Shown here: positions 1 through 64,000 of the stretch, piece after piece
Numbering within the stretch: the first letter of the stretch is position 1
Layout of the letters: each line of letters begins with the position of its first letter
NCBI GenBank assembly: GCA_047495785.1
Contig: JBLDXI010000004.1
Coordinates: 2,790,001 to 2,854,000 of the forward strand
Source of the DNA: Lepidodermella squamata
Taxonomy: Eukaryota; Animalia; Gastrotricha
Length of the DNA stretch: 64,000 nt
Reading direction: 5' to 3'
Notes under the pieces: generated by a model
Databases searched by the model: none
The model's input: only the letters and a program-made list of their open reading frames with translations
Told to the model about the DNA's origin: nothing
Translations under genes and position numbers: made by a program

Positions 1-321
1 CGATCGCTTTTTCGGACTTGGGACTTCGAAAATCAACGGCGGGGCTCGAGGTGGTTCGGAAGGCCATTGGTTTGGCATGGGCCTGCCGCATGGCTGCCTT
101 GGTTGAAACAGAGGAGGTAAAGCAGGAGGAGCGAACCGCTGCAGCATCGGCTGTTGCATTTGCTGCTGCATAGGCTGCTGCATAGACCACAACAGAGGCC
201 ACTGCATAGGCTGCTGCTGCTGCTGCATTTGATGCTGCATAGGTTGCTGCCGCATAGGCTGCTGCTGCATTGATGGCTGCTGCATAGGCCGATGCATTGG
301 CTGCTGGTCGCCAACTACATT
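1..321 (-). CDS. Internal exon of a Gln/Pro/Met-rich low-complexity protein (runs off the window start)
   Basis: Minus strand after a ttttttatgagcAG acceptor reads NVVGDQQPMHRPMQQPSMQQQPMRQQPMQHQMQQQQQPMQWPLLWSMQQPMQQQMQQPMLQRFAPPALPPLFQPRQ..., open to position 1. The listed 33..314 Cys/Ser ORF is another frame of this repeat. Confidence 0.55.
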
Positions 322-887
322 CTGCTCATAAAAAAATAGTTTCGCGACATTTTTTGACCATGAAAATCCTGTAATTCTTAGCGCAAAATAACTCGAAATA
401 TGTCGAAGTTAACCACGTTTTCCGAATGACGAAACAGAGCTATTGCCCACATTTATGGTCGTAAATTAATTAGAGTAATTAAGGTCAATGAGGGAAATTA
501 CGAGGGTCGCGTCACGGTTTGATCACTGTCGAGGCTCATCAAGACGGGGAGTGATTTGTCTTAGCTGTTCGACCCTCGAGCTCGAACAGCTCCAGCCTAA
601 TTACTTGATTGTTATTTCTGTGTTGCGGAGGTGTTCGAAGAATTGATCACAACGTCGAACAATAGCTTTCCGGACACCATAAAAAACGCAACTCTGAGGC
701 GCGTTTTTCAATGTTCTTTTCACTTAATTAGTTAGTATGTTATATGTTATAGTATGTTATAGGTTTGTAGAGTATGTTAGCTCAGTTATAAGGTACCGGT
801 GTTATAAGGTAGAAAACAAGCCCGTGTTGGCCGGAGGAAATTAGCTGATTTTTAATCCACAATTTTTGTAATTTATATATTAAACTA

Positions 888-3278
888 CAGGGAGTCCGTA
901 AAGTCGAGGCAATATAAATATGTAGCATAGTACATTACATAGCAAGGGAAAAATCGATAATCTTGTTTTTTTTTCATCGATCGTGATATAATAATAATAT
1001 GACTGTGAGAAAGACAGAGGCACTGAGCACTGCATGGCCAATCAGAGAATCCACTGTCACAGAGGAACGTTCTGCTCTGAATACAACAGAAGCAAAAAAT
1101 GAAGGGACCAAAAAGACGTTTTTTCTTGCGTTTCTTCAATACTGAAGATTATACTCTCCCCATTCCGTATGAATTTGCGGAATGAAAGATGCGCGCATAA
1201 GAATTTCTAAGCGTATGTAATCGTAGTGCGCACGCGAGAAAAAATATATGAATTATCCTCAAGAAACGACCATATACACATACTTTTATCAAAAACGCAT
1301 TGCCGCGATTTTCTTCTTGTCTATAAAAGATGACAGAGAGGTAGCTTCTAGAGCTTCCAGGCTTGATTGTTCCGGTCAGTCTTTGTTGGACCACAATCGT
1401 GGATAAATAAGGATTGTGGTCACATGGATAAATGAAGTAGGCTTCTGCTGCCGTTCGTGGATCGCTTCCTATTCGAAAATTTGCAGCTTGCTCTGACTCC
1501 CTAACCAGTTAGATCTCTATCGCTAAAAGTATCAAGTTCAAGGACGCAAGGACAGTGAGATCTCCGGCAGGTTGGGTGCTGGATAGTCGAGTGGTACCTG
1601 CTAAGGCAGTAGTACTCAAAGTCTGCCCCGCGGGGAGGGATTCAGGGTCATGGCGCGAGAATCAGCATATTTTAGGATATTTTCAGCCAAAATTACGGTA
1701 AAATACCGTTAGCTAAAGCTCGCTTCGCTCACAGGTGTAACTGAACTCACGCTTTCTGGAGTCTAATGTGAAATGGTTGAGCGATTTTTTCTAACTATTG
1801 GCTAATGAGAAAATAAGAAGAACAACATTTTTACGTGAATCCAAGTTGTGACCCGTGGGGAATAGGAATAGGGCGGTAATAGGACTTCAGCAGTTTTAGC
1901 AGAGATGAGCGAAGGGATGGTAGGAGTCATTCCTACCAGTTCAATCGGTTCGAAAAGTCGAAGACCAATGATTTTCAACATCTTAGCCACTTCTGCTGTC
2001 CCACTTCGCTCTCAGGTTGAAGGAAGCAACCTTTTTACCTCAGTAAATCCGCTTTGGAAGATAAATTCGCATACGATTATTCCTGCTGCAAGAGTAATTG
2101 GACGAGTCTAACACGACGGAGCGAACGAACAATTCATACAAATTGGTGGTTTCAAGGTCGAATACGCTTAATAAATGAAAACCCACCGGCGGGATTTTGA
2201 AATCCTACGGTGCTCGGTCAGATTACTCCGCGATTAATCTTTCTGAGAATTTTCAACCCGTTTCACCGTGCATTTAATTATTATTTCAATGAAAACCAGT
2301 CCTGGGTGAACAATTGCCCGCAGGACACACAATTTTCCGATGCCATTTGTTCAGCGAATGAAATATCAAGAATTCCCACGGTAAATAGCCGCATCCTTCA
2401 TTGCAGAGGAAAACAAGCCAATAAACGCGGGTATTTGCCGCATTGAATTTCGGGAAACTGCGTTAATTTGTTGCAAAAGCTACGTATTCCAGTTCAAAAA
2501 GAATAAGTTCACATTTTACCCAGCATACTCCTTATTATTATATCCTAATCCATACAAAAGACGCCTTATCGATTTTTCAGCGCGCTTGTTTTTTTAGCAA
2601 AATATGCAGATATGTTCTAAAGCGCTGCACAAAATTTCGAGGTAAAAACCTGGCCCCTTTGCGAACCGCACGGTAGAATTCCCGTTAGAAGGAGATTAAT
2701 GTTCTTTGTAGTAATTCTTATACTTTCACCGAAGGAAATCTGAAAATACACGGTGAAAGTAACGGACGAAACCAATTTTCATGACTTCACCAGCTATTTC
2801 CATTAGGTTTGAAAGTATTTCTGTGATCATCAGATGTGTTCACGGTAAAAATCGTTTAAACTTGGCCATCCACGAAGATGAGATGCTACAAATGAGTTGA
2901 CCGTGTACAATTAATTAATTCAAAGTGGAACGCTTGGAACCAAGTGATATTTGGGACAAAAACTCATTCCATCCGACATTAGATGTCTTCTTTAATCAAC
3001 TTTTAAAATTTCCTTCGGTTAAAATGTGAAGCTTATTAACAAAATCACTTTGGCTACAAAAAAGAATGAATCTACCGTCATGACTAGAATGATATCGCTG
3101 TTTTACGGTGAGAATTCGGTAAAAGCAACCTGGTTTTTCATGGTGTTCGCCTGGTTCGTACTTACATTATTATTATTATACGATCGATGAAAAAAAACAA
3201 GATTATCGATTTTTCCCTTGCTATATAATGTACTATGCTATATATTTATATTGCCTCTATGACTTTACGGACTCCCTG
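888..3278. mobile_element. Non-autonomous Tc1/mariner-like TIR element
   Basis: ~110-bp TIRs (CAGGGAGTCCGTAAAGTC... at 888; ...GACTTTACGGACTCCCTG ending at 3278) flanked by TA at 886-887 and 3279-3280. No transposase ORF inside. Confidence 0.85.
1578..1663 (+). pseudogene. Degenerate tRNA-Leu(CAA)-like sequence or tRNA-derived SINE head
   Basis: GCTGGATAGTCGAGTGGT(ACCTG)CTAAGGCAGTAGTACTCAAAGTCTGC resembles the A-box/D-arm and anticodon arm of tRNA-Leu(CAA). No intact B-box or T-arm. Confidence 0.3.
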
Positions 3279-3280
3279 TA

Positions 3281-3311
3281 GAAAAGACGGGCGCGCTAAC
3301 GCGCGACTCGT
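3281..3311 (-). other. Helitron 3' subterminal hairpin and start of the terminal CTAG
   Basis: Minus strand ACGAGTCGCGCGTTAGCGCGCCCGT is an imperfect GC hairpin, followed by CTTTT-CTA, then the inserted element, then G-T. Confidence 0.75.
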
Positions 3312-3504
3312 ATCTATTACTATATAGTCGCTAATAAAAAGTCGAGTTTGACAAATTAAATTCATTTATTATAAAAGCATTAAACATCGCCGGAAATATG
3401 AAATGTAAATAGCATTATACATTACAAGAAAATAGCGACCATTTAAAATCAGATCTGGTAACACTCACAATAATCTAACACAATTCGCCATCATCACTTG
3501 TTGC

Positions 3505-4104
3505 TGTTGGGGCCCGAGCCCGATTTTGGCCCGTACGCGCTCCGGCCGGCCCGTACGCAGACGGGTAGCATTGATTTGCCGCTCCGCGCTCGGGCCGGTT
3601 TAAAACATGCCCGTATGCGACGTTTACTGTAAATTTAATAAATTCGAGAGAATCACGCTTCACCGCACACGGGCCGGCCAAGGTGCCAGCCCGAGCTCGG
3701 CGGAGAACAATGGGATCCAGTGCTATTGTTCAGCGCCGTACTCGGGCTGCCGGGCTCGGGCCGGGACTTGGTAAAATTGTCGGGTTGGGCGTTGGTTGTA
3801 GGATGACCCGAGCCCGGCGACCCAAGCCCGACGACCCGATTCCAGAGGCCCGAGCCCGACGGCCCGAGTACGGCGCTGAACAATAGCACTGGATCCCATT
3901 GTTCTCCGCCGAGCTCGGGCTGGCACCTTGGCCGGCCCGTGTGCGGTGAAGCGTGATTCTCTCGAATTTATTAAATTTACAGTAAACGTCGCATACGGGC
4001 ATGTTTTAAACCGGCCCGAGCGCGGAGCGGTAAAGTGCCGTTACCCGACCGCGTACGGGCTGACCCGAACGCGTTCGGGCCGAATTCGGGCTCGGGCCCC
4101 AACA
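3505..4104. mobile_element. 600-bp foldback MITE with TGT...ACA ends and a 4-bp TSD (Ginger-like ends)
   Basis: Starts TGTTGGGGCCCGAGCCCG and ends CGGGCTCGGGCCCCAACA. TTGC is duplicated at 3501-3504 and 4105-4108. ~260-bp near-perfect inverted arms produce mirror ORFs on both strands. Confidence 0.85.
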
Positions 4105-4322
4105 TTGCCAAGAGAAATTTAAAAGAAGGAGTCAAATAATGATAATAATACAAAATAAAACAGCCTAATTTCCCTCTACGAAATAGTAAACATAATAATG
4201 GATGACGAATTAAGCTAGATTTCTGAAAGTGTTCGTAGCAAAATATGCATTTTATTGCGAGAAGATAACACGGAGATCACATTTTTCTATAAGCACATTT
4301 CATTTAAAATATCGAGGAAAGA

Positions 4323-5135
4323 TCACAGAAACACCTCACGGTAAACGATGTTTTTGGTATAAAATATATTTCTCTCTTCACAATGTCGTACATAGCAATT
4401 TAAATTTCGGAGGTCGGTCACACGCGAAAGGGCGACATAAAGCTGACCGTGTGAAAACGCCTCGCGCCGCTTGAGAGACAGGCCAACAAAATGGAAGGTC
4501 TGACCCTGGCTTTTGTTGATTGAGCAGCTGAAGGCTAATCGGACGGGAAACTGCCTTCGACGAATGACAACAGGTGTACCATCCTGATCAGCAATGAGAG
4601 GAATGCGTGGAATCTGAGCAATTGTTCCAGCAAAGCTCCCAGTAAGAATCTTGCCTTCGATAACGTTATGTCGTAATCGCTGAACAGATAGTCTAGTTCC
4701 ATTGCATAAACCTGATGCCGGGTCAAGATTTCTCAAGAGAATGATGGGAGCACCGACTTTCAGAACCAACTTGTGCGGCGGAAGGCTGGGTGGCGTGAAG
4801 GTATTGAGCAGCTCGGTGGGATAGAATTGCCGTAGATTAGGATTATCAACGGAATCGGCGCTCAAGTAAACCAACTCCTTCTGAGGCAGATCCTTCAAGA
4901 TGCGCTCGTTCAACAAATCGACCTCGTCGTTTCGAGTTGCTAATAGACAGCGTTCGGCTAAGTATTTCGTCTCGTGATAACGGGTAGGCAAGTCACCGTA
5001 AATAGCAGAAATCAGGTCGTTCAAGTTTTCGACGTTGTTAATAGGCTCTGGAAGGGTCACTAAATCTTGACCTAATTCGGCCGGCCCTTCAGCTAATCCA
5101 TCACCGACTCGCAGTAGCCATTCGGGAAAGCCCGC
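4323..5135 (-). pseudogene. Helitron RepHel, C-terminal half of the Pif1 helicase (separated from the rest by a LINE)
   Basis: AGFPEWLLRVGDG...LATRNDEVDLLN...LKVGAPIILLRNL...GLCNGTRL...RRQFPVRLAFSCSINKSQGQT...FSHGQLYVALSRV are Helitron Pif1 motifs IV-VI. Confidence 0.92.
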
Positions 5136-8100
5136 TCATTCTCATTCTCATTCTCATTTTTATTGCAAATTGTTTTTCAACAGTTAGCAAATAGTTAGGT
5201 TTAGTTTAGCAGAAAGTTGTTTCTTGGCGCCTCACCACAGAAGTCATGTAGTTTACCAATGAAGGCGAATTAAATTTTATATGTTTGCAAAAAGCACTGT
5301 GAGAGTTGTTAACCACGCAAGACGGCAGACGGTTCCACGCAGCACGCACGCGCCTGGAGAAGCTAAATTTATAGTTCAGGTTATTTCTAACCGCTTTCAT
5401 CGTCACAGAATGAGGAGGAAGGCGAGAGTTTCGGGAGATTATAAAAAAAGTCAGAGAAATTTATATCAATACAACCCTGATACATTTTATGCATTAGAAT
5501 GAGGTCATGTTGGAAGCGGCGAACCTCTAGCGTCGTTAAGCCCAATTTCTGTAGACGTTCCTCATAAGATGCACCCTCGACCGTTTCGTGATACGAGCTT
5601 CGATAGAGTAGTCTTTTTGTGAACCGCTTTTGTACCGATTCAAGGTCATCAATATCCTGTAATGAAAAAGGCGAGTACACGGCTGGACAGAAGTCCAAAC
5701 GAGATAATGTGTATGTTTTATACGCTCTAAATCGGAGGGCCTTAGACGAAAATGATTTGGCTATCATTCCATTAATACGATTACATTTCGCTGCGAGAGA
5801 CTGACAATGATCTGAAAAAGATAGCTTTGAATCGATAGTAACACCGAGATCTTTCACTGAGTTGACAACTTGCAGGTCCACACCATTGATGCTAAATTGA
5901 AACGGAAATTCATTTTTGCCCATTCTCAGTACGACACATTTTTTAGAATTAACAGACAATCCGTTATCGTCAAACCATTTGATTAACCGATCTAAGTCTT
6001 CCTGAAGTTCAAAGCAGTCTGTGAGATTACGAATGACCTTGTATAGCTTCGTGTCATCAGCAAATAACTTCATAATCGATTTCAGAATACACGAGTTCAC
6101 ATCCGATGTGTATATCAGAAACAATATCGGACCAAGAACCGAGCCTTGAGGCACCCCGGAAGTTACGGGGGACCATTCCGAGGCTTCAGAGTTGACAATC
6201 ACACGAAAGAAACGATCGGAAAGAAAAGCTTTTATCCAGCGAAGGAGCGCGCCACAAACGTTAATGTCAAGAAGCTTTGCTAACAACAATGTGATCGGAA
6301 CTGTATCGAAAGCCTTGGAAAGATCGAGGTAAATAACTACAACATCGAGGAGTTGGTCTAGAAAACCAAGCCAGTCGTTAGTACAAGAGAGGAGCTGCGT
6401 CTCGCAACATCTGCGCGATATGAAACCGAATTGGTTATCTGGGATCAAGTTATTCCTGTTCAAGTATATCAACAATTTGTCTTTTACAATAGTTTCCTGA
6501 ACTTTACATAGAATACAGGTTAGACTAACGGGTCTGTAATTCCCCGCCGAAGAAGCATCACCACTCTTCTTATAGATAGGAGCCACATTTGCGTATTTCC
6601 ACACAAGAGGAATTTCACCGGTCACTAATGATATTTGAAATAACAAAGATAAAGGCGTACAAAGCGATCGAGCTAGTTTTTTTATCAAGACGGCTGGTAG
6701 ATTATCAACACCACCTACTGGCTTTTCTTTGATCTGACAGACATAATCATACACCAAATCAGCAGTAAAATCTATGGTCTGAATACAGTCGTTTACAGCC
6801 TTAAAGTTCGGTGTAGCTGAGAATGACTTATTGTTGTAGGCTCCAGCGAATTGCTGCCTAAAGGCTTCAGCCTTACCTGAATCATCCACAATGCTAACGT
6901 TGTTCAAAACTAGGGCTGGAATCGCTGGGCGAGCTTTGAAACGCATAGAGAAGTAATTGTACAGATCATCAATTTTGTTAGCAGAGAGCAGATTTTCCTC
7001 GTAATTTCGTCTAGCCTTGCGATATTCACAATCATACATTAAGCAGGCCGCTTTATAGCGAAGAAAGTCAGATGATAATTTCCCACTTGCTCTCCATTGG
7101 CGGTACAGGCGACTTTTCCTATTTGATAACCGCTGAATGGCCGCGCTGACCCAGGGCATTCGCCCTTTCTTTCGCTTACGAGTCTTCCGTCGAGGTACGA
7201 ATAGCAAAATGCCTCGATAGATTGTGTGCAGAAACCGTGTGTAACAGGTGTCCATGCTGCAGTTTGAGAACATTACAAGCCAGTTTACCGAATCTACATA
7301 GTTCCCAAAGTTGACGTAGTCGCATTTCCGAAAGTTGAAGGCGCTCAAAACATGAGTCTTTGAACTTGATGAGCAAAATTCCACATTCATCCTGAATCTT
7401 ACAACATTATGATCACAAGAAGCCGCGAGCGGTTCATCAACTTCGACACACGAGACGATATTAGGAATATTAGATATGACTAGGTCGAGGATATTATCAC
7501 CACGCGTTGGTTTATCAACATATTGGATTAGATTATTTCTCAGAAAGAACTCGGTAAAACATGAGTAAAGTAATTTGCTAGGATTTTTGAACGTTACCCA
7601 GTTGAACTCTGGCAAGTTGAAGTCACCAACCATTACGCAGGGTTCTGTAGTATCGACTTGCTTTTGCAAGTAACTCACGAGATCACGAATGGATTCCATT
7701 GGCGAATTAGGTGACCGATATACGATAACCAACCGTAGCGATGTTCTATCGAGCTGACAAAGACAAGTGACACATTCTATATAGCCATCGAAAGAGAAGG
7801 TGCTAAGAAGGCGAGGATTGAGAGAGTGATGAATGAAGCCGGCTGACCCTCCACTTTTATGAGCGACTCTATTTTGAGTAAACGAGATGTAGCCAAGGCT
7901 TTCTAGCTCATTAGCGCTTTTCTTATCCTCTTTGAAGCCGGATTCTACTACTATGATAACAAGCGGAGGAGCGTCGCCAATTTTCATCAGCAAGTTGTCG
8001 ATCTTATTGTTAAGAGAATTAGCATTACAATAAAGCACAGTTACGAACGACATCAGATTGCGAGAAGCATTGCCTGTGGGGGCGCCAATTACCTATTTGG

Positions 8101-8251
8101 TGAATAGTTCAGAGAAAGCGAGCGAATTGCATACATTCACGCCTTTGTCGAGAGTATCGAAGAAGTCTTTACCGGACGGAGCTTTGTTTTTCACATGCAG
8201 TCCATATTTTCCCCATGAATCATGAAATAGGTAGTCAAAACGAGCAATAAG
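5136..8251 (-). mobile_element. CR1/L2-group non-LTR retrotransposon, 5'-truncated
   Basis: APE+RT ORF2, a 3' tail of AATAAAA(ATGAGA)n at ~5135-5165, and a 3-bp AGC duplication/microhomology at the junctions. Confidence 0.9.
5206..8053 (-). CDS. LINE ORF2: APE endonuclease + reverse transcriptase, with a +1 frameshift near 5445
   Basis: YCNANSL..VES..YRSP..GDFN..PTRGDNILDLV..CDH (APE); NYRPVSLT, QFGF, YLDLSKAFD, GVPQGSVLGP, LFADDTKLY (RT). The C-terminal FSRRVRAAWNRLP motif lies in the 5206..5406 frame. Confidence 0.92.
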
Positions 8252-11200
8252 GCTACAGCAGGATCGTCAATAACTCGCATGTTCTTCGAGAGAGTGAGCT
8301 TTCGGACTTGAGGCCAGAAATTAGACCGAGAGAGGGACTGTTCCACGATGCGATGGCGGCCGCCCTTGGGAACAACAGGTAGACACTGACGGAAATCTCC
8401 GCCGATGACAACTGTGAGACCTCCGAATAAGGATTGATTTTGACGGATATCCTTCAACGTTCGATTGACGGCTTCAAACGTGTATCGGCTCATCATCGGG
8501 CCTTCGTCCCAGATAAGTAATCTCGCACGTCGAATCAATTCAGCCAATGCCGATTGAGCTGATATTGAGCAAGTTGATCCCTCGCGGATGTTGATTGGGA
8601 TTTTGAACCGGAAATGAGCCGTTCGACCTCCAGTTAACAGCAGAGCAGCGATACCTGATGAGGCACAGGCTAATGCGATTTCCCCTCGAGATCGAACGGA
8701 GGCAAGTAGCAGATTGAATAAATAGGTTTTGCCACAGCCTCCTTGAGCTTGTAGCATGAAAACACCCGGCTCGTTGTTGAAAACAGCGTTCTCGATTTCT
8801 TCTTTCGCCGTCTTTTGATCTTCATTCAGTAAGGGCGTCTTTTCCAGGACAAAAGCCTTCAATTGCTCTCGGTCGTAGTCGGTTTCCTCTCGAATTAACT
8901 CAAACATTTGTTCCTCTGCAGCAGCAAGGGGCATTTGAGGGAAATCGGACAACGACTTGCTATGATAGTTAAGGCTGATTTCGATCTGAGCAAGCGCACG
9001 GTTTCGCATGCGGTCGGTGACATGAGTTAGGCCCTCGCTGTGCATGAAATCTTCGCAAAATTGGGTTTCAAATTGTTGCCACAGCAGATGCGGATTAGGC
9101 GGATTCGAGTAGATGAGATGCATGGCAAACAGCTTCCGAAGTTGAACCGGCATCTGGAATTGCACTGCCTCTAAAAGGCTATGTTCTACTTCATCATCAT
9201 TTTCTACCAGGCCTCGAGCTCGGCACGCGGCGATGAAAGTTGGATGAACAGTTCCCGCAACAGTTCTCAATGATTCGAACGAAGTGGGGCCTTTGACGAC
9301 GTGTAAAAGAAGTCGCAAAAAATAATTTTCGTGATTAGGGGAGCAGGTGTAAACACGACCAACACATCCGCGTCCCTTTAGTCGAGGTCCCCATTTCCTT
9401 CCCTTCGGGTGCCAGGTGAAGTCGCGGCAGATTTCGGGGTAAGTTAGAGTTCGAGCTAATTGATCATTCTGACAGATTTCGAAGAAAGCAGTCAGTTTAG
9501 TACGGCCCAGCGTGGCGAGATCAGGTGTACCATTATTCGGGTCAAATACGACTCGTTGCTGGTTAGGCAGATGAAGGTCGAGACGACAAATGGCCGGAAA
9601 TTCTTTATGCAGAGAGAAACCGAACAGCCGCCAACTGGCCTCAGACGTTGAAACGTATCGATCACGACCATCACGATAATTTGCTATTTCATCGATTGGC
9701 AAGGTTGGATCTCGCAGGTACATCAATATCCGATCATGACCTTTGTATACGTATTTGTAGAGGTATTTGACCGCGCGAATACCACTGCAAACTTCCACGT
9801 TGATATGACAGCCGTACTTCAGAGACAGATACGGGTTATAGGGTACAACCCAGCGGTTATCTAGTTCGATGCCACTTCGAGTTTTGAAGGTACGACCATC
9901 ATTCCGTCGCTGATAATTAGGATAGCCGTCTCGGGTGCAGTTTGTATTTTCGACGAAAGGTTTGGGGAAGTCTTTTGTACATTTGCCGTTCTCCATGCAT
10001 CGAGAGTCACATGGGCCATGCATCATTGATTTAGTGACGATAGAATGAAGCCGTGGATGAGTAATCGGATCAGGAATTTCCGCCCAGATAGCCTTGTCAA
10101 CTTCTTCCGGTGTAAGAGGGTTGTCTTCAGGAGCCATAATTAACAGAATGTGGGCGTGAGGAAGACCTCGTTTCTATAAAACAGAAAATAGACTATTATT
10201 AGCCTTAACGCGGATCGAACTAAATTTACCTGGAACTCAATGACGTGAATGTGAGCAGCAACTCGTCCTAGGATTTGTCGCTTAGTCAAGTCGTCCATCA
10301 GTTCTCGAAACTTAAGGCGGAAGACACGGGCGCATAAATCAGGGCGATCTGAGGCAGTCTGAGTTAGGACCCCGTTTTCGCGATGAAGTTCAGCTTCTAT
10401 TTCGGGCCATGCGGGGTTACAGGTCATAGTGACGAAAAACCCCGGATGATCGAAACTGCGGACCAAAGCCATGGCGTCTTGGTACGTTTGCTGCATAAAA
10501 CGCGGCGATCCAATGAAAGAAGAGGGTAAAACGGTGAGTTGACCAACACGATTGAGATCGCGGTCACCTTCAGCGACAGCATCGGCGAAGCCTTGGTATA
10601 GATCCGCCCGCAAAACATTTTGATTGTATTTAAGAAAGTTCAACCGCTGGGTTTCAATTTTGACCCAGGCATCGACGATATACTCCTGGAAAAGCCGGCC
10701 GTATAGTTGCAGATAGCTGCCTTCCCTCATCATTAGGCGATAAGCGTAGAACTCCATTGCTGTAATGTGGCTGCCACGGTAGCCTGCGTTGATCGGTATT
10801 TCGTCGGTGTAACCCAGGTCTCCTCGCGGAAACATAAGAGGATAGCGGAGAGGATCGTAATTAGCATTTCGCTCGTTGATACGACTCAAAGGACCACCAC
10901 GGAGGCGAAGAACAATATCACGACATTTCGCCTCTGGGTCCCAATCAGCACCTGGGAGAATTACTGCCAGTTCTTTCGCGTTAGGTAAATTATAACGACG
11001 ACGATCGACGTTTCGATCAGTTTTCAGCATCACGGCGATGTTTTCCGTGCTCTTTAACAATTCGGCGGCGTATTTGTAAATGTGAACGAAAGGGTTGGAT
11101 TGATGCATCATTTCCCTCAGGGTAGATACAATGACTGGATTGAGGTCCGGCATGTGGGTGAGGCGGTTGTTGATCTCATTGTCGGGATCATAAATGTAGA

Positions 11201-12913
11201 GCTGAGCAAATTTGGGTATGCCGTCTTCAGGTTCCAAAGCACCATATAAATGTCGCATCTCGCCGTGGACGCGAAAATTGAAATGCCTGCTTCGTCCGTT
11301 AGCAACACTGTGATCAAGTAGCATGCCCATTGAAGTGAATGCGAAATTATTGTTGTAGGCTCGAATAAACTGTCGGAATGTAACAGCAGATTCATGAGTA
11401 GATGTGAGAAGACGCATGAGATCGAAATCTGGTTGTTGAATTTCGGGTAGGTCGAACTTTCCACAACACATGGAATAAATCGGGTTTGTATTCGTCCCGG
11501 CCACTTTTTCTTGAACGAATAGTCGAGCATCACAATCTTGACAGTGTTGATTCATGTGACCGAGGCGATGAGGTTGAATAGCTTGTTCAACGAATAAACC
11601 ATTTCGAGCAACCCTAAAGGTCGTAGGTTTCTTCTCAACCCGAACCCGTCGAGGTTCGGCGACGTAAATACCTAAATTTAATTATTGGCATCAATGATGA
11701 CAACATTGAACTTTTTGTTTTACCTGGCGCGAAAGATTGAAAGAACTCTTGCTCTGTCAGATCATTCTGTGAGAATTGTAATTGAGCGATGATCTCAGGT
11801 GGAACGATTTGATCATCAACAGCCGAATATGGTGGTGGAATTAAAGCGGATGGTCGATGAACATTGAAAACAACAGATTCGGGTTGAGCTAAACGAAGCA
11901 AATTGTTAGAATGTTAAATTAGATCTCGACATTATACTAACCTGTGTTTTCTTCTTGTAGTAATCTTGCATTGACCTTCTTTGGGAGTGGCACATGAGGG
12001 GTACCGGGTATAGATGTGGCATTTCTCTGCCGCAATACAGGTACTGGAGTGCCATTCACAACTAAACCAAAAAATTAGTTCAACTTTTAACCATCTCAAA
12101 GAATTGACTCGCTCACCTGGTGGAGTTTTTAGAAATGGATTGGGAAAGGAAGCAGTCAAAGCAACAGGATTCGTAAATCTAAACGGTGGCGTTGGTATGT
12201 ACCGCGCCACTAATGGACTTGGTAGTCCCGGACCTAAACAAAAATTCTTAGAAAAGCTTGATCACCATATCAATGAACTTACTATTGAGCGTAGCAAAAG
12301 GATTAGGTGACATCAGTCTGACGTCATTGATAAATCTTGGAGCAGGTGGACGGTAGGGCTGAAAGTACGGAGCACCAATCGATCTTGGTGCTGGCAAAGG
12401 GAGTGGACTGCATAGTAGGGGGGCTAAGGTACAAAATTGAAGATAAAGCTGAAAATCAATGCTAATGCTCACAGTTTTGAACGGCCACCGCGTTAGGGTT
12501 GACAGTTCGCTGAGGGGTTTGAGCTGTCGCCGGAGCAACGGCGTTCTTCTTGGGTCTACCGCGAGCTTTCACGACTGGAGCTACAGCAATTGTCGTAAGC
12601 ATAGGGGCTAGAGTAAAGCTTAATTTTAAAGTGTGTGTTAAATCAATGTTGACACTAACAGACAGTTCTGAACTGGGTAACGGTTTGCTGTTTGCTGAGG
12701 TGTTAGAGCCACAGCTTGAGCTGGCGCCGGAGCAACAGCGTTCTTCCTGGGTCTACCTCGGCCTCTCACTGCTGGGGCTTGGGCTGGAGCTGAAACTGCT
12801 GCACTGGTCGATGGCTGGTCCTCCAAACGGAGTTGAACAGCTGCAACCTGCAACTTCTTGGCTGCCCTGTGTTGGTCGCCCCTCTCAATAAGCGGCTGCT
12901 TCCGCTTCGGCAT
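8252..12913 (-). CDS. Helitron RepHel, N-terminal part: AT-hook/Pro-rich exons, Zn motif, HUH Rep and helicase motifs I-III (multi-exon)
   Basis: HRLGHMNQHCQDC..CC Zn motif; FVTMTCNPAWPEI (Rep motif 1); the 56-nt intron 10229-10174 joins EFQ|KRGLPHAHIL (HUH motif 2); KYLYKYVYKG (motif 3); QGGCGKT, WDEGPM, GGDFRQCLPV. Upstream exons are bounded by GT/AG and start at MPKRKQ (12913). Confidence 0.9.
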
Positions 12914-13675
12914 TGATGATTATTTATAAGTTGTTATAGTAGGGTAAAACAAAAACAAAAAACTTTTCCACAAACACACAGGCACACACACACTAAGTTA
13001 AGACTAAGAAATGAGTGATCTAAGTTAAGCTAAAGTTAAATTATGAACAACGTGAACTATAAACGGGTATATACTTGTATACAGGTGATTGTTGTGAGAA
13101 CAACCGATATACGCTAAGCAATTAACCAATCAAGGCAGTGTAGCAACGAACTTGCAGTAAAACGCCAGTTAAACAGCAAAGGATGAGAACCACGAAGGAA
13201 TCGTTTTCCTTCATTCCGGGGCCCGCGCTGCGCGTACGCAAATTTTTGTCTCTTCTCGAAACTTGAACTCTTTTAAATACGAAAAATTATATGCCTGAAT
13301 TAAATAATATACAGTACGCACAAAAAGTAAGGTCCCCCCTGGTGAAGGTCATTGAAAACGCAAAAAAATCGGGCCACAATTTTTACCCGTATTATTTTTG
13401 TAATATTTATATTTCTTATAATTAAATAAACAATATTTAATACATTTAATATTATTTTAAAATTTTATTTTGCCGCAGTAGAAAATTTTGTTTCTAATTT
13501 TTCAGCACAGTTTTTTTCAAAATCTCAAATGGTTACATTATGGTTTTATCCATATTTGTTGTAGGCGGCTGTCCGCTGTATCTTTTAAGACCAAAATATG
13601 CATAGCTTTCCATCTTTTTCTAAACGCTGAGCGTTACTTTGTGTAAAATCGCACAAAAACCTCATAAAAACGAGG

Positions 13676-14153
13676 TTTTTCAAGGCGTTATTCCAAAATC
13701 TAACATGGTAACGCCTCAATTTTTTTGCGCTAATTGAAAGAGCAAGACGAAAAACGTAAGTTACATGGAGAAAAGCGTCGCCTTACCATCGTCGTTTTAA
13801 AGCTTCTTCCCTTTGAAGGAAACTTTCATAATTTCAACTTTTCCGAATTCCTAGAATTACCGCTCACAAAACCCTTTTAAAGAATTAGTCTTTAGGTGTT
13901 TTAGTCACAACTAAGCTAGCCCATCAAGGATGTCTATAGATCACGCTCATATCTTTTATGGATATGAAATTATAGAGCCCAATGTAGACACTTGCTCTGG
14001 AGTTAACCGCTTTTGGTCGCAAACAGTTTCACAACGACGCCGGTAAGGCCACGCTTTTCTCCATGTAACTTACGTTTTTCGTCTTGCTCTTTCAATTAGC
14101 GCAAAAAAATTGAGGCGTTACCATGTTAGATTTTGGAATAACGCCTTGAAAAA
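13676..14153. repeat. Foldback/MITE-like inverted repeat (~110-bp arms)
   Basis: TTTTTCAAGGCGTTATTCCAAAATCTAACATGG...GAGAAAAGCG at 13676-13787 is the reverse complement of 14042-14153. No clear TSD. Confidence 0.75.
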
Positions 14154-14993
14154 TCCGCTAATAAACCTCAGGATAAATAGCCATAAAAGATGATTATCTT
14201 CAGCTAATAAACCTAATTTTTTTTCTAGTCTATAGTTTTTGCTTGTGTGTATGGATGAAAAACGAATGGAATGCAGCTTCGAGTAGTAATCAGAAAGGGT
14301 CACAGCCATTGTTGTGTAACTTTATTACGCCGCATGCTTCTATTCGCAGTCTATCGATAGTTATTTAGCTAAAGCTTTTTAGCTGATAATAAGCTGAGGC
14401 ATAGCCTAGGTTTTTTAGCTAGCCTTGGCTAAATGGAAATAGCTAATTAGCTATACTTTTTTCCTAGTGAATGGATCTGTAATAATTTGCAAATAAGTAA
14501 TAACATGCAAATAGCGTACCAACTTTCAAAAAGGAACGCGGTACGCTAAGCTTGAGCTATCGCGGGCCGGACTGGTGGAACGTACTGCCGACCGAAGCTC
14601 ATCAAGCAGCATCGGCCAAGGAATGCCGCGAAGCTGTGTACAATCATTGTTACTCTACCAATGCTGGGAAATTAAAGTTAAATAAAAATTAGCGGAGGCC
14701 TTGTTCTGGTTATGCTTGAGATGAAATATTAAATTTGTGATTTTATTTTTATGTTTAATGTTTATACTGCTATGCTGTACTTAACGATTCTTGTTGCGAT
14801 TACATCAGAACATAATTGATCGAGTGTCTGATCTATAACTTTGTTTTCTCCTACTACACCTTTCCTGTCCTATAATCTGAACTTGTCCTGCAATTATATG
14901 TTGTTTTCCTTAACATTGTCAAGCTGCCCTCTCTTGGGCGTATGAGCTTTCAAATAAATAAATAATAAATTTTCATAAATCGACCGGAAGGAA

Positions 14994-15300
14994 TTACCTG
15001 CAGCAGTGATCGAACTGTTCGTTTGAGATTGCGTTAGGATTAGGCTGACAACCTCGTTCATCCGGCTTGGCGAAACCTAGATCGTCAATTTTATTCTTCA
15101 AAGTCCACTCGACGAAGTTACGTGGGGAAAGGCCAAGGGCGCTGTGGAAAAACTTTGAACACACGCGAATGTTGCCGGCCGAAGCCTTGTTCGAAAACGC
15201 GCCATCGAGGTGAAAAGTGTGGTGTTTCGAAGGACCACGTCGAGGCAGTGTGCGAAGTAGGATCCCCGAGCTGAGATGTTTTCTAGCAAGCTTCCAGCAC
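14994..15300 (-). pseudogene. DNA-transposase fragment, possibly a Sola-type N-terminal region
   Basis: RVCSKFFHSALGLS..FV..TLK......G....DERGCQPNPN resembles the VCxxFFxxTLxIS...DxRGxH motif I associate with Sola-like transposases. Isolated fragment, recognised from memory only. Confidence 0.4.
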
Positions 15301-17323
15301 CCGGCCACAGTAACCAAAGGGTCCCCTCTGTGGTTTTTTTAGCCTTACTCTGGTGGGAATCCCAGAGCTGGGTTGTCGCGATACCCCAGCACCCCTGTAC
15401 TGCGCACCCTGGCCGTAGTCGTACCGTAGTCGTTAGCGTCGTTTAATACAACTCAGATTCGGGCTTGTTCACGTCAGTTACAGACAGTTGACGGGTGACA
15501 AGTTTGCTTCCCTCTTCGTTCACATAAAAACTCTGCTATCACCTTTTACTTGTCACTGATGTAAACTTGCCCAAATCATAGTTATTCAACGACGCTAACG
15601 CTCCCATATCTGTGGCTTATCAATTTAGTTATCGTTAGTTATTTAATTAGTATCGCCGTCATCAATTCTTGAAAATTGTTAGTTCATTTCGGTTTTAGGT
15701 GATACATTTTCAGAAAACTTTGAAGACCTCTTGTTTCCTAATTCAAAGATCTACTTTCAATGACATTGCATATGCATGAAGATCATTCTATAATTTTTGG
15801 TAGAAATCAGAGGAACTTTGAATTTAGAATGGCTCGTTTCTAAAATACGTAATAATAATTCATTAACATCTTATTGCAATTTCTCTCGCAGCTATATAAA
15901 TAGCAAAGTACATCCTATTAGCTGCTGTATTAAATTCTAAATTCTGCATTGTTGATAGGGTTATTATACCTCAACTTTTACTCGAATTCGGCACTTAAGT
16001 TATAGCTGATTGGATAAAGATTGGATATTTGATATTGATTGGGAATCGGAAAAGGAAAATTCCGGAATAAGGTCGCTACTATACTATTGCAGAGTGCTGG
16101 CTCTTTCGATATATTCAACCTGTTATCGCCATTTCTTTTAAACAAAGTGTGATGAATTATTCTCTTAGTTTCATTTCATTTGTTCGTTTTCAATTATTTC
16201 GCTGCATTGAAAATAAAGATTTACGGCACCGATTCACGGATAATATTCACGGTTTTTCATTGGTCACGGCAGCTAATTTTTCTATCTGTAAAATCTGCAA
16301 TCGAAAAATTCCAGAAGAACGCGAGAAAACTTTGAAGAATTATAGGAAGGATAGGCGAAAAAAGCTGAATTTTTCTTTTCTCTTCAAGATGAGTCCAAGA
16401 ACGCACTATAGCAATCGCAGCTAATGGCAATTTTATAGCCCTTGAAAAAAGATAGTAATTTGAGATGCAACGGCTCCGCAGTTGTAAACAACCGCAATAT
16501 AGCAGTATAATGATATATAGAAATATGCGCTAGTACTGGCGGTCCCTTACGTCGCAACACGAACGATTTGCTCGAAGCGAATTCTTTTTCCAGCCGGAAA
16601 GGTTCTGGTTTTGATGTTTCTTTAGGCTGCATAGTTCTTTTCTATGGCTCTTAAAAACCATAAAATATTTGTATCACTATTCGAACGCTGGATTATGAAT
16701 GAAACGTGCGTATTTTTTGCCAATTTTGGACACATTGATTTAAGAATGGCGCGTGCGTGATACGCCCCGATCTTCTTGAAAATTCAACTGGGTTCAATAA
16801 CAAGGGTTCAGCTGGTTTACTGTATTAGCTGCTCACAGGAGGTCGTAAGCTGTTCGCGTGCCAAGTCAAGTAGATAAACAACATCTGACGCGGTTTTCAA
16901 GCACGAGCACTTTCCTTATTTCATTTGTTGATCCTCTAGATTTAACTGCTAGTTTTAACTTTTAACAACTTTTAACAGGGTATTAGTAAATCTTAGCACC
17001 GACCCTTCCCCATTTTTCTGGGGAATCAGGGGAATTTTCTGAAGCATTTTCTGTAGCTTCTGCTCTTCTAAAAAATTTTTGCTTCGTGATTATGAGGAAT
17101 GTGTGGTGTGAAATTATTCCCCCATCTAAATAATCTCACTCAGCTGTCCGAAATTGATTGGATAAGTCTAATTCTGACGCCCCCCCCCCCCCCCCTCCTT
17201 AGTTACGCCTTGCATAGGTAGACATAACATAATTTAAGCAAGGTAGAAATTTTTTATAAGCAACGATCAATTGACCAATCAGGGCGGTGCGCGCCAAAGT
17301 TCAGCTTTCTAGTGGTTTCGCAA

Positions 17324-19600
17324 ATGATTGCTCATTACTATGCTGTGTTGTTGGCGCTGTTGCTGGCATCAAGCGACGTAGCTTGGGGCAGCAAGCCGTT
17401 GAACTGGGTGCGGTGCTTTTCGAAGCAGAGCAACCGATTCACCAGCTGCGTACCAGCTGCCAATGGCTGTGATCCACTCCGCGAATTTCAGGTTGTCCTC
17501 GAATTTAATTTCTTCCTCGAGATCTTAAAGTGTTCCTATAACGATAGTGGGGTGGCATTTTTCGAACTGAAGGCGTCTGCAACACCGGGGTCTGTTTATT
17601 CATCGGCTACGTGTTTTTTCTTATGATTTCATTCTGATTTAGAATGCCCGGATGTGCTACAAATACGCGTCCTTTACCCCGTTTTGTGTTCCTGGGAACA
17701 TTGGATGCAACAACCCGGGTGATATGAATGTAAGCAACATTCCACACCATACCAATGAATCAAAGAATAAGATGAAAATCCTGCTTTTCATTTTTCAAAT
17801 TATAACCAGACGATTTGGTTCGACGACCAAAAGCCCGTGTTGAGCTTAAAATTCAACCTGAACGAATGCGAGAAGAAGAAAGCTGCATTTGCGGTAAGGA
17901 TTGTTGGAAACGGTGACAATTTTGCATGTTGATATAATTTTTGTCATTGCAGACGCTGGCATTCAGGCGCTGTTCCTCGAACAATGCCATTAAGACATGT
18001 GTTCCTGACCCGAACTCCTGCCCCAATAGCTGGGTGAGTGATTTGCCAGTAGTCTTGGGCAGTTTGTTTTGTGATTTGTGATTCTTGACTATTTTATAAT
18101 CTACAGGTTACTGAAACAACTCTGTATCCCAATCTCGCGTCGTGCATCAAGGATATCTCGCCTCCTGTAAGTTCGCCTTCAATGAGAATTTTCGTGCTCC
18201 TGAGTGTCTGTATATCAAACAGTGACGGATTTTTCATTATGGAAATCAGAAGGCCGTATTCGGGCCCTCAGAGAAAAATCCCAAGGGGGGAACCTCACAT
18301 TTTCTGACTTGTTGGAAAATTCCACAGGAGGGACCATTTCGATTAGTGAAAAACCGCCTGTAATGAGCATGTTTTCGGCCTTCTTTGAAGCTTTTGGGAC
18401 AGCATTATATGCAAAAATTCACGATAAATTTCTCCCAATGCGGTGCGGCAGAAGTCTTCGAATCAACAAAAAACTGAGGACAAATTTCAAAAGAAAAAAT
18501 GCATCAAAATATGGATGATTCATAGGAACCCTGTAGCTGGACTTCCGGGCATCTTGGACCTTAAAGCTATTTAAAAATGACAAGGCTTGTGGGCCGCAAC
18601 CAATACAAGTTATCTAGTTGAGAAGAAAAATGAAGGTTGAGAAGCACTGCTGTTGAATAGTATTAGGCATGGTTAAATTTTGCCATTAGGAAATCCAATT
18701 TCTCTATGGCTAAATTTAAATCCTTAATTCCGTTTTTTATTTCATTTTGTATGTTATTTTCACTGGAGTGTGCCTCTTCAACACCCGACAAATTAGTTGC
18801 AGGTAAGGCGCATGTAGGAATAGGATTACTCTATGGCTTTCCATGGAGAAATCAAACTTGTTGATACCCTCTGGAACCGTCTGTACCCGTTTAGTCGAGG
18901 GTTCTATGGAGTATTCCTATTCCGACTTGCCCACAATCCTGAGCCAATTTTTGATGTGTATATACCCCTATGAAACTAGCACGAAACAAATATTATACAA
19001 ATCCGCCTTAATTTCTTCCATAGAGAAATATCTTGCAATAGAGATGTCGATGACAAAGCTTACCTATATGGGCGCGTAGGAATAAAACGTTTCGTTATTT
19101 TCTAGTCTTATTTCCGCTGCGTCGACAAATCTGACGGGACCACGGCTAATTGCGTAAGCGAGTCGACAGGCTGCAATGCGGCAACTCAGCTTCGAATTCC
19201 GGCTAATGTCGCCTATGCGGACGAGAACACTTGCAAGGCTGTGGTCAAGAAGTACTTGATGCTCTACGTTAAACCGGATAGGACTCCAGGCAGCAAAGCT
19301 ACTGCCGCGTCGAAATGCATCGCGAACAATGCTACGATAGCCACGATTAAATCAGCAGCCGAGCTGGCCACGGCCTCGCCAGTGTTGGACCAGTTTTCGA
19401 ACTCGTACTTCTGGATCGGTCTCACTCGACAACAAGCCGTTCTCAAATGGGACGATGGCTCTGATTTCAATTTCCCCGGAGCACAGTGGGGTTTGCCAAT
19501 TTACGACGGCTGCGTTGTTACCTACTCACCAGCGTATTCCTTTACAGCAACAAATTGTGATAACGGAGTAGAACGAGTCTTATGCGAACATTTTGCGTAA
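17324..19600 (+). CDS. Secreted C-type lectin with four N-terminal Cys-rich repeats (multi-exon)
   Basis: Signal peptide MIAHYYAVLLALLLASSDVAWG; short GT-AG exons; final exon 19106-19600 has a CTLD (ASKC...ATIATIKSAAE...FWIGL...WDDGS...GCV...NC...VLCE); AATAAA near 19686. Confidence 0.8.
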
Positions 19601-19739
19601 TTGCTATATCGGAGAAACGTTTTGTGAAGTTAATTGAATGACTGAGTGGAAGTGGGAGAAAGACACATCTGAAATTGCGAGTCTCAATAAAATTAACTAA
19701 TGGGGAATTCAATCAATTGAATTCAATTCAGTCAATAAG

Positions 19740-19900
19740 GGTTATTTTCGAATTTCGAAGCTCCCTTAATCATAAAGTTTATGACGTCGATTATAACACG
19801 AGTTTTTCTCAGCCGACACAGCCACAGTAGTGTTTGCAAATCTGCGTCATTTTGACGTCATAAAGTCGACTTAATAATAAAGGGAGCTTCGAAAATAACC
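19740..19900. repeat. Small palindromic MITE-like element
   Basis: GGTTATTTTCGAA..GCTCCCTT...TTTATGACGTC is inverted with GACGTCATAAA...AAGGGAGCTTCGAAAATAACC. Confidence 0.55.
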
Positions 19901-20347
19901 AATATCGTTCGTATGACATTTCGGCCCACGACTTTCTGGCCACGACTTTTCAGTCCCGTCAATAGAGCCGGAAGACAATTCAGCCCGCGCGGCATGAGAG
20001 CCCACATTTAAATAAAAAAGAGCGACATTTTATCCGCGAAACTTTGGCGAGCGACGTTTCAGCCCAAAATATTCATTTCAAAGACGACATTTTAGCCTGC
20101 GAAAATTCAACCGTAACTTTTTTCCGCAGCAAATATCTTTTTTTCGCAGTAAATATCTTTTTTTCGCAGTAAAATATTTTTCCCGCAGGAAAGGCTTTTT
20201 TCCGCAGGAAATCGACTTTTTCTCGCAGTATAATTTTAAATAACGCAAATTGTCTTGCAAATTTCACCAAAAGATTTCTAGTTCAAAATTGAGATGGAAA
20301 ATGTATCGTTGTTATGGGTCAAGGGTGACAGAGATTCAATCGAAATA

Positions 20348-20449
20348 TACGAAAAAGAGCTTATTTATTTCATAAATATGAAATAAATAAGCTCTTTTTC
20401 GTAAGAACTTTTAACTTGTTGTTTCAATATTGAAACAACAAGTTAAAAG
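20348..20449. repeat. Two adjacent perfect AT-rich palindromes
   Basis: 20348-20403 has 27-bp arms and an AA loop. 20408-20449 is a 42-bp loopless palindrome. Confidence 0.9.
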
Positions 20450-22814
20450 GAATTTCAAGCTGTGGTCGTTGCTGTGGTCATTGATTTCTATTTTCGGCCA
20501 AGCGCCTTGAAACGGTTGATGAGGAATTGTTGGAATTTGATTTGACCTACCTATTTCCGCATTTTCCTCGAGCCAATTTCGGCAATTCCCTAGAAGGGGT
20601 TCGTAATCGTCCTCAGAGCCGTAAGCCAATATCGATAACGCCCGGCACGCGCTTTCTTCAGCGCTATCAACTTGAGCAGTATCATAAATCACGAAGCCGC
20701 CGTATGTGCTCCTCTTCTCGTGTTGCATTGACGTCTTCCCACCAGGTACACGCTTTGGCCGCTTGCGGATTATTTCATCATCCGAAGAATCATCCGGAGA
20801 GCCAGTAACCTCCTTTGAGAAGTTCCGTTTCTTTGTACGGGGTGAAGTGTCGAGTGAAACATCTGATTCGCTGTCGCTGTTGCTGATGTTAGACTGTTCA
20901 TCGCCTGTCTCCTCAAGGTCGAATTCCGGATCGAATTCCAAAGCTTTGGTTGCCTTCGGCGGTCGCCCACCTCGCACACCACCCAGAGGACGCGCCTGGT
21001 TCTTGGGCTCGATTTCATCGATTTTGGCCAAGTGTCGAACCATTGTGGAGTGGATACAAGGCCCCTTCTTCGCACCATGTTCGCAAGTACATGTCGTGCC
21101 GAATTCATGTAGTTCAACTAGGAAGATGTTTTCAATTGACCAACGGAAGGAATCAAAGTTACGCCACGTCAAATCTTGCCGGATTTTCAGAAGTTTGTTG
21201 CGACAATCATTTGTGATTTCTGGCGAAGTTGCGTAATGAGAATTCTCGTCAATTTGAAAAATTCGCAAGCAAGGTGAAGGCTTCTTCTTGTCCTTGTTAA
21301 GCTTAGCCACTTTCAAGGTGATCCATGCTTTACGGTAGAGATTTGTTGGCACAATCGGCTCTTGTGCGAACTCCGCGGACTCGACAGACTCCTCCGTAAG
21401 TAGAATAATCAGCCTCGTCAAAAGTGGCTCCAAGTGAAACCGCTCGCGTTTAAGCTTCTTTTTAACAAATCCATTCCGGGACTCCAACCCGTTGTTGGTG
21501 GAGGAACACGTAGAGGCGCCCTCGTACCAAAGTGATAATTTACCTTTTAAATATCGCTTACGAAACCATTTGATGAAGGCCTCTGCATGCTTGTTGAGAG
21601 ACCACTTTTTCACAAACAACTTGCCCGCTGCCTTAAACTCCGCGCGCGAATGTGAAAGCTGCAGAACACGAAGGTCCACGATAAGCTTCTTATACAGCTC
21701 GGGTCTTTGTTTATTTCGACACCTCTCCTTGACAATTTTCATTAGGTGAAACCAGCACATCAATCTGCGAGCTTTCCTAAACACCTTCTTGATGGCTGAA
21801 GACACAGCAGGGCTTCCGTCTCCCATGACGTAATCTGGATCCGACCCGTGATCCTTACAACATTGCATGAGCTTGATGTACGCCGCCTTGTCCTCATTGC
21901 TGGAGACAGCGTAGATGACCGGATGGAAGACTTTCTTACGGTCAGATAAGCCAGCCATCAGCAACAGCCCCCGATCAGGGCTTCGTAAAACTTTATAGGT
22001 CGCATCCACCTTTATCACGCATGAAAAAATAAAGAAATAAGAGACAAAGACTCAAAGCTACCTGTAGAAACTTGCGCATAGCTAACTTGGCAAGCAAGTT
22101 CTTAGTTGAAAGAATGATGTTGTATGATGCCTCGTCTTCGTCTCCTATGTGGCTTGACACACAATAGACTTGGTTGGGATCGTCAGGTTCGTCAGAGTGG
22201 GCGTCGACCCAACTTTGCAGTTCGATGGTGTTCATCGTAGACAATAGTCTCCCAACCACCTTCACTTGATCACCTTCATCCGACCCAGTCGCCGCGTTTT
22301 CTTTCTTCATTTTCTGCTTCTCCCGGTAAACTGCATTCGCCACTTGTTTCAAGCTGAGATTTGCGATGTCTAAAACAGAATAACGCAGTTTCAACTTGGA
22401 CAGGGTAACTTTTACTTCGATAATCGCACATACTTTGGTCCTTCAAAATCGCCTTGATTTGACTTGGTGTCGAATTGCGACGGGCTTCTTTCTTGATGGT
22501 TTTGCGAGCCTTCTCCGTGATGACAGTTGGCAGGGCGCCGTCAGTCTTCGTCTTTTTCATTTTGTGATGATGACCAACGTCGCTTTCATCAAAAAGTGCT
22601 TCGCCAGTTTCACGCAAAACCAGTTTGAAACGCTTACTGCATTTTTCCCAATCTTTTCGCTCGGCAAAAATGCACCTAAACAACTGCACGCGCGACCCGT
22701 CCGCGTTGTAGTAAGGAACGCCGTCGACTCGGAGACCAGGAAAGTCTTGTTTAACTAGCTCAAGTAGATCTTCCCACGACCGTTTGCTTGGATACTTTTT
22801 TACGTGAACATACT
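20411..22814 (-). CDS. MULE transposase with SWIM zinc finger and OTU-like C-terminal region (spliced, 5'-truncated)
   Basis: FLQ|VDATYK (first D, across an intron at ~22061-22010), YVMGDGS (second D), RLMCWFH, TNNGLESRN (E), SWIM CTCEHGAKKGPCIH. Confidence 0.85.
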
Positions 22815-25800
22815 GGATGGTTGCGCACCAAAGGTCCCACAGGGACGGAGTCCCCAATAAGCGATGGAGTACGGCGCATCAGCTACTGCTGATGCGGAAG
22901 GGGTTATAGGAAATTTTGGGGAAACTCCTAGGGAAACTCCTGTGATAGCTGTAAAATTCCAAAAAATACCAAAAAATCGGCCATGTTTCAAAACCTCCAA
23001 TAACTTTTCTTCAAACATAGCGAACAAACTACTGATTTTTAAACAATTAAAAACGAAAAAATCGCTCTTCCGGTTACGCAATTGCGCAACTACCTTGACC
23101 TAACGGCGTAAGGTCACCGTAGCCGGTCGCCAGCACCGCGCGCTGTCGCGCGCGCACACGACCACACACGCGTAATCACCGGCGCTCATTATAACCGCGC
23201 GCACCTGTGGCTGCGCAACTGCGCCATTCTTTTTATTGTATCACCGTTAAAAACTTTTTATGAATTACCGGCTGCCTCCCTCCCCCGGGGGAGGGAGGCA
23301 TCAGCTATCTTTCTTAAAAAACATGATATTTAACTCCGGTTTGGAGGGTGGGGGAAATAAAAACCGGCCGACCTTATTTCATCAATAACTCCACCAAAAT
23401 AAATCCGATTTTGAAAATTTTTGCGGCATCCGGCAGCTGGTGCCCCGTTTTTCTAGATGGTTGCGCACCAAAGGTCCCACAGGGACGAAGTCCCCAATAA
23501 GCGACAGAGTACGGCGCATCAGCGACTGCTGATGCAGAAGGGGTTATGGCCGCTTTGGAATACCTTGCTAGGGAAATTCCTGTGATACATGTAGAAAATC
23601 TAAAAATACCGAAAAATCGGGCAGGCTTTCAAGTGGCGGGTAGAAACTTTCCAATTTTGCCGCATCAATTGCTGATTTTTAAAAAATTAAAAACGAAAAA
23701 ATCGCATTATTTATTACGCAATTGCGTAACTACCTTGACCTAACGGCGCTAGGTCACCGGAGCCGGTCGCCACTGCCGCGCGCTCTCGCGCGCGCACACG
23801 ACACCTCTTGCGTAATCACCGGCGCACTGCTATAACCGCGCGCACACAGTGGCAGCGCTAGGAGCGCAACAGGTAGTGGCGCTCGAAACTTTTTATTCGC
23901 CGTTAAAAACTTTTTATGAATTACCAGCTGCCTCCCTCCCCCGGGGGAGGGAGGCATCAGTTATCTTTCTTAAAGAACATGATATTTAACTCCGGTTTGG
24001 AGGGTGGGGGAAATAAAAAGAGGCCGATCTTATTTCATCTATAACTTCACCAAAAATAATCCGATTTTGAAAATTTTTGCGGCAACCGGCAGCTGGTGCC
24101 CCGTTTTTCTAGATGGTTGCGCACCAAAGGTCCCACAGGGACGGAGTCCCCAATACAAAATGCCGCATGGCGCTTTAGCTATCGCTGCCAAGCGTACGAG
24201 GTATATGGCGGTGCTGCATTTTTCGCGTAGGGAAACGAATATTTCAGTTATAAATATGAAAAAAATACTGAAAAATCGGCAAGCTTTTCAAGTCTCAGGT
24301 AAAAACTTTCCAGTATAATCGCAATAATTTCTGATTTTTAATGAATTAAAAACGAAAAAATCGCTTTATCGATGACGCAACAACTTGACCTAACGGCGCT
24401 AGGTCACCGGTGCCGTACGCCACCACCGCCGCGCGCGCGATGGTCGCGCGCGCACACGACACCTATTGCGTAATCACCGGCGCACTGCTATAACCGCGCG
24501 CACACAGTGGCAGCGCTAGGAGCGCAACAGGTAGTGGCGCTCGAAACTTTTTATTCGCCGTTAAAAACTTTTTATGAATTACCAGCTGCCTCCCTCCCCC
24601 GGGGGAGGGAGGCATCAGTTATCTTTCTTAAAGAACATGATATTTAACTCCGGTTTGGAGGGTGGGGGAAATAAAAAGAGGCCGATCTTATTTCATCTAT
24701 AACTTCACCAAAAATAATCCGATTTTGAAAATTTTTGCGGCAACCGGCAGCTGGTGCCCCGTTTTTCTAGATGGTTGCGCACCAAAGGTCCCACAGGGAC
24801 GGAGTCCCCAATAAGCGATGGAGTACGGCGCATCAGCTACTGCTGATGCGGAAGGGGTTATAGGAAATTTTGGGGAAACTCCTAGGGAAACTCCTGTGAT
24901 AGCTGTAAAATTCCAAAAAATACCAAAAAATCGGCCATGTTTCAAAACCTCCAATAACTTTTCTTCAAACATAGCGAACAAACTACTGATTTTTAAACAA
25001 TTAAAAACGAAAAAATCGCTCTTCCGGTTACGCAATTGCGCAACTACCTTGACCTAACGGCGTAAGGTCACCGTAGCCGGTCGCCAGCACCGCGCGCTGT
25101 CGCGCGCGCACACGACCACACACGCGTAATCACCGGCGCTCATTATAACCGCGCGCACCTGTGGCTGCGCAACTGCGCCATTCTTTTTATTGTATCACCG
25201 TTAAAAACTTTTTATGAATTACCGGCTGCCTCCCTCCCCCGGGGGAGGGAGGCATCAGCTATCTTTCTTAAAAAACATGATATTTAACTCCGGTTTGGAG
25301 GGTGGGGGAAATAAAAACCGGCCGACCTTATTTCATCAATAACTCCACCAAAATAAATCCGATTTTGAAAATTTTTGCGGCATCCGGCAGCTGGTGCCCC
25401 GTTTTTCTAGATGGTTGCGCACCAAAGGTCCCACTGGGACGGAGTCCCCAATACAAAATGCCGCATGGCGCTTTAGCTATCGCTGCCAAGCGTATGAGGT
25501 ATATGGCGGTGCTACATTTTTCGCATAGGGAAACGAATATTACAGTTACAAAAATTTTAAAAATACTGAAAAATCGGCGAGCTTTTCAAGTCTCATGTAA
25601 AAACTTTCCAGCATAATCGCCTGAATGACTGATTTTTAAAAAATTAAAAACCGAAAAATCGCATCATTGATTACGCAATTGCGTAACTACCTTGACCTAA
25701 CGGCGTGAGTTCATGCACACATCAGCGCGAACTGTAGGCTGCTGCCGGCGGTTACGAAAGTTACGTCATGTTACAGCACAGGAAATGTATGAAAACGCGG

Positions 25801-25850
25801 CACAATCAATTTGATTCCATTTTGCCTCCCTCCCCGGGGGGAGGGAGGCT
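22815..25850 (+). repeat. Tandem array of a ~650-bp unit (~4.7 copies), each with a GC palindrome
   Basis: GATGGTTGCGCACCAAAGGTCCCAC recurs at ~22816, 23456, 24112, 24770 and 25410. TGCCTCCCTCCCCCGGGGGAGGGAGGCA occurs at 23273, 23929, 24587, 25227 and (variant) 25824. Confidence 0.95.
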
Positions 25851-25879
25851 TCAAGAATTTCACGTCTTGAATAATTAAC

Positions 25880-28800
25880 AATGGCGATAAATTCCGCATT
25901 CAACGGTGTAAAGCTCGTCTGTGAGCTATGCGCGCATCATGGTCAAAAATCGATAAAATCATTTGAAAAATGCAAATTACTCCAAAATGGTCGCTCGAGC
26001 GACCAATGGAAAAATCGACGCTCACAAAATTCCCGCAACCTGTATATAGGCTTGGCCTATACCGTTAGAAATGGCGATTGCTTGCGCACATTCTAAAATT
26101 AACGCGCTGGCAATAGGACACAGTGGAGTGACGCGCGGCGCTAAAAATCGTTTTACACAGTACTAATCAGCAACACAGTTTGCGCGCACACACCAAGTAC
26201 ACTTTGTAATTACCAGTGTAACCAATTTCTATTTTTTAATCACTGTCAGCAGGTACCAGTTTGGATGTTATACCTATTAAAACGAATGGCGATAAATTCC
26301 GCATTCAACGGTGTAAAGCTCGTCTGTGAGCTATGCGCGCATCATGGTCAAAAATCGATAAAATCATTTGAAAAATGCAAATTACTCCAAAATGGTCGCT
26401 CGAGCGACCAATGGAAAAATCGACGCTCACAAAATTCCCGCAACCTGTATATAGGCTTGGCCTATACCGTTAGAAATGGCGATTGCTTGCGCACATTCTA
26501 AAATTAACGCGCTGGCAATAGGACACAGTGGAGTGACGCGCGGCGCTAAAAATCGTTTTACACAGTACTAATCAGCAACACAGTTTGCGCGCACACACCA
26601 AGTACACTTTGTAATTACCAGTGTAACCAATTTCTATTTTTTAATCACTGTCAGCAGGTACCAGTTTGGATGTTATACCTATTAAAACGAATGGCGATAA
26701 ATTCCGCATTCAACGGTGTAAAGCTCGTCTGTGAGCTATGCGCGCATCATGGTCAAGAATCGATAAAATCATTTGAAAAATGCAAATTACTCCAAAATGG
26801 TCGCTCGAGCGACCAATGGAAAAATCGACGCTCACAAAATTCCCGCAACCTGTATATAGGCTTGGCCTATACCGTTAGAAATGGCGATTGCTTGCGCACA
26901 TTCTAAAATTAACGCGCTGGCAATAGGACACAGTGGAGTGACGCGCGGCGCTAAAAATCGTTTTACACAGTACTAATCAGCAACACAGTTTGCGCGCACA
27001 CACCAAGTACACTTTGTAATTACCAGTGTAACCAATTTCTATTTTTTAATCACTGTCAGCAGGTACCAGTTTGGATGTTATACCTATTAAAACGAATGGC
27101 GATAAATTCCGCATTCAACGGTGTAAAGCTCGTCTGTGAGCTATGCGCGCATCATGGTCAAGAATCGATAAAATCATTTGAAAAATGCAAATTACTCCAA
27201 AATGGTCGCTCGAGCGACCAATGGAAAAATCGACGCTCACAAAATTCCCGCAACCTGTATATAGGCTTGGCCTATACCGTTAGAAATGGCGATTGCTTGC
27301 GCACATTCTAAAATTAACGCGCTGGCAATAGGACACAGTGGAGTGACGCGCGGCGCTAAAAATCGTTTTACACAGTACTAATCAGCAACACAGTTTGCGC
27401 GCACACACCAAGTACACTTTGTAATTACCAGTGTAACCAATTTCTATTTTTTAATCACTGTCAGCAGGTACCAGTTTGGATGTTATACCTATTAAAACGA
27501 ATGGCGATAAATTCCGCATTCAACGGTGTAAAGCTCGTCTGTGAGCTATGCGCGCATCATGGTCAAAAATCGATAAAATCATTTGAAAAATGCAAATTAC
27601 TCCAAAATGGTCGCTCGAGCGACCAATGGAAAAATCGACGCTCACAAAATTCCCGCAACCTGTATATAGGCTTGGCCTATACCGTTAGAAATGGCGATTG
27701 CTTGCGCACATTCTAAAATTAACGCGCTGGCAATAGGACACAGTGGAGTGACGCGCGGCGCTAAAAATCGTTTTACACAGTACTAATCAGCAACACAGTT
27801 TGCGCGCACACACCAAGTACACTTTGTAATTACCAGTGTAACCAATTTCTATTTTTTAATCACTGTCAGCAGGTACCAGTTTGGATGTTATACCTATTAA
27901 AACGAATGGCGATAAATTCCGCATTCAACGGTGTAAAGCTCGTCTGTGAGCTATGCGCGCATCATGGTCAAAAATCGATAAAATCATTTGAAAAATGCAA
28001 ATTACTCCAAAATGGTCGCTCGAGCGACCAATGGAAAAATCGACGCTCACAAAATTCCCGCAACCTGTATATAGGCTTGGCCTATACCGTTAGAAATGGC
28101 GATTGCTTGCGCACATTCTAAAATTAACGCGCTGGCAATAGGACACAGTGGAGTGACGCGCGGCGCTAAAAATCGTTTTACACAGTACTAATCAGCAACA
28201 CAGTTTGCGCGCACACACCAAGTACACTTTGTAATTACCAGTGTAACCAATTTCTATTTTTTAATCACTGTCAGCAGGTACCAGTTTGGATGTTATACCT
28301 ATTAAAACGAATGGCGATAAATTCCGCATTCAACGGTGTAAAGCTCGTCTGTGAGCTATGCGCGCATCATGGTCAAAAATCGATAAAATCATTTGAAAAA
28401 TGCAAATTACTCCAAAATGGTCGCTCGAGCGACCAATGGAAAAATCGACGCTCACAAAATTCCCGCAACCTGTATATAGGCTTGGCCTATACCGTTAGAA
28501 ATGGCGATTGCTTGCGCACATTCTAAAATTAACGCGCTGGCAATAGGACACAGTGGAGTGACGCGCGGCGCTAAAAATCGTTTTACACAGTACTAATCAG
28601 CAACACAGTTTGCGCGCACACACCAAGTACACTTTGTAATTACCAGTGTAACCAATTTCTATTTTTTAATCACTGTCAGCAGGTACCAGTTTGGATGTTA
28701 TACCTATTAAAACGAATGGCGATAAATTCCGCATTCAACGGTGTAAAGCTCGTCTGTGAGCTATGCGCGCATCATGGTCAAAAATCGATAAAATCATTTG

Positions 28801-31800
28801 AAAAATGCAAATTACTCCAAAATGGTCGCTCGAGCGACCAATGGAAAAATCGACGCTCACAAAATTCCCGCAACCTGTATATAGGCTTGGCCTATACCGT
28901 TAGAAATGGCGATTGCTTGCGCACATTCTAAAATTAACGCGCTGGCAATAGGACACAGTGGAGTGACGCGCGGCGCTAAAAATCGTTTTACACAGTACTA
29001 ATCAGCAACACAGTTTGCGCGCACACACCAAGTACACTTTGTAATTACCAGTGTAACCAATTTCTATTTTTTAATCACTGTCAGCAGGTACCAGTTTGGA
29101 TGTTATACCTATTAAAACGAATGGCGATAAATTCCGCATTCAACGGTGTAAAGCTCGTCTGTGAGCTATGCGCGCATCATGGTCAAAAATCGATAAAATC
29201 ATTTGAAAAATGCAAATTACTCCAAAATGGTCGCTCGAGCGACCAATGGAAAAATCGACGCTCACAAAATTCCCGCAACCTGTATATAGGCTTGGCCTAT
29301 ACCGTTAGAAATGGCGATTGCTTGCGCACATTCTAAAATTAACGCGCTGGCAATAGGACACAGTGGAGTGACGCGCGGCGCTAAAAATCGTTTTACACAG
29401 TACTAATCAGCAACACAGTTTGCGCGCACACACCAAGTACACTTTGTAATTACCAGTGTAACCAATTTCTATTTTTTAATCACTGTCAGCAGGTACCAGT
29501 TTGGATGTTATACCTATTAAAACGAATGGCGATAAATTCCGCATTCAACGGTGTAAAGCTCGTCTGTGAGCTATGCGCGCATCATGGTCAAAAATCGATA
29601 AAATCATTTGAAAAATGCAAATTACTCCAAAATGGTCGCTCGAGCGACCAATGGAAAAATCGACGCTCACAAAATTCCCGCAACCTGTATATAGGCTTGG
29701 CCTATACCGTTAGAAATGGCGATTGCTTGCGCACATTCTAAAATTAACGCGCTGGCAATAGGACACAGTGGAGTGACGCGCGGCGCTAAAAATCGTTTTA
29801 CACAGTACTAATCAGCAACACAGTTTGCGCGCACACACCAAGTACACTTTGTAATTACCAGTGTAACCAATTTCTATTTTTTAATCACTGTCAGCAGGTA
29901 CCAGTTTGGATGTTATACCTATTAAAACGAATGGCGATAAATTCCGCATTCAACGGTGTAAAGCTCGTCTGTGAGCTATGCGCGCATCATGGTCAAGAAT
30001 CGATAAAATCATTTGAAAAATGCAAATTACTCCAAAATGGTCGCTCGAGCGACCAATGGAAAAATCGACGCTCACAAAATTCCCGCAACCTGTATATAGG
30101 CTTGGCCTATACCGTTAGAAATGGCGATTGCTTGCGCACATTCTAAAATTAACGCGCTGGCAATAGGACACAGTGGAGTGACGCGCGGCGCTAAAAATCG
30201 TTTTACACAGTACTAATCAGCAACACAGTTTGCGCGCACACACCAAGTACACTTTGTAATTACCAGTGTAACCAATTTCTATTTTTTAATCACTGTCAGC
30301 AGGTACCAGTTTGGATGTTATACCTATTAAAACGAATGGCGATAAATTCCGCATTCAACGGTGTAAAGCTCGTCTGTGAGCTATGCGCGCATCATGGTCA
30401 AAAATCGATAAAATCATTTGAAAAATGCAAATTACTCCAAAATGGTCGCTCGAGCGACCAATGGAAAAATCGACGCTCACAAAATTCCCGCAACCTGTAT
30501 ATAGGCTTGGCCTATACCGTTAGAAATGGCGATTGCTTGCGCACATTCTAAAATTAACGCGCTGGCAATAGGACACAGTGGAGTGACGCGCGGCGCTAAA
30601 AATCGTTTTACACAGTACTAATCAGCAACACAGTTTGCGCGCACACACCAAGTACACTTTGTAATTACCAGTGTAACCAATTTCTATTTTTTAATCACTG
30701 TCAGCAGGTACCAGTTTGGATGTTATACCTATTAAAACGAATGGCGATAAATTCCGCATTCAACGGTGTAAAGCTCGTCTGTGAGCTATGCGCGCATCAT
30801 GGTCAAAAATCGATAAAATCATTTGAAAAATGCAAATTACTCCAAAATGGTCGCTCGAGCGACCAATGGAAAAATCGACGCTCACAAAATTCCCGCAACC
30901 TGTATATAGGCTTGGCCTATACCGTTAGAAATGGCGATTGCTTGCGCACATTCTAAAATTAACGCGCTGGCAATAGGACACAGTGGAGTGACGCGCGGCG
31001 CTAAAAATCGTTTTACACAGTACTAATCAGCAACACAGTTTGCGCGCACACACCAAGTACACTTTGTAATTACCAGTGTAACCAATTTCTATTTTTTAAT
31101 CACTGTCAGCAGGTACCAGTTTGGATGTTATACCTATTAAAACGAATGGCGATAAATTCCGCATTCAACGGTGTAAAGCTCGTCTGTGAGCTATGCGCGC
31201 ATCATGGTCAAGAATCGATAAAATCATTTGAAAAATGCAAATTACTCCAAAATGGTCGCTCGAGCGACCAATGGAAAAATCGACGCTCACAAAATTCCCG
31301 CAACCTGTATATAGGCTTGGCCTATACCGTTAGAAATGGCGATTGCTTGCGCACATTCTAAAATTAACGCGCTGGCAATAGGACACAGTGGAGTGACGCG
31401 CGGCGCTAAAAATCGTTTTACACAGTACTAATCAGCAACACAGTTTGCGCGCACACACCAAGTACACTTTGTAATTACCAGTGTAACCAATTTCTATTTT
31501 TTAATCACTGTCAGCAGGTACCAGTTTGGATGTTATACCTATTAAAACGAATGGCGATAAATTCCGCATTCAACGGTGTAAAGCTCGTCTGTGAGCTATG
31601 CGCGCATCATGGTCAAAAATCGATAAAATCATTTGAAAAATGCAAATTACTCCAAAATGGTCGCTCGAGCGACCAATGGAAAAATCGACGCTCACAAAAT
31701 TCCCGCAACCTGTATATAGGCTTGGCCTATACCGTTAGAAATGGCGATTGCTTGCGCACATTCTAAAATTAACGCGCTGGCAATAGGACACAGTGGAGTG

Positions 31801-34800
31801 ACGCGCGGCGCTAAAAATCGTTTTACACAGTACTAATCAGCAACACAGTTTGCGCGCACACACCAAGTACACTTTGTAATTACCAGTGTAACCAATTTCT
31901 ATTTTTTAATCACTGTCAGCAGGTACCAGTTTGGATGTTATACCTATTAAAACGAATGGCGATAAATTCCGCATTCAACGGTGTAAAGCTCGTCTGTGAG
32001 CTATGCGCGCATCATGGTCAAGAATCGATAAAATCATTTGAAAAATGCAAATTACTCCAAAATGGTCGCTCGAGCGACCAATGGAAAAATCGACGCTCAC
32101 AAAATTCCCGCAACCTGTATATAGGCTTGGCCTATACCGTTAGAAATGGCGATTGCTTGCGCACATTCTAAAATTAACGCGCTGGCAATAGGACACAGTG
32201 GAGTGACGCGCGGCGCTAAAAATCGTTTTACACAGTACTAATCAGCAACACAGTTTGCGCGCACACACCAAGTACACTTTGTAATTACCAGTGTAACCAA
32301 TTTCTATTTTTTAATCACTGTCAGCAGGTACCAGTTTGGATGTTATACCTATTAAAACGAATGGCGATAAATTCCGCATTCAACGGTGTAAAGCTCGTCT
32401 GTGAGCTATGCGCGCATCATGGTCAAAAATCGATAAAATCATTTGAAAAATGCAAATTACTCCAAAATGGTCGCTCGAGCGACCAATGGAAAAATCGACG
32501 CTCACAAAATTCCCGCAACCTGTATATAGGCTTGGCCTATACCGTTAGAAATGGCGATTGCTTGCGCACATTCTAAAATTAACGCGCTGGCAATAGGACA
32601 CAGTGGAGTGACGCGCGGCGCTAAAAATCGTTTTACACAGTACTAATCAGCAACACAGTTTGCGCGCACACACCAAGTACACTTTGTAATTACCAGTGTA
32701 ACCAATTTCTATTTTTTAATCACTGTCAGCAGGTACCAGTTTGGATGTTATACCTATTAAAACGAATGGCGATAAATTCCGCATTCAACGGTGTAAAGCT
32801 CGTCTGTGAGCTATGCGCGCATCATGGTCAAAAATCGATAAAATCATTTGAAAAATGCAAATTACTCCAAAATGGTCGCTCGAGCGACCAATGGAAAAAT
32901 CGACGCTCACAAAATTCCCGCAACCTGTATATAGGCTTGGCCTATACCGTTAGAAATGGCGATTGCTTGCGCACATTCTAAAATTAACGCGCTGGCAATA
33001 GGACACAGTGGAGTGACGCGCGGCGCTAAAAATCGTTTTACACAGTACTAATCAGCAACACAGTTTGCGCGCACACACCAAGTACACTTTGTAATTACCA
33101 GTGTAACCAATTTCTATTTTTTAATCACTGTCAGCAGGTACCAGTTTGGATGTTATACCTATTAAAACGAATGGCGATAAATTCCGCATTCAACGGTGTA
33201 AAGCTCGTCTGTGAGCTATGCGCGCATCATGGTCAAAAATCGATAAAATCATTTGAAAAATGCAAATTACTCCAAAATGGTCGCTCGAGCGACCAATGGA
33301 AAAATCGACGCTCACAAAATTCCCGCAACCTGTATATAGGCTTGGCCTATACCGTTAGAAATGGCGATTGCTTGCGCACATTCTAAAATTAACGCGCTGG
33401 CAATAGGACACAGTGGAGTGACGCGCGGCGCTAAAAATCGTTTTACACAGTACTAATCAGCAACACAGTTTGCGCGCACACACCAAGTACACTTTGTAAT
33501 TACCAGTGTAACCAATTTCTATTTTTTAATCACTGTCAGCAGGTACCAGTTTGGATGTTATACCTATTAAAACGAATGGCGATAAATTCCGCATTCAACG
33601 GTGTAAAGCTCGTCTGTGAGCTATGCGCGCATCATGGTCAAGAATCGATAAAATCATTTGAAAAATGCAAATTACTCCAAAATGGTCGCTCGAGCGACCA
33701 ATGGAAAAATCGACGCTCACAAAATTCCCGCAACCTGTATATAGGCTTGGCCTATACCGTTAGAAATGGCGATTGCTTGCGCACATTCTAAAATTAACGC
33801 GCTGGCAATAGGACACAGTGGAGTGACGCGCGGCGCTAAAAATCGTTTTACACAGTACTAATCAGCAACACAGTTTGCGCGCACACACCAAGTACACTTT
33901 GTAATTACCAGTGTAACCAATTTCTATTTTTTAATCACTGTCAGCAGGTACCAGTTTGGATGTTATACCTATTAAAACGAATGGCGATAAATTCCGCATT
34001 CAACGGTGTAAAGCTCGTCTGTGAGCTATGCGCGCATCATGGTCAAAAATCGATAAAATCATTTGAAAAATGCAAATTACTCCAAAATGGTCGCTCGAGC
34101 GACCAATGGAAAAATCGACGCTCACAAAATTCCCGCAACCTGTATATAGGCTTGGCCTATACCGTTAGAAATGGCGATTGCTTGCGCACATTCTAAAATT
34201 AACGCGCTGGCAATAGGACACAGTGGAGTGACGCGCGGCGCTAAAAATCGTTTTACACAGTACTAATCAGCAACACAGTTTGCGCGCACACACCAAGTAC
34301 ACTTTGTAATTACCAGTGTAACCAATTTCTATTTTTTAATCACTGTCAGCAGGTACCAGTTTGGATGTTATACCTATTAAAACGAATGGCGATAAATTCC
34401 GCATTCAACGGTGTAAAGCTCGTCTGTGAGCTATGCGCGCATCATGGTCAAAAATCGATAAAATCATTTGAAAAATGCAAATTACTCCAAAATGGTCGCT
34501 CGAGCGACCAATGGAAAAATCGACGCTCACAAAATTCCCGCAACCTGTATATAGGCTTGGCCTATACCGTTAGAAATGGCGATTGCTTGCGCACATTCTA
34601 AAATTAACGCGCTGGCAATAGGACACAGTGGAGTGACGCGCGGCGCTAAAAATCGTTTTACACAGTACTAATCAGCAACACAGTTTGCGCGCACACACCA
34701 AGTACACTTTGTAATTACCAGTGTAACCAATTTCTATTTTTTAATCACTGTCAGCAGGTACCAGTTTGGATGTTATACCTATTAAAACGAATGGCGATAA

Positions 34801-37800
34801 ATTCCGCATTCAACGGTGTAAAGCTCGTCTGTGAGCTATGCGCGCATCATGGTCAAAAATCGATAAAATCATTTGAAAAATGCAAATTACTCCAAAATGG
34901 TCGCTCGAGCGACCAATGGAAAAATCGACGCTCACAAAATTCCCGCAACCTGTATATAGGCTTGGCCTATACCGTTAGAAATGGCGATTGCTTGCGCACA
35001 TTCTAAAATTAACGCGCTGGCAATAGGACACAGTGGAGTGACGCGCGGCGCTAAAAATCGTTTTACACAGTACTAATCAGCAACACAGTTTGCGCGCACA
35101 CACCAAGTACACTTTGTAATTACCAGTGTAACCAATTTCTATTTTTTAATCACTGTCAGCAGGTACCAGTTTGGATGTTATACCTATTAAAACGAATGGC
35201 GATAAATTCCGCATTCAACGGTGTAAAGCTCGTCTGTGAGCTATGCGCGCATCATGGTCAAAAATCGATAAAATCATTTGAAAAATGCAAATTACTCCAA
35301 AATGGTCGCTCGAGCGACCAATGGAAAAATCGACGCTCACAAAATTCCCGCAACCTGTATATAGGCTTGGCCTATACCGTTAGAAATGGCGATTGCTTGC
35401 GCACATTCTAAAATTAACGCGCTGGCAATAGGACACAGTGGAGTGACGCGCGGCGCTAAAAATCGTTTTACACAGTACTAATCAGCAACACAGTTTGCGC
35501 GCACACACCAAGTACACTTTGTAATTACCAGTGTAACCAATTTCTATTTTTTAATCACTGTCAGCAGGTACCAGTTTGGATGTTATACCTATTAAAACGA
35601 ATGGCGATAAATTCCGCATTCAACGGTGTAAAGCTCGTCTGTGAGCTATGCGCGCATCATGGTCAAAAATCGATAAAATCATTTGAAAAATGCAAATTAC
35701 TCCAAAATGGTCGCTCGAGCGACCAATGGAAAAATCGACGCTCACAAAATTCCCGCAACCTGTATATAGGCTTGGCCTATACCGTTAGAAATGGCGATTG
35801 CTTGCGCACATTCTAAAATTAACGCGCTGGCAATAGGACACAGTGGAGTGACGCGCGGCGCTAAAAATCGTTTTACACAGTACTAATCAGCAACACAGTT
35901 TGCGCGCACACACCAAGTACACTTTGTAATTACCAGTGTAACCAATTTCTATTTTTTAATCACTGTCAGCAGGTACCAGTTTGGATGTTATACCTATTAA
36001 AACGAATGGCGATAAATTCCGCATTCAACGGTGTAAAGCTCGTCTGTGAGCTATGCGCGCATCATGGTCAAGAATCGATAAAATCATTTGAAAAATGCAA
36101 ATTACTCCAAAATGGTCGCTCGAGCGACCAATGGAAAAATCGACGCTCACAAAATTCCCGCAACCTGTATATAGGCTTGGCCTATACCGTTAGAAATGGC
36201 GATTGCTTGCGCACATTCTAAAATTAACGCGCTGGCAATAGGACACAGTGGAGTGACGCGCGGCGCTAAAAATCGTTTTACACAGTACTAATCAGCAACA
36301 CAGTTTGCGCGCACACACCAAGTACACTTTGTAATTACCAGTGTAACCAATTTCTATTTTTTAATCACTGTCAGCAGGTACCAGTTTGGATGTTATACCT
36401 ATTAAAACGAATGGCGATAAATTCCGCATTCAACGGTGTAAAGCTCGTCTGTGAGCTATGCGCGCATCATGGTCAAAAATCGATAAAATCATTTGAAAAA
36501 TGCAAATTACTCCAAAATGGTCGCTCGAGCGACCAATGGAAAAATCGACGCTCACAAAATTCCCGCAACCTGTATATAGGCTTGGCCTATACCGTTAGAA
36601 ATGGCGATTGCTTGCGCACATTCTAAAATTAACGCGCTGGCAATAGGACACAGTGGAGTGACGCGCGGCGCTAAAAATCGTTTTACACAGTACTAATCAG
36701 CAACACAGTTTGCGCGCACACACCAAGTACACTTTGTAATTACCAGTGTAACCAATTTCTATTTTTTAATCACTGTCAGCAGGTACCAGTTTGGATGTTA
36801 TACCTATTAAAACGAATGGCGATAAATTCCGCATTCAACGGTGTAAAGCTCGTCTGTGAGCTATGCGCGCATCATGGTCAAAAATCGATAAAATCATTTG
36901 AAAAATGCAAATTACTCCAAAATGGTCGCTCGAGCGACCAATGGAAAAATCGACGCTCACAAAATTCCCGCAACCTGTATATAGGCTTGGCCTATACCGT
37001 TAGAAATGGCGATTGCTTGCGCACATTCTAAAATTAACGCGCTGGCAATAGGACACAGTGGAGTGACGCGCGGCGCTAAAAATCGTTTTACACAGTACTA
37101 ATCAGCAACACAGTTTGCGCGCACACACCAAGTACACTTTGTAATTACCAGTGTAACCAATTTCTATTTTTTAATCACTGTCAGCAGGTACCAGTTTGGA
37201 TGTTATACCTATTAAAACGAATGGCGATAAATTCCGCATTCAACGGTGTAAAGCTCGTCTGTGAGCTATGCGCGCATCATGGTCAAAAATCGATAAAATC
37301 ATTTGAAAAATGCAAATTACTCCAAAATGGTCGCTCGAGCGACCAATGGAAAAATCGACGCTCACAAAATTCCCGCAACCTGTATATAGGCTTGGCCTAT
37401 ACCGTTAGAAATGGCGATTGCTTGCGCACATTCTAAAATTAACGCGCTGGCAATAGGACACAGTGGAGTGACGCGCGGCGCTAAAAATCGTTTTACACAG
37501 TACTAATCAGCAACACAGTTTGCGCGCACACACCAAGTACACTTTGTAATTACCAGTGTAACCAATTTCTATTTTTTAATCACTGTCAGCAGGTACCAGT
37601 TTGGATGTTATACCTATTAAAACGAATGGCGATAAATTCCGCATTCAACGGTGTAAAGCTCGTCTGTGAGCTATGCGCGCATCATGGTCAAAAATCGATA
37701 AAATCATTTGAAAAATGCAAATTACTCCAAAATGGTCGCTCGAGCGACCAATGGAAAAATCGACGCTCACAAAATTCCCGCAACCTGTATATAGGCTTGG

Positions 37801-38423
37801 CCTATACCGTTAGAAATGGCGATTGCTTGCGCACATTCTAAAATTAACGCGCTGGCAATAGGACACAGTGGAGTGACGCGCGGCGCTAAAAATCGTTTTA
37901 CACAGTACTAATCAGCAACACAGTTTGCGCGCACACACCAAGTACACTTTGTAATTACCAGTGTAACCAATTTCTATTTTTTAATCACTGTCAGCAGGTA
38001 CCAGTTTGGATGTTATACCTATTAAAACGAATGGCGATAAATTCCGCATTCAACGGTGTAAAGCTCGTCTGTGAGCTATGCGCGCATCATGGTCAAAAAT
38101 CGATAAAATCATTTGAAAAATGCAAATTACTCCAAAATGGTCGCTCGAGCGACCAATGGAAAAATCGACGCTCACAAAATTCCCGCAACCTGTATATAGG
38201 CTTGGCCTATACCGTTAGAAATGGCGATTGCTTGCGCACATTCTAAAATTAACGCGCTGGCAATAGGACACAGTGGAGTGACGCGCGGCGCTAAAAATCG
38301 TTTTACACAGTACTAATCAGCAACACAGTTTGCGCGCACACACCAAGTACACTTTGTAATTACCAGTGTAACCAATTTCTATTTTTTAATCACTGTCAGC
38401 AGGTACCAGTTTGGATGTTATAC
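25880..38423 (+). repeat. 405-bp tandem array, ~31 near-identical copies
   Basis: Exact 405-bp periodicity of the ORF track from 26265 to 38010. The only variant I noticed is one A/G site. Confidence 0.98.
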
Positions 38424-38798
38424 ATATTGCTACGTGAAACGTGAAATGTGAGATACAACGGTGCCAAAGGTGTTATGCACACATGTCATCCGACCACGTC
38501 TCGCTCAGTGGATGATTTGTAGTCGTCTGCGTCATCATGGCGTGCCGCGTTTCGGCTCAGCTACGTCTGATTAGCAATAGCAACGGTCTGCAGCCGCACG
38601 GCTGCGCAATCGACGACGTCACTGTAACGGTCGTCGAGCCTACACTGTCGTATTCTACATCGAACTACTTTATCGAGTTTGGAACAATTCGGATGCGTAT
38701 TTTTGTCATTTTTTGATACCTGTTTCTTGAAATATTTGCTTGTTATTAGAATCCTTTTCCATTTCATCACTTTAATTTTGTTTTGCTATCTGTTTCTC

Positions 38799-39942
38799 AT
38801 GGCAAAGCCGGAAGAGTACGTTTTATTGTTGGCCCATCAATAATTGGAAATAACTTTTTTGCGTTGCAGTTACTCGTTGGTTGGCATGTATCTTAAAACA
38901 AACAAACTCGCCCGCGCCTCTGAAGAAGTCAATATCGAAGCACGCCGCATAAGTCTCGATTCCGTTCCGTCAGAGCCTATCGATGGGCAGCGTATCGAGG
39001 GCATTCTTCTGTTTTCAAAGCGGCGCAGTGCAGATCAAAGCCGAGCAAAAGCAATCCCGAACAGTCCGAACATAAAGTCCAAAGTTGAAGGTGCCTACTT
39101 GAGGTTCATGGTTTTCGGGTAAGTGAATGATGAAACGATATGCTATTCCTTATATTTTCGCCCTTTATCCTAGATGTGTCGATGAAAGCGACGAAGCATT
39201 TGTTGTCGTCGTGAAGGACACACCGGCTGGTCGTCTAGCGCTGTCGTTCGGCGATCAAATAACACCTGGGGCTCGGCTGTCAATTAGCAACCCCGTATCC
39301 GTGAGCCAGTGGAAAACGATGAAGGTAATTGGCACTGATTGCCTTGTTCCTGCGGTGTCGCCCGTCCCCAGGAGCGTTGTCGAGCTCCCGTTCGAAGGCA
39401 TCCCTCTTGCTGAGCGATTTCACGCCTTTCGAGCAGACATCGATGTATTGGAGGTCATGGAGGTGGCTTTTTGCACTGCATGCGGCCGAAGCTGTGATGG
39501 CAGGTATGGCACCTGTTGCAGTTGTGTCGGCGGTTTTCGCTTTGTCACCATTAAAACGCTGCCTGGCATTCGCGTGAAAGCGGCGGCTTTTCGTGGTCTC
39601 AGCGCTGCTGTCTACTATTCTGTAGAACTTGCCCGCCGCTTGGTCCCCGAGCAAGTGCTTCAAGGCGACTGCGACTACGGCATCGTGACTCGCCACATTC
39701 GCCGGTCGATCGAGGCGCACCGCGGCGGTTTTCGAGCTATTTTCTGGGCGAAACCGGCAAAAGCACCGGATTCTGATGTACCGTCGTTTCATCGGATCCA
39801 CATCGCACGCCTCATTCCTTTGGGTGACCCCCTCCCGATGCTAGCGATTGCTGATGCCGTTGTGCCACCAGTGCCGGTACAGGGTGGCAATGTTGTCGAA
39901 AATTTGAACGGCGATCAACCGCCAGCTGCTACAGACAATTGA
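38799..39942 (+). CDS. Putative ssDNA-binding OB-fold protein with a Cys-rich Zn ribbon (RPA70C-like layout), 3 exons, ~344 aa
   Basis: Exons 38799-38815, 38870-39118 and 39174-39942 splice in frame. Beta-rich segments, CTACGRSCDG..TCCSC, and a terminal GGFRAIFWAKP...HIARLIP strand. The fold assignment is inference. Confidence 0.5.
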
Positions 39943-40276
39943 TATTCTGAGTATGTTAACGACTGAACCGTTACTAGTTTACTAAATAGTCATTTACGCC
40001 GAACTAGGCCACTGACTGCGTGTTGTCGTTGTTTCTTGTTATTTATGTGTGTGCGTGGTGTATAATATTGTTTGCACTACTTCGTAGTTATTGTATACAT
40101 TTATGATGACAATAAAACATTTGGTATTTATTTGGCTATCAGTGAAGTTTATTTCTCGGCATTAACAAACGGAGCAAGAAGAATCAACAACAAGTAGCCA
40201 GTAACAACAAAACAAACGGCGGAAGCAATCAATCGATAGGCAGGAGAGTATGAGACAGGCGAGAGTGAGAGTAAGA

Positions 40277-40726
40277 TTAGAGCGAATCGTAGAAGTCCGG
40301 GTTCAAATCCATGACCTCCACGAGCTGGGATTTTAGTTTGTAGAGCTTGCTTATTGGGAATGACAGGTTTAAAAATTTGGGGAATTCTTTATACTCCTGA
40401 TAGGTCAGGAGCATCGTCATACACCACGTCTTGCCCCAACCATGCTTGAGGCTTATCTTCGCCAAAAATGCGCTCTGAGAGTCTGCCGATTCCCTTCTTA
40501 ACATATCAATCGCTTGGCCGACGGCGAAGGCCTGATGGAGCTTCACCGACGCCATCGACTCCAGAACATGCTTTCCCTGGTGAACGTATTTTATGGCCTC
40601 ATCGATTGAGCATTCGGGTACGAAGTCATCCATGGTCGCGTCGTCAGGGTGCGTGCCTACATAAAGTTTCCTAACGGCCTTTTCGACTTGCTCAGGCGTC
40701 TTGAGTGAGTGCTCGATGCCACTGAT
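40277..40726 (-). CDS. Terminal exon of a small alpha-helical protein of unknown function (5' exons apparently lost)
   Basis: Acceptor tttgattctttAG at 40727, then 149 open codons: ISGIEHSLK...FAVGQAIDMLRRE...FLAKISLKHGWGKTWCMTMLLTYQEYKEFPKF. Convergent poly(A)-like signals near 40110-40150. Confidence 0.6.
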   Translation of the reverse strand: MSGIEHSLKTPEQVEKAVRKLYVGTHPDDATMDDFVPECSIDEAIKYVHQGKHVLESMASVKLHQAFAVGQAIDMLRRESADSQSAFLAKISLKHGWGKTWCMTMLLTYQEYKEFPKFLNLSFPISKLYKLKSQLVEVMDLNPDFYDSL

Positions 40727-40770
40727 CTAAAGAATCAAATACTAAAATACGCCAATTATAAGCCAAAGAA

Positions 40771-43700
40771 ATGCATATAGTCACCCGACACGTATGTTCC
40801 AATGCTGGAGAGAGATGCCTCAAGCAACGCGGTGAAAACGGGGAAGAAATGTGCCGTGTTCGAGCTCATCCATGCTGTGAGGACTACTTTTATGAAGAAA
40901 AGGAGAAGTTATACGAAGAGGAAGTTTATGAGAAACTCGAATTAGCCGGGCTTGCTGAACGTGTTGCAGTTGGTGAAAACGGCGATAAGAAGTGGCGAAT
41001 CAAGTATGACAAACTGAGAGCTGGCGTCCATCATTACCCTCTTCGTCGATTCGAATGTGGTGTCAAAATGTTGCCTACTATTCCCTTATTTGCTGTTATG
41101 CTACGCTGCTCGTCTAATATACAAAGATGCGATGCAAGATTCATGGTGAGCTACCTCGTTAAGTATTGTGCCGGCAAAGAAGTGCGATACAAGCCGCCGA
41201 TAAAGAACACAAAAAATCCCGAAGAAATCGTATTCGATAAATCGACAGGGAATCTTCCTAATTTGAAAATTTCCGGAGTTGCTATAAACGAACAAAAGCG
41301 ACAAGTGAAATCGAAGCAAAAGCATCAGTCTAGCATCATGGAGGTAGCCGCAACAGAAATGCACTGGGTGGTCTGCGAATTCCCCTATACGTATACAAAT
41401 GTCGTGCACGTTCATTTGAACACTCAGCCACCAGAACACCGCCTCAACTACAAATCTCAAGTGAAGCGTGGGCCTTTAAAACCAGGTTAAAATGAATCAT
41501 ATTGACCTAGCCATAATATTTTCGGTTTTCATCATAGGTGTCAATCCCGTTCCAAACGACCCAAACGCATCAAGATACCACCTTAACCAACCTTGGCGCT
41601 TGTTCACTCGTGAGCAGATTCAACTGGCCCTTGAGTACATTGATACCAAAATACAACCCGGAGCAACGGAACGATGGAATATCCGGCCGCCGGAGTCGAT
41701 GATCTTTTCGAACCCTGAAATATTTCATCAAGTCTTTATAGCTTCAAAAGAAAAACAAGCGAATGACATCAGTGTCGAGGTTCACAACTCACCAATTCGA
41801 GACGCTTTGAATCGTGACTATAAAATCCGAGACTGCAGTTTGCAAGTTGGTCTTCGTTTTTTGGAAAGTCAGCCCGAGGATCATCCAGCACGCTCGGCTT
41901 TAATCTACATTTTCAGGTCACTAATACGTGGAGACGAAGATCTAGCAGATCGTTACCTCCATCGGTCAGGCTATGTTCGCGCGATAACAGTTCCATCCAC
42001 GATAACACCCTTCAATCGGCAGAAATTCTTGTATCACGCAATCATGACGCTAGGAAGCATGGAGAATGAGATGCAGGCTTTTTCATCACCTGTTTTCGCA
42101 ATCAATTTCGCAAATGCTCATCTGGTCTCACCTCCAGAATTGTTCGACGGTGCATTGGTCCAGCCGGATCTACAGCGTGATGTAATTGTCATTTTCCGGA
42201 GATTAATAACTGAACAGATGGTTTGGCTGCCTGTTTCTGCTAAACGACTCGGAACTTACATTTTAAAAACTTGGGAGACTCTCCAAGACTATTTTTTCGG
42301 CTCGCATAGCAATGATCATGATGTACCTGCTGTTTCGGCCTACGCTTTGAAAAGCCAAGCTAACGGCAAAATTTGTGATGCGGAGAGAATCTTTAAAGAA
42401 AGTCTTGTTCAAACTTGCCATGCGCAACTCAGCAGCAAAGTCGCTCTGCCTTCTATTTCGGAACTGCTAAATGCGAAAATTGAGAGTCCTGCAATATGGA
42501 CGCCCTCCATCTGCGAACGCTCTGGTAATGAGTTAAATTACTTAATACTCCTTCTTATTATTTCTACTCCTATTTACAGGTCTGACCGAAGAGTGTATTG
42601 CACAACAAGAGATGGCACTCAAGCATGGCCAGCGTAAAATCGATTCATTACTTTGCCATCGCGATGGCTTCCGTCATACCGTCTACGTTGGTCCACCGGG
42701 AGCTGGCAAAACCTTTCTTGCCCAAATTGTGGCTCTCTACGCTATTTCAAAAGGCTTCAACGTCTGTTTAACGGCGCTGACATCGGAGAGAGCCCGGTAT
42801 CTTGGTGGGCGGCATCTTCATTTAATTTTCCCTTTGCGTGTCATGCAGTGCTCTTACACACATGCTATGCTGGAGGCACAAGAATGCATTCGCTCCCTTG
42901 GCCGAGATCCTTTGAAAGCTGAGCTTCTGTACCGCATCGACGTATTTATCATAGAAGAAATCGGTCTCATTTCCGCTGAAATGTTCGCGGCACTTGACGC
43001 CGTCTTGAAATACGTCATGGGGAACGATTTAAAGTTTGGGGGGAAAATGGTCATTGCTACTGGCGATCACGCACAGCTGCAGCCAGTTCTCGGAAGACCA
43101 TTCTGGCTATCCACTCACCTGCTATTCAGCTTCGATGTTGTCGTACTTACTCACTACGTGAGGTCGGCGGAAGATTCTCAACTTCAAGAGATACTACATC
43201 TACTGCGCTTGCCGATTCTCAACGAAAGTCAACGACAATGGGTCACATCCATCATCATGAACAGGGCACAGTTCTTTTCATCCTGGGAAAACGTTCCTGA
43301 CGGATTGATGCGTATAGTTACAACGCGCGGGGCCCAAAAAGCAGTCATACGACAGTATCTCCAAAAAAAAGAGTCACAAGTTCACATGGTCAAATGCGTC
43401 GCTGTCGATGAGTTCCAGCGTGCAGCCGACGATTGGAAACCTACGACGAATAAAGCTCACGTAAACAAACTTGACAACGTGTGCTTGGAACCTCAAGAAC
43501 TGTTCTTATTCGTCGGAGAATATGTCTGCATGACATATAATAACGTCGTTGACGATCCAGCTTCTTCGTTTTCGCAAGGTCAACTCGCCATTATAGTCAG
43601 TATGCCGACTGATATTTCTCATTGCAAGGCCAAAGTAACAGTTCGCCTCGTACCCCCAGGCATTCGACCTACTGAACATGTTGCCGACGAATGGCCATTG

Positions 43701-44584
43701 GTAGATATTCCTCGACATCGCGGTATCTCGGTCATTATTGGCCCTGATGCAACGCGTGCGCGGCGCGTACAGTTCCCGTTTCGCTACTATGTTTGTTCAA
43801 CGGTTCACAGGATAATGGGCTCAACTTTGGAAGAAGGCGTTGCTATACAAATTTCGGATGTCGACCGAAATTTCAGAATGTGGGAAAAGGCGCAGTTCTT
43901 GGTGATGGTCTCCAGATGCAGGAACCTAAGTCGTGTCGCCTTCGTTACATCTAGCAAGGCTGCAACCGCTCGCGCAATTGACGGCATTTTGATGAAGGAG
44001 AGCCCGTACGACAAGGCTATCATCAACCGACTGCAGCAATTGAGCGTGCTAACTGCTGAGCAGCCTACCGTGGATATCGACGCGCCGGCTTTTTACATAA
44101 CGAATTCCATCTCGCCTACAGTAGAAAACGGCGTTGTCTACCATATTATCTCCCAAACACGCCCGTTTGTTTCCTATGTAGGCGAGACGATGTTCAGCGC
44201 CGAGAAACGTCTCCGAGAGCACAACGGCGGTATGACATCTATATGTTCAACTTGAATTTTTAATTCCATGCTTTTATTTCAGGCTGTGGTGCTGACTTCA
44301 CTCGCGGAGACACCTGGCTGCTGTATGGAATTATTCACGGTTTCGAAAATGCTGCGGATCGTAAAAAATTTGAAACCAGGGTTCACAGAAAGCTAGAATC
44401 GACTTTTTTTCCGTGGCACGTTCGAGCAGCTGTAACCGAGCTGGTGGCATCAATAAATGTTCATTGCCCAGCCAATCAGCAGTTGGCTATCGTTCAGTTC
44501 GGGAGATTGGACGAGCAGCGCGTTAGGCAACTCACCAATGCACGGATTCCTACGAGGCCGACAACCTTCGTCAAAGAAGATTAA
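40771..44584 (+). CDS. Rep-motif-3 / Pif1-RecD-type SF1B helicase / GIY-YIG nuclease fusion (4 exons, ~1217 aa)
   Basis: Exons 40771-41485, 41538-42524, 42580-44229 and 44283-44584 splice in frame. Motifs: PTIPLF..MLRCSSNIQRC....VSYLVKYCAGKE; GPPGAGKT; IIEEIG; GDHAQLQPV; RRVQFP..STVHRIMGSTL; VMVSR; VYHIISQ..VSYVGET..EKRLREHNGGCGADFT..TWLLYGIIHGF..RKKFE. Confidence 0.85.
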
Positions 44585-44749
44585 CATCAGCAAAATAACG
44601 CTTTCCTTCGTTTTTTTGTTACATCCCGGGCTGATGTGATCGCGAGCGACCTTAAGCAGATTGAGAATCCACGCAATGCCGCTTCATTTTATATATTCGT
44701 TCGCAATAAAACGTACATTTTTTATTGGAAAATATTCCAGATACTGTCG

Positions 44750-45965
44750 AGGGTGGGGCGAATAAATAAAACAATTCATTTATAGCTTCACTAAAAATAA
44801 TCCGAATTTGAAAATTTTTGCGGCAACCGGCAGCTGGTGCCCCGTTTTTCTAGATGGTTGCGCACCAAAGGTCCCACAGGGACGGAGTCCCCAATACAAA
44901 ATGCCGCATGGCGCTTTAGCTATCGCTGCCAAGCGTATGAGGTATATGGCGGTGCTGCATTTTTCGCGTAGGGAAACGAATATTTCAGTTATAAATATGA
45001 AAAAAATACTGAAAAATCGGCGAGCCTTTTAAGTCTCAGGTAAAAACTTTCCAGCATAATCGCAATTATTCCTGATTTTTAATAAATTAAAAACGAAAAA
45101 ATCGCTTTATCGATGACGCAACAACTTGACCTAACGGCGCTAGGTCACCGGTGCCGTACGCCACCACCGCCGCGCGCGCGACGGTCGCGCGCGCACACGA
45201 CACCTATTGCGTAATCGCCGGCGCACTGCTATAACCGCGCGCACACAGTGGCAGCGCTAGGAGCGCAACAGGTAGTGGCGCTCGAAACTTTTTATATGCC
45301 GTTAAAAACTTTTTATGAATTACCGGCCGCCTCCCTCCCCCGGGGGAGGGAGGCATCAATTATCTTTCTTGAAAAACGTGACATTCAACCCCGGTTTGGA
45401 GGGTGGGGGAAATAAAAACCGGCCGATCTTATTTCATCTATAACTTCACCAAAAATAATCCGATTTTGAAAATTTTTGCGGCAACCGGCAGCTGGTGCCC
45501 CGTTTTTCTAGATGATTGCGCGAACCAACCCGATAGGGTTCCCCTAGCGGCGGAGCCGCAGCCTGAACCGGAGGTCCAGCGCCTCTCTCTCAACTTCGCC
45601 GGTCGAGGCGACAATGGTAGAGGCGTTTTGCGCTGGACGAAAAACGAACCTAGGGAAACGAATTTTAACGATAAAAATATGGAAAAATAAGTCGTAGATA
45701 GATCTTGTTTTGAAGTTATGGGAAAAGTCTTTTTAGCCAATTTCACCGATCGGCTGATTTTTGGCGATTTTTTATTCATAAAAAAATGGAGAACTCCTCA
45801 TTAATATTCATGAGCTGCTTACGCCGCCGTCTGGGTCACGGTTACCGGCACCCTCATGACCGAGGTTAATTACCTCACACGCGAGAGCCGGGTCGTTGCG
45901 ATGCGCCACTTCGAAATGTCAATATAAAACCAGTTTGGCGGCCCTCCCTGGGGGGAGGGCTGCAT
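44750..45965 (+). repeat. Second block of the ~650-bp palindrome repeat, same orientation as 22815-25850
   Basis: 44850-45510 is nearly identical to 24110-24770. Palindrome at 45329-45354, with a degenerate copy near 45940-45963. Confidence 0.9.
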
Positions 45966-46086
45966 CAGTGACATTCTACAAAACATTCTGCATCGAACGG
46001 TCTAAATTTTGGTGCTAGGCGATAAACGGTTGATTTTATATCGAATTTACAAGTTGCGCACACTTGAAAAAATGGCCCTCGCTGAC

Positions 46087-48740
46087 GGTGTGTGAAATTT
46101 TCAGTGCGCGGATGACACCCAGATAGGTGCGGAATTTGTCGTGACAAAGTCGGATTTTTAGATACTAGAAAAGACGGCCGATTTTTTGGTACCAAAACCG
46201 CCGCGAGATTCGCAAGATTTCCTCTGAATATAGCGTTTGGCGCGCGACTGATTTTTAGTTAAAATTAAAATTTGAATTTTTTCGAGTTTCGTCAATTTTT
46301 TTGACACCTCACCCGGGTAGCGGTCATGTTTAATTGCACGTAGAATGTAGCAAATTTTGCGCTGAATTTTTATAGACCAACCGCACTATCGTAGCCCTTA
46401 TGGTTTTGGAGCTATAGGAGGCGCGGTAAATCGCGTTTTTAAGCCTATTTTTAGTGCGCGGCGGCGCTCACACACTCACTGAGAGTCGGTTTCTGTCAAA
46501 TTTTGGACACATGCAGCAGTTCTGTGCGCATATCCAAATAACACTGGTCGACGTAGAATTTCAAGACGAATCGAACAAGCCTAAGATCATCGTCGTAGCC
46601 CTCATAGTTTTTTGCCTATAGGAGGCGCGGTCGATCCACCTTAAAATTTCGAAATTTCGTTGTTTTTGTGAATTTTTTCGCGACGGTTTGGAAGAGACCC
46701 GGTGTAACATAACAACCATTTCTAGTACAAAATTTGACGGGCTTTCGAGAGATGAAAACCGCATGCCAACACCTATCACAGTTTTTTCCCAATAAGCCGA
46801 GCGGTAAAATATGAGATAAAAAACAGAATTGGTAAATCTCGAAATTTCGCTTCTACAAATCCAGGTCATATTTACCCGCAACTTCAGTGACGAATAATCA
46901 TGAGATAGAGGTAACTTGAGACGCTATATTGAATGGTAGACGCCACATGTTCACAGGGCACGCCCATTTGACGAACCGCCCTTGACAAAGTCAAATTTTT
47001 TTAAATTGTCGACTTACTTTACACTCTCATTTCAGTGGTATGGCTGGTTCGCGCTAATACCTTTATGATGCCAACGCTTAGAGCAAAGTCCGCTGGCCAT
47101 TTTGAGACCAGGCTGGTCGTTATACCCGGTGTGTGAAATTTTCAGGGCGCGTGTGACACCCTGATAGGTGCGGAATCTGTCTTGACAAAGTCGGTATTTT
47201 AGATACTAGAAAACACGGCCGATTTTTTGGTACCAGAACCGCCGGGAGATTCGCAAGATTTCCTTTGACTATAGCAGTTTGCGCGCGATGTATTTTTAGT
47301 GAAAATCAAATTTTATATTTTTTCGAGTTTCGCCAATTGTTTTGACATCTCACCCTGGTAGCGCTCATGTTTGAATACACCTAGAATGTAGGAAATTTTG
47401 CGCTGAATTTTTAGAGCCCAACCGCATAATCGTAGCGCTTATGGTTGTCGAGCAATAGAAGGCGCGGCAAATCGCGTTTTCAACCAATTTTTAGTGTGCG
47501 GCGGCGCTCACACACTCACTCAGAGCCGTTTTCTGTTAAATTTTCGACACGCGTAGCAGTTTTGTGCGCACATAGACATTATATAGGCCGACGTAGAATT
47601 TCAAGACGAATCGAACGACACTAGGCCCATCGTCGTAGCCCTTATAGTTTTTTGTCTATAGAAGGCGCGGCCGATCCACCTTAAAATTTCGAAATTTCGA
47701 CGTTTTTGAGAATCATTTCACGAGGATTAGGAATAGTCTCGGTTTAATAAAATAACCATGTCAAGTACAGAATATGACGGGCTTTCGAGAGATGAAAACC
47801 GCATGCCAACACCTTTCACAGTTTTTTGCCAATAGGCCACGCGGTATAATATGAGATAAAAAACAAACTGAGTAAATTTTCTAATTTCGATTATTTAATT
47901 CTGGGTGTAATTTAACTGCGAATTCAATTACGAATATTCATGAGAAATAGGTAACTCAAGGCGAGCCTTCAACTGGTCCACGCCCCACATTCACAGGACG
48001 CACCCATTTGACGCCACACCATTTGTCAAGTCAAATTTTCATAATTTTGTTGACCAACTTTGCACTCGCATTTTTTCTTTCACCGAAGTTGCGCTGATAT
48101 ATTAATGATTCAAACGCGTGGAGCATATTCAGCTAAGAATTTTGAGACCAGGCTGGTCGTTGTAGCCGCCGTAGTGATGGTGTTTTTCGCTGCGCGGTAA
48201 AACTTGGTTGTCCATATTTTTAGTGTGCGCACTCACGCAGTTAGGCTTACTCATTGCATTTTTGAGTGGTATGCAATATTTGTGCGCAAAGTTAGTTGCA
48301 ACCATCATGTGCAGAAAAATGCGAGGAATCGAACAATCCTACGCCCATCGTCGTAGCCCTCATAGTATTCTGCCTATGAGCAGGCGCGGTATAATTTGTT
48401 TCGACCCACCGTAAAACTTTCGAATTTCAATGTTTTTGTGAGTTTTTTCGCGACGGTGTAGAAGCGTCCCGGCGTAATATAATAGCCATGTCTACTACAA
48501 CATTTTGCGTGCTATTTTATGGTGAAAACCGCATGTCAATACCCCTCATGGTTTTTTGCCAATAAGGCACGCGGTATAATTTGAGATAAAAAACAGACCA
48601 AGTAAATTTTGAAATTTTGCTTCACCAATTCCGGGTCATTTTTATCTGGAATTGTATTGACGAATTTTCTTAACAAATAGATAACTCGAGGCGGCCTATC
48701 GAATGGTATATGCCCCATGTTCATAGGCTGCACCATGTGG
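46087..48740 (+). repeat. Diverged ~1040-bp tandem repeat (two full units and a partial third)
   Basis: GGTGTGTGAAATTTTCAG.GCGCG at ~46087 and ~47128; TTTGAGACCAGGCTGGTCGTT at 47101 and 48141; internal sub-repeat ATCGTAGCCC..ATAG..GGCGCGG. Confidence 0.85.
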
Positions 48741-48869
48741 GATGTGGGCAGCGCTCCCTTTGTTTAGGTCAAAATTTGATCGGAGCCGCGCCTACATGCA
48801 AACAAGTTTCACATATGTATCGTATATCATTCCATAGTTTTCGATAATTGAAATTGAAATTGAAATTGT

Positions 48870-50152
48870 ACTGTTTGTCACTCCAAACTTCTTAAGAAGC
48901 TAGCTAGAATAGGCATCAATGGTAATCTCTTAAATTGGATTTCTTCTTATCTCTCAAATCGCTCTCAATTCGTAATAGTAAATAATTCTTCTAGCTCTCA
49001 CTCACCGGTTACCAGCGGGGTTCCTCAAGGCTCCGTCCTTGGTCCCTTACTCTTCCTTATCTACATTAATGATATCGTTCCTATTTTACCTGCCGGAGTT
49101 TCGATTAAACTCTTCGCCGATGATTGTAAGCTCTACATTAAATTCTGCTTTAATAACGCTATTTCTTCTTCTTCCAAATTATTTTAGCTCTCGATAAAAC
49201 TTTTACTTGGATAAACGAATGACAACTTAGCCTCTCTATCGACAAGTGTGGTGTCCTTCATTTGGGCCGTAACATCCGTATTTTTCACATTCTCTCGGTT
49301 CTCATCAATTTCCTACCTGTCACTGAAACAAGGACCTCGGTCTGATCATCGACGACGGTCTCACGTTTCGCCCTCATCTTAACACTATTGTTACCAAAGC
49401 CTATAACTGCGTTAATGCTATTCTTAGAGCCTTTCATGGCCAGTCACCTTCCGTCCTCACCTGGGCTTATCGCGTCTATTCTAGGCCTTTACTTGAATAC
49501 CTACCTTCTATTTGGTCGCCTTACAAAAAATGTGACAAAGAACTTGTTGAAAATGTACAAAAATACTTTACTCGTTGGCCTTGGGCTTCTCTTCTCATGA
49601 TCCTAACCGCCCATCTTATAAACAAAGGCTTTTAATCCTCAAACTAGACTCTTTAGAAAAGCGCCGAATCCTTTTAGATCTGTCTCTTCTGTACAAAATT
49701 TACTACAATGCAGTTGATTCGTCTATTTCTTCTTACACCGAACCCTTATCTACTAAAACTCGCGGTCATTGTCATCGTCTTAGGTATCGTCGACCTGATG
49801 ACCGTTATCGCAATGCTACCTCGCCTCTTTTCGCAAATTTTTTTCTTAATCGCGTTCTTCCCATTTGGAACGAATTACCGTCTCATATTTTTCCTTCTTC
49901 TGACAATTTTGATACTAATCTGACATATTTTAAATCAAAAATACGTAAACTTGATTTTTCTAAACACTGCACTCTTACTAATTAATTTTCACTCCTTCAT
50001 GCTCTTCAAAACTACATTCTCCCTCTTCAGTACTGTTTTATATCATTACATTACCCGCTATACGGTTCAGAGTTAGTGGCCTGCGTGCCCTTCTGTTTCC
50101 TCGAATTTTGTACCATCATATTTTTTTTTCATGAATATATTTTTCGAAATAA

Positions 50153-50181
<29 letters not shown>
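48870..50181 (+). mobile_element. Decayed 5'-truncated CR1-group LINE (RT C-terminal half)
   Basis: GVPQGSVLGPLLFLIYIND..LFADDCKLY at ~49015-49140 with stops and frameshifts; YKQRL..LDSLEKRR..TRGH..FFLNRVLPIWNELP; (AAT)n tail at 50150-50181. Confidence 0.88.
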
Positions 50182-50183
<2 letters not shown>

Positions 50184-51329
50184 TCATTCGATAGCTTGAA
50201 ATACTTTCTACACCTTGGAAGCAGTTATTTGTCAAATTTAGACAAAAAAATTGACAAAAAAAATGATCTTTGATTCGAACATGCATTTTCATGTGACGAC
50301 GTGAAATTTTGCTGGAAATTGGAAATTGGAAAACAATTTTTATATTTTTCGATCAAGGTTCAAATCAAATCATAAGTCCGTTCCCCCGGTTTTAGTTATT
50401 ATGCAGAATAAAATTATATTGAGGGTAATCACGGTGTGCGCCGCCGCCGTTAACCGGGTCATGATAGATTTATTAAGGCATCAACCTGTGTGGCTGCCAT
50501 TGTCGAGAGAATATTAAAGATTTGGGAGGGGCGAACAACGTTCCCCTCCAAGATGGCTTGGAGGGGAATTTCAAAGGGTAGTGATTCAAACCGACTTGAA
50601 CCATTCATGCTCAGCGCAGAGCTGCCAAAATGAACCAAATTAATGTCCTAGCATGGTTTTTTACTGGATACTTTCCCCCCTCCCAGGAGCCGGTGGTAAA
50701 CTCCCATCAGAGAGATGCTCACCACCCTGACCCAAAAGCTTGGTCCAAGGAAGCCCAAGGTTGGACCAAATCCTGAAAAAGAAATTTGGGCCCACTTAGG
50801 CCTTATTATTGCGCCACTACATTGGTGCCCCGTTGGGCCAGAAAATGATGAAAATGTTGACGCGAACTTGCGCCAAAGTGGGGCAAATGATAGTCCGAGT
50901 TGGTGCCATCTCGGCGCATTTCTGGCGAAAATTAGCCTTCAATTAGTGTCAAATAACAACTACCTCAAATGCTTCATATTTCTGCTTCACTCGAGTTTTC
51001 ACCGGGAAAAGTCGTTTTTGCGTATCTTTCTTCCATTTTATTGCATTTTCTGATAGCAGATTTGGAAAGTTCGAAGCTTTGTCGGCTAAATTACTTTTCG
51101 GCATGGGAGCGGCACTACTTTCCGATGTTTCGAGCTGGAATCGCCAAGGTAAACCAAGGTGAATCTCACTTGAAACACCGAAAAGTTGATCGATCCCATG
51201 ACGAAAAGTAGTTCAGTCAGCAAAGTTTCAAACTTTCCAAATTTTTGAATTACAAATTTCAGAATCATCAAGATCATCATAAAATAGAGATTCAAGCTTC
51301 TAAGTTAGAAATGAGAAGGTTTTCGTATT

Positions 51330-54300
51330 TCAGTTTTTTTCGGCAAGTTCAGATTCAGCACCGTTATTAACCGGACATGCCAAGCCGCCAAACTCCCGCC
51401 GAGAATTTTGTGCCATTGTGTGCCGTTGCGTGAAGCTGGTTCGCTGCTGCCGGTCAGGAATTGAGGAGGCTGGAATTAAAAAATTGAAATCAGCAAAGTT
51501 GATTAATCGACTGGATTTTGAAATATCAGATTTTAACAACATTTCGAGGTATTTTCTCAAACAAAAATTTCGAAAATTTCCCTGCAGAAACACTTTACCT
51601 CAATTTTTGATTGTCATATCAGGCTTGCCAAGGACAAGATCGTTCAACTGTGTCAAACGCTCTTCCAGGAACTAACGCTGCTCGATTCTCTACGGCCGTA
51701 GTAAAGAAAGGAATGAAGTCAATTTATGTTTTCGTCAAGATGAACTCACCACTTCCAGTTGTTGACGGTACGTCGTAAGCCCCAAACAGCAACCTGATTG
51801 ATTCAGTAGAGTCATTATCCAGACCTGCCAACCTGTCAGAACCCGGCCGAGTGGCTTTCGCGTCGTTGAACTTCGATTCTGTTTCGATGATGCGTTCTCG
51901 AAATCGAGGCGGCTGAAATACAATTCGAGCTTGAGAAATATCGACTGATCAGATGTTTTTTAAATATATTTGATTCTAACAAAAATTTATTACCTTGAAA
52001 ATTCAAAATTCAAAATTGTGCAATATTTTCTAATTCTATAAGAAGCAAAAAGAAAATTTGATTGAATTTTGTTTGTCGGAAAAAGATCATGAATAATTTG
52101 TCAGGGAACATTCTTAGAAATTCCAAGAAATGGCATTGCGAAAATATACAACCTCGAAAATTGTACTATTTTATCAAGTAAATTGCGAAGAAATTCGAAT
52201 TTTTTTATCAAAAAATCGAAATTAAAAAAATAAATACAAAATAATTTTACAAAATGATTTCAATTAAAAATTCCCTGGAAATAAAACAAAAAAATTGGAT
52301 GTGCGAAAATTTACCTTGATTGATCGCTGGAAAACGCTGGAAATAAATCGATGCTTTTCCTATCGAAAAGACGTCAAGAGAAAAACAAATAAAAATCACT
52401 TATTTTATTGCGGATGAGACGTATTTATTAAGGCGACGTTTCAAGTCGCCAGCGGCGAGTGAAGCGAGATAATGAGCAGATTAGGAGATTAGCGAGATTA
52501 AGAAAAGTGAAAAAGTGGAAAAAGATCGGTCGTGTTATATCGGGCTCGGCTTTGAGCGGGTCATTCGATATCGCCGTACATTTCGTCACCTTGCTGCGCT
52601 TCCTCTGGCTTAGGGCGATTTCGCACCCAGTCCGCAAGTTTGGAGAACACCTGTTTCTCTTCGTCTTCGTTGAGTTGGCAAGCCTGGCGAACCGCCACTA
52701 AATGAACACACGAAAACACGGTTTAAAATGTTTAATATTGACGCTAGAACTTACTGTGAATTTGTCCCTGCTTCGTGACATCAAGAAGCAAATTAGGAAA
52801 CACGGTCTTTCCCAGATTTGAGGCGGTGCCGCTGAGATTTCGTTCGTACAGCTCTGTAGGTGTGAAGAGCAGAATCGCCAGTTGCCTTGCCATGGTGTAT
52901 CCTCGCTCCACCTTGTTGGTGATTTTCTGTAGTCCAATGACCTGCTCCTTCGGATAGACGAGACCTTCACCGAAGACGTAGTTGCCCTGGTGGTGATAAT
53001 AGTTAACAAAAAAAATTAATTATTTTTTTTATTCAAATTCCATGGTAAATTTTTCGCGAAAATCGAACCAAAAAATCGTGAAAAATTCATTGTGAAAAAA
53101 GTAAAATTTCAAATCGGTATTTACTAATTTGATTTAATTTTGAAGTTTTTCGGTAAAGTTTTTTCAATTCATTGAAAAAAAATTCTAAAATTTTGTGATA
53201 AATAAAAAAATATTCTAAAATTTGTCAAATGCGCGATGATCCATTTTCGATCAAAAAATGGGTTACCTTTTTGTTGATAAAAGACCCGTCATCGCTCATT
53301 TTGGTGACGGTTTCCTTGATATCAGTGATCAGCTTGCCGTGTTCTTCCATGGTAGCGCCATGTTTCTTCAATTCAGCCAGAATTTGGTCGAAGAACGGAT
53401 CATTAATGGGTTGAAACGGATCGTTCGCTCGATTGGTAATGCAAGGCGGCGCGATTTCGCGCGCCGGTATCGGGTCGACAACTCGGGCAGGGCCGGTGCC
53501 CGGACCGGGTCGTTTTGCGACTGTTGCACCGGCGCGCCCACGCCCACGTAATTGATTCGCGTTCGCCCGACCGCGAGGAGCAGCTGAACGATGACTGAAG
53601 TCAGAGCTCGTTATTCCAGAATGCAGCCTCGACTGGCTCTGCTGAACTTCACTGGGTCTCTGTAAAGAAGATCCGTGGAATCAGGTCGTATTGGCTTCAA
53701 ATTTTCAAATTTTCAAAGGTTAAAAAAATTTAAATTTAAAATATAGATTTTAGTTGTCTGGAAAACTTCAGAAATTCCCGGCAATTTCCGGGAAAAATCG
53801 CCGGAAAAATCCATCTTATAATTTTGTAGCTGAATTATTATTTTTCTCAAAATCAAACTCTATAACGCTGAAAACGGCTTACACGTGAGTTATCACCAGT
53901 AATGATAACATCATCTGTGAAATCACCTTCTCGATTGGTTCCGTAATCATCTTCATCCGGCAGTAAATTCGGGGACGATGAGCCGTCAAAATCATCATTT
54001 GTATTTTGATAGCCCTCGTAATCATTAAACGATCCAGATGCCTAGAAAATAAATCGGAAATTATAAAATGTGGCTATATTTTTCATATAAGTTAAAAAAC
54101 GCATTACCTAATGAAAATTTTCGGCATATTTTTTTGTAAAATCAAGGTTTATATTATAAAAAATCAACGATTTCACGATCTGAAAAAATCGGTATAGGTG
54201 AATTTCAAGAATACAATTTCTAATTTGAGGACTAATAGGTAAGCAAATTTTTCTTACGCCTGAGGTTGAAGGCTGTTCGAAGGTCTCAGTTTTGACCTTT

Positions 54301-54681
54301 TTTGTCGGAGTGTCGCTAGCACCCTATAGATTAAAACAAATAGGAATTTCGAATTTTTTGAATAATTCTATAAAAAAAAGCATACTTCTAAGGCTACACA
54401 GACATCGGTGGCCCGCTTGATTAGAGCTTCCTTCTGCTCGGCAGTATTCGCTACAAAACTTAGTAAAATAAAATTTTGTACTTGTAAAAAGACTGCAATA
54501 TTCGAAAAACCTATGGCCTCGACCACACATCTGTATGACTTATGGTCGCGTACATTACACCGGCATTGAGTCCGACCTTCAGCTTCTCGTTGGCTTTCAT
54601 TAACATGGCACTCGAATTGACTAGAGATAAGCAGCCTTTGAACTCCGGGTAATCCGGCCACTTGATAAGCACGTAAGCCAT
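51330..54681 (-). CDS. Multi-exon accessory gene with a BEN-like domain (frameshift in exon 1; 3' end approximate)
   Basis: Starts MAYVLIKWPDYP at 54681. Exons 52986-52755 and 52697-52590 give YTMARQLAILLFTPTELYERNLSG...LLDVTKQGQIHMAVRQAC...VFSKLADWVRNRP, a BEN-domain pattern. Confidence 0.6.
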
Positions 54682-55051
54682 GTTGTCGCAGTAATACGGA
54701 CGATGATAATAATAAGTTGCACTTGAATGTGTTAAAATTCAAAGCAAAATCGAATCGAAAATTGAACACTGAAAATTAGAATATATGGCTTTTTATATTT
54801 TTGAAATTACGTGTGTGTATGTGTAACAATGGAGAATCAGGATAATGTTTGTTACGCAATAAATAAAAATAGAGTTTATTTTCATTAATGCAAATAAAAT
54901 TCTTAAGAAATTTTTTCCTTTGAACTTTATATCCTGCAATCTGTCTTCTCCATCCATTTCTAGTGTTGTGGGCCAAATATTTACATTTCAAAATTTTCAG
55001 CAATTTCAATAAGGATGTCTCGAATTTTTTTTAATTTTTATAGGCATTTTT

Positions 55052-56213
55052 ATGAGTGGACAGCCTCCGATTCTGAGGAAGAACTGGAACTACGAAGACG
55101 GCGTCCCGGATAGCACTCTTCGCCACTGGGCGAAGAAAACCCCAGTTATCGATCCACGAGCTCAAGCGGCAAGATTTCAATCTCCCCACGTTGATCAGCC
55201 CCAACCAGCCCAAATCATCGACCTGACAGGGTCCGACGGGTCCGACAATGAATCTGTGATTGAACCGGAGGATGAATTGCCAGCGGATAACTTTGACCCG
55301 GATATGTCAGATCTGGTGGACAGCGTTGATGGCGACGAAAGCATGCCGTTTCAACACTTGCCCCATTCTAATGAACAGCTGCATGGCTTGAAAACGACTA
55401 TGACCTTCGGGTGCCTGCTGTTCATGTTGATGGCTTTTTGCATACGATTCAAGCTTTCGTGGACCGCTATGGAGGCGCTCGTTGGTATTTTCGTTCAAAT
55501 TTTCCCTGAAGCCAATTTTTTCCAACAAATTAATACGATACACAAATTACGCAGGAAATTGCTGCCCTGGCACAAACAAGTTGACATGGTTTACGTTTGC
55601 AATTGCGTAAATTCTCAACCTAGAAAGCTCAACAATAATGGAATGAAACGGCGCTGTCTGAGATGCAAAGCCGGCGGGTCATTCAGCTGCATTCCTCTTA
55701 CAACTCGAATAGCAAGCAGCTTGAAAAATCACCCAGAACTAACAGGCCCGTTAGAAACTAAGTTTTTTTTCGACGGCGTTAAGCCCTTTCATTCCACGGC
55801 TCGCAGTATCTGGTATACTATTTTTTAAATTGCTGGTCTCAGTGTGCGAAGTAGGATGCTCGAGTTGGGGGTACTTTCAACCATTTTCTGGCGCGAAATT
55901 TCAGACCAAAGGGTCCCCCCTGTGGTTTTTTTCGGTTTTTCTTGCCGAGAATTCTCGAGCTGGGAGTACCGTACTCCCAGTCTCCCCGCTACTTCGCGCA
56001 CTGGCTGGTCTGGATCAATTTTTTCTAACCGGAATTTACGTCGGCTATGGACACCCGGATGCTAATCAGGTTCCGAAACCGTTCGTCGAAGAAATTCGCC
56101 AGTTACTGGACACCGGGGTGAAATGTGGCAATACAACCGTACAGCTTCAGTGCCCGTTTTGCTGTTGCGATGGCCCCGCAAATCTGAAATTCGGAATGCC
56201 ACGTATCCGCAAG
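55052..56213 (+). CDS. CMC/EnSpm (Tnp2-like) transposase, 5' exons
   Basis: YVCNC..RCLRC; FFDGVKPFHSTARSIW; LTGIYVGYGHP...KPFVEEIRQL..G...CCCDGPA. The following intron contains the nested element. Confidence 0.75.
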
Positions 56214-57922
56214 GTATTATGATAAATTTTGTTGCTTTATTTTGATGAAATTTTGAAATATCAAAATTTTGAAAATTCCGAAAATAGAATTGAAATAAAA
56301 TTGGAAAATCTGTCAGAAATTTATCAAAATTAGTTAAAATTATTTTAATATCAAACATAAATTTTCAATTATTGTTTTACACATGTGTCATCGGTGGCAC
56401 TTGACAACCTTTTTAAATCTTGCCGAAACCATGCTTTAGCAGCCTTAGAAACGACTTGAAATATCAGAGCAAAAATCGTAGAAAGTAAGAATGTTTTTCG
56501 GAATTAATCCTTTTTTCTTATGGAAAAAGTTGACATTAAACCGTAGGGTTTTAACAATTTCGAACACCTCGTGGAGGAATTCAGTGCCGGTTTGTTATCA
56601 GCCCAAACTATTGATTTCTCAGGATGGCGAATACCAAAGTTCGATATTTTCGATTTTTTTTCGATTTGTTTCAATGCCGTCTTATATCATCTTATATCAT
56701 TCGAAGGCCCAAATACCCAAGGAAAAAAAAGGGATCATCCTGGCCTGATGTAGATGTCATCTACATGAGACCGTCACATCTCGGCTGCATGTAAGACACA
56801 TGTAAGATGCATGTCAAACAAGTGTTCTAGGTGGGTACAAGATGCATCTTAGATAGCTTGGGCATTCGTCTAGGTACAATCTACAATGAATCTTAAATGC
56901 AGCTCTGATGCATCTTACATCGGTCTTACATGAGTTTTACATCAGCAATTGATGCATCTTGTATTAGTGTTTGGTTGCATCTTGGATGCATCTTACACAT
57001 ATCTTAGTTGAATAAGAGACAAGTCTGAGGCTGATGTTTATAAAATATGTGAGATTCCCTGTAAATTGCACTGCGCACTGTCTGGACTTTGATTGTTAGC
57101 TCATTTGTGCTGAAATAAAAATGAGGCACCCTAATGAATGACTTGGAAAATAACCCGCCGCAGTGCAACTAATAATAACTAACACTGCGGCAAAAGACAA
57201 CCTAGAAAAATTACGCTGTTTTAAAAATATTTTTCGATTAAGATATTAATAATTTATTTTTGATTGAAAATTTATTTTCTCAATTCTACAAATGATTTTC
57301 ACATTTTGCCGACGTGGCAGTTATAACCGTTTTGGGTCATTTTCAGCCGTTATTTTTTTTAGCCGCGTTTTTCAAATTTTCAAACCTGAATAGCTTTCCC
57401 CAGCCCACACTTCTCACCTATACTATACTGCTTAATGCTTAGTACTACGTGGCTAATGGTTCATGCTGCAATTTCAAACGCATCAAAATGTTTTTTAATA
57501 GAACTTGGATGCTCACTTATTTTGAGTACACATGTTGTTTTCTATAAGCTCAGTCCCCCTGAATCCATCATACTATTCATCATATTTATTTTCTTGCTCC
57601 TAGATCGAGTGTGTTCCGCTGGCAATACACTTTGCCCGGCATACGAGTAATTTAGTATAAACTAAACTCAGAATGCAGGAACACCTTTGTGGCACGATTG
57701 ACATTGTAAGTACTGAGTAAAACAACAGCGAGTGTTTCGCGCTATTATTTGTACTCATCGCGTGCCAGCAAATCTTGATTTTACACAGAAAATCGCGATG
57801 ATAAAAAAAATTTATGTTACTGAGCGCGCAACGAAAACTACTTTGTTTATGCAAGAACAAGTTGCGCGGAATACCTTATTACGATTATTTTTCAACTTTT
57901 AGAATTTTTTGTTTAAAACTGC

Positions 57923-60900
57923 ATGTCGTCGTCTCAGTCTTCTCAGCAGTCTTCATCGGAAGCATCGTCAGCTGCGTCACAACAAACGACGACAACACGC
58001 TCCGACGAGTCTTCCGAAGAATCTTCGCTGAGTCAATCGAATTCGTCTGAATCGCAAGAAACGAAAACATCATCTTCACCTTCGTCTTCGTCTTCAGAAG
58101 GTCAATCGGAAGAGAAAGATTCAGATACCTCTCAGCCATCTCAGCTATCTCAGCCATCAACGGATACACACTATGAAGAATCTGTAGAAGAAGAACAAGA
58201 AGAATCAGACGAGTTCAATTCTAGTGAAACTGTCAGCCGTAAGCGACCTCATTCTCCCAGTTTTAACGAAGAAAGCGTCGACTACCTCGAACCCACATCG
58301 AACAACCAGCCTGTTGGCCCAGACTTACAAGCCTGGCAGTTGGTCAAACAGTAGTTGACGATCTCGATTTTTCTTCGCAAGTGCATTCTGCGGCAGAAGA
58401 AACGCATCCTATTGATAACGATAACTCGGGAAACGATAACTCAGATGCGGCTATTTCGGGTTGTAACGAGATGCCAGTAGTCACTCAGATGGATCCGCAG
58501 GTCATCGATTTGAACTGCTCTCAAAAGGGCTACTCTACGCCGAGTCATTCATCAATCCATGGTGAGTTTTTATTAGAGTTTTTAATTTTCTATAATGAAC
58601 ATTTTTGCTCATTTTGTAGAGTCGTCTAAGCCTGAGCTCACTATCCATTCGTCACCTGAGATAGCTATCGCAAGCACAGCTCATCCGCCTCGAGGTAATA
58701 GCTCATTTTCCCATGATCAAAGTCAAGTCGTAATTATATTTAAATGCCCACTTTCAGGCGAGTATCACTCCGAGTTCAGCGATGAAGAAAATTGCGTACT
58801 TGGTCACCTGGTTGGCGGTGCAAATCCCGACTTCGGTGGGGGTGATGGCGATGATGGTGATGATGCTCGAGATATTTGCAGATAATGACGAAGATGACGT
58901 ATCCAGCAGCGATGAAGAGTACGCTTTCAATCTACCTATCTTGGCTGCTGGAGGTGATCAAGGTGATGATGACGGCGGAAGCGATGACGATGATGACGAG
59001 AGTGATGAAGACGACGGAGGCAACTTGCCCGGTGGCGGTGGGCACGAGGATGGCCTACATGTCGACTTTGAATTTCACAGCACCGTGCCGTCATGGAATC
59101 ACATTCATCCACCAAACGGCGGCGATCGCCCACCAAACGCGTATCTGGACTTGTTTGAACTCGAACAAACCAGCCTCTCAAGGCGACAGATGACCATGGC
59201 GATCGAAATGGTGCGTCGCCATGCCGCGCCAGGTTCTGACGTTCCCAGCTCGTATCACATGCTGCGCAAGCGGATAAGGGAAATGTTTGGCGATTCGAGA
59301 ATGACCAAGACAAAAATGTGTGCTCATTGCTGCCAGCCCCTGAACCCCGATGGCCAATGTCCTCAAGAAGGTCAAGGTTGCCCGCATCCAAGACCGCGGC
59401 CTGGCCGAGTGGCCTACATTGTGCTACCATCTATTGCTTGGCAAATTTTTGTCGTTTTGAGGGACTATTGTCTTGAATTGAACGTGGCGCAGCCGAGACC
59501 TCCTGGTACCATCATTCACCTGGACATAGCTTTGCGACTGAATGCCGACGGCGCTCCGATTGGCAAACGTGGCAACGTCAGTATCTGGCCGACTACAGCC
59601 TCCGTTGAATGTTTGCCTAAATACTGCCGAGCCAACCCAGCCTGTTTGTTCGTTCTAGGGCTGTGGCAAGGAATCAAAAAGCCTGCAATGCAGTTCTTTT
59701 TGCGTCAGTGTTTACGACAACTTGATCGATTTCAAGGGCGCGGGCAAATTATGCAGTTTGCAGAGAATGCCGTCTTTCGTGTCACGATTTCTCTTGACAT
59801 TTTCGTCGGGGATACGCCTGCACGATCAGATGCGCTTAATGTTACGGCTCATAACAGTGAATATCCCTGTCCGGACTGCCATCAGCCGGCTATTTACGTG
59901 AATGCGATGCGTGCCCACAAGATGCCATTCGAGGTTGCCGGAACTTATCCGCTGCGAGGCGACAACGAAATTTTCGAAGTAGCAGCCACTCTTCACCCGG
60001 GTGACGAACCAAACCACGGTGTCAAGCCGTCTGATGAACCGTTAGCCTTAGCGGAGAAAGGCGCCGAAGCTCCATACGATACACCTGGCGATACACTTCA
60101 TGTCGGTTGGGAAGGCAGTGCCAAAGCGCTCCTTCTATCTGTTGTTCACACTCAAGACTTGATCACGCCCGAACAACATCGCCAGTTGAAACGTCGACTA
60201 TGCAACACTCACGTGCCATTGCAGCTCATTGGCACTCGAATTGAATCGCTCGAGGAGAAGTATGTAGCGAAGAATTTCCACGCCAAGCATTACAAATGCT
60301 TTTCGATGACAATCGGTCCAAGCCTTTTGATGGATCAAGTTGCGCCGTCCTATTTTATGCTCTTCTTAACGTTTCAAGTCGCAATGAGGCTGTTGCTGGA
60401 CATTGATGAAGTCGAGCATGATGAAGATCAACGACTACGCGATATCAATACTGCTGCGACGCTAATTGAAAAGTATCGCTACATTTATCCCCGACTGTGT
60501 GGTGGTCTTCGACTGGAGACTTATCTCTTGCACTGTTCGGGCCACCTCGCAATGTGGGCAGCGAGGCATGGCTCCATCGGCTGGTTCTCCACATTTTTCA
60601 GCGAAGGCTCTCTATCGTGGTTCACACGGGCGTTCAACGGAACGCGCGGCCAAGCAACGCAGATTCTAACGCGTTTCGCGTATTTTCAGCTGAAAAACCG
60701 GCCATTTGCTACCGAACGCCATGGCTCGCTTTCTAACCATCTACCCGTCTTCATGGTCGAATTACAAGCCTTGCAAGCTGTACGTCAAGCTCTAGGCGTC
60801 GCCGAGTTGCCGGAAATATTCGGTTTCTTCGCTACTGCCCAGCTGTTTCATCAACGTTATGATGGCAGTTTGTTGCACATCGGAGCACCGCGTATTCTTC

Positions 60901-61316
60901 CTCGGTCACACGCTGTGCTATTCGTTCATCCTACCACAGGTGTTGTAACAGTCGCCGAAATTATGTGTTTTTTCTATGGCGATGGCGGCTCTGTATTTGC
61001 TGTTATGAAGAAATACGAAATTGACGAATCCGAAATTTTGCTCAATCGCGTAAATGCTCTTCCTGAGCATTTCAATTTCGAGTACGAGGAGCTACTGCTG
61101 GGTCTACTTCAAGCCTTCGCAAACCCCCGCGCCGTACGAGCTGCCAGATGCTATCTCATTGGCGACATATCAGCTAATCGCCCAGCCGAGTACGAGGCTC
61201 TGAGGGTTGATAATAATATCGAAATCACCAAGGAACGTGTAGTTCTATTGCCAGCATCACATCAAAATTTGAATCGATGCTATGCCATTCCTTGGCATCT
61301 CGACGAGGAGAATTGA
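57923..61316 (+). CDS. CMC/EnSpm transposase with an acidic Ser-rich N-terminus (multi-exon, frameshift near 58330)
   Basis: LNADGAP...SIWP, GLWQGIKKP, VGDTPAR..HNSEYPCPDCH, GDTLHVGWEG, HCSGHL..HG..STFFSEG. Confidence 0.85.
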
Positions 61317-61420
61317 ACGAAAGTCTATTTTTTTATTATTCTGAATTTTCTGAATTTCATTTTTTTTGTATCACTTTCTGAAATGTTTTTCGATGTTTAG
61401 GTTGTTTAAGTTGTTTAAAA

Positions 61421-62671
61421 ATGTCGGAAACTCCAGCGCCGCAAGGGCAAAAGCGGGCGTCGTCCCACAAAGTGTTGAACGAATCTCAGTTGGCGGATGT
61501 TTTGAAAAAGAAGTCTAAGAAGGGCGGCCCGTCTGTTACCCTGGAAAGTATTCACAATGTGAGTTTCTTATCGTTTAATTGTTTAATCTTGATTTTACAC
61601 TTTGCGTGTATGTTTCTTTTCGTCTTCGCCTTCTATTATTCTGTCAATTTTCATAATAAATTCAAGAATTTATTTGCTGATTATTCTGCCAGGCTGTGCT
61701 AAGTGAAGGAGCGCAGCAAAGTCAACGTCATCGTGAGCCCGTTCTAGATGGTTTTGCGCCTCTAGATGATAGGATTGCCCGAGTTGAGGTAATAAATACG
61801 ACTATGCGGAAGATGAGTATATTTTTTCTATTCTTCTTTCTCGCAGGCTGATTTGCAAAACGAAAAAAATGAATCGGGACAAGCTGAAAATCGCCAGGTG
61901 TGTTCAATATTCATTCAATGGTTCAATAAACTTTTAATCGTGAGCATTTTTGTTAGACTGCAAGACGAAATCTGGAATTACCCGATGATTTGCCTACCGT
62001 AGTTGTTGCAGCTGCCAAGGTTCGAGATGTTTAATTTGTGCGATCACTTAATTTATTTTTGCGAATGTTTTTCAGAAAAAAGACCCCGCCAAAAAACTGC
62101 AACCAAAAATAACAGGAAAAATGGTGAGTTTCACTCTTTGATTTAATTTGTGTTGTTGTTGTTGCTGTTGTTGTTGTTACATTTATTTGTCTTATTTAGG
62201 ATATCACCCTGCCCGGCGCGACCGAGTCGATAGACATTTTTGCCATGCTGCGTACTGCTTGCCGTGGGACAATCGAATTGAACCGTTTTGCTGTTGCAAT
62301 TGCCCGAATTGTTTTTGGTCCCGATTTTGGTCGTTACCTGTTATTTCCTGCTTACGGCCAGCGCCTTGAAGATCGGCCGCCGTTTCCTGTTGGCGACGTG
62401 CGCCCGCGTATGTGGCAAAGTAAGAATATTTTATTATTTTATTAGCGTAAAAAAAATAAGCATTTATTCTCGCCGTATAGAAGTGATCGAGGCAGTATTT
62501 GTTGATCAGCTCGATCAGATCGATATGAGTAATGCCATTAAGGCTGTGAATAAAAGTGCAGCCCGCGATGCCGCTAACAAAGACCGAACGTTAGGAGCCC
62601 AGCTTTTGAGGGCCATTCGGGCCAAAGAACTGGTTGTTACTAAACCATCAGACGACGAAAGCGCCGATTAA
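61421..62671 (+). CDS. Accessory multi-exon gene of the inner element with a BEN-like C-terminus
   Basis: MSETPAPQGQKR start and several short GT-AG exons, then NRFAVAIARIVFG..YLL..G..DRPPF..MWQ|EVIEAVF...AIKAVNKSAAR. Confidence 0.6.
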
Positions 62672-64000
62672 TCATCTCGACTCACTGGACTGGATTGGAC
62701 TGGACTCATCTTCTTGACTTCCGAATTTCATCTCAATCAAACCGAATCAAATATTATTATCTCTTATTACCTGTGATTTGTTACGATTAAATTTTTTGCA
62801 ACCTATTTGATACCTTCTTTTGACCTTCTTTTCTCTTCATTATTTATTTGAAACTAATTGAATGGTTTGAGGTGAAAAACCTGAATGATACAACAACAAC
62901 AATAACAACTGAAAGTCTCAGAAAGCCTGCAATAATTTGTAATAATAAGTTGGACAATGGCAACAGAAGTAGGAGCAGGAGCAGGAGTACGAGAATAAGT
63001 TCATCAGCAACATTAAAGCCTGTAATAGCCACCCCCACCTGCAACAATAGCTGTAACAGTAACTGGGCTTGGATAAGACGCTCTTTTCATCTACTTGTCA
63101 TATAGATTTCATGTAGATTGCATCTACTTGTCATGTAGATGGCATCTACATGTCGTGTAGATTGCATCTACTTGTCATGTAGATATCATGTAGATAAGGC
63201 CATGTATCATCATGGCTTCATGTTAAGATGATGCTCGGATGAATTGTACATGAAGCTTAGCGATCATCTATGATTCATGTAAGTTACATCCAAGATGCAT
63301 CCTCGCATCAATGTAGATAACATCTAAATGACATCTACATCGACTGTCGATCTATCCTAACTTTATTCCTTGGGTAGCGAAATATTCAATATTTTACCGA
63401 AATTATATTGCAATATTTTCTGAAATTCCGCGATTAATTTTTGAAGTAAAAATAATTACATGAAATTCTTCGTGATTCTCTATAGCACTAAAAATGCGGA
63501 AAAATATTAAAATATTAGTGTTAATAAAATTTTGGCTTAATTTCATATCTATTTCAAGCGATTCAAATTTCTAGATTGCAAAAACTTGCTATTTTCGCTT
63601 ACGAAATTTATCCAAATCAGGAAATCCGCAGCATATTGAAACCGAATTCCCAAATATGAAGCGGGTCTTACTTTTAGCGGAACCAAATTTCGGAAGTTTC
63701 GATGGGCCTAAAACCACTTTTAGAACCTTTTTAGGATGTCACGATTGGTCAGCAAAATTCAAAATATATCATATTTAAATTCAGCGTGAACTTCTGTGTA
63801 AGATGCGTTCATCACTCTAGAATTCATACATTGCCCCGATTTTGTGGGAATTTTGGAAAAGTGACCTTTCGCTCACTAAAATTAGGTTCCGCTAAAAGAT
63901 ATTCTGATATTACTGCAATCGTTATCGCTCAAGAAAAATTATTGACTCAAATCTAGTCGTCAAGCCCTTCCTAATTCCTAATTAAAGCTGCGATGCGACG

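Follow-up and report, generated by a model that had tools for sequence, protein, structure and literature searches.

The window analyzed here is a 64-kb stretch of genomic DNA (64,000 nucleotides) from the gastrotrich Lepidodermella squamata. Between 22.8 and 48.7 kb it holds two genes and a long satellite, enclosed by direct copies of a hairpin-bearing array and followed by a further array. The features are as follows.

22813-25862, plus strand: array A, left copy; about 4.6 head-to-tail units of about 650 bp each (self-BLAST, alignment A1)
23273-23300, 23929-23956, 24587-24614 and 25227-25254: 28-nt perfect palindromes of left array A (palindrome scan)
25824-25849: variant palindrome of the last, partial and diverged left unit, after which comes a second short hairpin
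25877-38428, plus strand: satellite; 31.0 units of 405 bp (TRF), spanning 12.5 kb
38844-39942, plus strand: companion gene; a small upstream ORF, then a 271-aa ORF (39127-39942)
40762-44581, plus strand: RepHel-GIY-YIG gene, 5'-truncated; four pieces, three frame changes
44750-45990, plus strand: array A, right copy; one good unit, then a decayed second unit
45329-45354: perfect palindrome of the good right unit
about 45943-45962: variant palindrome of the decayed right unit
46086-48734, strand not assigned: array B; 2.5 units of about 1041 bp at about 76 to 82% identity (self-BLAST)

The left and right copies of array A are in direct orientation, with the coding cassette and the satellite between them. 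Self-BLAST showed the good right unit (44775-45521) to be 96% identical to positions 24034-24780 of the left copy. The units carry the perfect palindrome TGCCTCCCTCCCCCGGGGGAGGGAGGCA (26 to 28 nt, with starts at 23273, 23929, 24587, 25227 and 45329), and the palindrome with 50 nt to either side is the most conserved stretch of the unit (share of 0.95 to 0.99, versus 0.71 to 0.85 in the variable part). Analysis of DNA folds gave a z value of -4.2 for the array A hairpins, and a scan of metagenome contigs gave no match to the 28-nt palindrome. A first-pass annotation of this DNA had reported direct copies of a palindrome repeat of about 650 bp to either side of the cassette, a 12.5-kb satellite between the repeats and a third array of about 1 kb, all of which were recovered here.

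The satellite is nearly uniform, as 22 of its 31 units are identical and the others carry 1 to 4 base differences, and every unit contains the 18-nt palindrome TGGTCGCTCGAGCGACCA. No similarity was detected to the remainder of the window or to the loci of the relatives described below. Identification of the satellite as a ribozyme-bearing retrozyme or a tRNA-derived repeat was rejected, since no Rfam family reached its gathering score and no tRNA was found. Array B was likewise without similarity to the remainder of the window or to the relatives, and palindromes with a stem of at least 8 were absent from it. Lying 3' of right array A, it is at most a putative part of the element.

The Rep two-tyrosine motif, PIF1-like helicase and GIY-YIG domain of the earlier description were all found in the cassette, but its count of three genes has to be lowered to two. 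The Rep-motif-3 piece, the "helical" piece and the helicase/GIY-YIG piece, which were searched one by one, align end to end with the RepHel-GIY genes of relatives, which are single uninterrupted ORFs; the pieces are therefore one gene, not three. Collinear tblastn matches linked them to ten full-length relatives, and the window gene corresponds to the C-terminal 1200 or so residues of these 2,200- to 2,900-aa proteins (43% identity to the relative P0001; E = 6e-131). Its order is a Cys-rich insert with the two-tyrosine Rep motif, a linker, a PIF1-like helicase and an SLX1-type GIY-YIG domain. In the Rep alignment, the window motif Y-L-V-K-Y aligned with the conserved motif in all eight relatives. 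The helicase matched Pfam PIF1 (1.3e-14) and, in the PDB, Pif1 (1e-8) and Helraiser (1.3e-6). Members of the GIY-YIG superfamily have the GIY...YIG motifs, followed by a region with conserved Arg, His/Asn and Glu. The last two pieces of the window gene cover positions 2 to 41 and 38 to 81 of the 97-position GIY-YIG profile (2e-10 and 4.5e-6), and its Walker A and GIY-YIG motifs are intact. Pfam searches of the cassette pieces found neither Exo_endo_phos nor DUF6570, nor was Helitron_like_N found in the cassette.

The Rep alignment also showed that the window protein begins just past the HUH motif; the relatives retain motif 1, HUH and the Tyr motif. A profile of the motif 1/HUH region and the N-terminal parts of eight relatives had no match in any frame of the window, including the DNA beyond the satellite. 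Rep motif 1 and the HUH motif are thus missing from the window copy, as are some 1,100 N-terminal residues. Because motif 1 and HUH are missing, the protein is incapable of HUH chemistry, and the copy cannot be autonomous as it stands. These data bear on the earlier proposal that 22815-48740 is a single mobile unit, namely one intact giant self-replicating rolling-circle element, equipped with an SSB and a nuclease of its own and amplifying its internal DNA. That proposal draws on the approximately 1,250 open codons of the cassette, on a satellite uniform enough to be recent, and on the recurrence of the companion gene and flanking arrays in relatives. However, the motif 1 and HUH that relatives keep are absent from every window frame, the intact relatives have 12 to 16 kb between nearest palindromes rather than 26 kb, and no ends were defined, since with a single copy from the source genome neither the limits of the element nor a target or empty site can be fixed. 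We consider an intact element of this kind very improbable, and neither self-replication nor the single 26-kb unit was upheld. The one-copy basis, together with flanking repeats that are direct rather than short and inverted, was also counted against reading the locus as a truncated element.

The pieces of the truncated gene contain no internal stops. At each of the three frame changes some 50 nt of DNA are added and no residues are lost, and the locus of the closest relative has extra DNA at the matching point of the GIY-YIG domain. From the sequence, short introns are a plausible explanation; the intron-containing genes of the first-pass annotation are thus plausible and not proven. The same observations, namely a reading frame without stops across some 1,250 codons despite truncation, intron-like frame changes with a counterpart in the closest relative, and intact Walker A and GIY-YIG motifs, would suit a domesticated host gene, in which a RepHel-derived helicase-nuclease lost HUH, gained short introns and came under selection, with the repeats being incidental. 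Against such a gene, palindrome repeats of the element type enclose the cassette, and the companion of the element lies beside it. Identity to the nearest relative is no more than 43%, nothing points to a family of orthologous host genes, and exact look-ups of nine window ORFs found none of the products in the protein collection. Domestication is therefore improbable in our estimate.

The 271-aa ORF of the companion gene contains a conserved Cys cluster, C-x3-4-CDG-x6-8-C-x-C. Searched alone, it gave no Pfam match, no PDB match and no homologue, and its single-sequence model was unusable; relatives surfaced only by tblastn against the loci of the RepHel relatives. The ORF matched L002:20683-21336 on the minus strand (pairwise E = 7e-14), and a profile of the family matched ORFs adjoining the RepHel-GIY genes of L009, L010, L005 and L007 (5e-10 to 6e-6). 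The family, in which four Cys/Asp positions are invariant (alignment A5), adjoins the RepHel-GIY gene in five of eight other loci, a recurrence that supports this part of the earlier interpretation. The small ORF upstream is weakly common to relatives (alignment A4). The companion gene is upstream on the same strand in the window and downstream, on either strand, in relatives. This difference in position, along with an array B and a satellite without counterpart in relatives, was counted against the truncated-element reading. Even with a seven-member profile, the companion family had no Pfam or PDB sequence match. Its models were of low confidence (pLDDT, 31 and 38), and the best Foldseek matches of the low-confidence model were OB folds (yeast and human RPA, RMI1/2, TPP1 and Stn1) at nonsignificant E values of 0.05 to 1. 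In RPA70, DBD-C is an OB fold with a zinc ribbon. The companion is a Cys-cluster, beta-rich protein that may be an OB-fold binder of single-stranded DNA. Of the earlier label of an OB/Zn SSB, only these nonsignificant fold matches stand, no significant match having been obtained.

The family to which the truncated gene belongs is large, with at least 229 clusters (50% identity) at E < 1e-30, and its helicases are sharply separated. The best matches are proteins of 1,600 to 2,800 aa that align with the window at their C terminus. The family proteins (2,200 to 2,900 aa) combine a weak Helitron_like_N, PIF1, an SLX1-type GIY-YIG and, in some, OTU. In 14 full-length members, we found PIF1 in 14, GIY-YIG in 13, Helitron_like_N in 13 (weak) and OTU in 2. 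Exo_endo_phos was found in none of them and DUF6570 in 0 of 14 (E < 0.01), and the GIY-YIG domain sits where Exo_endo_phos would. GIY-YIG was also present in 56 of the 59 top matches of at least 1,500 aa. The family profile matched Pif1 (6e-23), Helraiser (2e-17) and SLX1 (1e-9) in the PDB. Members occur in ostracod, amphipod, tunicate and hagfish records and in many eukaryote-like contigs; the lineage is widespread and apparently unnamed.

Three diverged, intact loci (L006, L009 and L010) have a conserved palindrome block on both sides of the RepHel-GIY cassette. The block (55 to 66 nt, 92 to 100% identity) encloses a common 20-nt palindrome, whereas the coding DNA is only about 72% identical, and in L006 it forms a six-copy array on each side. 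In L002, L005 and L007, tandem repeats adjoin the gene. A search for related loci with the helicase alignment returned six short contigs only. Genes and palindrome repeats hence occur together elsewhere, with direct repeats flanking the cassette in three diverged relatives, and bracketing by palindrome repeats appears to be a family trait. The relatives with this pattern are all from one sample, and their palindrome sequence differs from that of the window; both points, and the transposon-rich setting, were counted against the reading as a truncated element.

Other transposons in the window comprise Helitron_like_N/PIF1 ORFs, an RT/APE ORF and a MULE transposase. With Helitron, LINE and MULE sequences near the cassette, some of the juxtaposition could be accidental. 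A partner terminal repeat of the neighboring MULE, as expected had the array complex inserted inside it, was sought and not found. The locus could be a chance neighborhood, in which a dead RepHel-GIY fragment came to be surrounded by the expansion of three unrelated satellites, namely array A, the 405-bp satellite and array B. A window packed with transposons, a satellite and array B unlike anything else in the window or the relatives, and the absence of the palindrome from metagenome contigs are what one would then expect. But the cassette is bracketed by a common unit, of which one left and one right copy are 96% identical. In L006, L009 and L010, repeats of the palindrome block likewise enclose the homologous cassette, and in L002, L005 and L007 tandem repeats lie beside the gene. 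We consider chance assembly unlikely.

Taken together, these observations suggest that the locus is probably a nonautonomous, 5'-truncated copy of a Helitron-like element, from a lineage with an SLX1-type GIY-YIG nuclease in which a companion gene is usual and bracketing by palindrome repeats appears to be shared. Our verdict is a Helentron-type architecture with another nuclease, rather than a demonstrated 26-kb autonomous replicon. For such a truncated copy, the palindrome block would be a cis-acting end or origin-like signal for Rep, and the tandem arrays of palindrome units would be produced by rolling-circle copying that reads past one signal after another or starts anew at them. The satellite may stem from tandem amplification inside the element, very recent and akin to the central repeats seen in nonautonomous elements of the Helentron type. 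The GIY-YIG domain would fill the nicking role assumed for the Helentron AP endonuclease, and the window copy could be mobilized only in trans, through an intact element at another genomic site.

The value of this truncated example is chiefly as a lead to the family. A GIY-YIG family present in several animal phyla, with at least 229 clusters and its own companion protein, would add a branch to the classification of Helitron-like elements. It would also show, independently and for a second time, a rolling-circle transposase that has taken on a nicking enzyme, a case with a bearing on the job of the nuclease, and recurrent palindrome-block arrays on both sides would offer a sequence-level system for how rolling-circle elements seed satellite DNA. 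We tentatively put forward, as a possibility that falls somewhat short of probable, that RepHel-GIY-YIG elements form a distinct, as yet unnamed clade of Helitron-like transposons across aquatic animals, with a transposase bearing an SLX1-type GIY-YIG nuclease, a Cys-cluster and possibly OB-fold companion that lacks described relatives, and ends marked by a conserved palindrome block repeatedly multiplied into head-to-tail arrays, and act as a direct source of satellite DNA through rolling-circle copying.

Penelope-like retroelements are likewise eukaryotic mobile elements that use a GIY-YIG nuclease, but no reverse transcriptase is linked to the cassette, whose GIY-YIG domain is fused to Rep/helicase and is closest to SLX1/UPF0213. 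A Polinton/Tlr-like or Penelope-like element was rejected, as neither a polymerase nor an integrase nor a linked reverse transcriptase was found; the sole reverse transcriptase of the window belongs to a LINE-type ORF 30 kb off on the opposite strand.

The present classification of Helitron-like elements recognizes two groups, Helitron (HLE1) and Helentron/Helitron2 (HLE2). Canonical Helitrons (HLE1) have 5'-TC and CTRR-3' termini with a 3' hairpin about 11 nt from the end and insert at A/T. The hairpins of the window are 26- to 28-nt palindromes within 650-bp direct repeats, and element ends are not definable from one copy. The family resembles canonical Helitrons such as Helraiser (PDB 7LCC) in a homologous Rep motif 1 region (hhalign E = 0.0014), in weak Helitron_like_N matches and in a related helicase (2e-17 with the family profile), but the extra GIY-YIG domain and the length of 2,200 to 2,900 aa are its own. 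Within the window, the minus-strand Helitron is only 29% identical to the cassette helicase over 135 aa, and the Rep piece has no detectable similarity to it.

Helentron/Helitron2 elements have short terminal or subterminal inverted or palindromic repeats and a 3' stem-loop and insert at TT. To our knowledge, an AP endonuclease is the only recognized nuclease fused in Helitron-like elements. Literature on the Helentron/HLE2 group includes Poulter et al. 2003. In the published Helentron plan, the subterminal repeats are palindromic, there is a 3' stem-loop, tandem repeats lie centrally, and RPA and OTU genes are joined by an endonuclease at the C terminus (Thomas et al. 2014; PMC4067079); satellite-like repeats borne by Helentrons have also been described (PMC7492417). 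DUF6570 has been proposed as an HLE2 marker (HELIANO; PMC11417382). HINE/DINE-1 and oyster Helentron-derived elements share with the window internal tandem repeats amplified with the element and hairpins near the ends, but they are short, noncoding and dispersed, whereas the window has a 12.5-kb, nearly uniform array beside coding sequence (PMC4067079, PMC7492417). HelenSM92, an HLE2 family of Sphagnum magellanicum, is reported to carry a GIY-YIG domain, described as a capture in one plant family (PMC11417382); this earlier notice of the domain in an HLE2 family counts against the first-pass interpretation. Compared by its published description, HelenSM92 also transposes a RepHel and a GIY-YIG domain together, but it is one plant family, whereas the RepHel-GIY domain pairing was found in 13 of 14 full-length members and 56 of 59 long matches, from animals and eukaryote-like contigs.

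The closest likeness is to Helentron/HLE2, in a long RepHel protein (HUH Rep and Pif1-like helicase) with a C-terminal nuclease and, in some, OTU, an accessory gene perhaps of the ssDNA-binding type, the same palindrome on both sides and internal tandem repeats. In contrast, the nuclease there is an Exo_endo_phos AP endonuclease and here an SLX1-type GIY-YIG, the marker DUF6570 occurs in 0 of 14 RepHel-GIY members, and the 12- to 15-bp subterminal inverted repeats of Helentron/Helitron2 have as counterparts direct repeats of 55 to 650 bp, often in arrays. The earlier suggestion of a distinct Helitron-like lineage thus holds as to the family itself (229 clusters at E < 1e-30, GIY-YIG in 13 of 14) and less so as to its plan, which matches Helentron/HLE2 with the nuclease exchanged (PMC4067079, PMC7492417). 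These sequence comparisons support a cassette lineage that would stand apart from both canonical Helitrons and AP-endonuclease Helentrons.

The window copy of the RepHel-GIY gene, which belongs to a family combining a Helitron-like Rep, a PIF1 helicase and a C-terminal GIY-YIG domain, is open on the plus strand in four successive pieces between 40762 and 44581. The pieces were searched one by one. Searched against all 1.84 billion representatives, the helicase piece returned 229 clusters at E<1e-30, and the best matches were proteins of 1600 to 2800 aa, matched C-terminally, with alignments reaching the GIY-YIG motif. Comparison of ten relatives with the window by tblastn placed the Rep-motif piece, a "helical protein" and the helicase piece in collinear order, and the stretch matching these three pieces is a single protein in the relatives. 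In the six relatives whose loci we fetched, it is encoded by a single uninterrupted ORF of 2209 to 2814 codons. The first-pass annotation had proposed three genes in this cassette; since the Rep-motif, helical and helicase pieces are collinear with one protein, we count two, which lie among the following features.

Features of the window discussed here
4323-11555, minus strand: canonical Helitron RepHel (Helitron_like_N 1e-51, PIF1 1e-67, Pif1_2B 2e-19)
20411-22857, minus strand: MULE-type transposase ORF (MULE domain 2e-11) and two more upstream minus-strand ORFs
22813-25862: array A, left, about 4.6 units of about 650 bp, head to tail (self-comparison and alignment)
25877-38428: satellite with a 405-bp unit, 31 units, 22 of them identical
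39127-39942, plus strand: companion gene, a 271-aa ORF with a Cys cluster
40762-44581, plus strand: RepHel-GIY gene, truncated
44775-45521: array A, right-hand good copy, sharing 96% identity with the third unit on the left
to about 45990: array A, right-hand second unit, decayed
46086-48734: array B, a real repeat in self-comparison

All 14 full-length family members carry Pfam PIF1, 13 carry GIY-YIG and 13 Helitron_like_N (weak); OTU was detected in two and DUF6570 in none. When compared with structures, the family profile matched Pif1 (6e-23), SLX1 (1e-9) and Helraiser (2e-17, helicase part only), and the Rep motif 1 region of the family aligned with the canonical Helitron of the window (hhalign E 0.0014). 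The named members belong to Cyprideis torosa, Hyalella azteca, Styela clava and Myxine glutinosa; others sit on contigs as long as 1.5 Mb.

Alignment of the relatives revealed a common Rep motif 1, HUH motif, Cys-rich insert and two-tyrosine motif. The first piece of the window gene starts directly past HUH and retains the last two of these features. Neither a motif 1-HUH profile nor the N-terminal 440 to 1620 residues of eight relatives matched the 64-kb window in any of its reading frames. Because both searches were empty, about 1100 residues are missing from the window gene, and with them the half of the catalytic site that binds metal. Besides this single 5' truncation, the gene has three frame changes, and its pieces contain no stops. 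Each frame change coincides with roughly 50 nt of DNA that the relatives do not have, and virtually no residues are lost; the pattern is that of putative short introns rather than of 1- to 2-nt frameshifts. In the closest relative (C. torosa), too, the locus contains extra DNA at the corresponding position of the GIY-YIG domain. Sequence comparison places the window copy in the RepHel-GIY family as a truncated member. The earlier proposal of a 26-kb giant replicon is thus unsupported, as the region of motif 1 and HUH is absent from this copy. The assessment drew on a single copy of the locus, which yielded neither ends nor target sites.

The companion ORF alone had no Pfam, PDB or database match. 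It did match an ORF at one relative's locus, L002, 3.3 kb from the RepHel-GIY gene (E 7e-14), and one further protein. A profile built from these three sequences matched beside the RepHel-GIY gene at loci L009 (E 5e-10), L010 (E 9e-9), L005 (E 2e-7) and L007 (E 6e-6), so that the companion gene adjoins RepHel-GIY in six of nine independent loci, the window included. An invariant C...CD...C pattern is present in all seven aligned companion sequences, and a small ORF upstream of the gene is weakly shared as well. The protein had been described at first as an OB/Zn SSB-like protein. Its structure models are poor (pLDDT 31 and 38); the top Foldseek matches are all OB-fold (RPA70 C-terminal domains, RMI1/2, TPP1 and Stn1), but none is significant. 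A role as a putative single-stranded DNA binder is plausible and would fit the RPA genes that Helitron-like elements are known to carry. A 118-aa ORF on the minus strand (40277-40633), opposite to both genes, sits between the companion gene and the truncated RepHel; it has no Pfam match and no counterpart in the relatives' loci.

The window is eukaryote-like, transposon-rich DNA of about 43% G+C, and outside the cassette region it holds three other transposon remnants and several ORFs without matches. Resemblance to viruses of animals, people or crops was seen nowhere in the region. The Helitron gene at 4323-11555 is in pieces, as three separate ORFs, and an 888-aa LINE-type ORF (Exo_endo_phos and RVT_1) is nested in its span as one insertion. 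The last minus-strand ORF upstream of the MULE transposase extends 45 bp into the start of array A, which may therefore abut or cut the MULE element. No partner terminal repeat of that element was found within the window; a 20-bp tandem repeat lies near it at 20114-20234. Two inverted repeat pairs, 885-998 with 3166-3281 (93%) and 13676-13796 with 14033-14153 (97.5%), could be TIRs of elements of about 2.4 kb and about 480 bp, respectively. At 3505-4104, 600 bp are 87% identical to their own reverse complement, which makes the stretch one large palindrome or a pair of inverted copies. An uninterrupted 844-aa ORF on the plus strand (58782-61316) had no Pfam or PDB match.

Self-comparison and alignment upheld the repeat map first drawn for this region, with array A on both sides of the cassette, the satellite and a third array. 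Every good array A unit contains the perfect palindrome TGCCTCCCTCCCCCGGGGGAGGGAGGCA (28 nt), and conservation within the unit is highest over the palindrome with its flanks of about 50 nt each. Variants of it occur near 45943 and, bordering the satellite, at 25824. Folding of single-stranded DNA against shuffles gave z of about -4.2 for the left array palindromes (23230-23340 and 25790-25880) and a weaker z of -2.2 for the right-hand one. The satellite has no similarity elsewhere in the window, no Rfam family and no tRNA. In array B no palindrome was seen, nor any link to the remaining window sequence.

Flanking palindromes were compared in three intact relatives, L006, L009 and L010, all from one sample, whose coding DNA is mutually only about 72% identical. 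One 20-nt palindrome is common to the three, within a block of 55 to 66 nt at 92 to 100% identity, and the block occurs on both sides of the cassette in a single orientation. L006 has six blocks upstream (period about 1280 bp) and six downstream (about 1390 bp), L009 has three and four, and L010 has one per side. The nearest palindromes across the cassette are 12.0, 12.2 and 15.8 kb apart, and at L009 and L010 both the transposase gene and the companion gene fall between them. Tandem repeats also adjoin the gene in L002, L005 and L007. The window has the same bracketing plan with a different palindrome sequence. These observations suggest that palindromes flanking the cassette are a family trait, as seen in relatives from one sample. 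This block, conserved far above the genes, is inferred to be an element end or an origin-like signal, and the arrays to have arisen by repeated initiation or read-through in rolling-circle copying. A second recurrent palindrome, CATCTCCC...GGGAGATG (22 nt), occurs besides the main block once per upstream unit of a relative's array (L006 at 638, 1943, 3223, 5780 and 7055; L009 at 4451). The C. torosa locus (L001, CAJPEW010001241.1, about 3900-16100) holds many short tandem arrays with an AGCAATT-rich motif, upstream of the annotated gene and within its long "introns."

Helentrons have been described as encoding a RepHel with a C-terminal endonuclease, together with OTU and RPA genes, and as having palindromic subterminal repeats on both sides, a 3' stem-loop and central tandem repeats (PMC4067079, PMC7492417, PMC11417382). 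One sentence links GIY-YIG to a Sphagnum HLE2 family (PMC11417382), and the literature searched contained no other published link between GIY-YIG and Helitron-like elements. Whereas Helentrons carry an AP endonuclease and short inverted repeats, the RepHel-GIY family has a GIY-YIG nuclease and long direct palindrome-bearing repeats, and it differs further from the Helentron plan in being without DUF6570. Judged by gene content and repeats, the family is a variation on the known Helentron-type plan, set apart by the type of nuclease, the absence of DUF6570 and the long direct repeats.

Follow-up and report, generated by a model that had tools for sequence, protein, structure and literature searches.

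A probable 5'-truncated Helitron-like transposase gene combining a Pif1-type helicase and an SLX1-type GIY-YIG nuclease in a gastrotrich genome

Results

Gene structure at the locus

A predicted gene of four exons spans positions 40771-44584 on the forward strand of the 64-kb stretch of DNA analysed here (the window). Its introns of 52, 55 and 53 nt all have GT..AG ends and were predicted from homology and splice signals. The spliced translation yields a product of 1217 aa. The features of the locus, with a possible accessory gene upstream, are as follows.

38886..39942, + strand: putative accessory gene belonging to the same element; two exons (38886-39118, 39174-39942) separated by a 55-nt intron (ORFs and splice signals)
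40771..41485, + strand: exon A; remaining C-terminal part of a Helitron-type Rep (HUH endonuclease) domain (BLASTP, tblastn, alignment A2)
41486..41537, + strand: intron 1; 52 nt, GT..AG, phase 1, 29% GC; alignment of relatives collinear across it
41538..42524, + strand: exon B; region between Rep and helicase, conserved in the family
42525..42579, + strand: intron 2; 55 nt, GT..AG, phase 1, 25.5% GC
42580..44229, + strand: exon C; complete Pif1-type SF1B helicase, with the GIY-YIG domain (first half) beginning at about 44130
42690-42713, + strand: Walker A (GPPGAGKT)
42942-42965, + strand: Walker B (FIIEE)
43056-43085, + strand: GD..Q motif
43758-43778, + strand: RR.Q motif
43797-43826, + strand: T.H...G motif
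43902-43922, + strand: SR motif
44130..44386, + strand: SLX1/URI-type GIY-YIG catalytic core, split by intron 3 (Pfam, family profile, fold of a relative)
44230..44282, + strand: intron 3; 53 nt, GTATGA...TTTCAG, phase 1, 26% GC, with an in-frame stop at 44253-44255 inside
44283..44584, + strand: exon D; second GIY-YIG half up to about 44386, a family-conserved helical tail and TAA at 44582-44584

The product is collinear with residues ~1171-2317 of proteins of 2000-3000 aa with the order (OTU)-Helitron-type Rep-Pif1 helicase-GIY-YIG. In BLASTP searches, exon A matched residues 1171-1372 of the relative P0005 (E 5e-32), exon B residues 1394-1714 (E 1e-12, with a tblastn match as well) and exon D residues 2275-2317. 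Neither exon A, exon B nor a minus-strand fragment at 40277-40726 had a significant match in Pfam or NCBIfam. Homology to the relatives starts within about 20 nt of 40771, and a stop codon lies just upstream at 40759-40761. The tblastn matches of nine relatives start at 40768-40789 in all but one case (41059). The original prediction placed the start of the gene at 42580, which the alignments of relatives reveal to be an exon boundary, with the gene starting at or before 40771. Judged by sequence homology, the interval 42580-44584 is too narrow and is part of the 3' end of a RepHel transposase gene.

Loss of the Rep catalytic motifs

Exon A keeps the two-tyrosine motif SYLVKYCAGKE (41149-41181), of which the first Tyr is invariant in alignment A2. 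Eight relatives in this alignment also carry Rep motif I (F.TLT.ND), EFQ...H-x-H and YL.KY..GKE. Searching the whole 64 kb by tblastn with nine full-length relatives recovered neither Rep motif I nor the HUH motif, and only the C-terminal ~1150-1230 residues of these proteins were matched. Given the absence of both motifs, the window copy could not itself start rolling-circle transposition. The gene is, as predicted from its motifs, a truncated and non-autonomous family member and not a working transposase.

That Rep precedes a Pif1-like helicase within a single ORF follows from the collinearity with the relatives and their Pfam architecture. Helitron_like_N reaches 18-32 bits in the relatives compared to a cutoff of 28.9. 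An hhalign comparison between the Rep region of the relatives and the Rep of the canonical Helitron in the window gave E 1.1e-3 at a probability of 20%, with motif I and EFQ aligned. The Rep-region profile (A2) had no match at E<0.4 among PDB sequences, and Helraiser was undetected by sequence. The Rep assignment draws on the Pfam matches of the relatives, the motifs and the weak hhalign match, with weak homology at the sequence level.

A Pif1-type helicase

Exon C matches the Pfam domains PIF1 (E 1.2e-14) and AAA_30. The AlphaFold model of the helicase (pLDDT 87) had its best fold match with Pif1 (E 1.5e-27). Pif1 structures from five species were the top fold matches, with TM values (normalised to the target) of 0.72-0.78, and outranked RecD2 and Dda. 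The modelled fold is Pif1-like including the 2B/SH3 domain. The SF1 motifs (Walker A, Walker B, III-VI) are all present and conserved across 88 relatives. The Pif1 signature between motifs II and III (..FGG....GD..QL.PV) is found as well, with FGGKMVIATGDHAQLQPV aligning with FGGLTVVIGGDFRQCLPV of the canonical Helitron. The motifs IIEE and TVHRIMG had been singled out as deviant. Both lie where they had been placed, but they are family traits rather than peculiarities of this gene. The first position of Walker B is D in 52 and E in 36 of the 88 relatives, the second E is invariant, and T-x-H-x-x-x-G is common to the family. The contrasting SINKSQG does occur in the canonical Helitron ORF of the window (4326-5060, minus strand).

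An SLX1-type GIY-YIG nuclease completed by intron 3

The open reading frame stops at 44255 as previously noted, and removing 44230-44282 completes the nuclease. Scored with an HMM built from the C-termini of 19 relatives, with the window rows left out, the spliced C-terminus reached 105.6 bits as a single domain over HMM positions 6-136. Without splicing, the ORF end covers HMM 6-49 at 47.4 bits, and exon D by itself covers HMM 49-136 at 46.4 bits, so that the two nuclease pieces abut exactly. In alignment A1, the two pieces occupy neighbouring columns of uninterrupted homologues with zero gap. The 44229/44283 splice was the best of 10 in-frame, stop-free GT..AG choices, with the runner-up at 95.0 bits. 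The spliced junction reads ...REHNGG/CGADFT... in frame and continues to the stop at 44582-44584. Intron 3 has 26% GC compared to 49% in the flanking exons. These comparisons confirm 44230-44282 as a predicted intron whose removal joins the two halves of one GIY-YIG domain.

The first half alone matches Pfam GIY-YIG (PF01541) at 21.3 bits (E 3.4e-4), and 19 of the 21 members of the alignment match this model. The family profile searched against PDB retrieved SLX1 (4xlg at 1.3e-13, 7cq2 at 1.3e-12) as well as 6seh and 7wme. Five SLX1/HIGLE chains at E 1.3e-13 to 1.4e-10 ranked ahead of bacterial UPF0213. The fold was modelled for P0002, the closest uninterrupted relative, which shares 40% and 30% identity with the two pieces from the window. 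The model of this domain (pLDDT 87) had only SLX1/HIGLE structures among its top 11 PDB matches (probability 0.98-1.00). The comparison with GIY-YIG_SLX1 and PIF1 proposed alongside the original prediction returned SLX1 as best for the nuclease profile and Pif1 as best for the helicase model.

The Y, YxG, R, H and E positions reported as kept are all present in the profile alignment to SLX1 4xlg. The Tyr of GVVYHII (44130-44150) corresponds to Y14, and the Y-V-G of SYVGET (44172-44189) to Y26/G28. In KRLREHN, the Arg corresponds to R36 and His/Asn to H40/N41. The Trp of DTW matches W60 and the Glu of KKFE (44360-44386) matches position 79. The GIY-YIG superfamily is recognized by a GIY and a YIG tyrosine motif with a spacing of some 10-11 residues, here VVYHII and SYVGET at 44130-44189. 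The Arg and the Glu at the catalytic position are likewise encoded, provided that the 44229/44283 splice is used.

In SLX1, a C-terminal RING/zinc-finger domain binds SLX4. The about 60-65 residues after the core in the window gene contain a single Cys, with no such Cys/His pattern and no Pfam match. The nuclease is therefore not considered an SLX1 orthologue. The label SLX1-type holds for the catalytic core based on profile and fold, but not for the whole protein, which is without an SLX1-like RING domain. The predicted nuclease appears SLX1-type in its core and is apparently intact.

Repeats and a possible accessory gene in the window

Around the gene lie a 405-bp array, repeats of 658 bp, a MULE and a Helitron with a LINE interrupting it. 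Scanning the window against Rfam and for tRNAs returned nothing. The accessory gene candidate carries a Cys-rich motif (C..CDGRYG..C.C) and has no match in Pfam/NCBIfam, PDB or a set of 5.8 billion proteins. On the unrelated metagenome contig L001, a full-length family gene is followed 3.3 kb downstream by a homologue of this candidate with 27% identity (tblastn E 6e-10). A GAGCGAC-type motif shared by the termini of a relative, the palindrome of the 405-bp satellite and the 3' UTR was considered as a Rep site and rejected as unsupported. GCGAGCGAC occurs twice in the window compared to 0.29 expected, and 4 of 100 shuffles do likewise.

A widespread and apparently mobile family

At E<1e-3, the relatives of the gene number 4685 cluster representatives, and at E<1e-30 they number 226. 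Tunicate, crustacean, priapulid and hagfish records contain the family, as do many metagenomes. The Pfam architecture of the relatives is Helitron_like_N, PIF1 and GIY-YIG, with or without OTU. An APE domain was listed in none of 60 full-length relatives, nor in the window gene. A word-based search found no relative above 45% identity, and the nearest relatives overall, which come from invertebrates or metagenomes, reach at most 46%. An exact search of public assemblies for the 547-aa ORF returned no record.

One relative lies within a block of about 28 kb with sharp ends, of which the left is joined to five different flanks and the right to four. The terminal inverted repeats of this 28-kb element are imperfect, with a score also reached in 30 of 1000 shuffles. 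The element has subterminal tandem repeats as well and shows no obvious target-site duplication. No DNA similarity was found between this element and the window. The window holds a single copy of the element, and the termini described here are those of the relative. Styela clava carries several paralogous loci of the family, and some of the 90% clusters contain as many as 40 members. Judging from the multiple flanks of the 28-kb relative, the Styela clava paralogues and the large clusters, the family appears to be mobile.

Discussion

Origin of the gene

The locus 40771-44584 likely represents the 3' 3.65 kb of a transposase gene from a Helitron-like rolling-circle transposon, in a copy that is 5'-truncated and non-autonomous. 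The lineage would have the architecture (OTU)-Rep(HUH,Y2)-linker-Pif1 helicase-GIY-YIG. The initial proposal, in which a spliced exon links a Pif1-type helicase to an SLX1-type GIY-YIG nuclease, is supported by Pfam, profile, fold and HMM evidence.

Domestication as a host gene is an unlikely alternative origin. The transposon-derived helicase-nuclease would then have been kept for its usefulness to the host, in repair or in defence against related elements for instance, and Rep discarded. A domesticated gene would look much like the truncated copy with its 1217 codons free of stops and frameshifts. All three introns keep GT..AG, all invariant helicase and nuclease residues of the family are present, and an ATG lies right at the truncation point. 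However, recent truncation accounts for the intact reading frame just as well. The gene is surrounded by a graveyard of transposons and satellites, and exon A retains a Rep tyrosine motif that is now useless. The lack of any detected orthologue closer than 46% identity also gives no sign of a conserved host gene.

A second, very improbable alternative is that the GIY-YIG domain is a captured passenger without a role in transposition, as the HELIANO paper proposes for a Sphagnum HLE2 family. Capture of gene fragments is a known property of Helitron-like elements, and the only published mention of the domain that we found calls it captured (PMC11417382). The distribution across the family argues against this. 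Among relatives with at least 70 aa past the helicase, the nuclease is present in 115 of 116, at a fixed position directly after the helicase and in distant animal phyla. Pairwise identities of helicase and nuclease co-vary (Spearman 0.445), a value reached by none of 500 permutations. Catalytic positions (Y18, Y30, G32, R41 and H45) show a conservation of at least 90% in alignment A1. Given its near-universal presence and co-variation with the helicase, the nuclease appears integral to the family rather than a passenger.

The splice at intron 3 might also go unused in a silent truncated copy, with the product stopping at 44255 and leaving half a nuclease on a helicase-only remnant or dead pseudogene, but this is hardly credible as exon D is open for 100 codons in precisely the frame predicted by the splice, matches the second half of the family domain by itself and follows an intron similar to introns 1 and 2 in size, phase and base composition.

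Proposed mechanism and significance

Under the transposon reading, full-length elements might proceed through three activities. Rep would nick one strand at the element end and bind it through tyrosine, and the 5'-3' Pif1-type helicase would then peel the strand off. The C-terminal SLX1-like nuclease may make a cut beyond HUH chemistry, either nicking the target or second strand or trimming branched intermediates. Cellular SLX1-type nucleases are structure-selective and cut 5' flaps, forks and Holliday junctions. The window copy, if expressed from the ATG at 40771, would produce a protein without the HUH motif but with helicase and nuclease.

More tentatively, Rep-Pif1-GIY-YIG elements could constitute an old, animal-wide rolling-circle lineage unrecognised by classification, with the SLX1-type nuclease as an obligatory third catalytic module. 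If true, such transposition would involve a strand-cleavage or branch-resolution step not provided by HUH chemistry alone. The family also offers a compact natural helicase-nuclease fusion suited to in vitro testing. For annotation, the genes of this family, which in animal genomes and metagenomes currently carry the labels PIF1-like helicase or GIY-YIG endonuclease, should count as transposon genes. The biological importance of the window gene itself is probably small, given its truncation, its non-autonomous state and its repeat-rich surroundings.

Comparison with known systems

Canonical Helitrons (HLE1; Helraiser 7lcc; the window copy at 4323-11555, minus strand) share motif I, HUH and the two-tyrosine motif with the full-length relatives. 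Helraiser also has a Pif1-type helicase fold, which matches the window helicase at E 4e-21. In contrast to canonical Helitrons, the family has an extra C-terminal nuclease, and the window copy is without motif I and HUH. The helicase of the canonical Helitron in the window is only 26-29% identical to that of the window gene, over short stretches. Rep and helicase of the family diverge strongly from the Pfam Helitron models, with 18-32 bits for Rep and 40-55 bits for the helicase compared to 176 and 228 bits for the canonical copy.

SLX1 (SLX1-SLX4) and plant HIGLE share the conserved Tyr, Tyr-x-Gly, Arg, His-Asn, Trp and Glu positions with the nuclease. Identity to the P0002 domain in fold alignments is about 16-20% though, and the window domain is covalently fused to a helicase rather than being a stand-alone subunit. 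Among eukaryotic transposons, the other class with a known GIY-YIG nuclease is that of the Penelope-like retroelements (PMC5718144). They combine the nuclease with RT, whereas the family is without RT and has Rep and helicase.

In the literature searched on Helitron-like elements, no account of the architecture was found beyond the one remark on a captured GIY-YIG domain in Sphagnum HLE2 (PMC11417382). The terminal inverted and subterminal tandem repeats of the 28-kb relative resemble the published features of HLE2 from the same source. The family and Helentrons share a single giant ORF with Rep, a Pif1-like helicase and a C-terminal nuclease, as well as an OTU protease in some relatives. Helentron/HLE2 elements encode Rep, helicase and an APE endonuclease, often with OTU. 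The family differs in carrying an SLX1/URI-type GIY-YIG nuclease where Helentrons carry APE (Exo_endo_phos). The analogy drawn in the original prediction between the nuclease and the Helentron APE domain thus fits the Rep-helicase-nuclease order of the full-length relatives, some with OTU and none with APE. How Helitron-like elements handle second-strand and target DNA is unsettled, and the APE domain of Helentrons hints at an answer. The lineage would have independently fixed a different nuclease, of a type cutting flaps and junctions, at the APE position, which argues that the extra cleavage step is a real mechanistic need.

Gene model and splicing

The open reading frame at 42612-44255 ends in a stop codon, as first described, and excision of 44230-44282 leads past it. 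These 53 nt begin with GTATGA, end with TTTCAG and have 26% GC, against 49% in the exons on either side. Two further short introns lie upstream, at 41486-41537 (52 nt) and 42525-42579 (55 nt), and all three are GT..AG introns of phase 1 with 25-29% GC. Joining 40771-41485, 41538-42524, 42580-44229 and 44283-44584 (exons A to D) yields 3654 nt, or 1217 codons with one stop, which is terminal. Because a single frame stays open across the four exons, position 42580, taken as the start in the original prediction, is an exon boundary, and the gene reaches at least 1.8 kb farther upstream.

The last splice was scored with an HMM built from the C-termini of 19 relatives, with the window rows left out. 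As a single domain spanning HMM positions 6-136, the spliced C-terminus reached 105.6 bits, compared with 47.4 bits for the unspliced ORF end (positions 6-49) and 46.4 bits for exon D alone (positions 49-136), so the two nuclease halves abut exactly. Among ten frame-keeping GT..AG pairs, the predicted one ranked top, with the runner-up at 95.0 bits. The two pieces also fill neighbouring columns of the homologues without interruption in an alignment of the relatives' C-terminal nuclease regions. From the sequence, we strongly infer that the splice is used and completes the nuclease as proposed.

Relatives and truncation of the window copy

Relatives were collected with HMMER in an exhaustive search that used exon C as query: 4685 cluster representatives had E<1e-3, and 226 of these had E<1e-30. 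Among them are many proteins of 2000-3000 aa, with the matched region close to the C-terminus. Named sources are Styela clava (several loci), Hyalella azteca, Cyprideis torosa, Priapulus caudatus and Myxine glutinosa; other relatives come from metagenomes or further assemblies.

The four exons are collinear with residues 1171-1372, 1394-1714, 1719-2273 and 2275-2317 of one relative, P0005 (2363 aa). In tblastn searches of the 64 kb with nine full-length relatives, their first ~440-2470 residues were unmatched anywhere. Homology sets in at most ~20 nt from the ATG at 40771, and a stop codon stands just before it (40759-40761). The Rep tyrosine motif is kept (41149-41181); Rep motif I and HUH were not found in the window copy, which is thus predicted to be unable to initiate rolling-circle transposition. 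The retained part contains neither stops nor frameshifts. Domestication of the gene would fit such a frame, but recent truncation explains it likewise; the intact frame points to recent truncation, which we favour, and domestication is less likely. We rate the locus as a degraded member of a Rep-helicase-GIY-YIG architecture. One feature abuts the truncation point:

40277-40726 (-), open frame of ~150 codons, an unrelated ORF fragment with a weak DDE_Tnp_ISL3 match (E 0.033)

This frame is possibly a piece of another element marking the breakpoint.

Helicase and nuclease domains

Pfam PIF1 recognises only the N-terminal half of the helicase (1.2e-14), to which PDB sequence matches are likewise confined. 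The best fold matches of the exon C AlphaFold model (pLDDT 87) are entire Pif1 helicases (top E 1.5e-27, target-normalised TM 0.72-0.78), in line with the proposed Pif1-like assignment. The Helitron transposase Helraiser is matched at 4e-21, and RecD2 and Dda rank lower. Over 88 relatives, the Walker A Lys, the second Walker B Glu, GD..Q, RR.Q, T.H...G and SR show no or almost no variation; the first Walker B position is occupied by D in 52 of these relatives and by E in the other 36. The two motif deviations originally described, IIEE in Walker B and the T.H...G change, are present but not peculiar to the window gene; the pattern over the relatives shows them to be traits of the family, not marks of decay.

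The first nuclease half alone scored 21.3 bits against Pfam GIY-YIG, just below the threshold of 22.6, and 19 of the 21 aligned nuclease regions match this family. Searched against all PDB sequences, the alignment profile placed SLX1 first (4xlg, 1.3e-13; 7cq2, 1.3e-12), next 6seh and plant HIGLE (7wme), and bacterial UPF0213 proteins after these. The fold was modelled by AlphaFold on the domain of the closest uninterrupted relative (155-residue query, pLDDT 87), and the best eleven PDB fold matches of this model are SLX1/HIGLE chains (probability 0.98-1.00, TM ~0.5 over 155 residues). The window gene retains both Tyr, Gly, Arg, His-Asn, Trp and Glu, corresponding to Y14, Y26, G28, R36, H40, N41, W60 and position 79 of 4xlg, the last of which is the catalytic glutamate of SLX1. 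No RING finger follows the nuclease core in the window gene. Profile, fold of the relative and conserved positions uphold the predicted SLX1-type core, but without a RING finger the domain is an SLX1-type catalytic domain and not an SLX1 orthologue.

The nuclease as part of a probably mobile lineage

In Pfam terms the relatives run from Helitron_like_N through PIF1 to GIY-YIG; some have an OTU protease at the N-terminus, and none of these architectures includes an APE domain. F.TLT.ND, EFQ...H-x-H and YL.KY..GKE, the three Rep motifs of Helitrons, all occur in the Rep region of eight full-length relatives. The GIY-YIG domain is present in 115 of the 116 relatives having at least 70 residues past the helicase, which counts against a mere passenger of the lineage. 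Helicase and nuclease pairwise identities also co-vary (Spearman 0.445, with 0/500 permutations as high), in a test that shared ancestry alone can inflate. Presence and co-variation together argue for the nuclease as an integral component of the lineage.

Element boundaries were obtained for another relative, P0205, by comparing eight encoding contigs from eight samples:

L006:~5741 to L014:~19321, on one metagenome contig (JGI 3300066682 Ga0611999_0387), element of ~28.2 kb with P0205 and upstream ORFs

Both ends of the block are sharp; across contigs, the left one adjoins five different flanks and the right one four. Such an element speaks for a mobile lineage whose members can reach giant size. 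Its termini form an imperfect inverted repeat (score reached by 30/1000 shuffles), and no target duplication was obvious at its ends. The block contains tandem repeats of 660 bp near the 5' end and of 17 bp near the 3' end, as well as DOT1-like gene fragments.

Surroundings of the window gene

The following features lie around the truncated gene:

4323-11555 (-), canonical Helitron RepHel (Helitron_like_N 176 bits, PIF1 228 bits)
20414-22857 (-), MULE/Mutator-type transposase ORFs (PF10551, E 2.4e-11)
25880-38428, 405-bp tandem array between ~658-bp repeats, 31 copies, 99-100% identical
38886-39942 (+), Cys-rich gene of two exons, 55-nt intron 39119-39173, motif C..CDGRYG..C.C
46086-47776, ~1040-bp repeat downstream of the ~658-bp repeats, two copies, 83-88% identity, internal 30-49-nt sub-repeats
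55052-61316 (+), ORF run with no Pfam matches

On either side of the block holding the gene stand copies of a ~658-bp repeat, four units in tandem upstream (22813-25678) and about two downstream (~44750-46090), with 96% identity between 24034-24780 and 44775-45521. Every unit bears a palindrome of ~26 nt, GCCTCCCTCCCCCGGGGGAGGGAGGC (e.g., 45329-45354). A 26-nt variant with 12-nt arms and a central GG, GCCTCCCTCCCCGGGGGGAGGGAGGC, lies just 5' of the 405-bp array (25825-25850); this is probably the "28-bp palindrome" of the original prediction. Each 405-bp unit contains a perfect 18-nt palindrome, TGGTCGCTCGAGCGACCA, and the unit had no match elsewhere in the window. A GC-only palindrome, GCGCGCGCGAC-G-GTCGCGCGCGC, occurs at 45172-45194, ~0.6 kb 3' of the stop codon.

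The array ends 460 bp from the Cys-rich gene, which precedes the truncated transposase gene. The Cys-rich protein had no match among protein families, PDB entries or database proteins. On L001, an unrelated metagenome contig, a homologue with 27% identity (E 6e-10) occupies 20683-21336 (-), at a distance of 3.3 kb downstream from a full-length Rep-helicase-GIY-YIG gene. The Cys-rich gene may be an accessory gene of the transposon lineage. In this single copy, the ~658-bp repeats, array, Cys-rich gene and window gene may together form one large element.

The canonical Helitron helicase shares 26-29% identity with that of the window gene, over short stretches. The family's Rep profile aligns weakly with the canonical Rep, at motif I and the EFQ segment (E 1.1e-3, probability 20%). 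The canonical helicase is interrupted by a same-strand non-LTR retrotransposon ORF (APE and reverse transcriptase, 5390-8053), with the Pif1 2B and C-terminal part picking up again at 4326-5060. The run at 55052-61316 includes ORFs of 258 aa, 143 aa (Ser/Glu-rich, 57923-58354) and 844 aa (58782-61316; acidic N-terminus, Cys-rich segments) and looks like another transposon gene.

Proposed mechanism and comparison with known elements

GIY-YIG nucleases of eukaryotic transposons have been assigned to Penelope-like elements (PMC5718144). Within the searchable literature, with Repbase outside its scope, we found no description of the Rep-helicase-GIY-YIG architecture beyond one sentence calling the GIY-YIG of a Sphagnum family of Helentron/Helitron2-type Helitron-like elements (HLE2) captured (PMC11417382). 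In its features, the P0205 block resembles HLE2 elements, for which OTU and terminal inverted repeats of short length have been published (PMC11417382).

The order of the domains, their folds, the conservation of catalytic positions and the constancy of the fusion are directly documented here. In full-length elements, the Rep domain would nick one strand and hold it covalently, and the 5'-3' helicase would unwind the held strand. The SLX1-like nuclease may add an extra cut that nicks the target, cleaves the second strand or clears away flaps or junctions formed as intermediates. Such a nuclease role would parallel what has been proposed for the Helentron APE domain. The most that the window copy could contribute is a helicase-nuclease acting in trans, and it may be inert.
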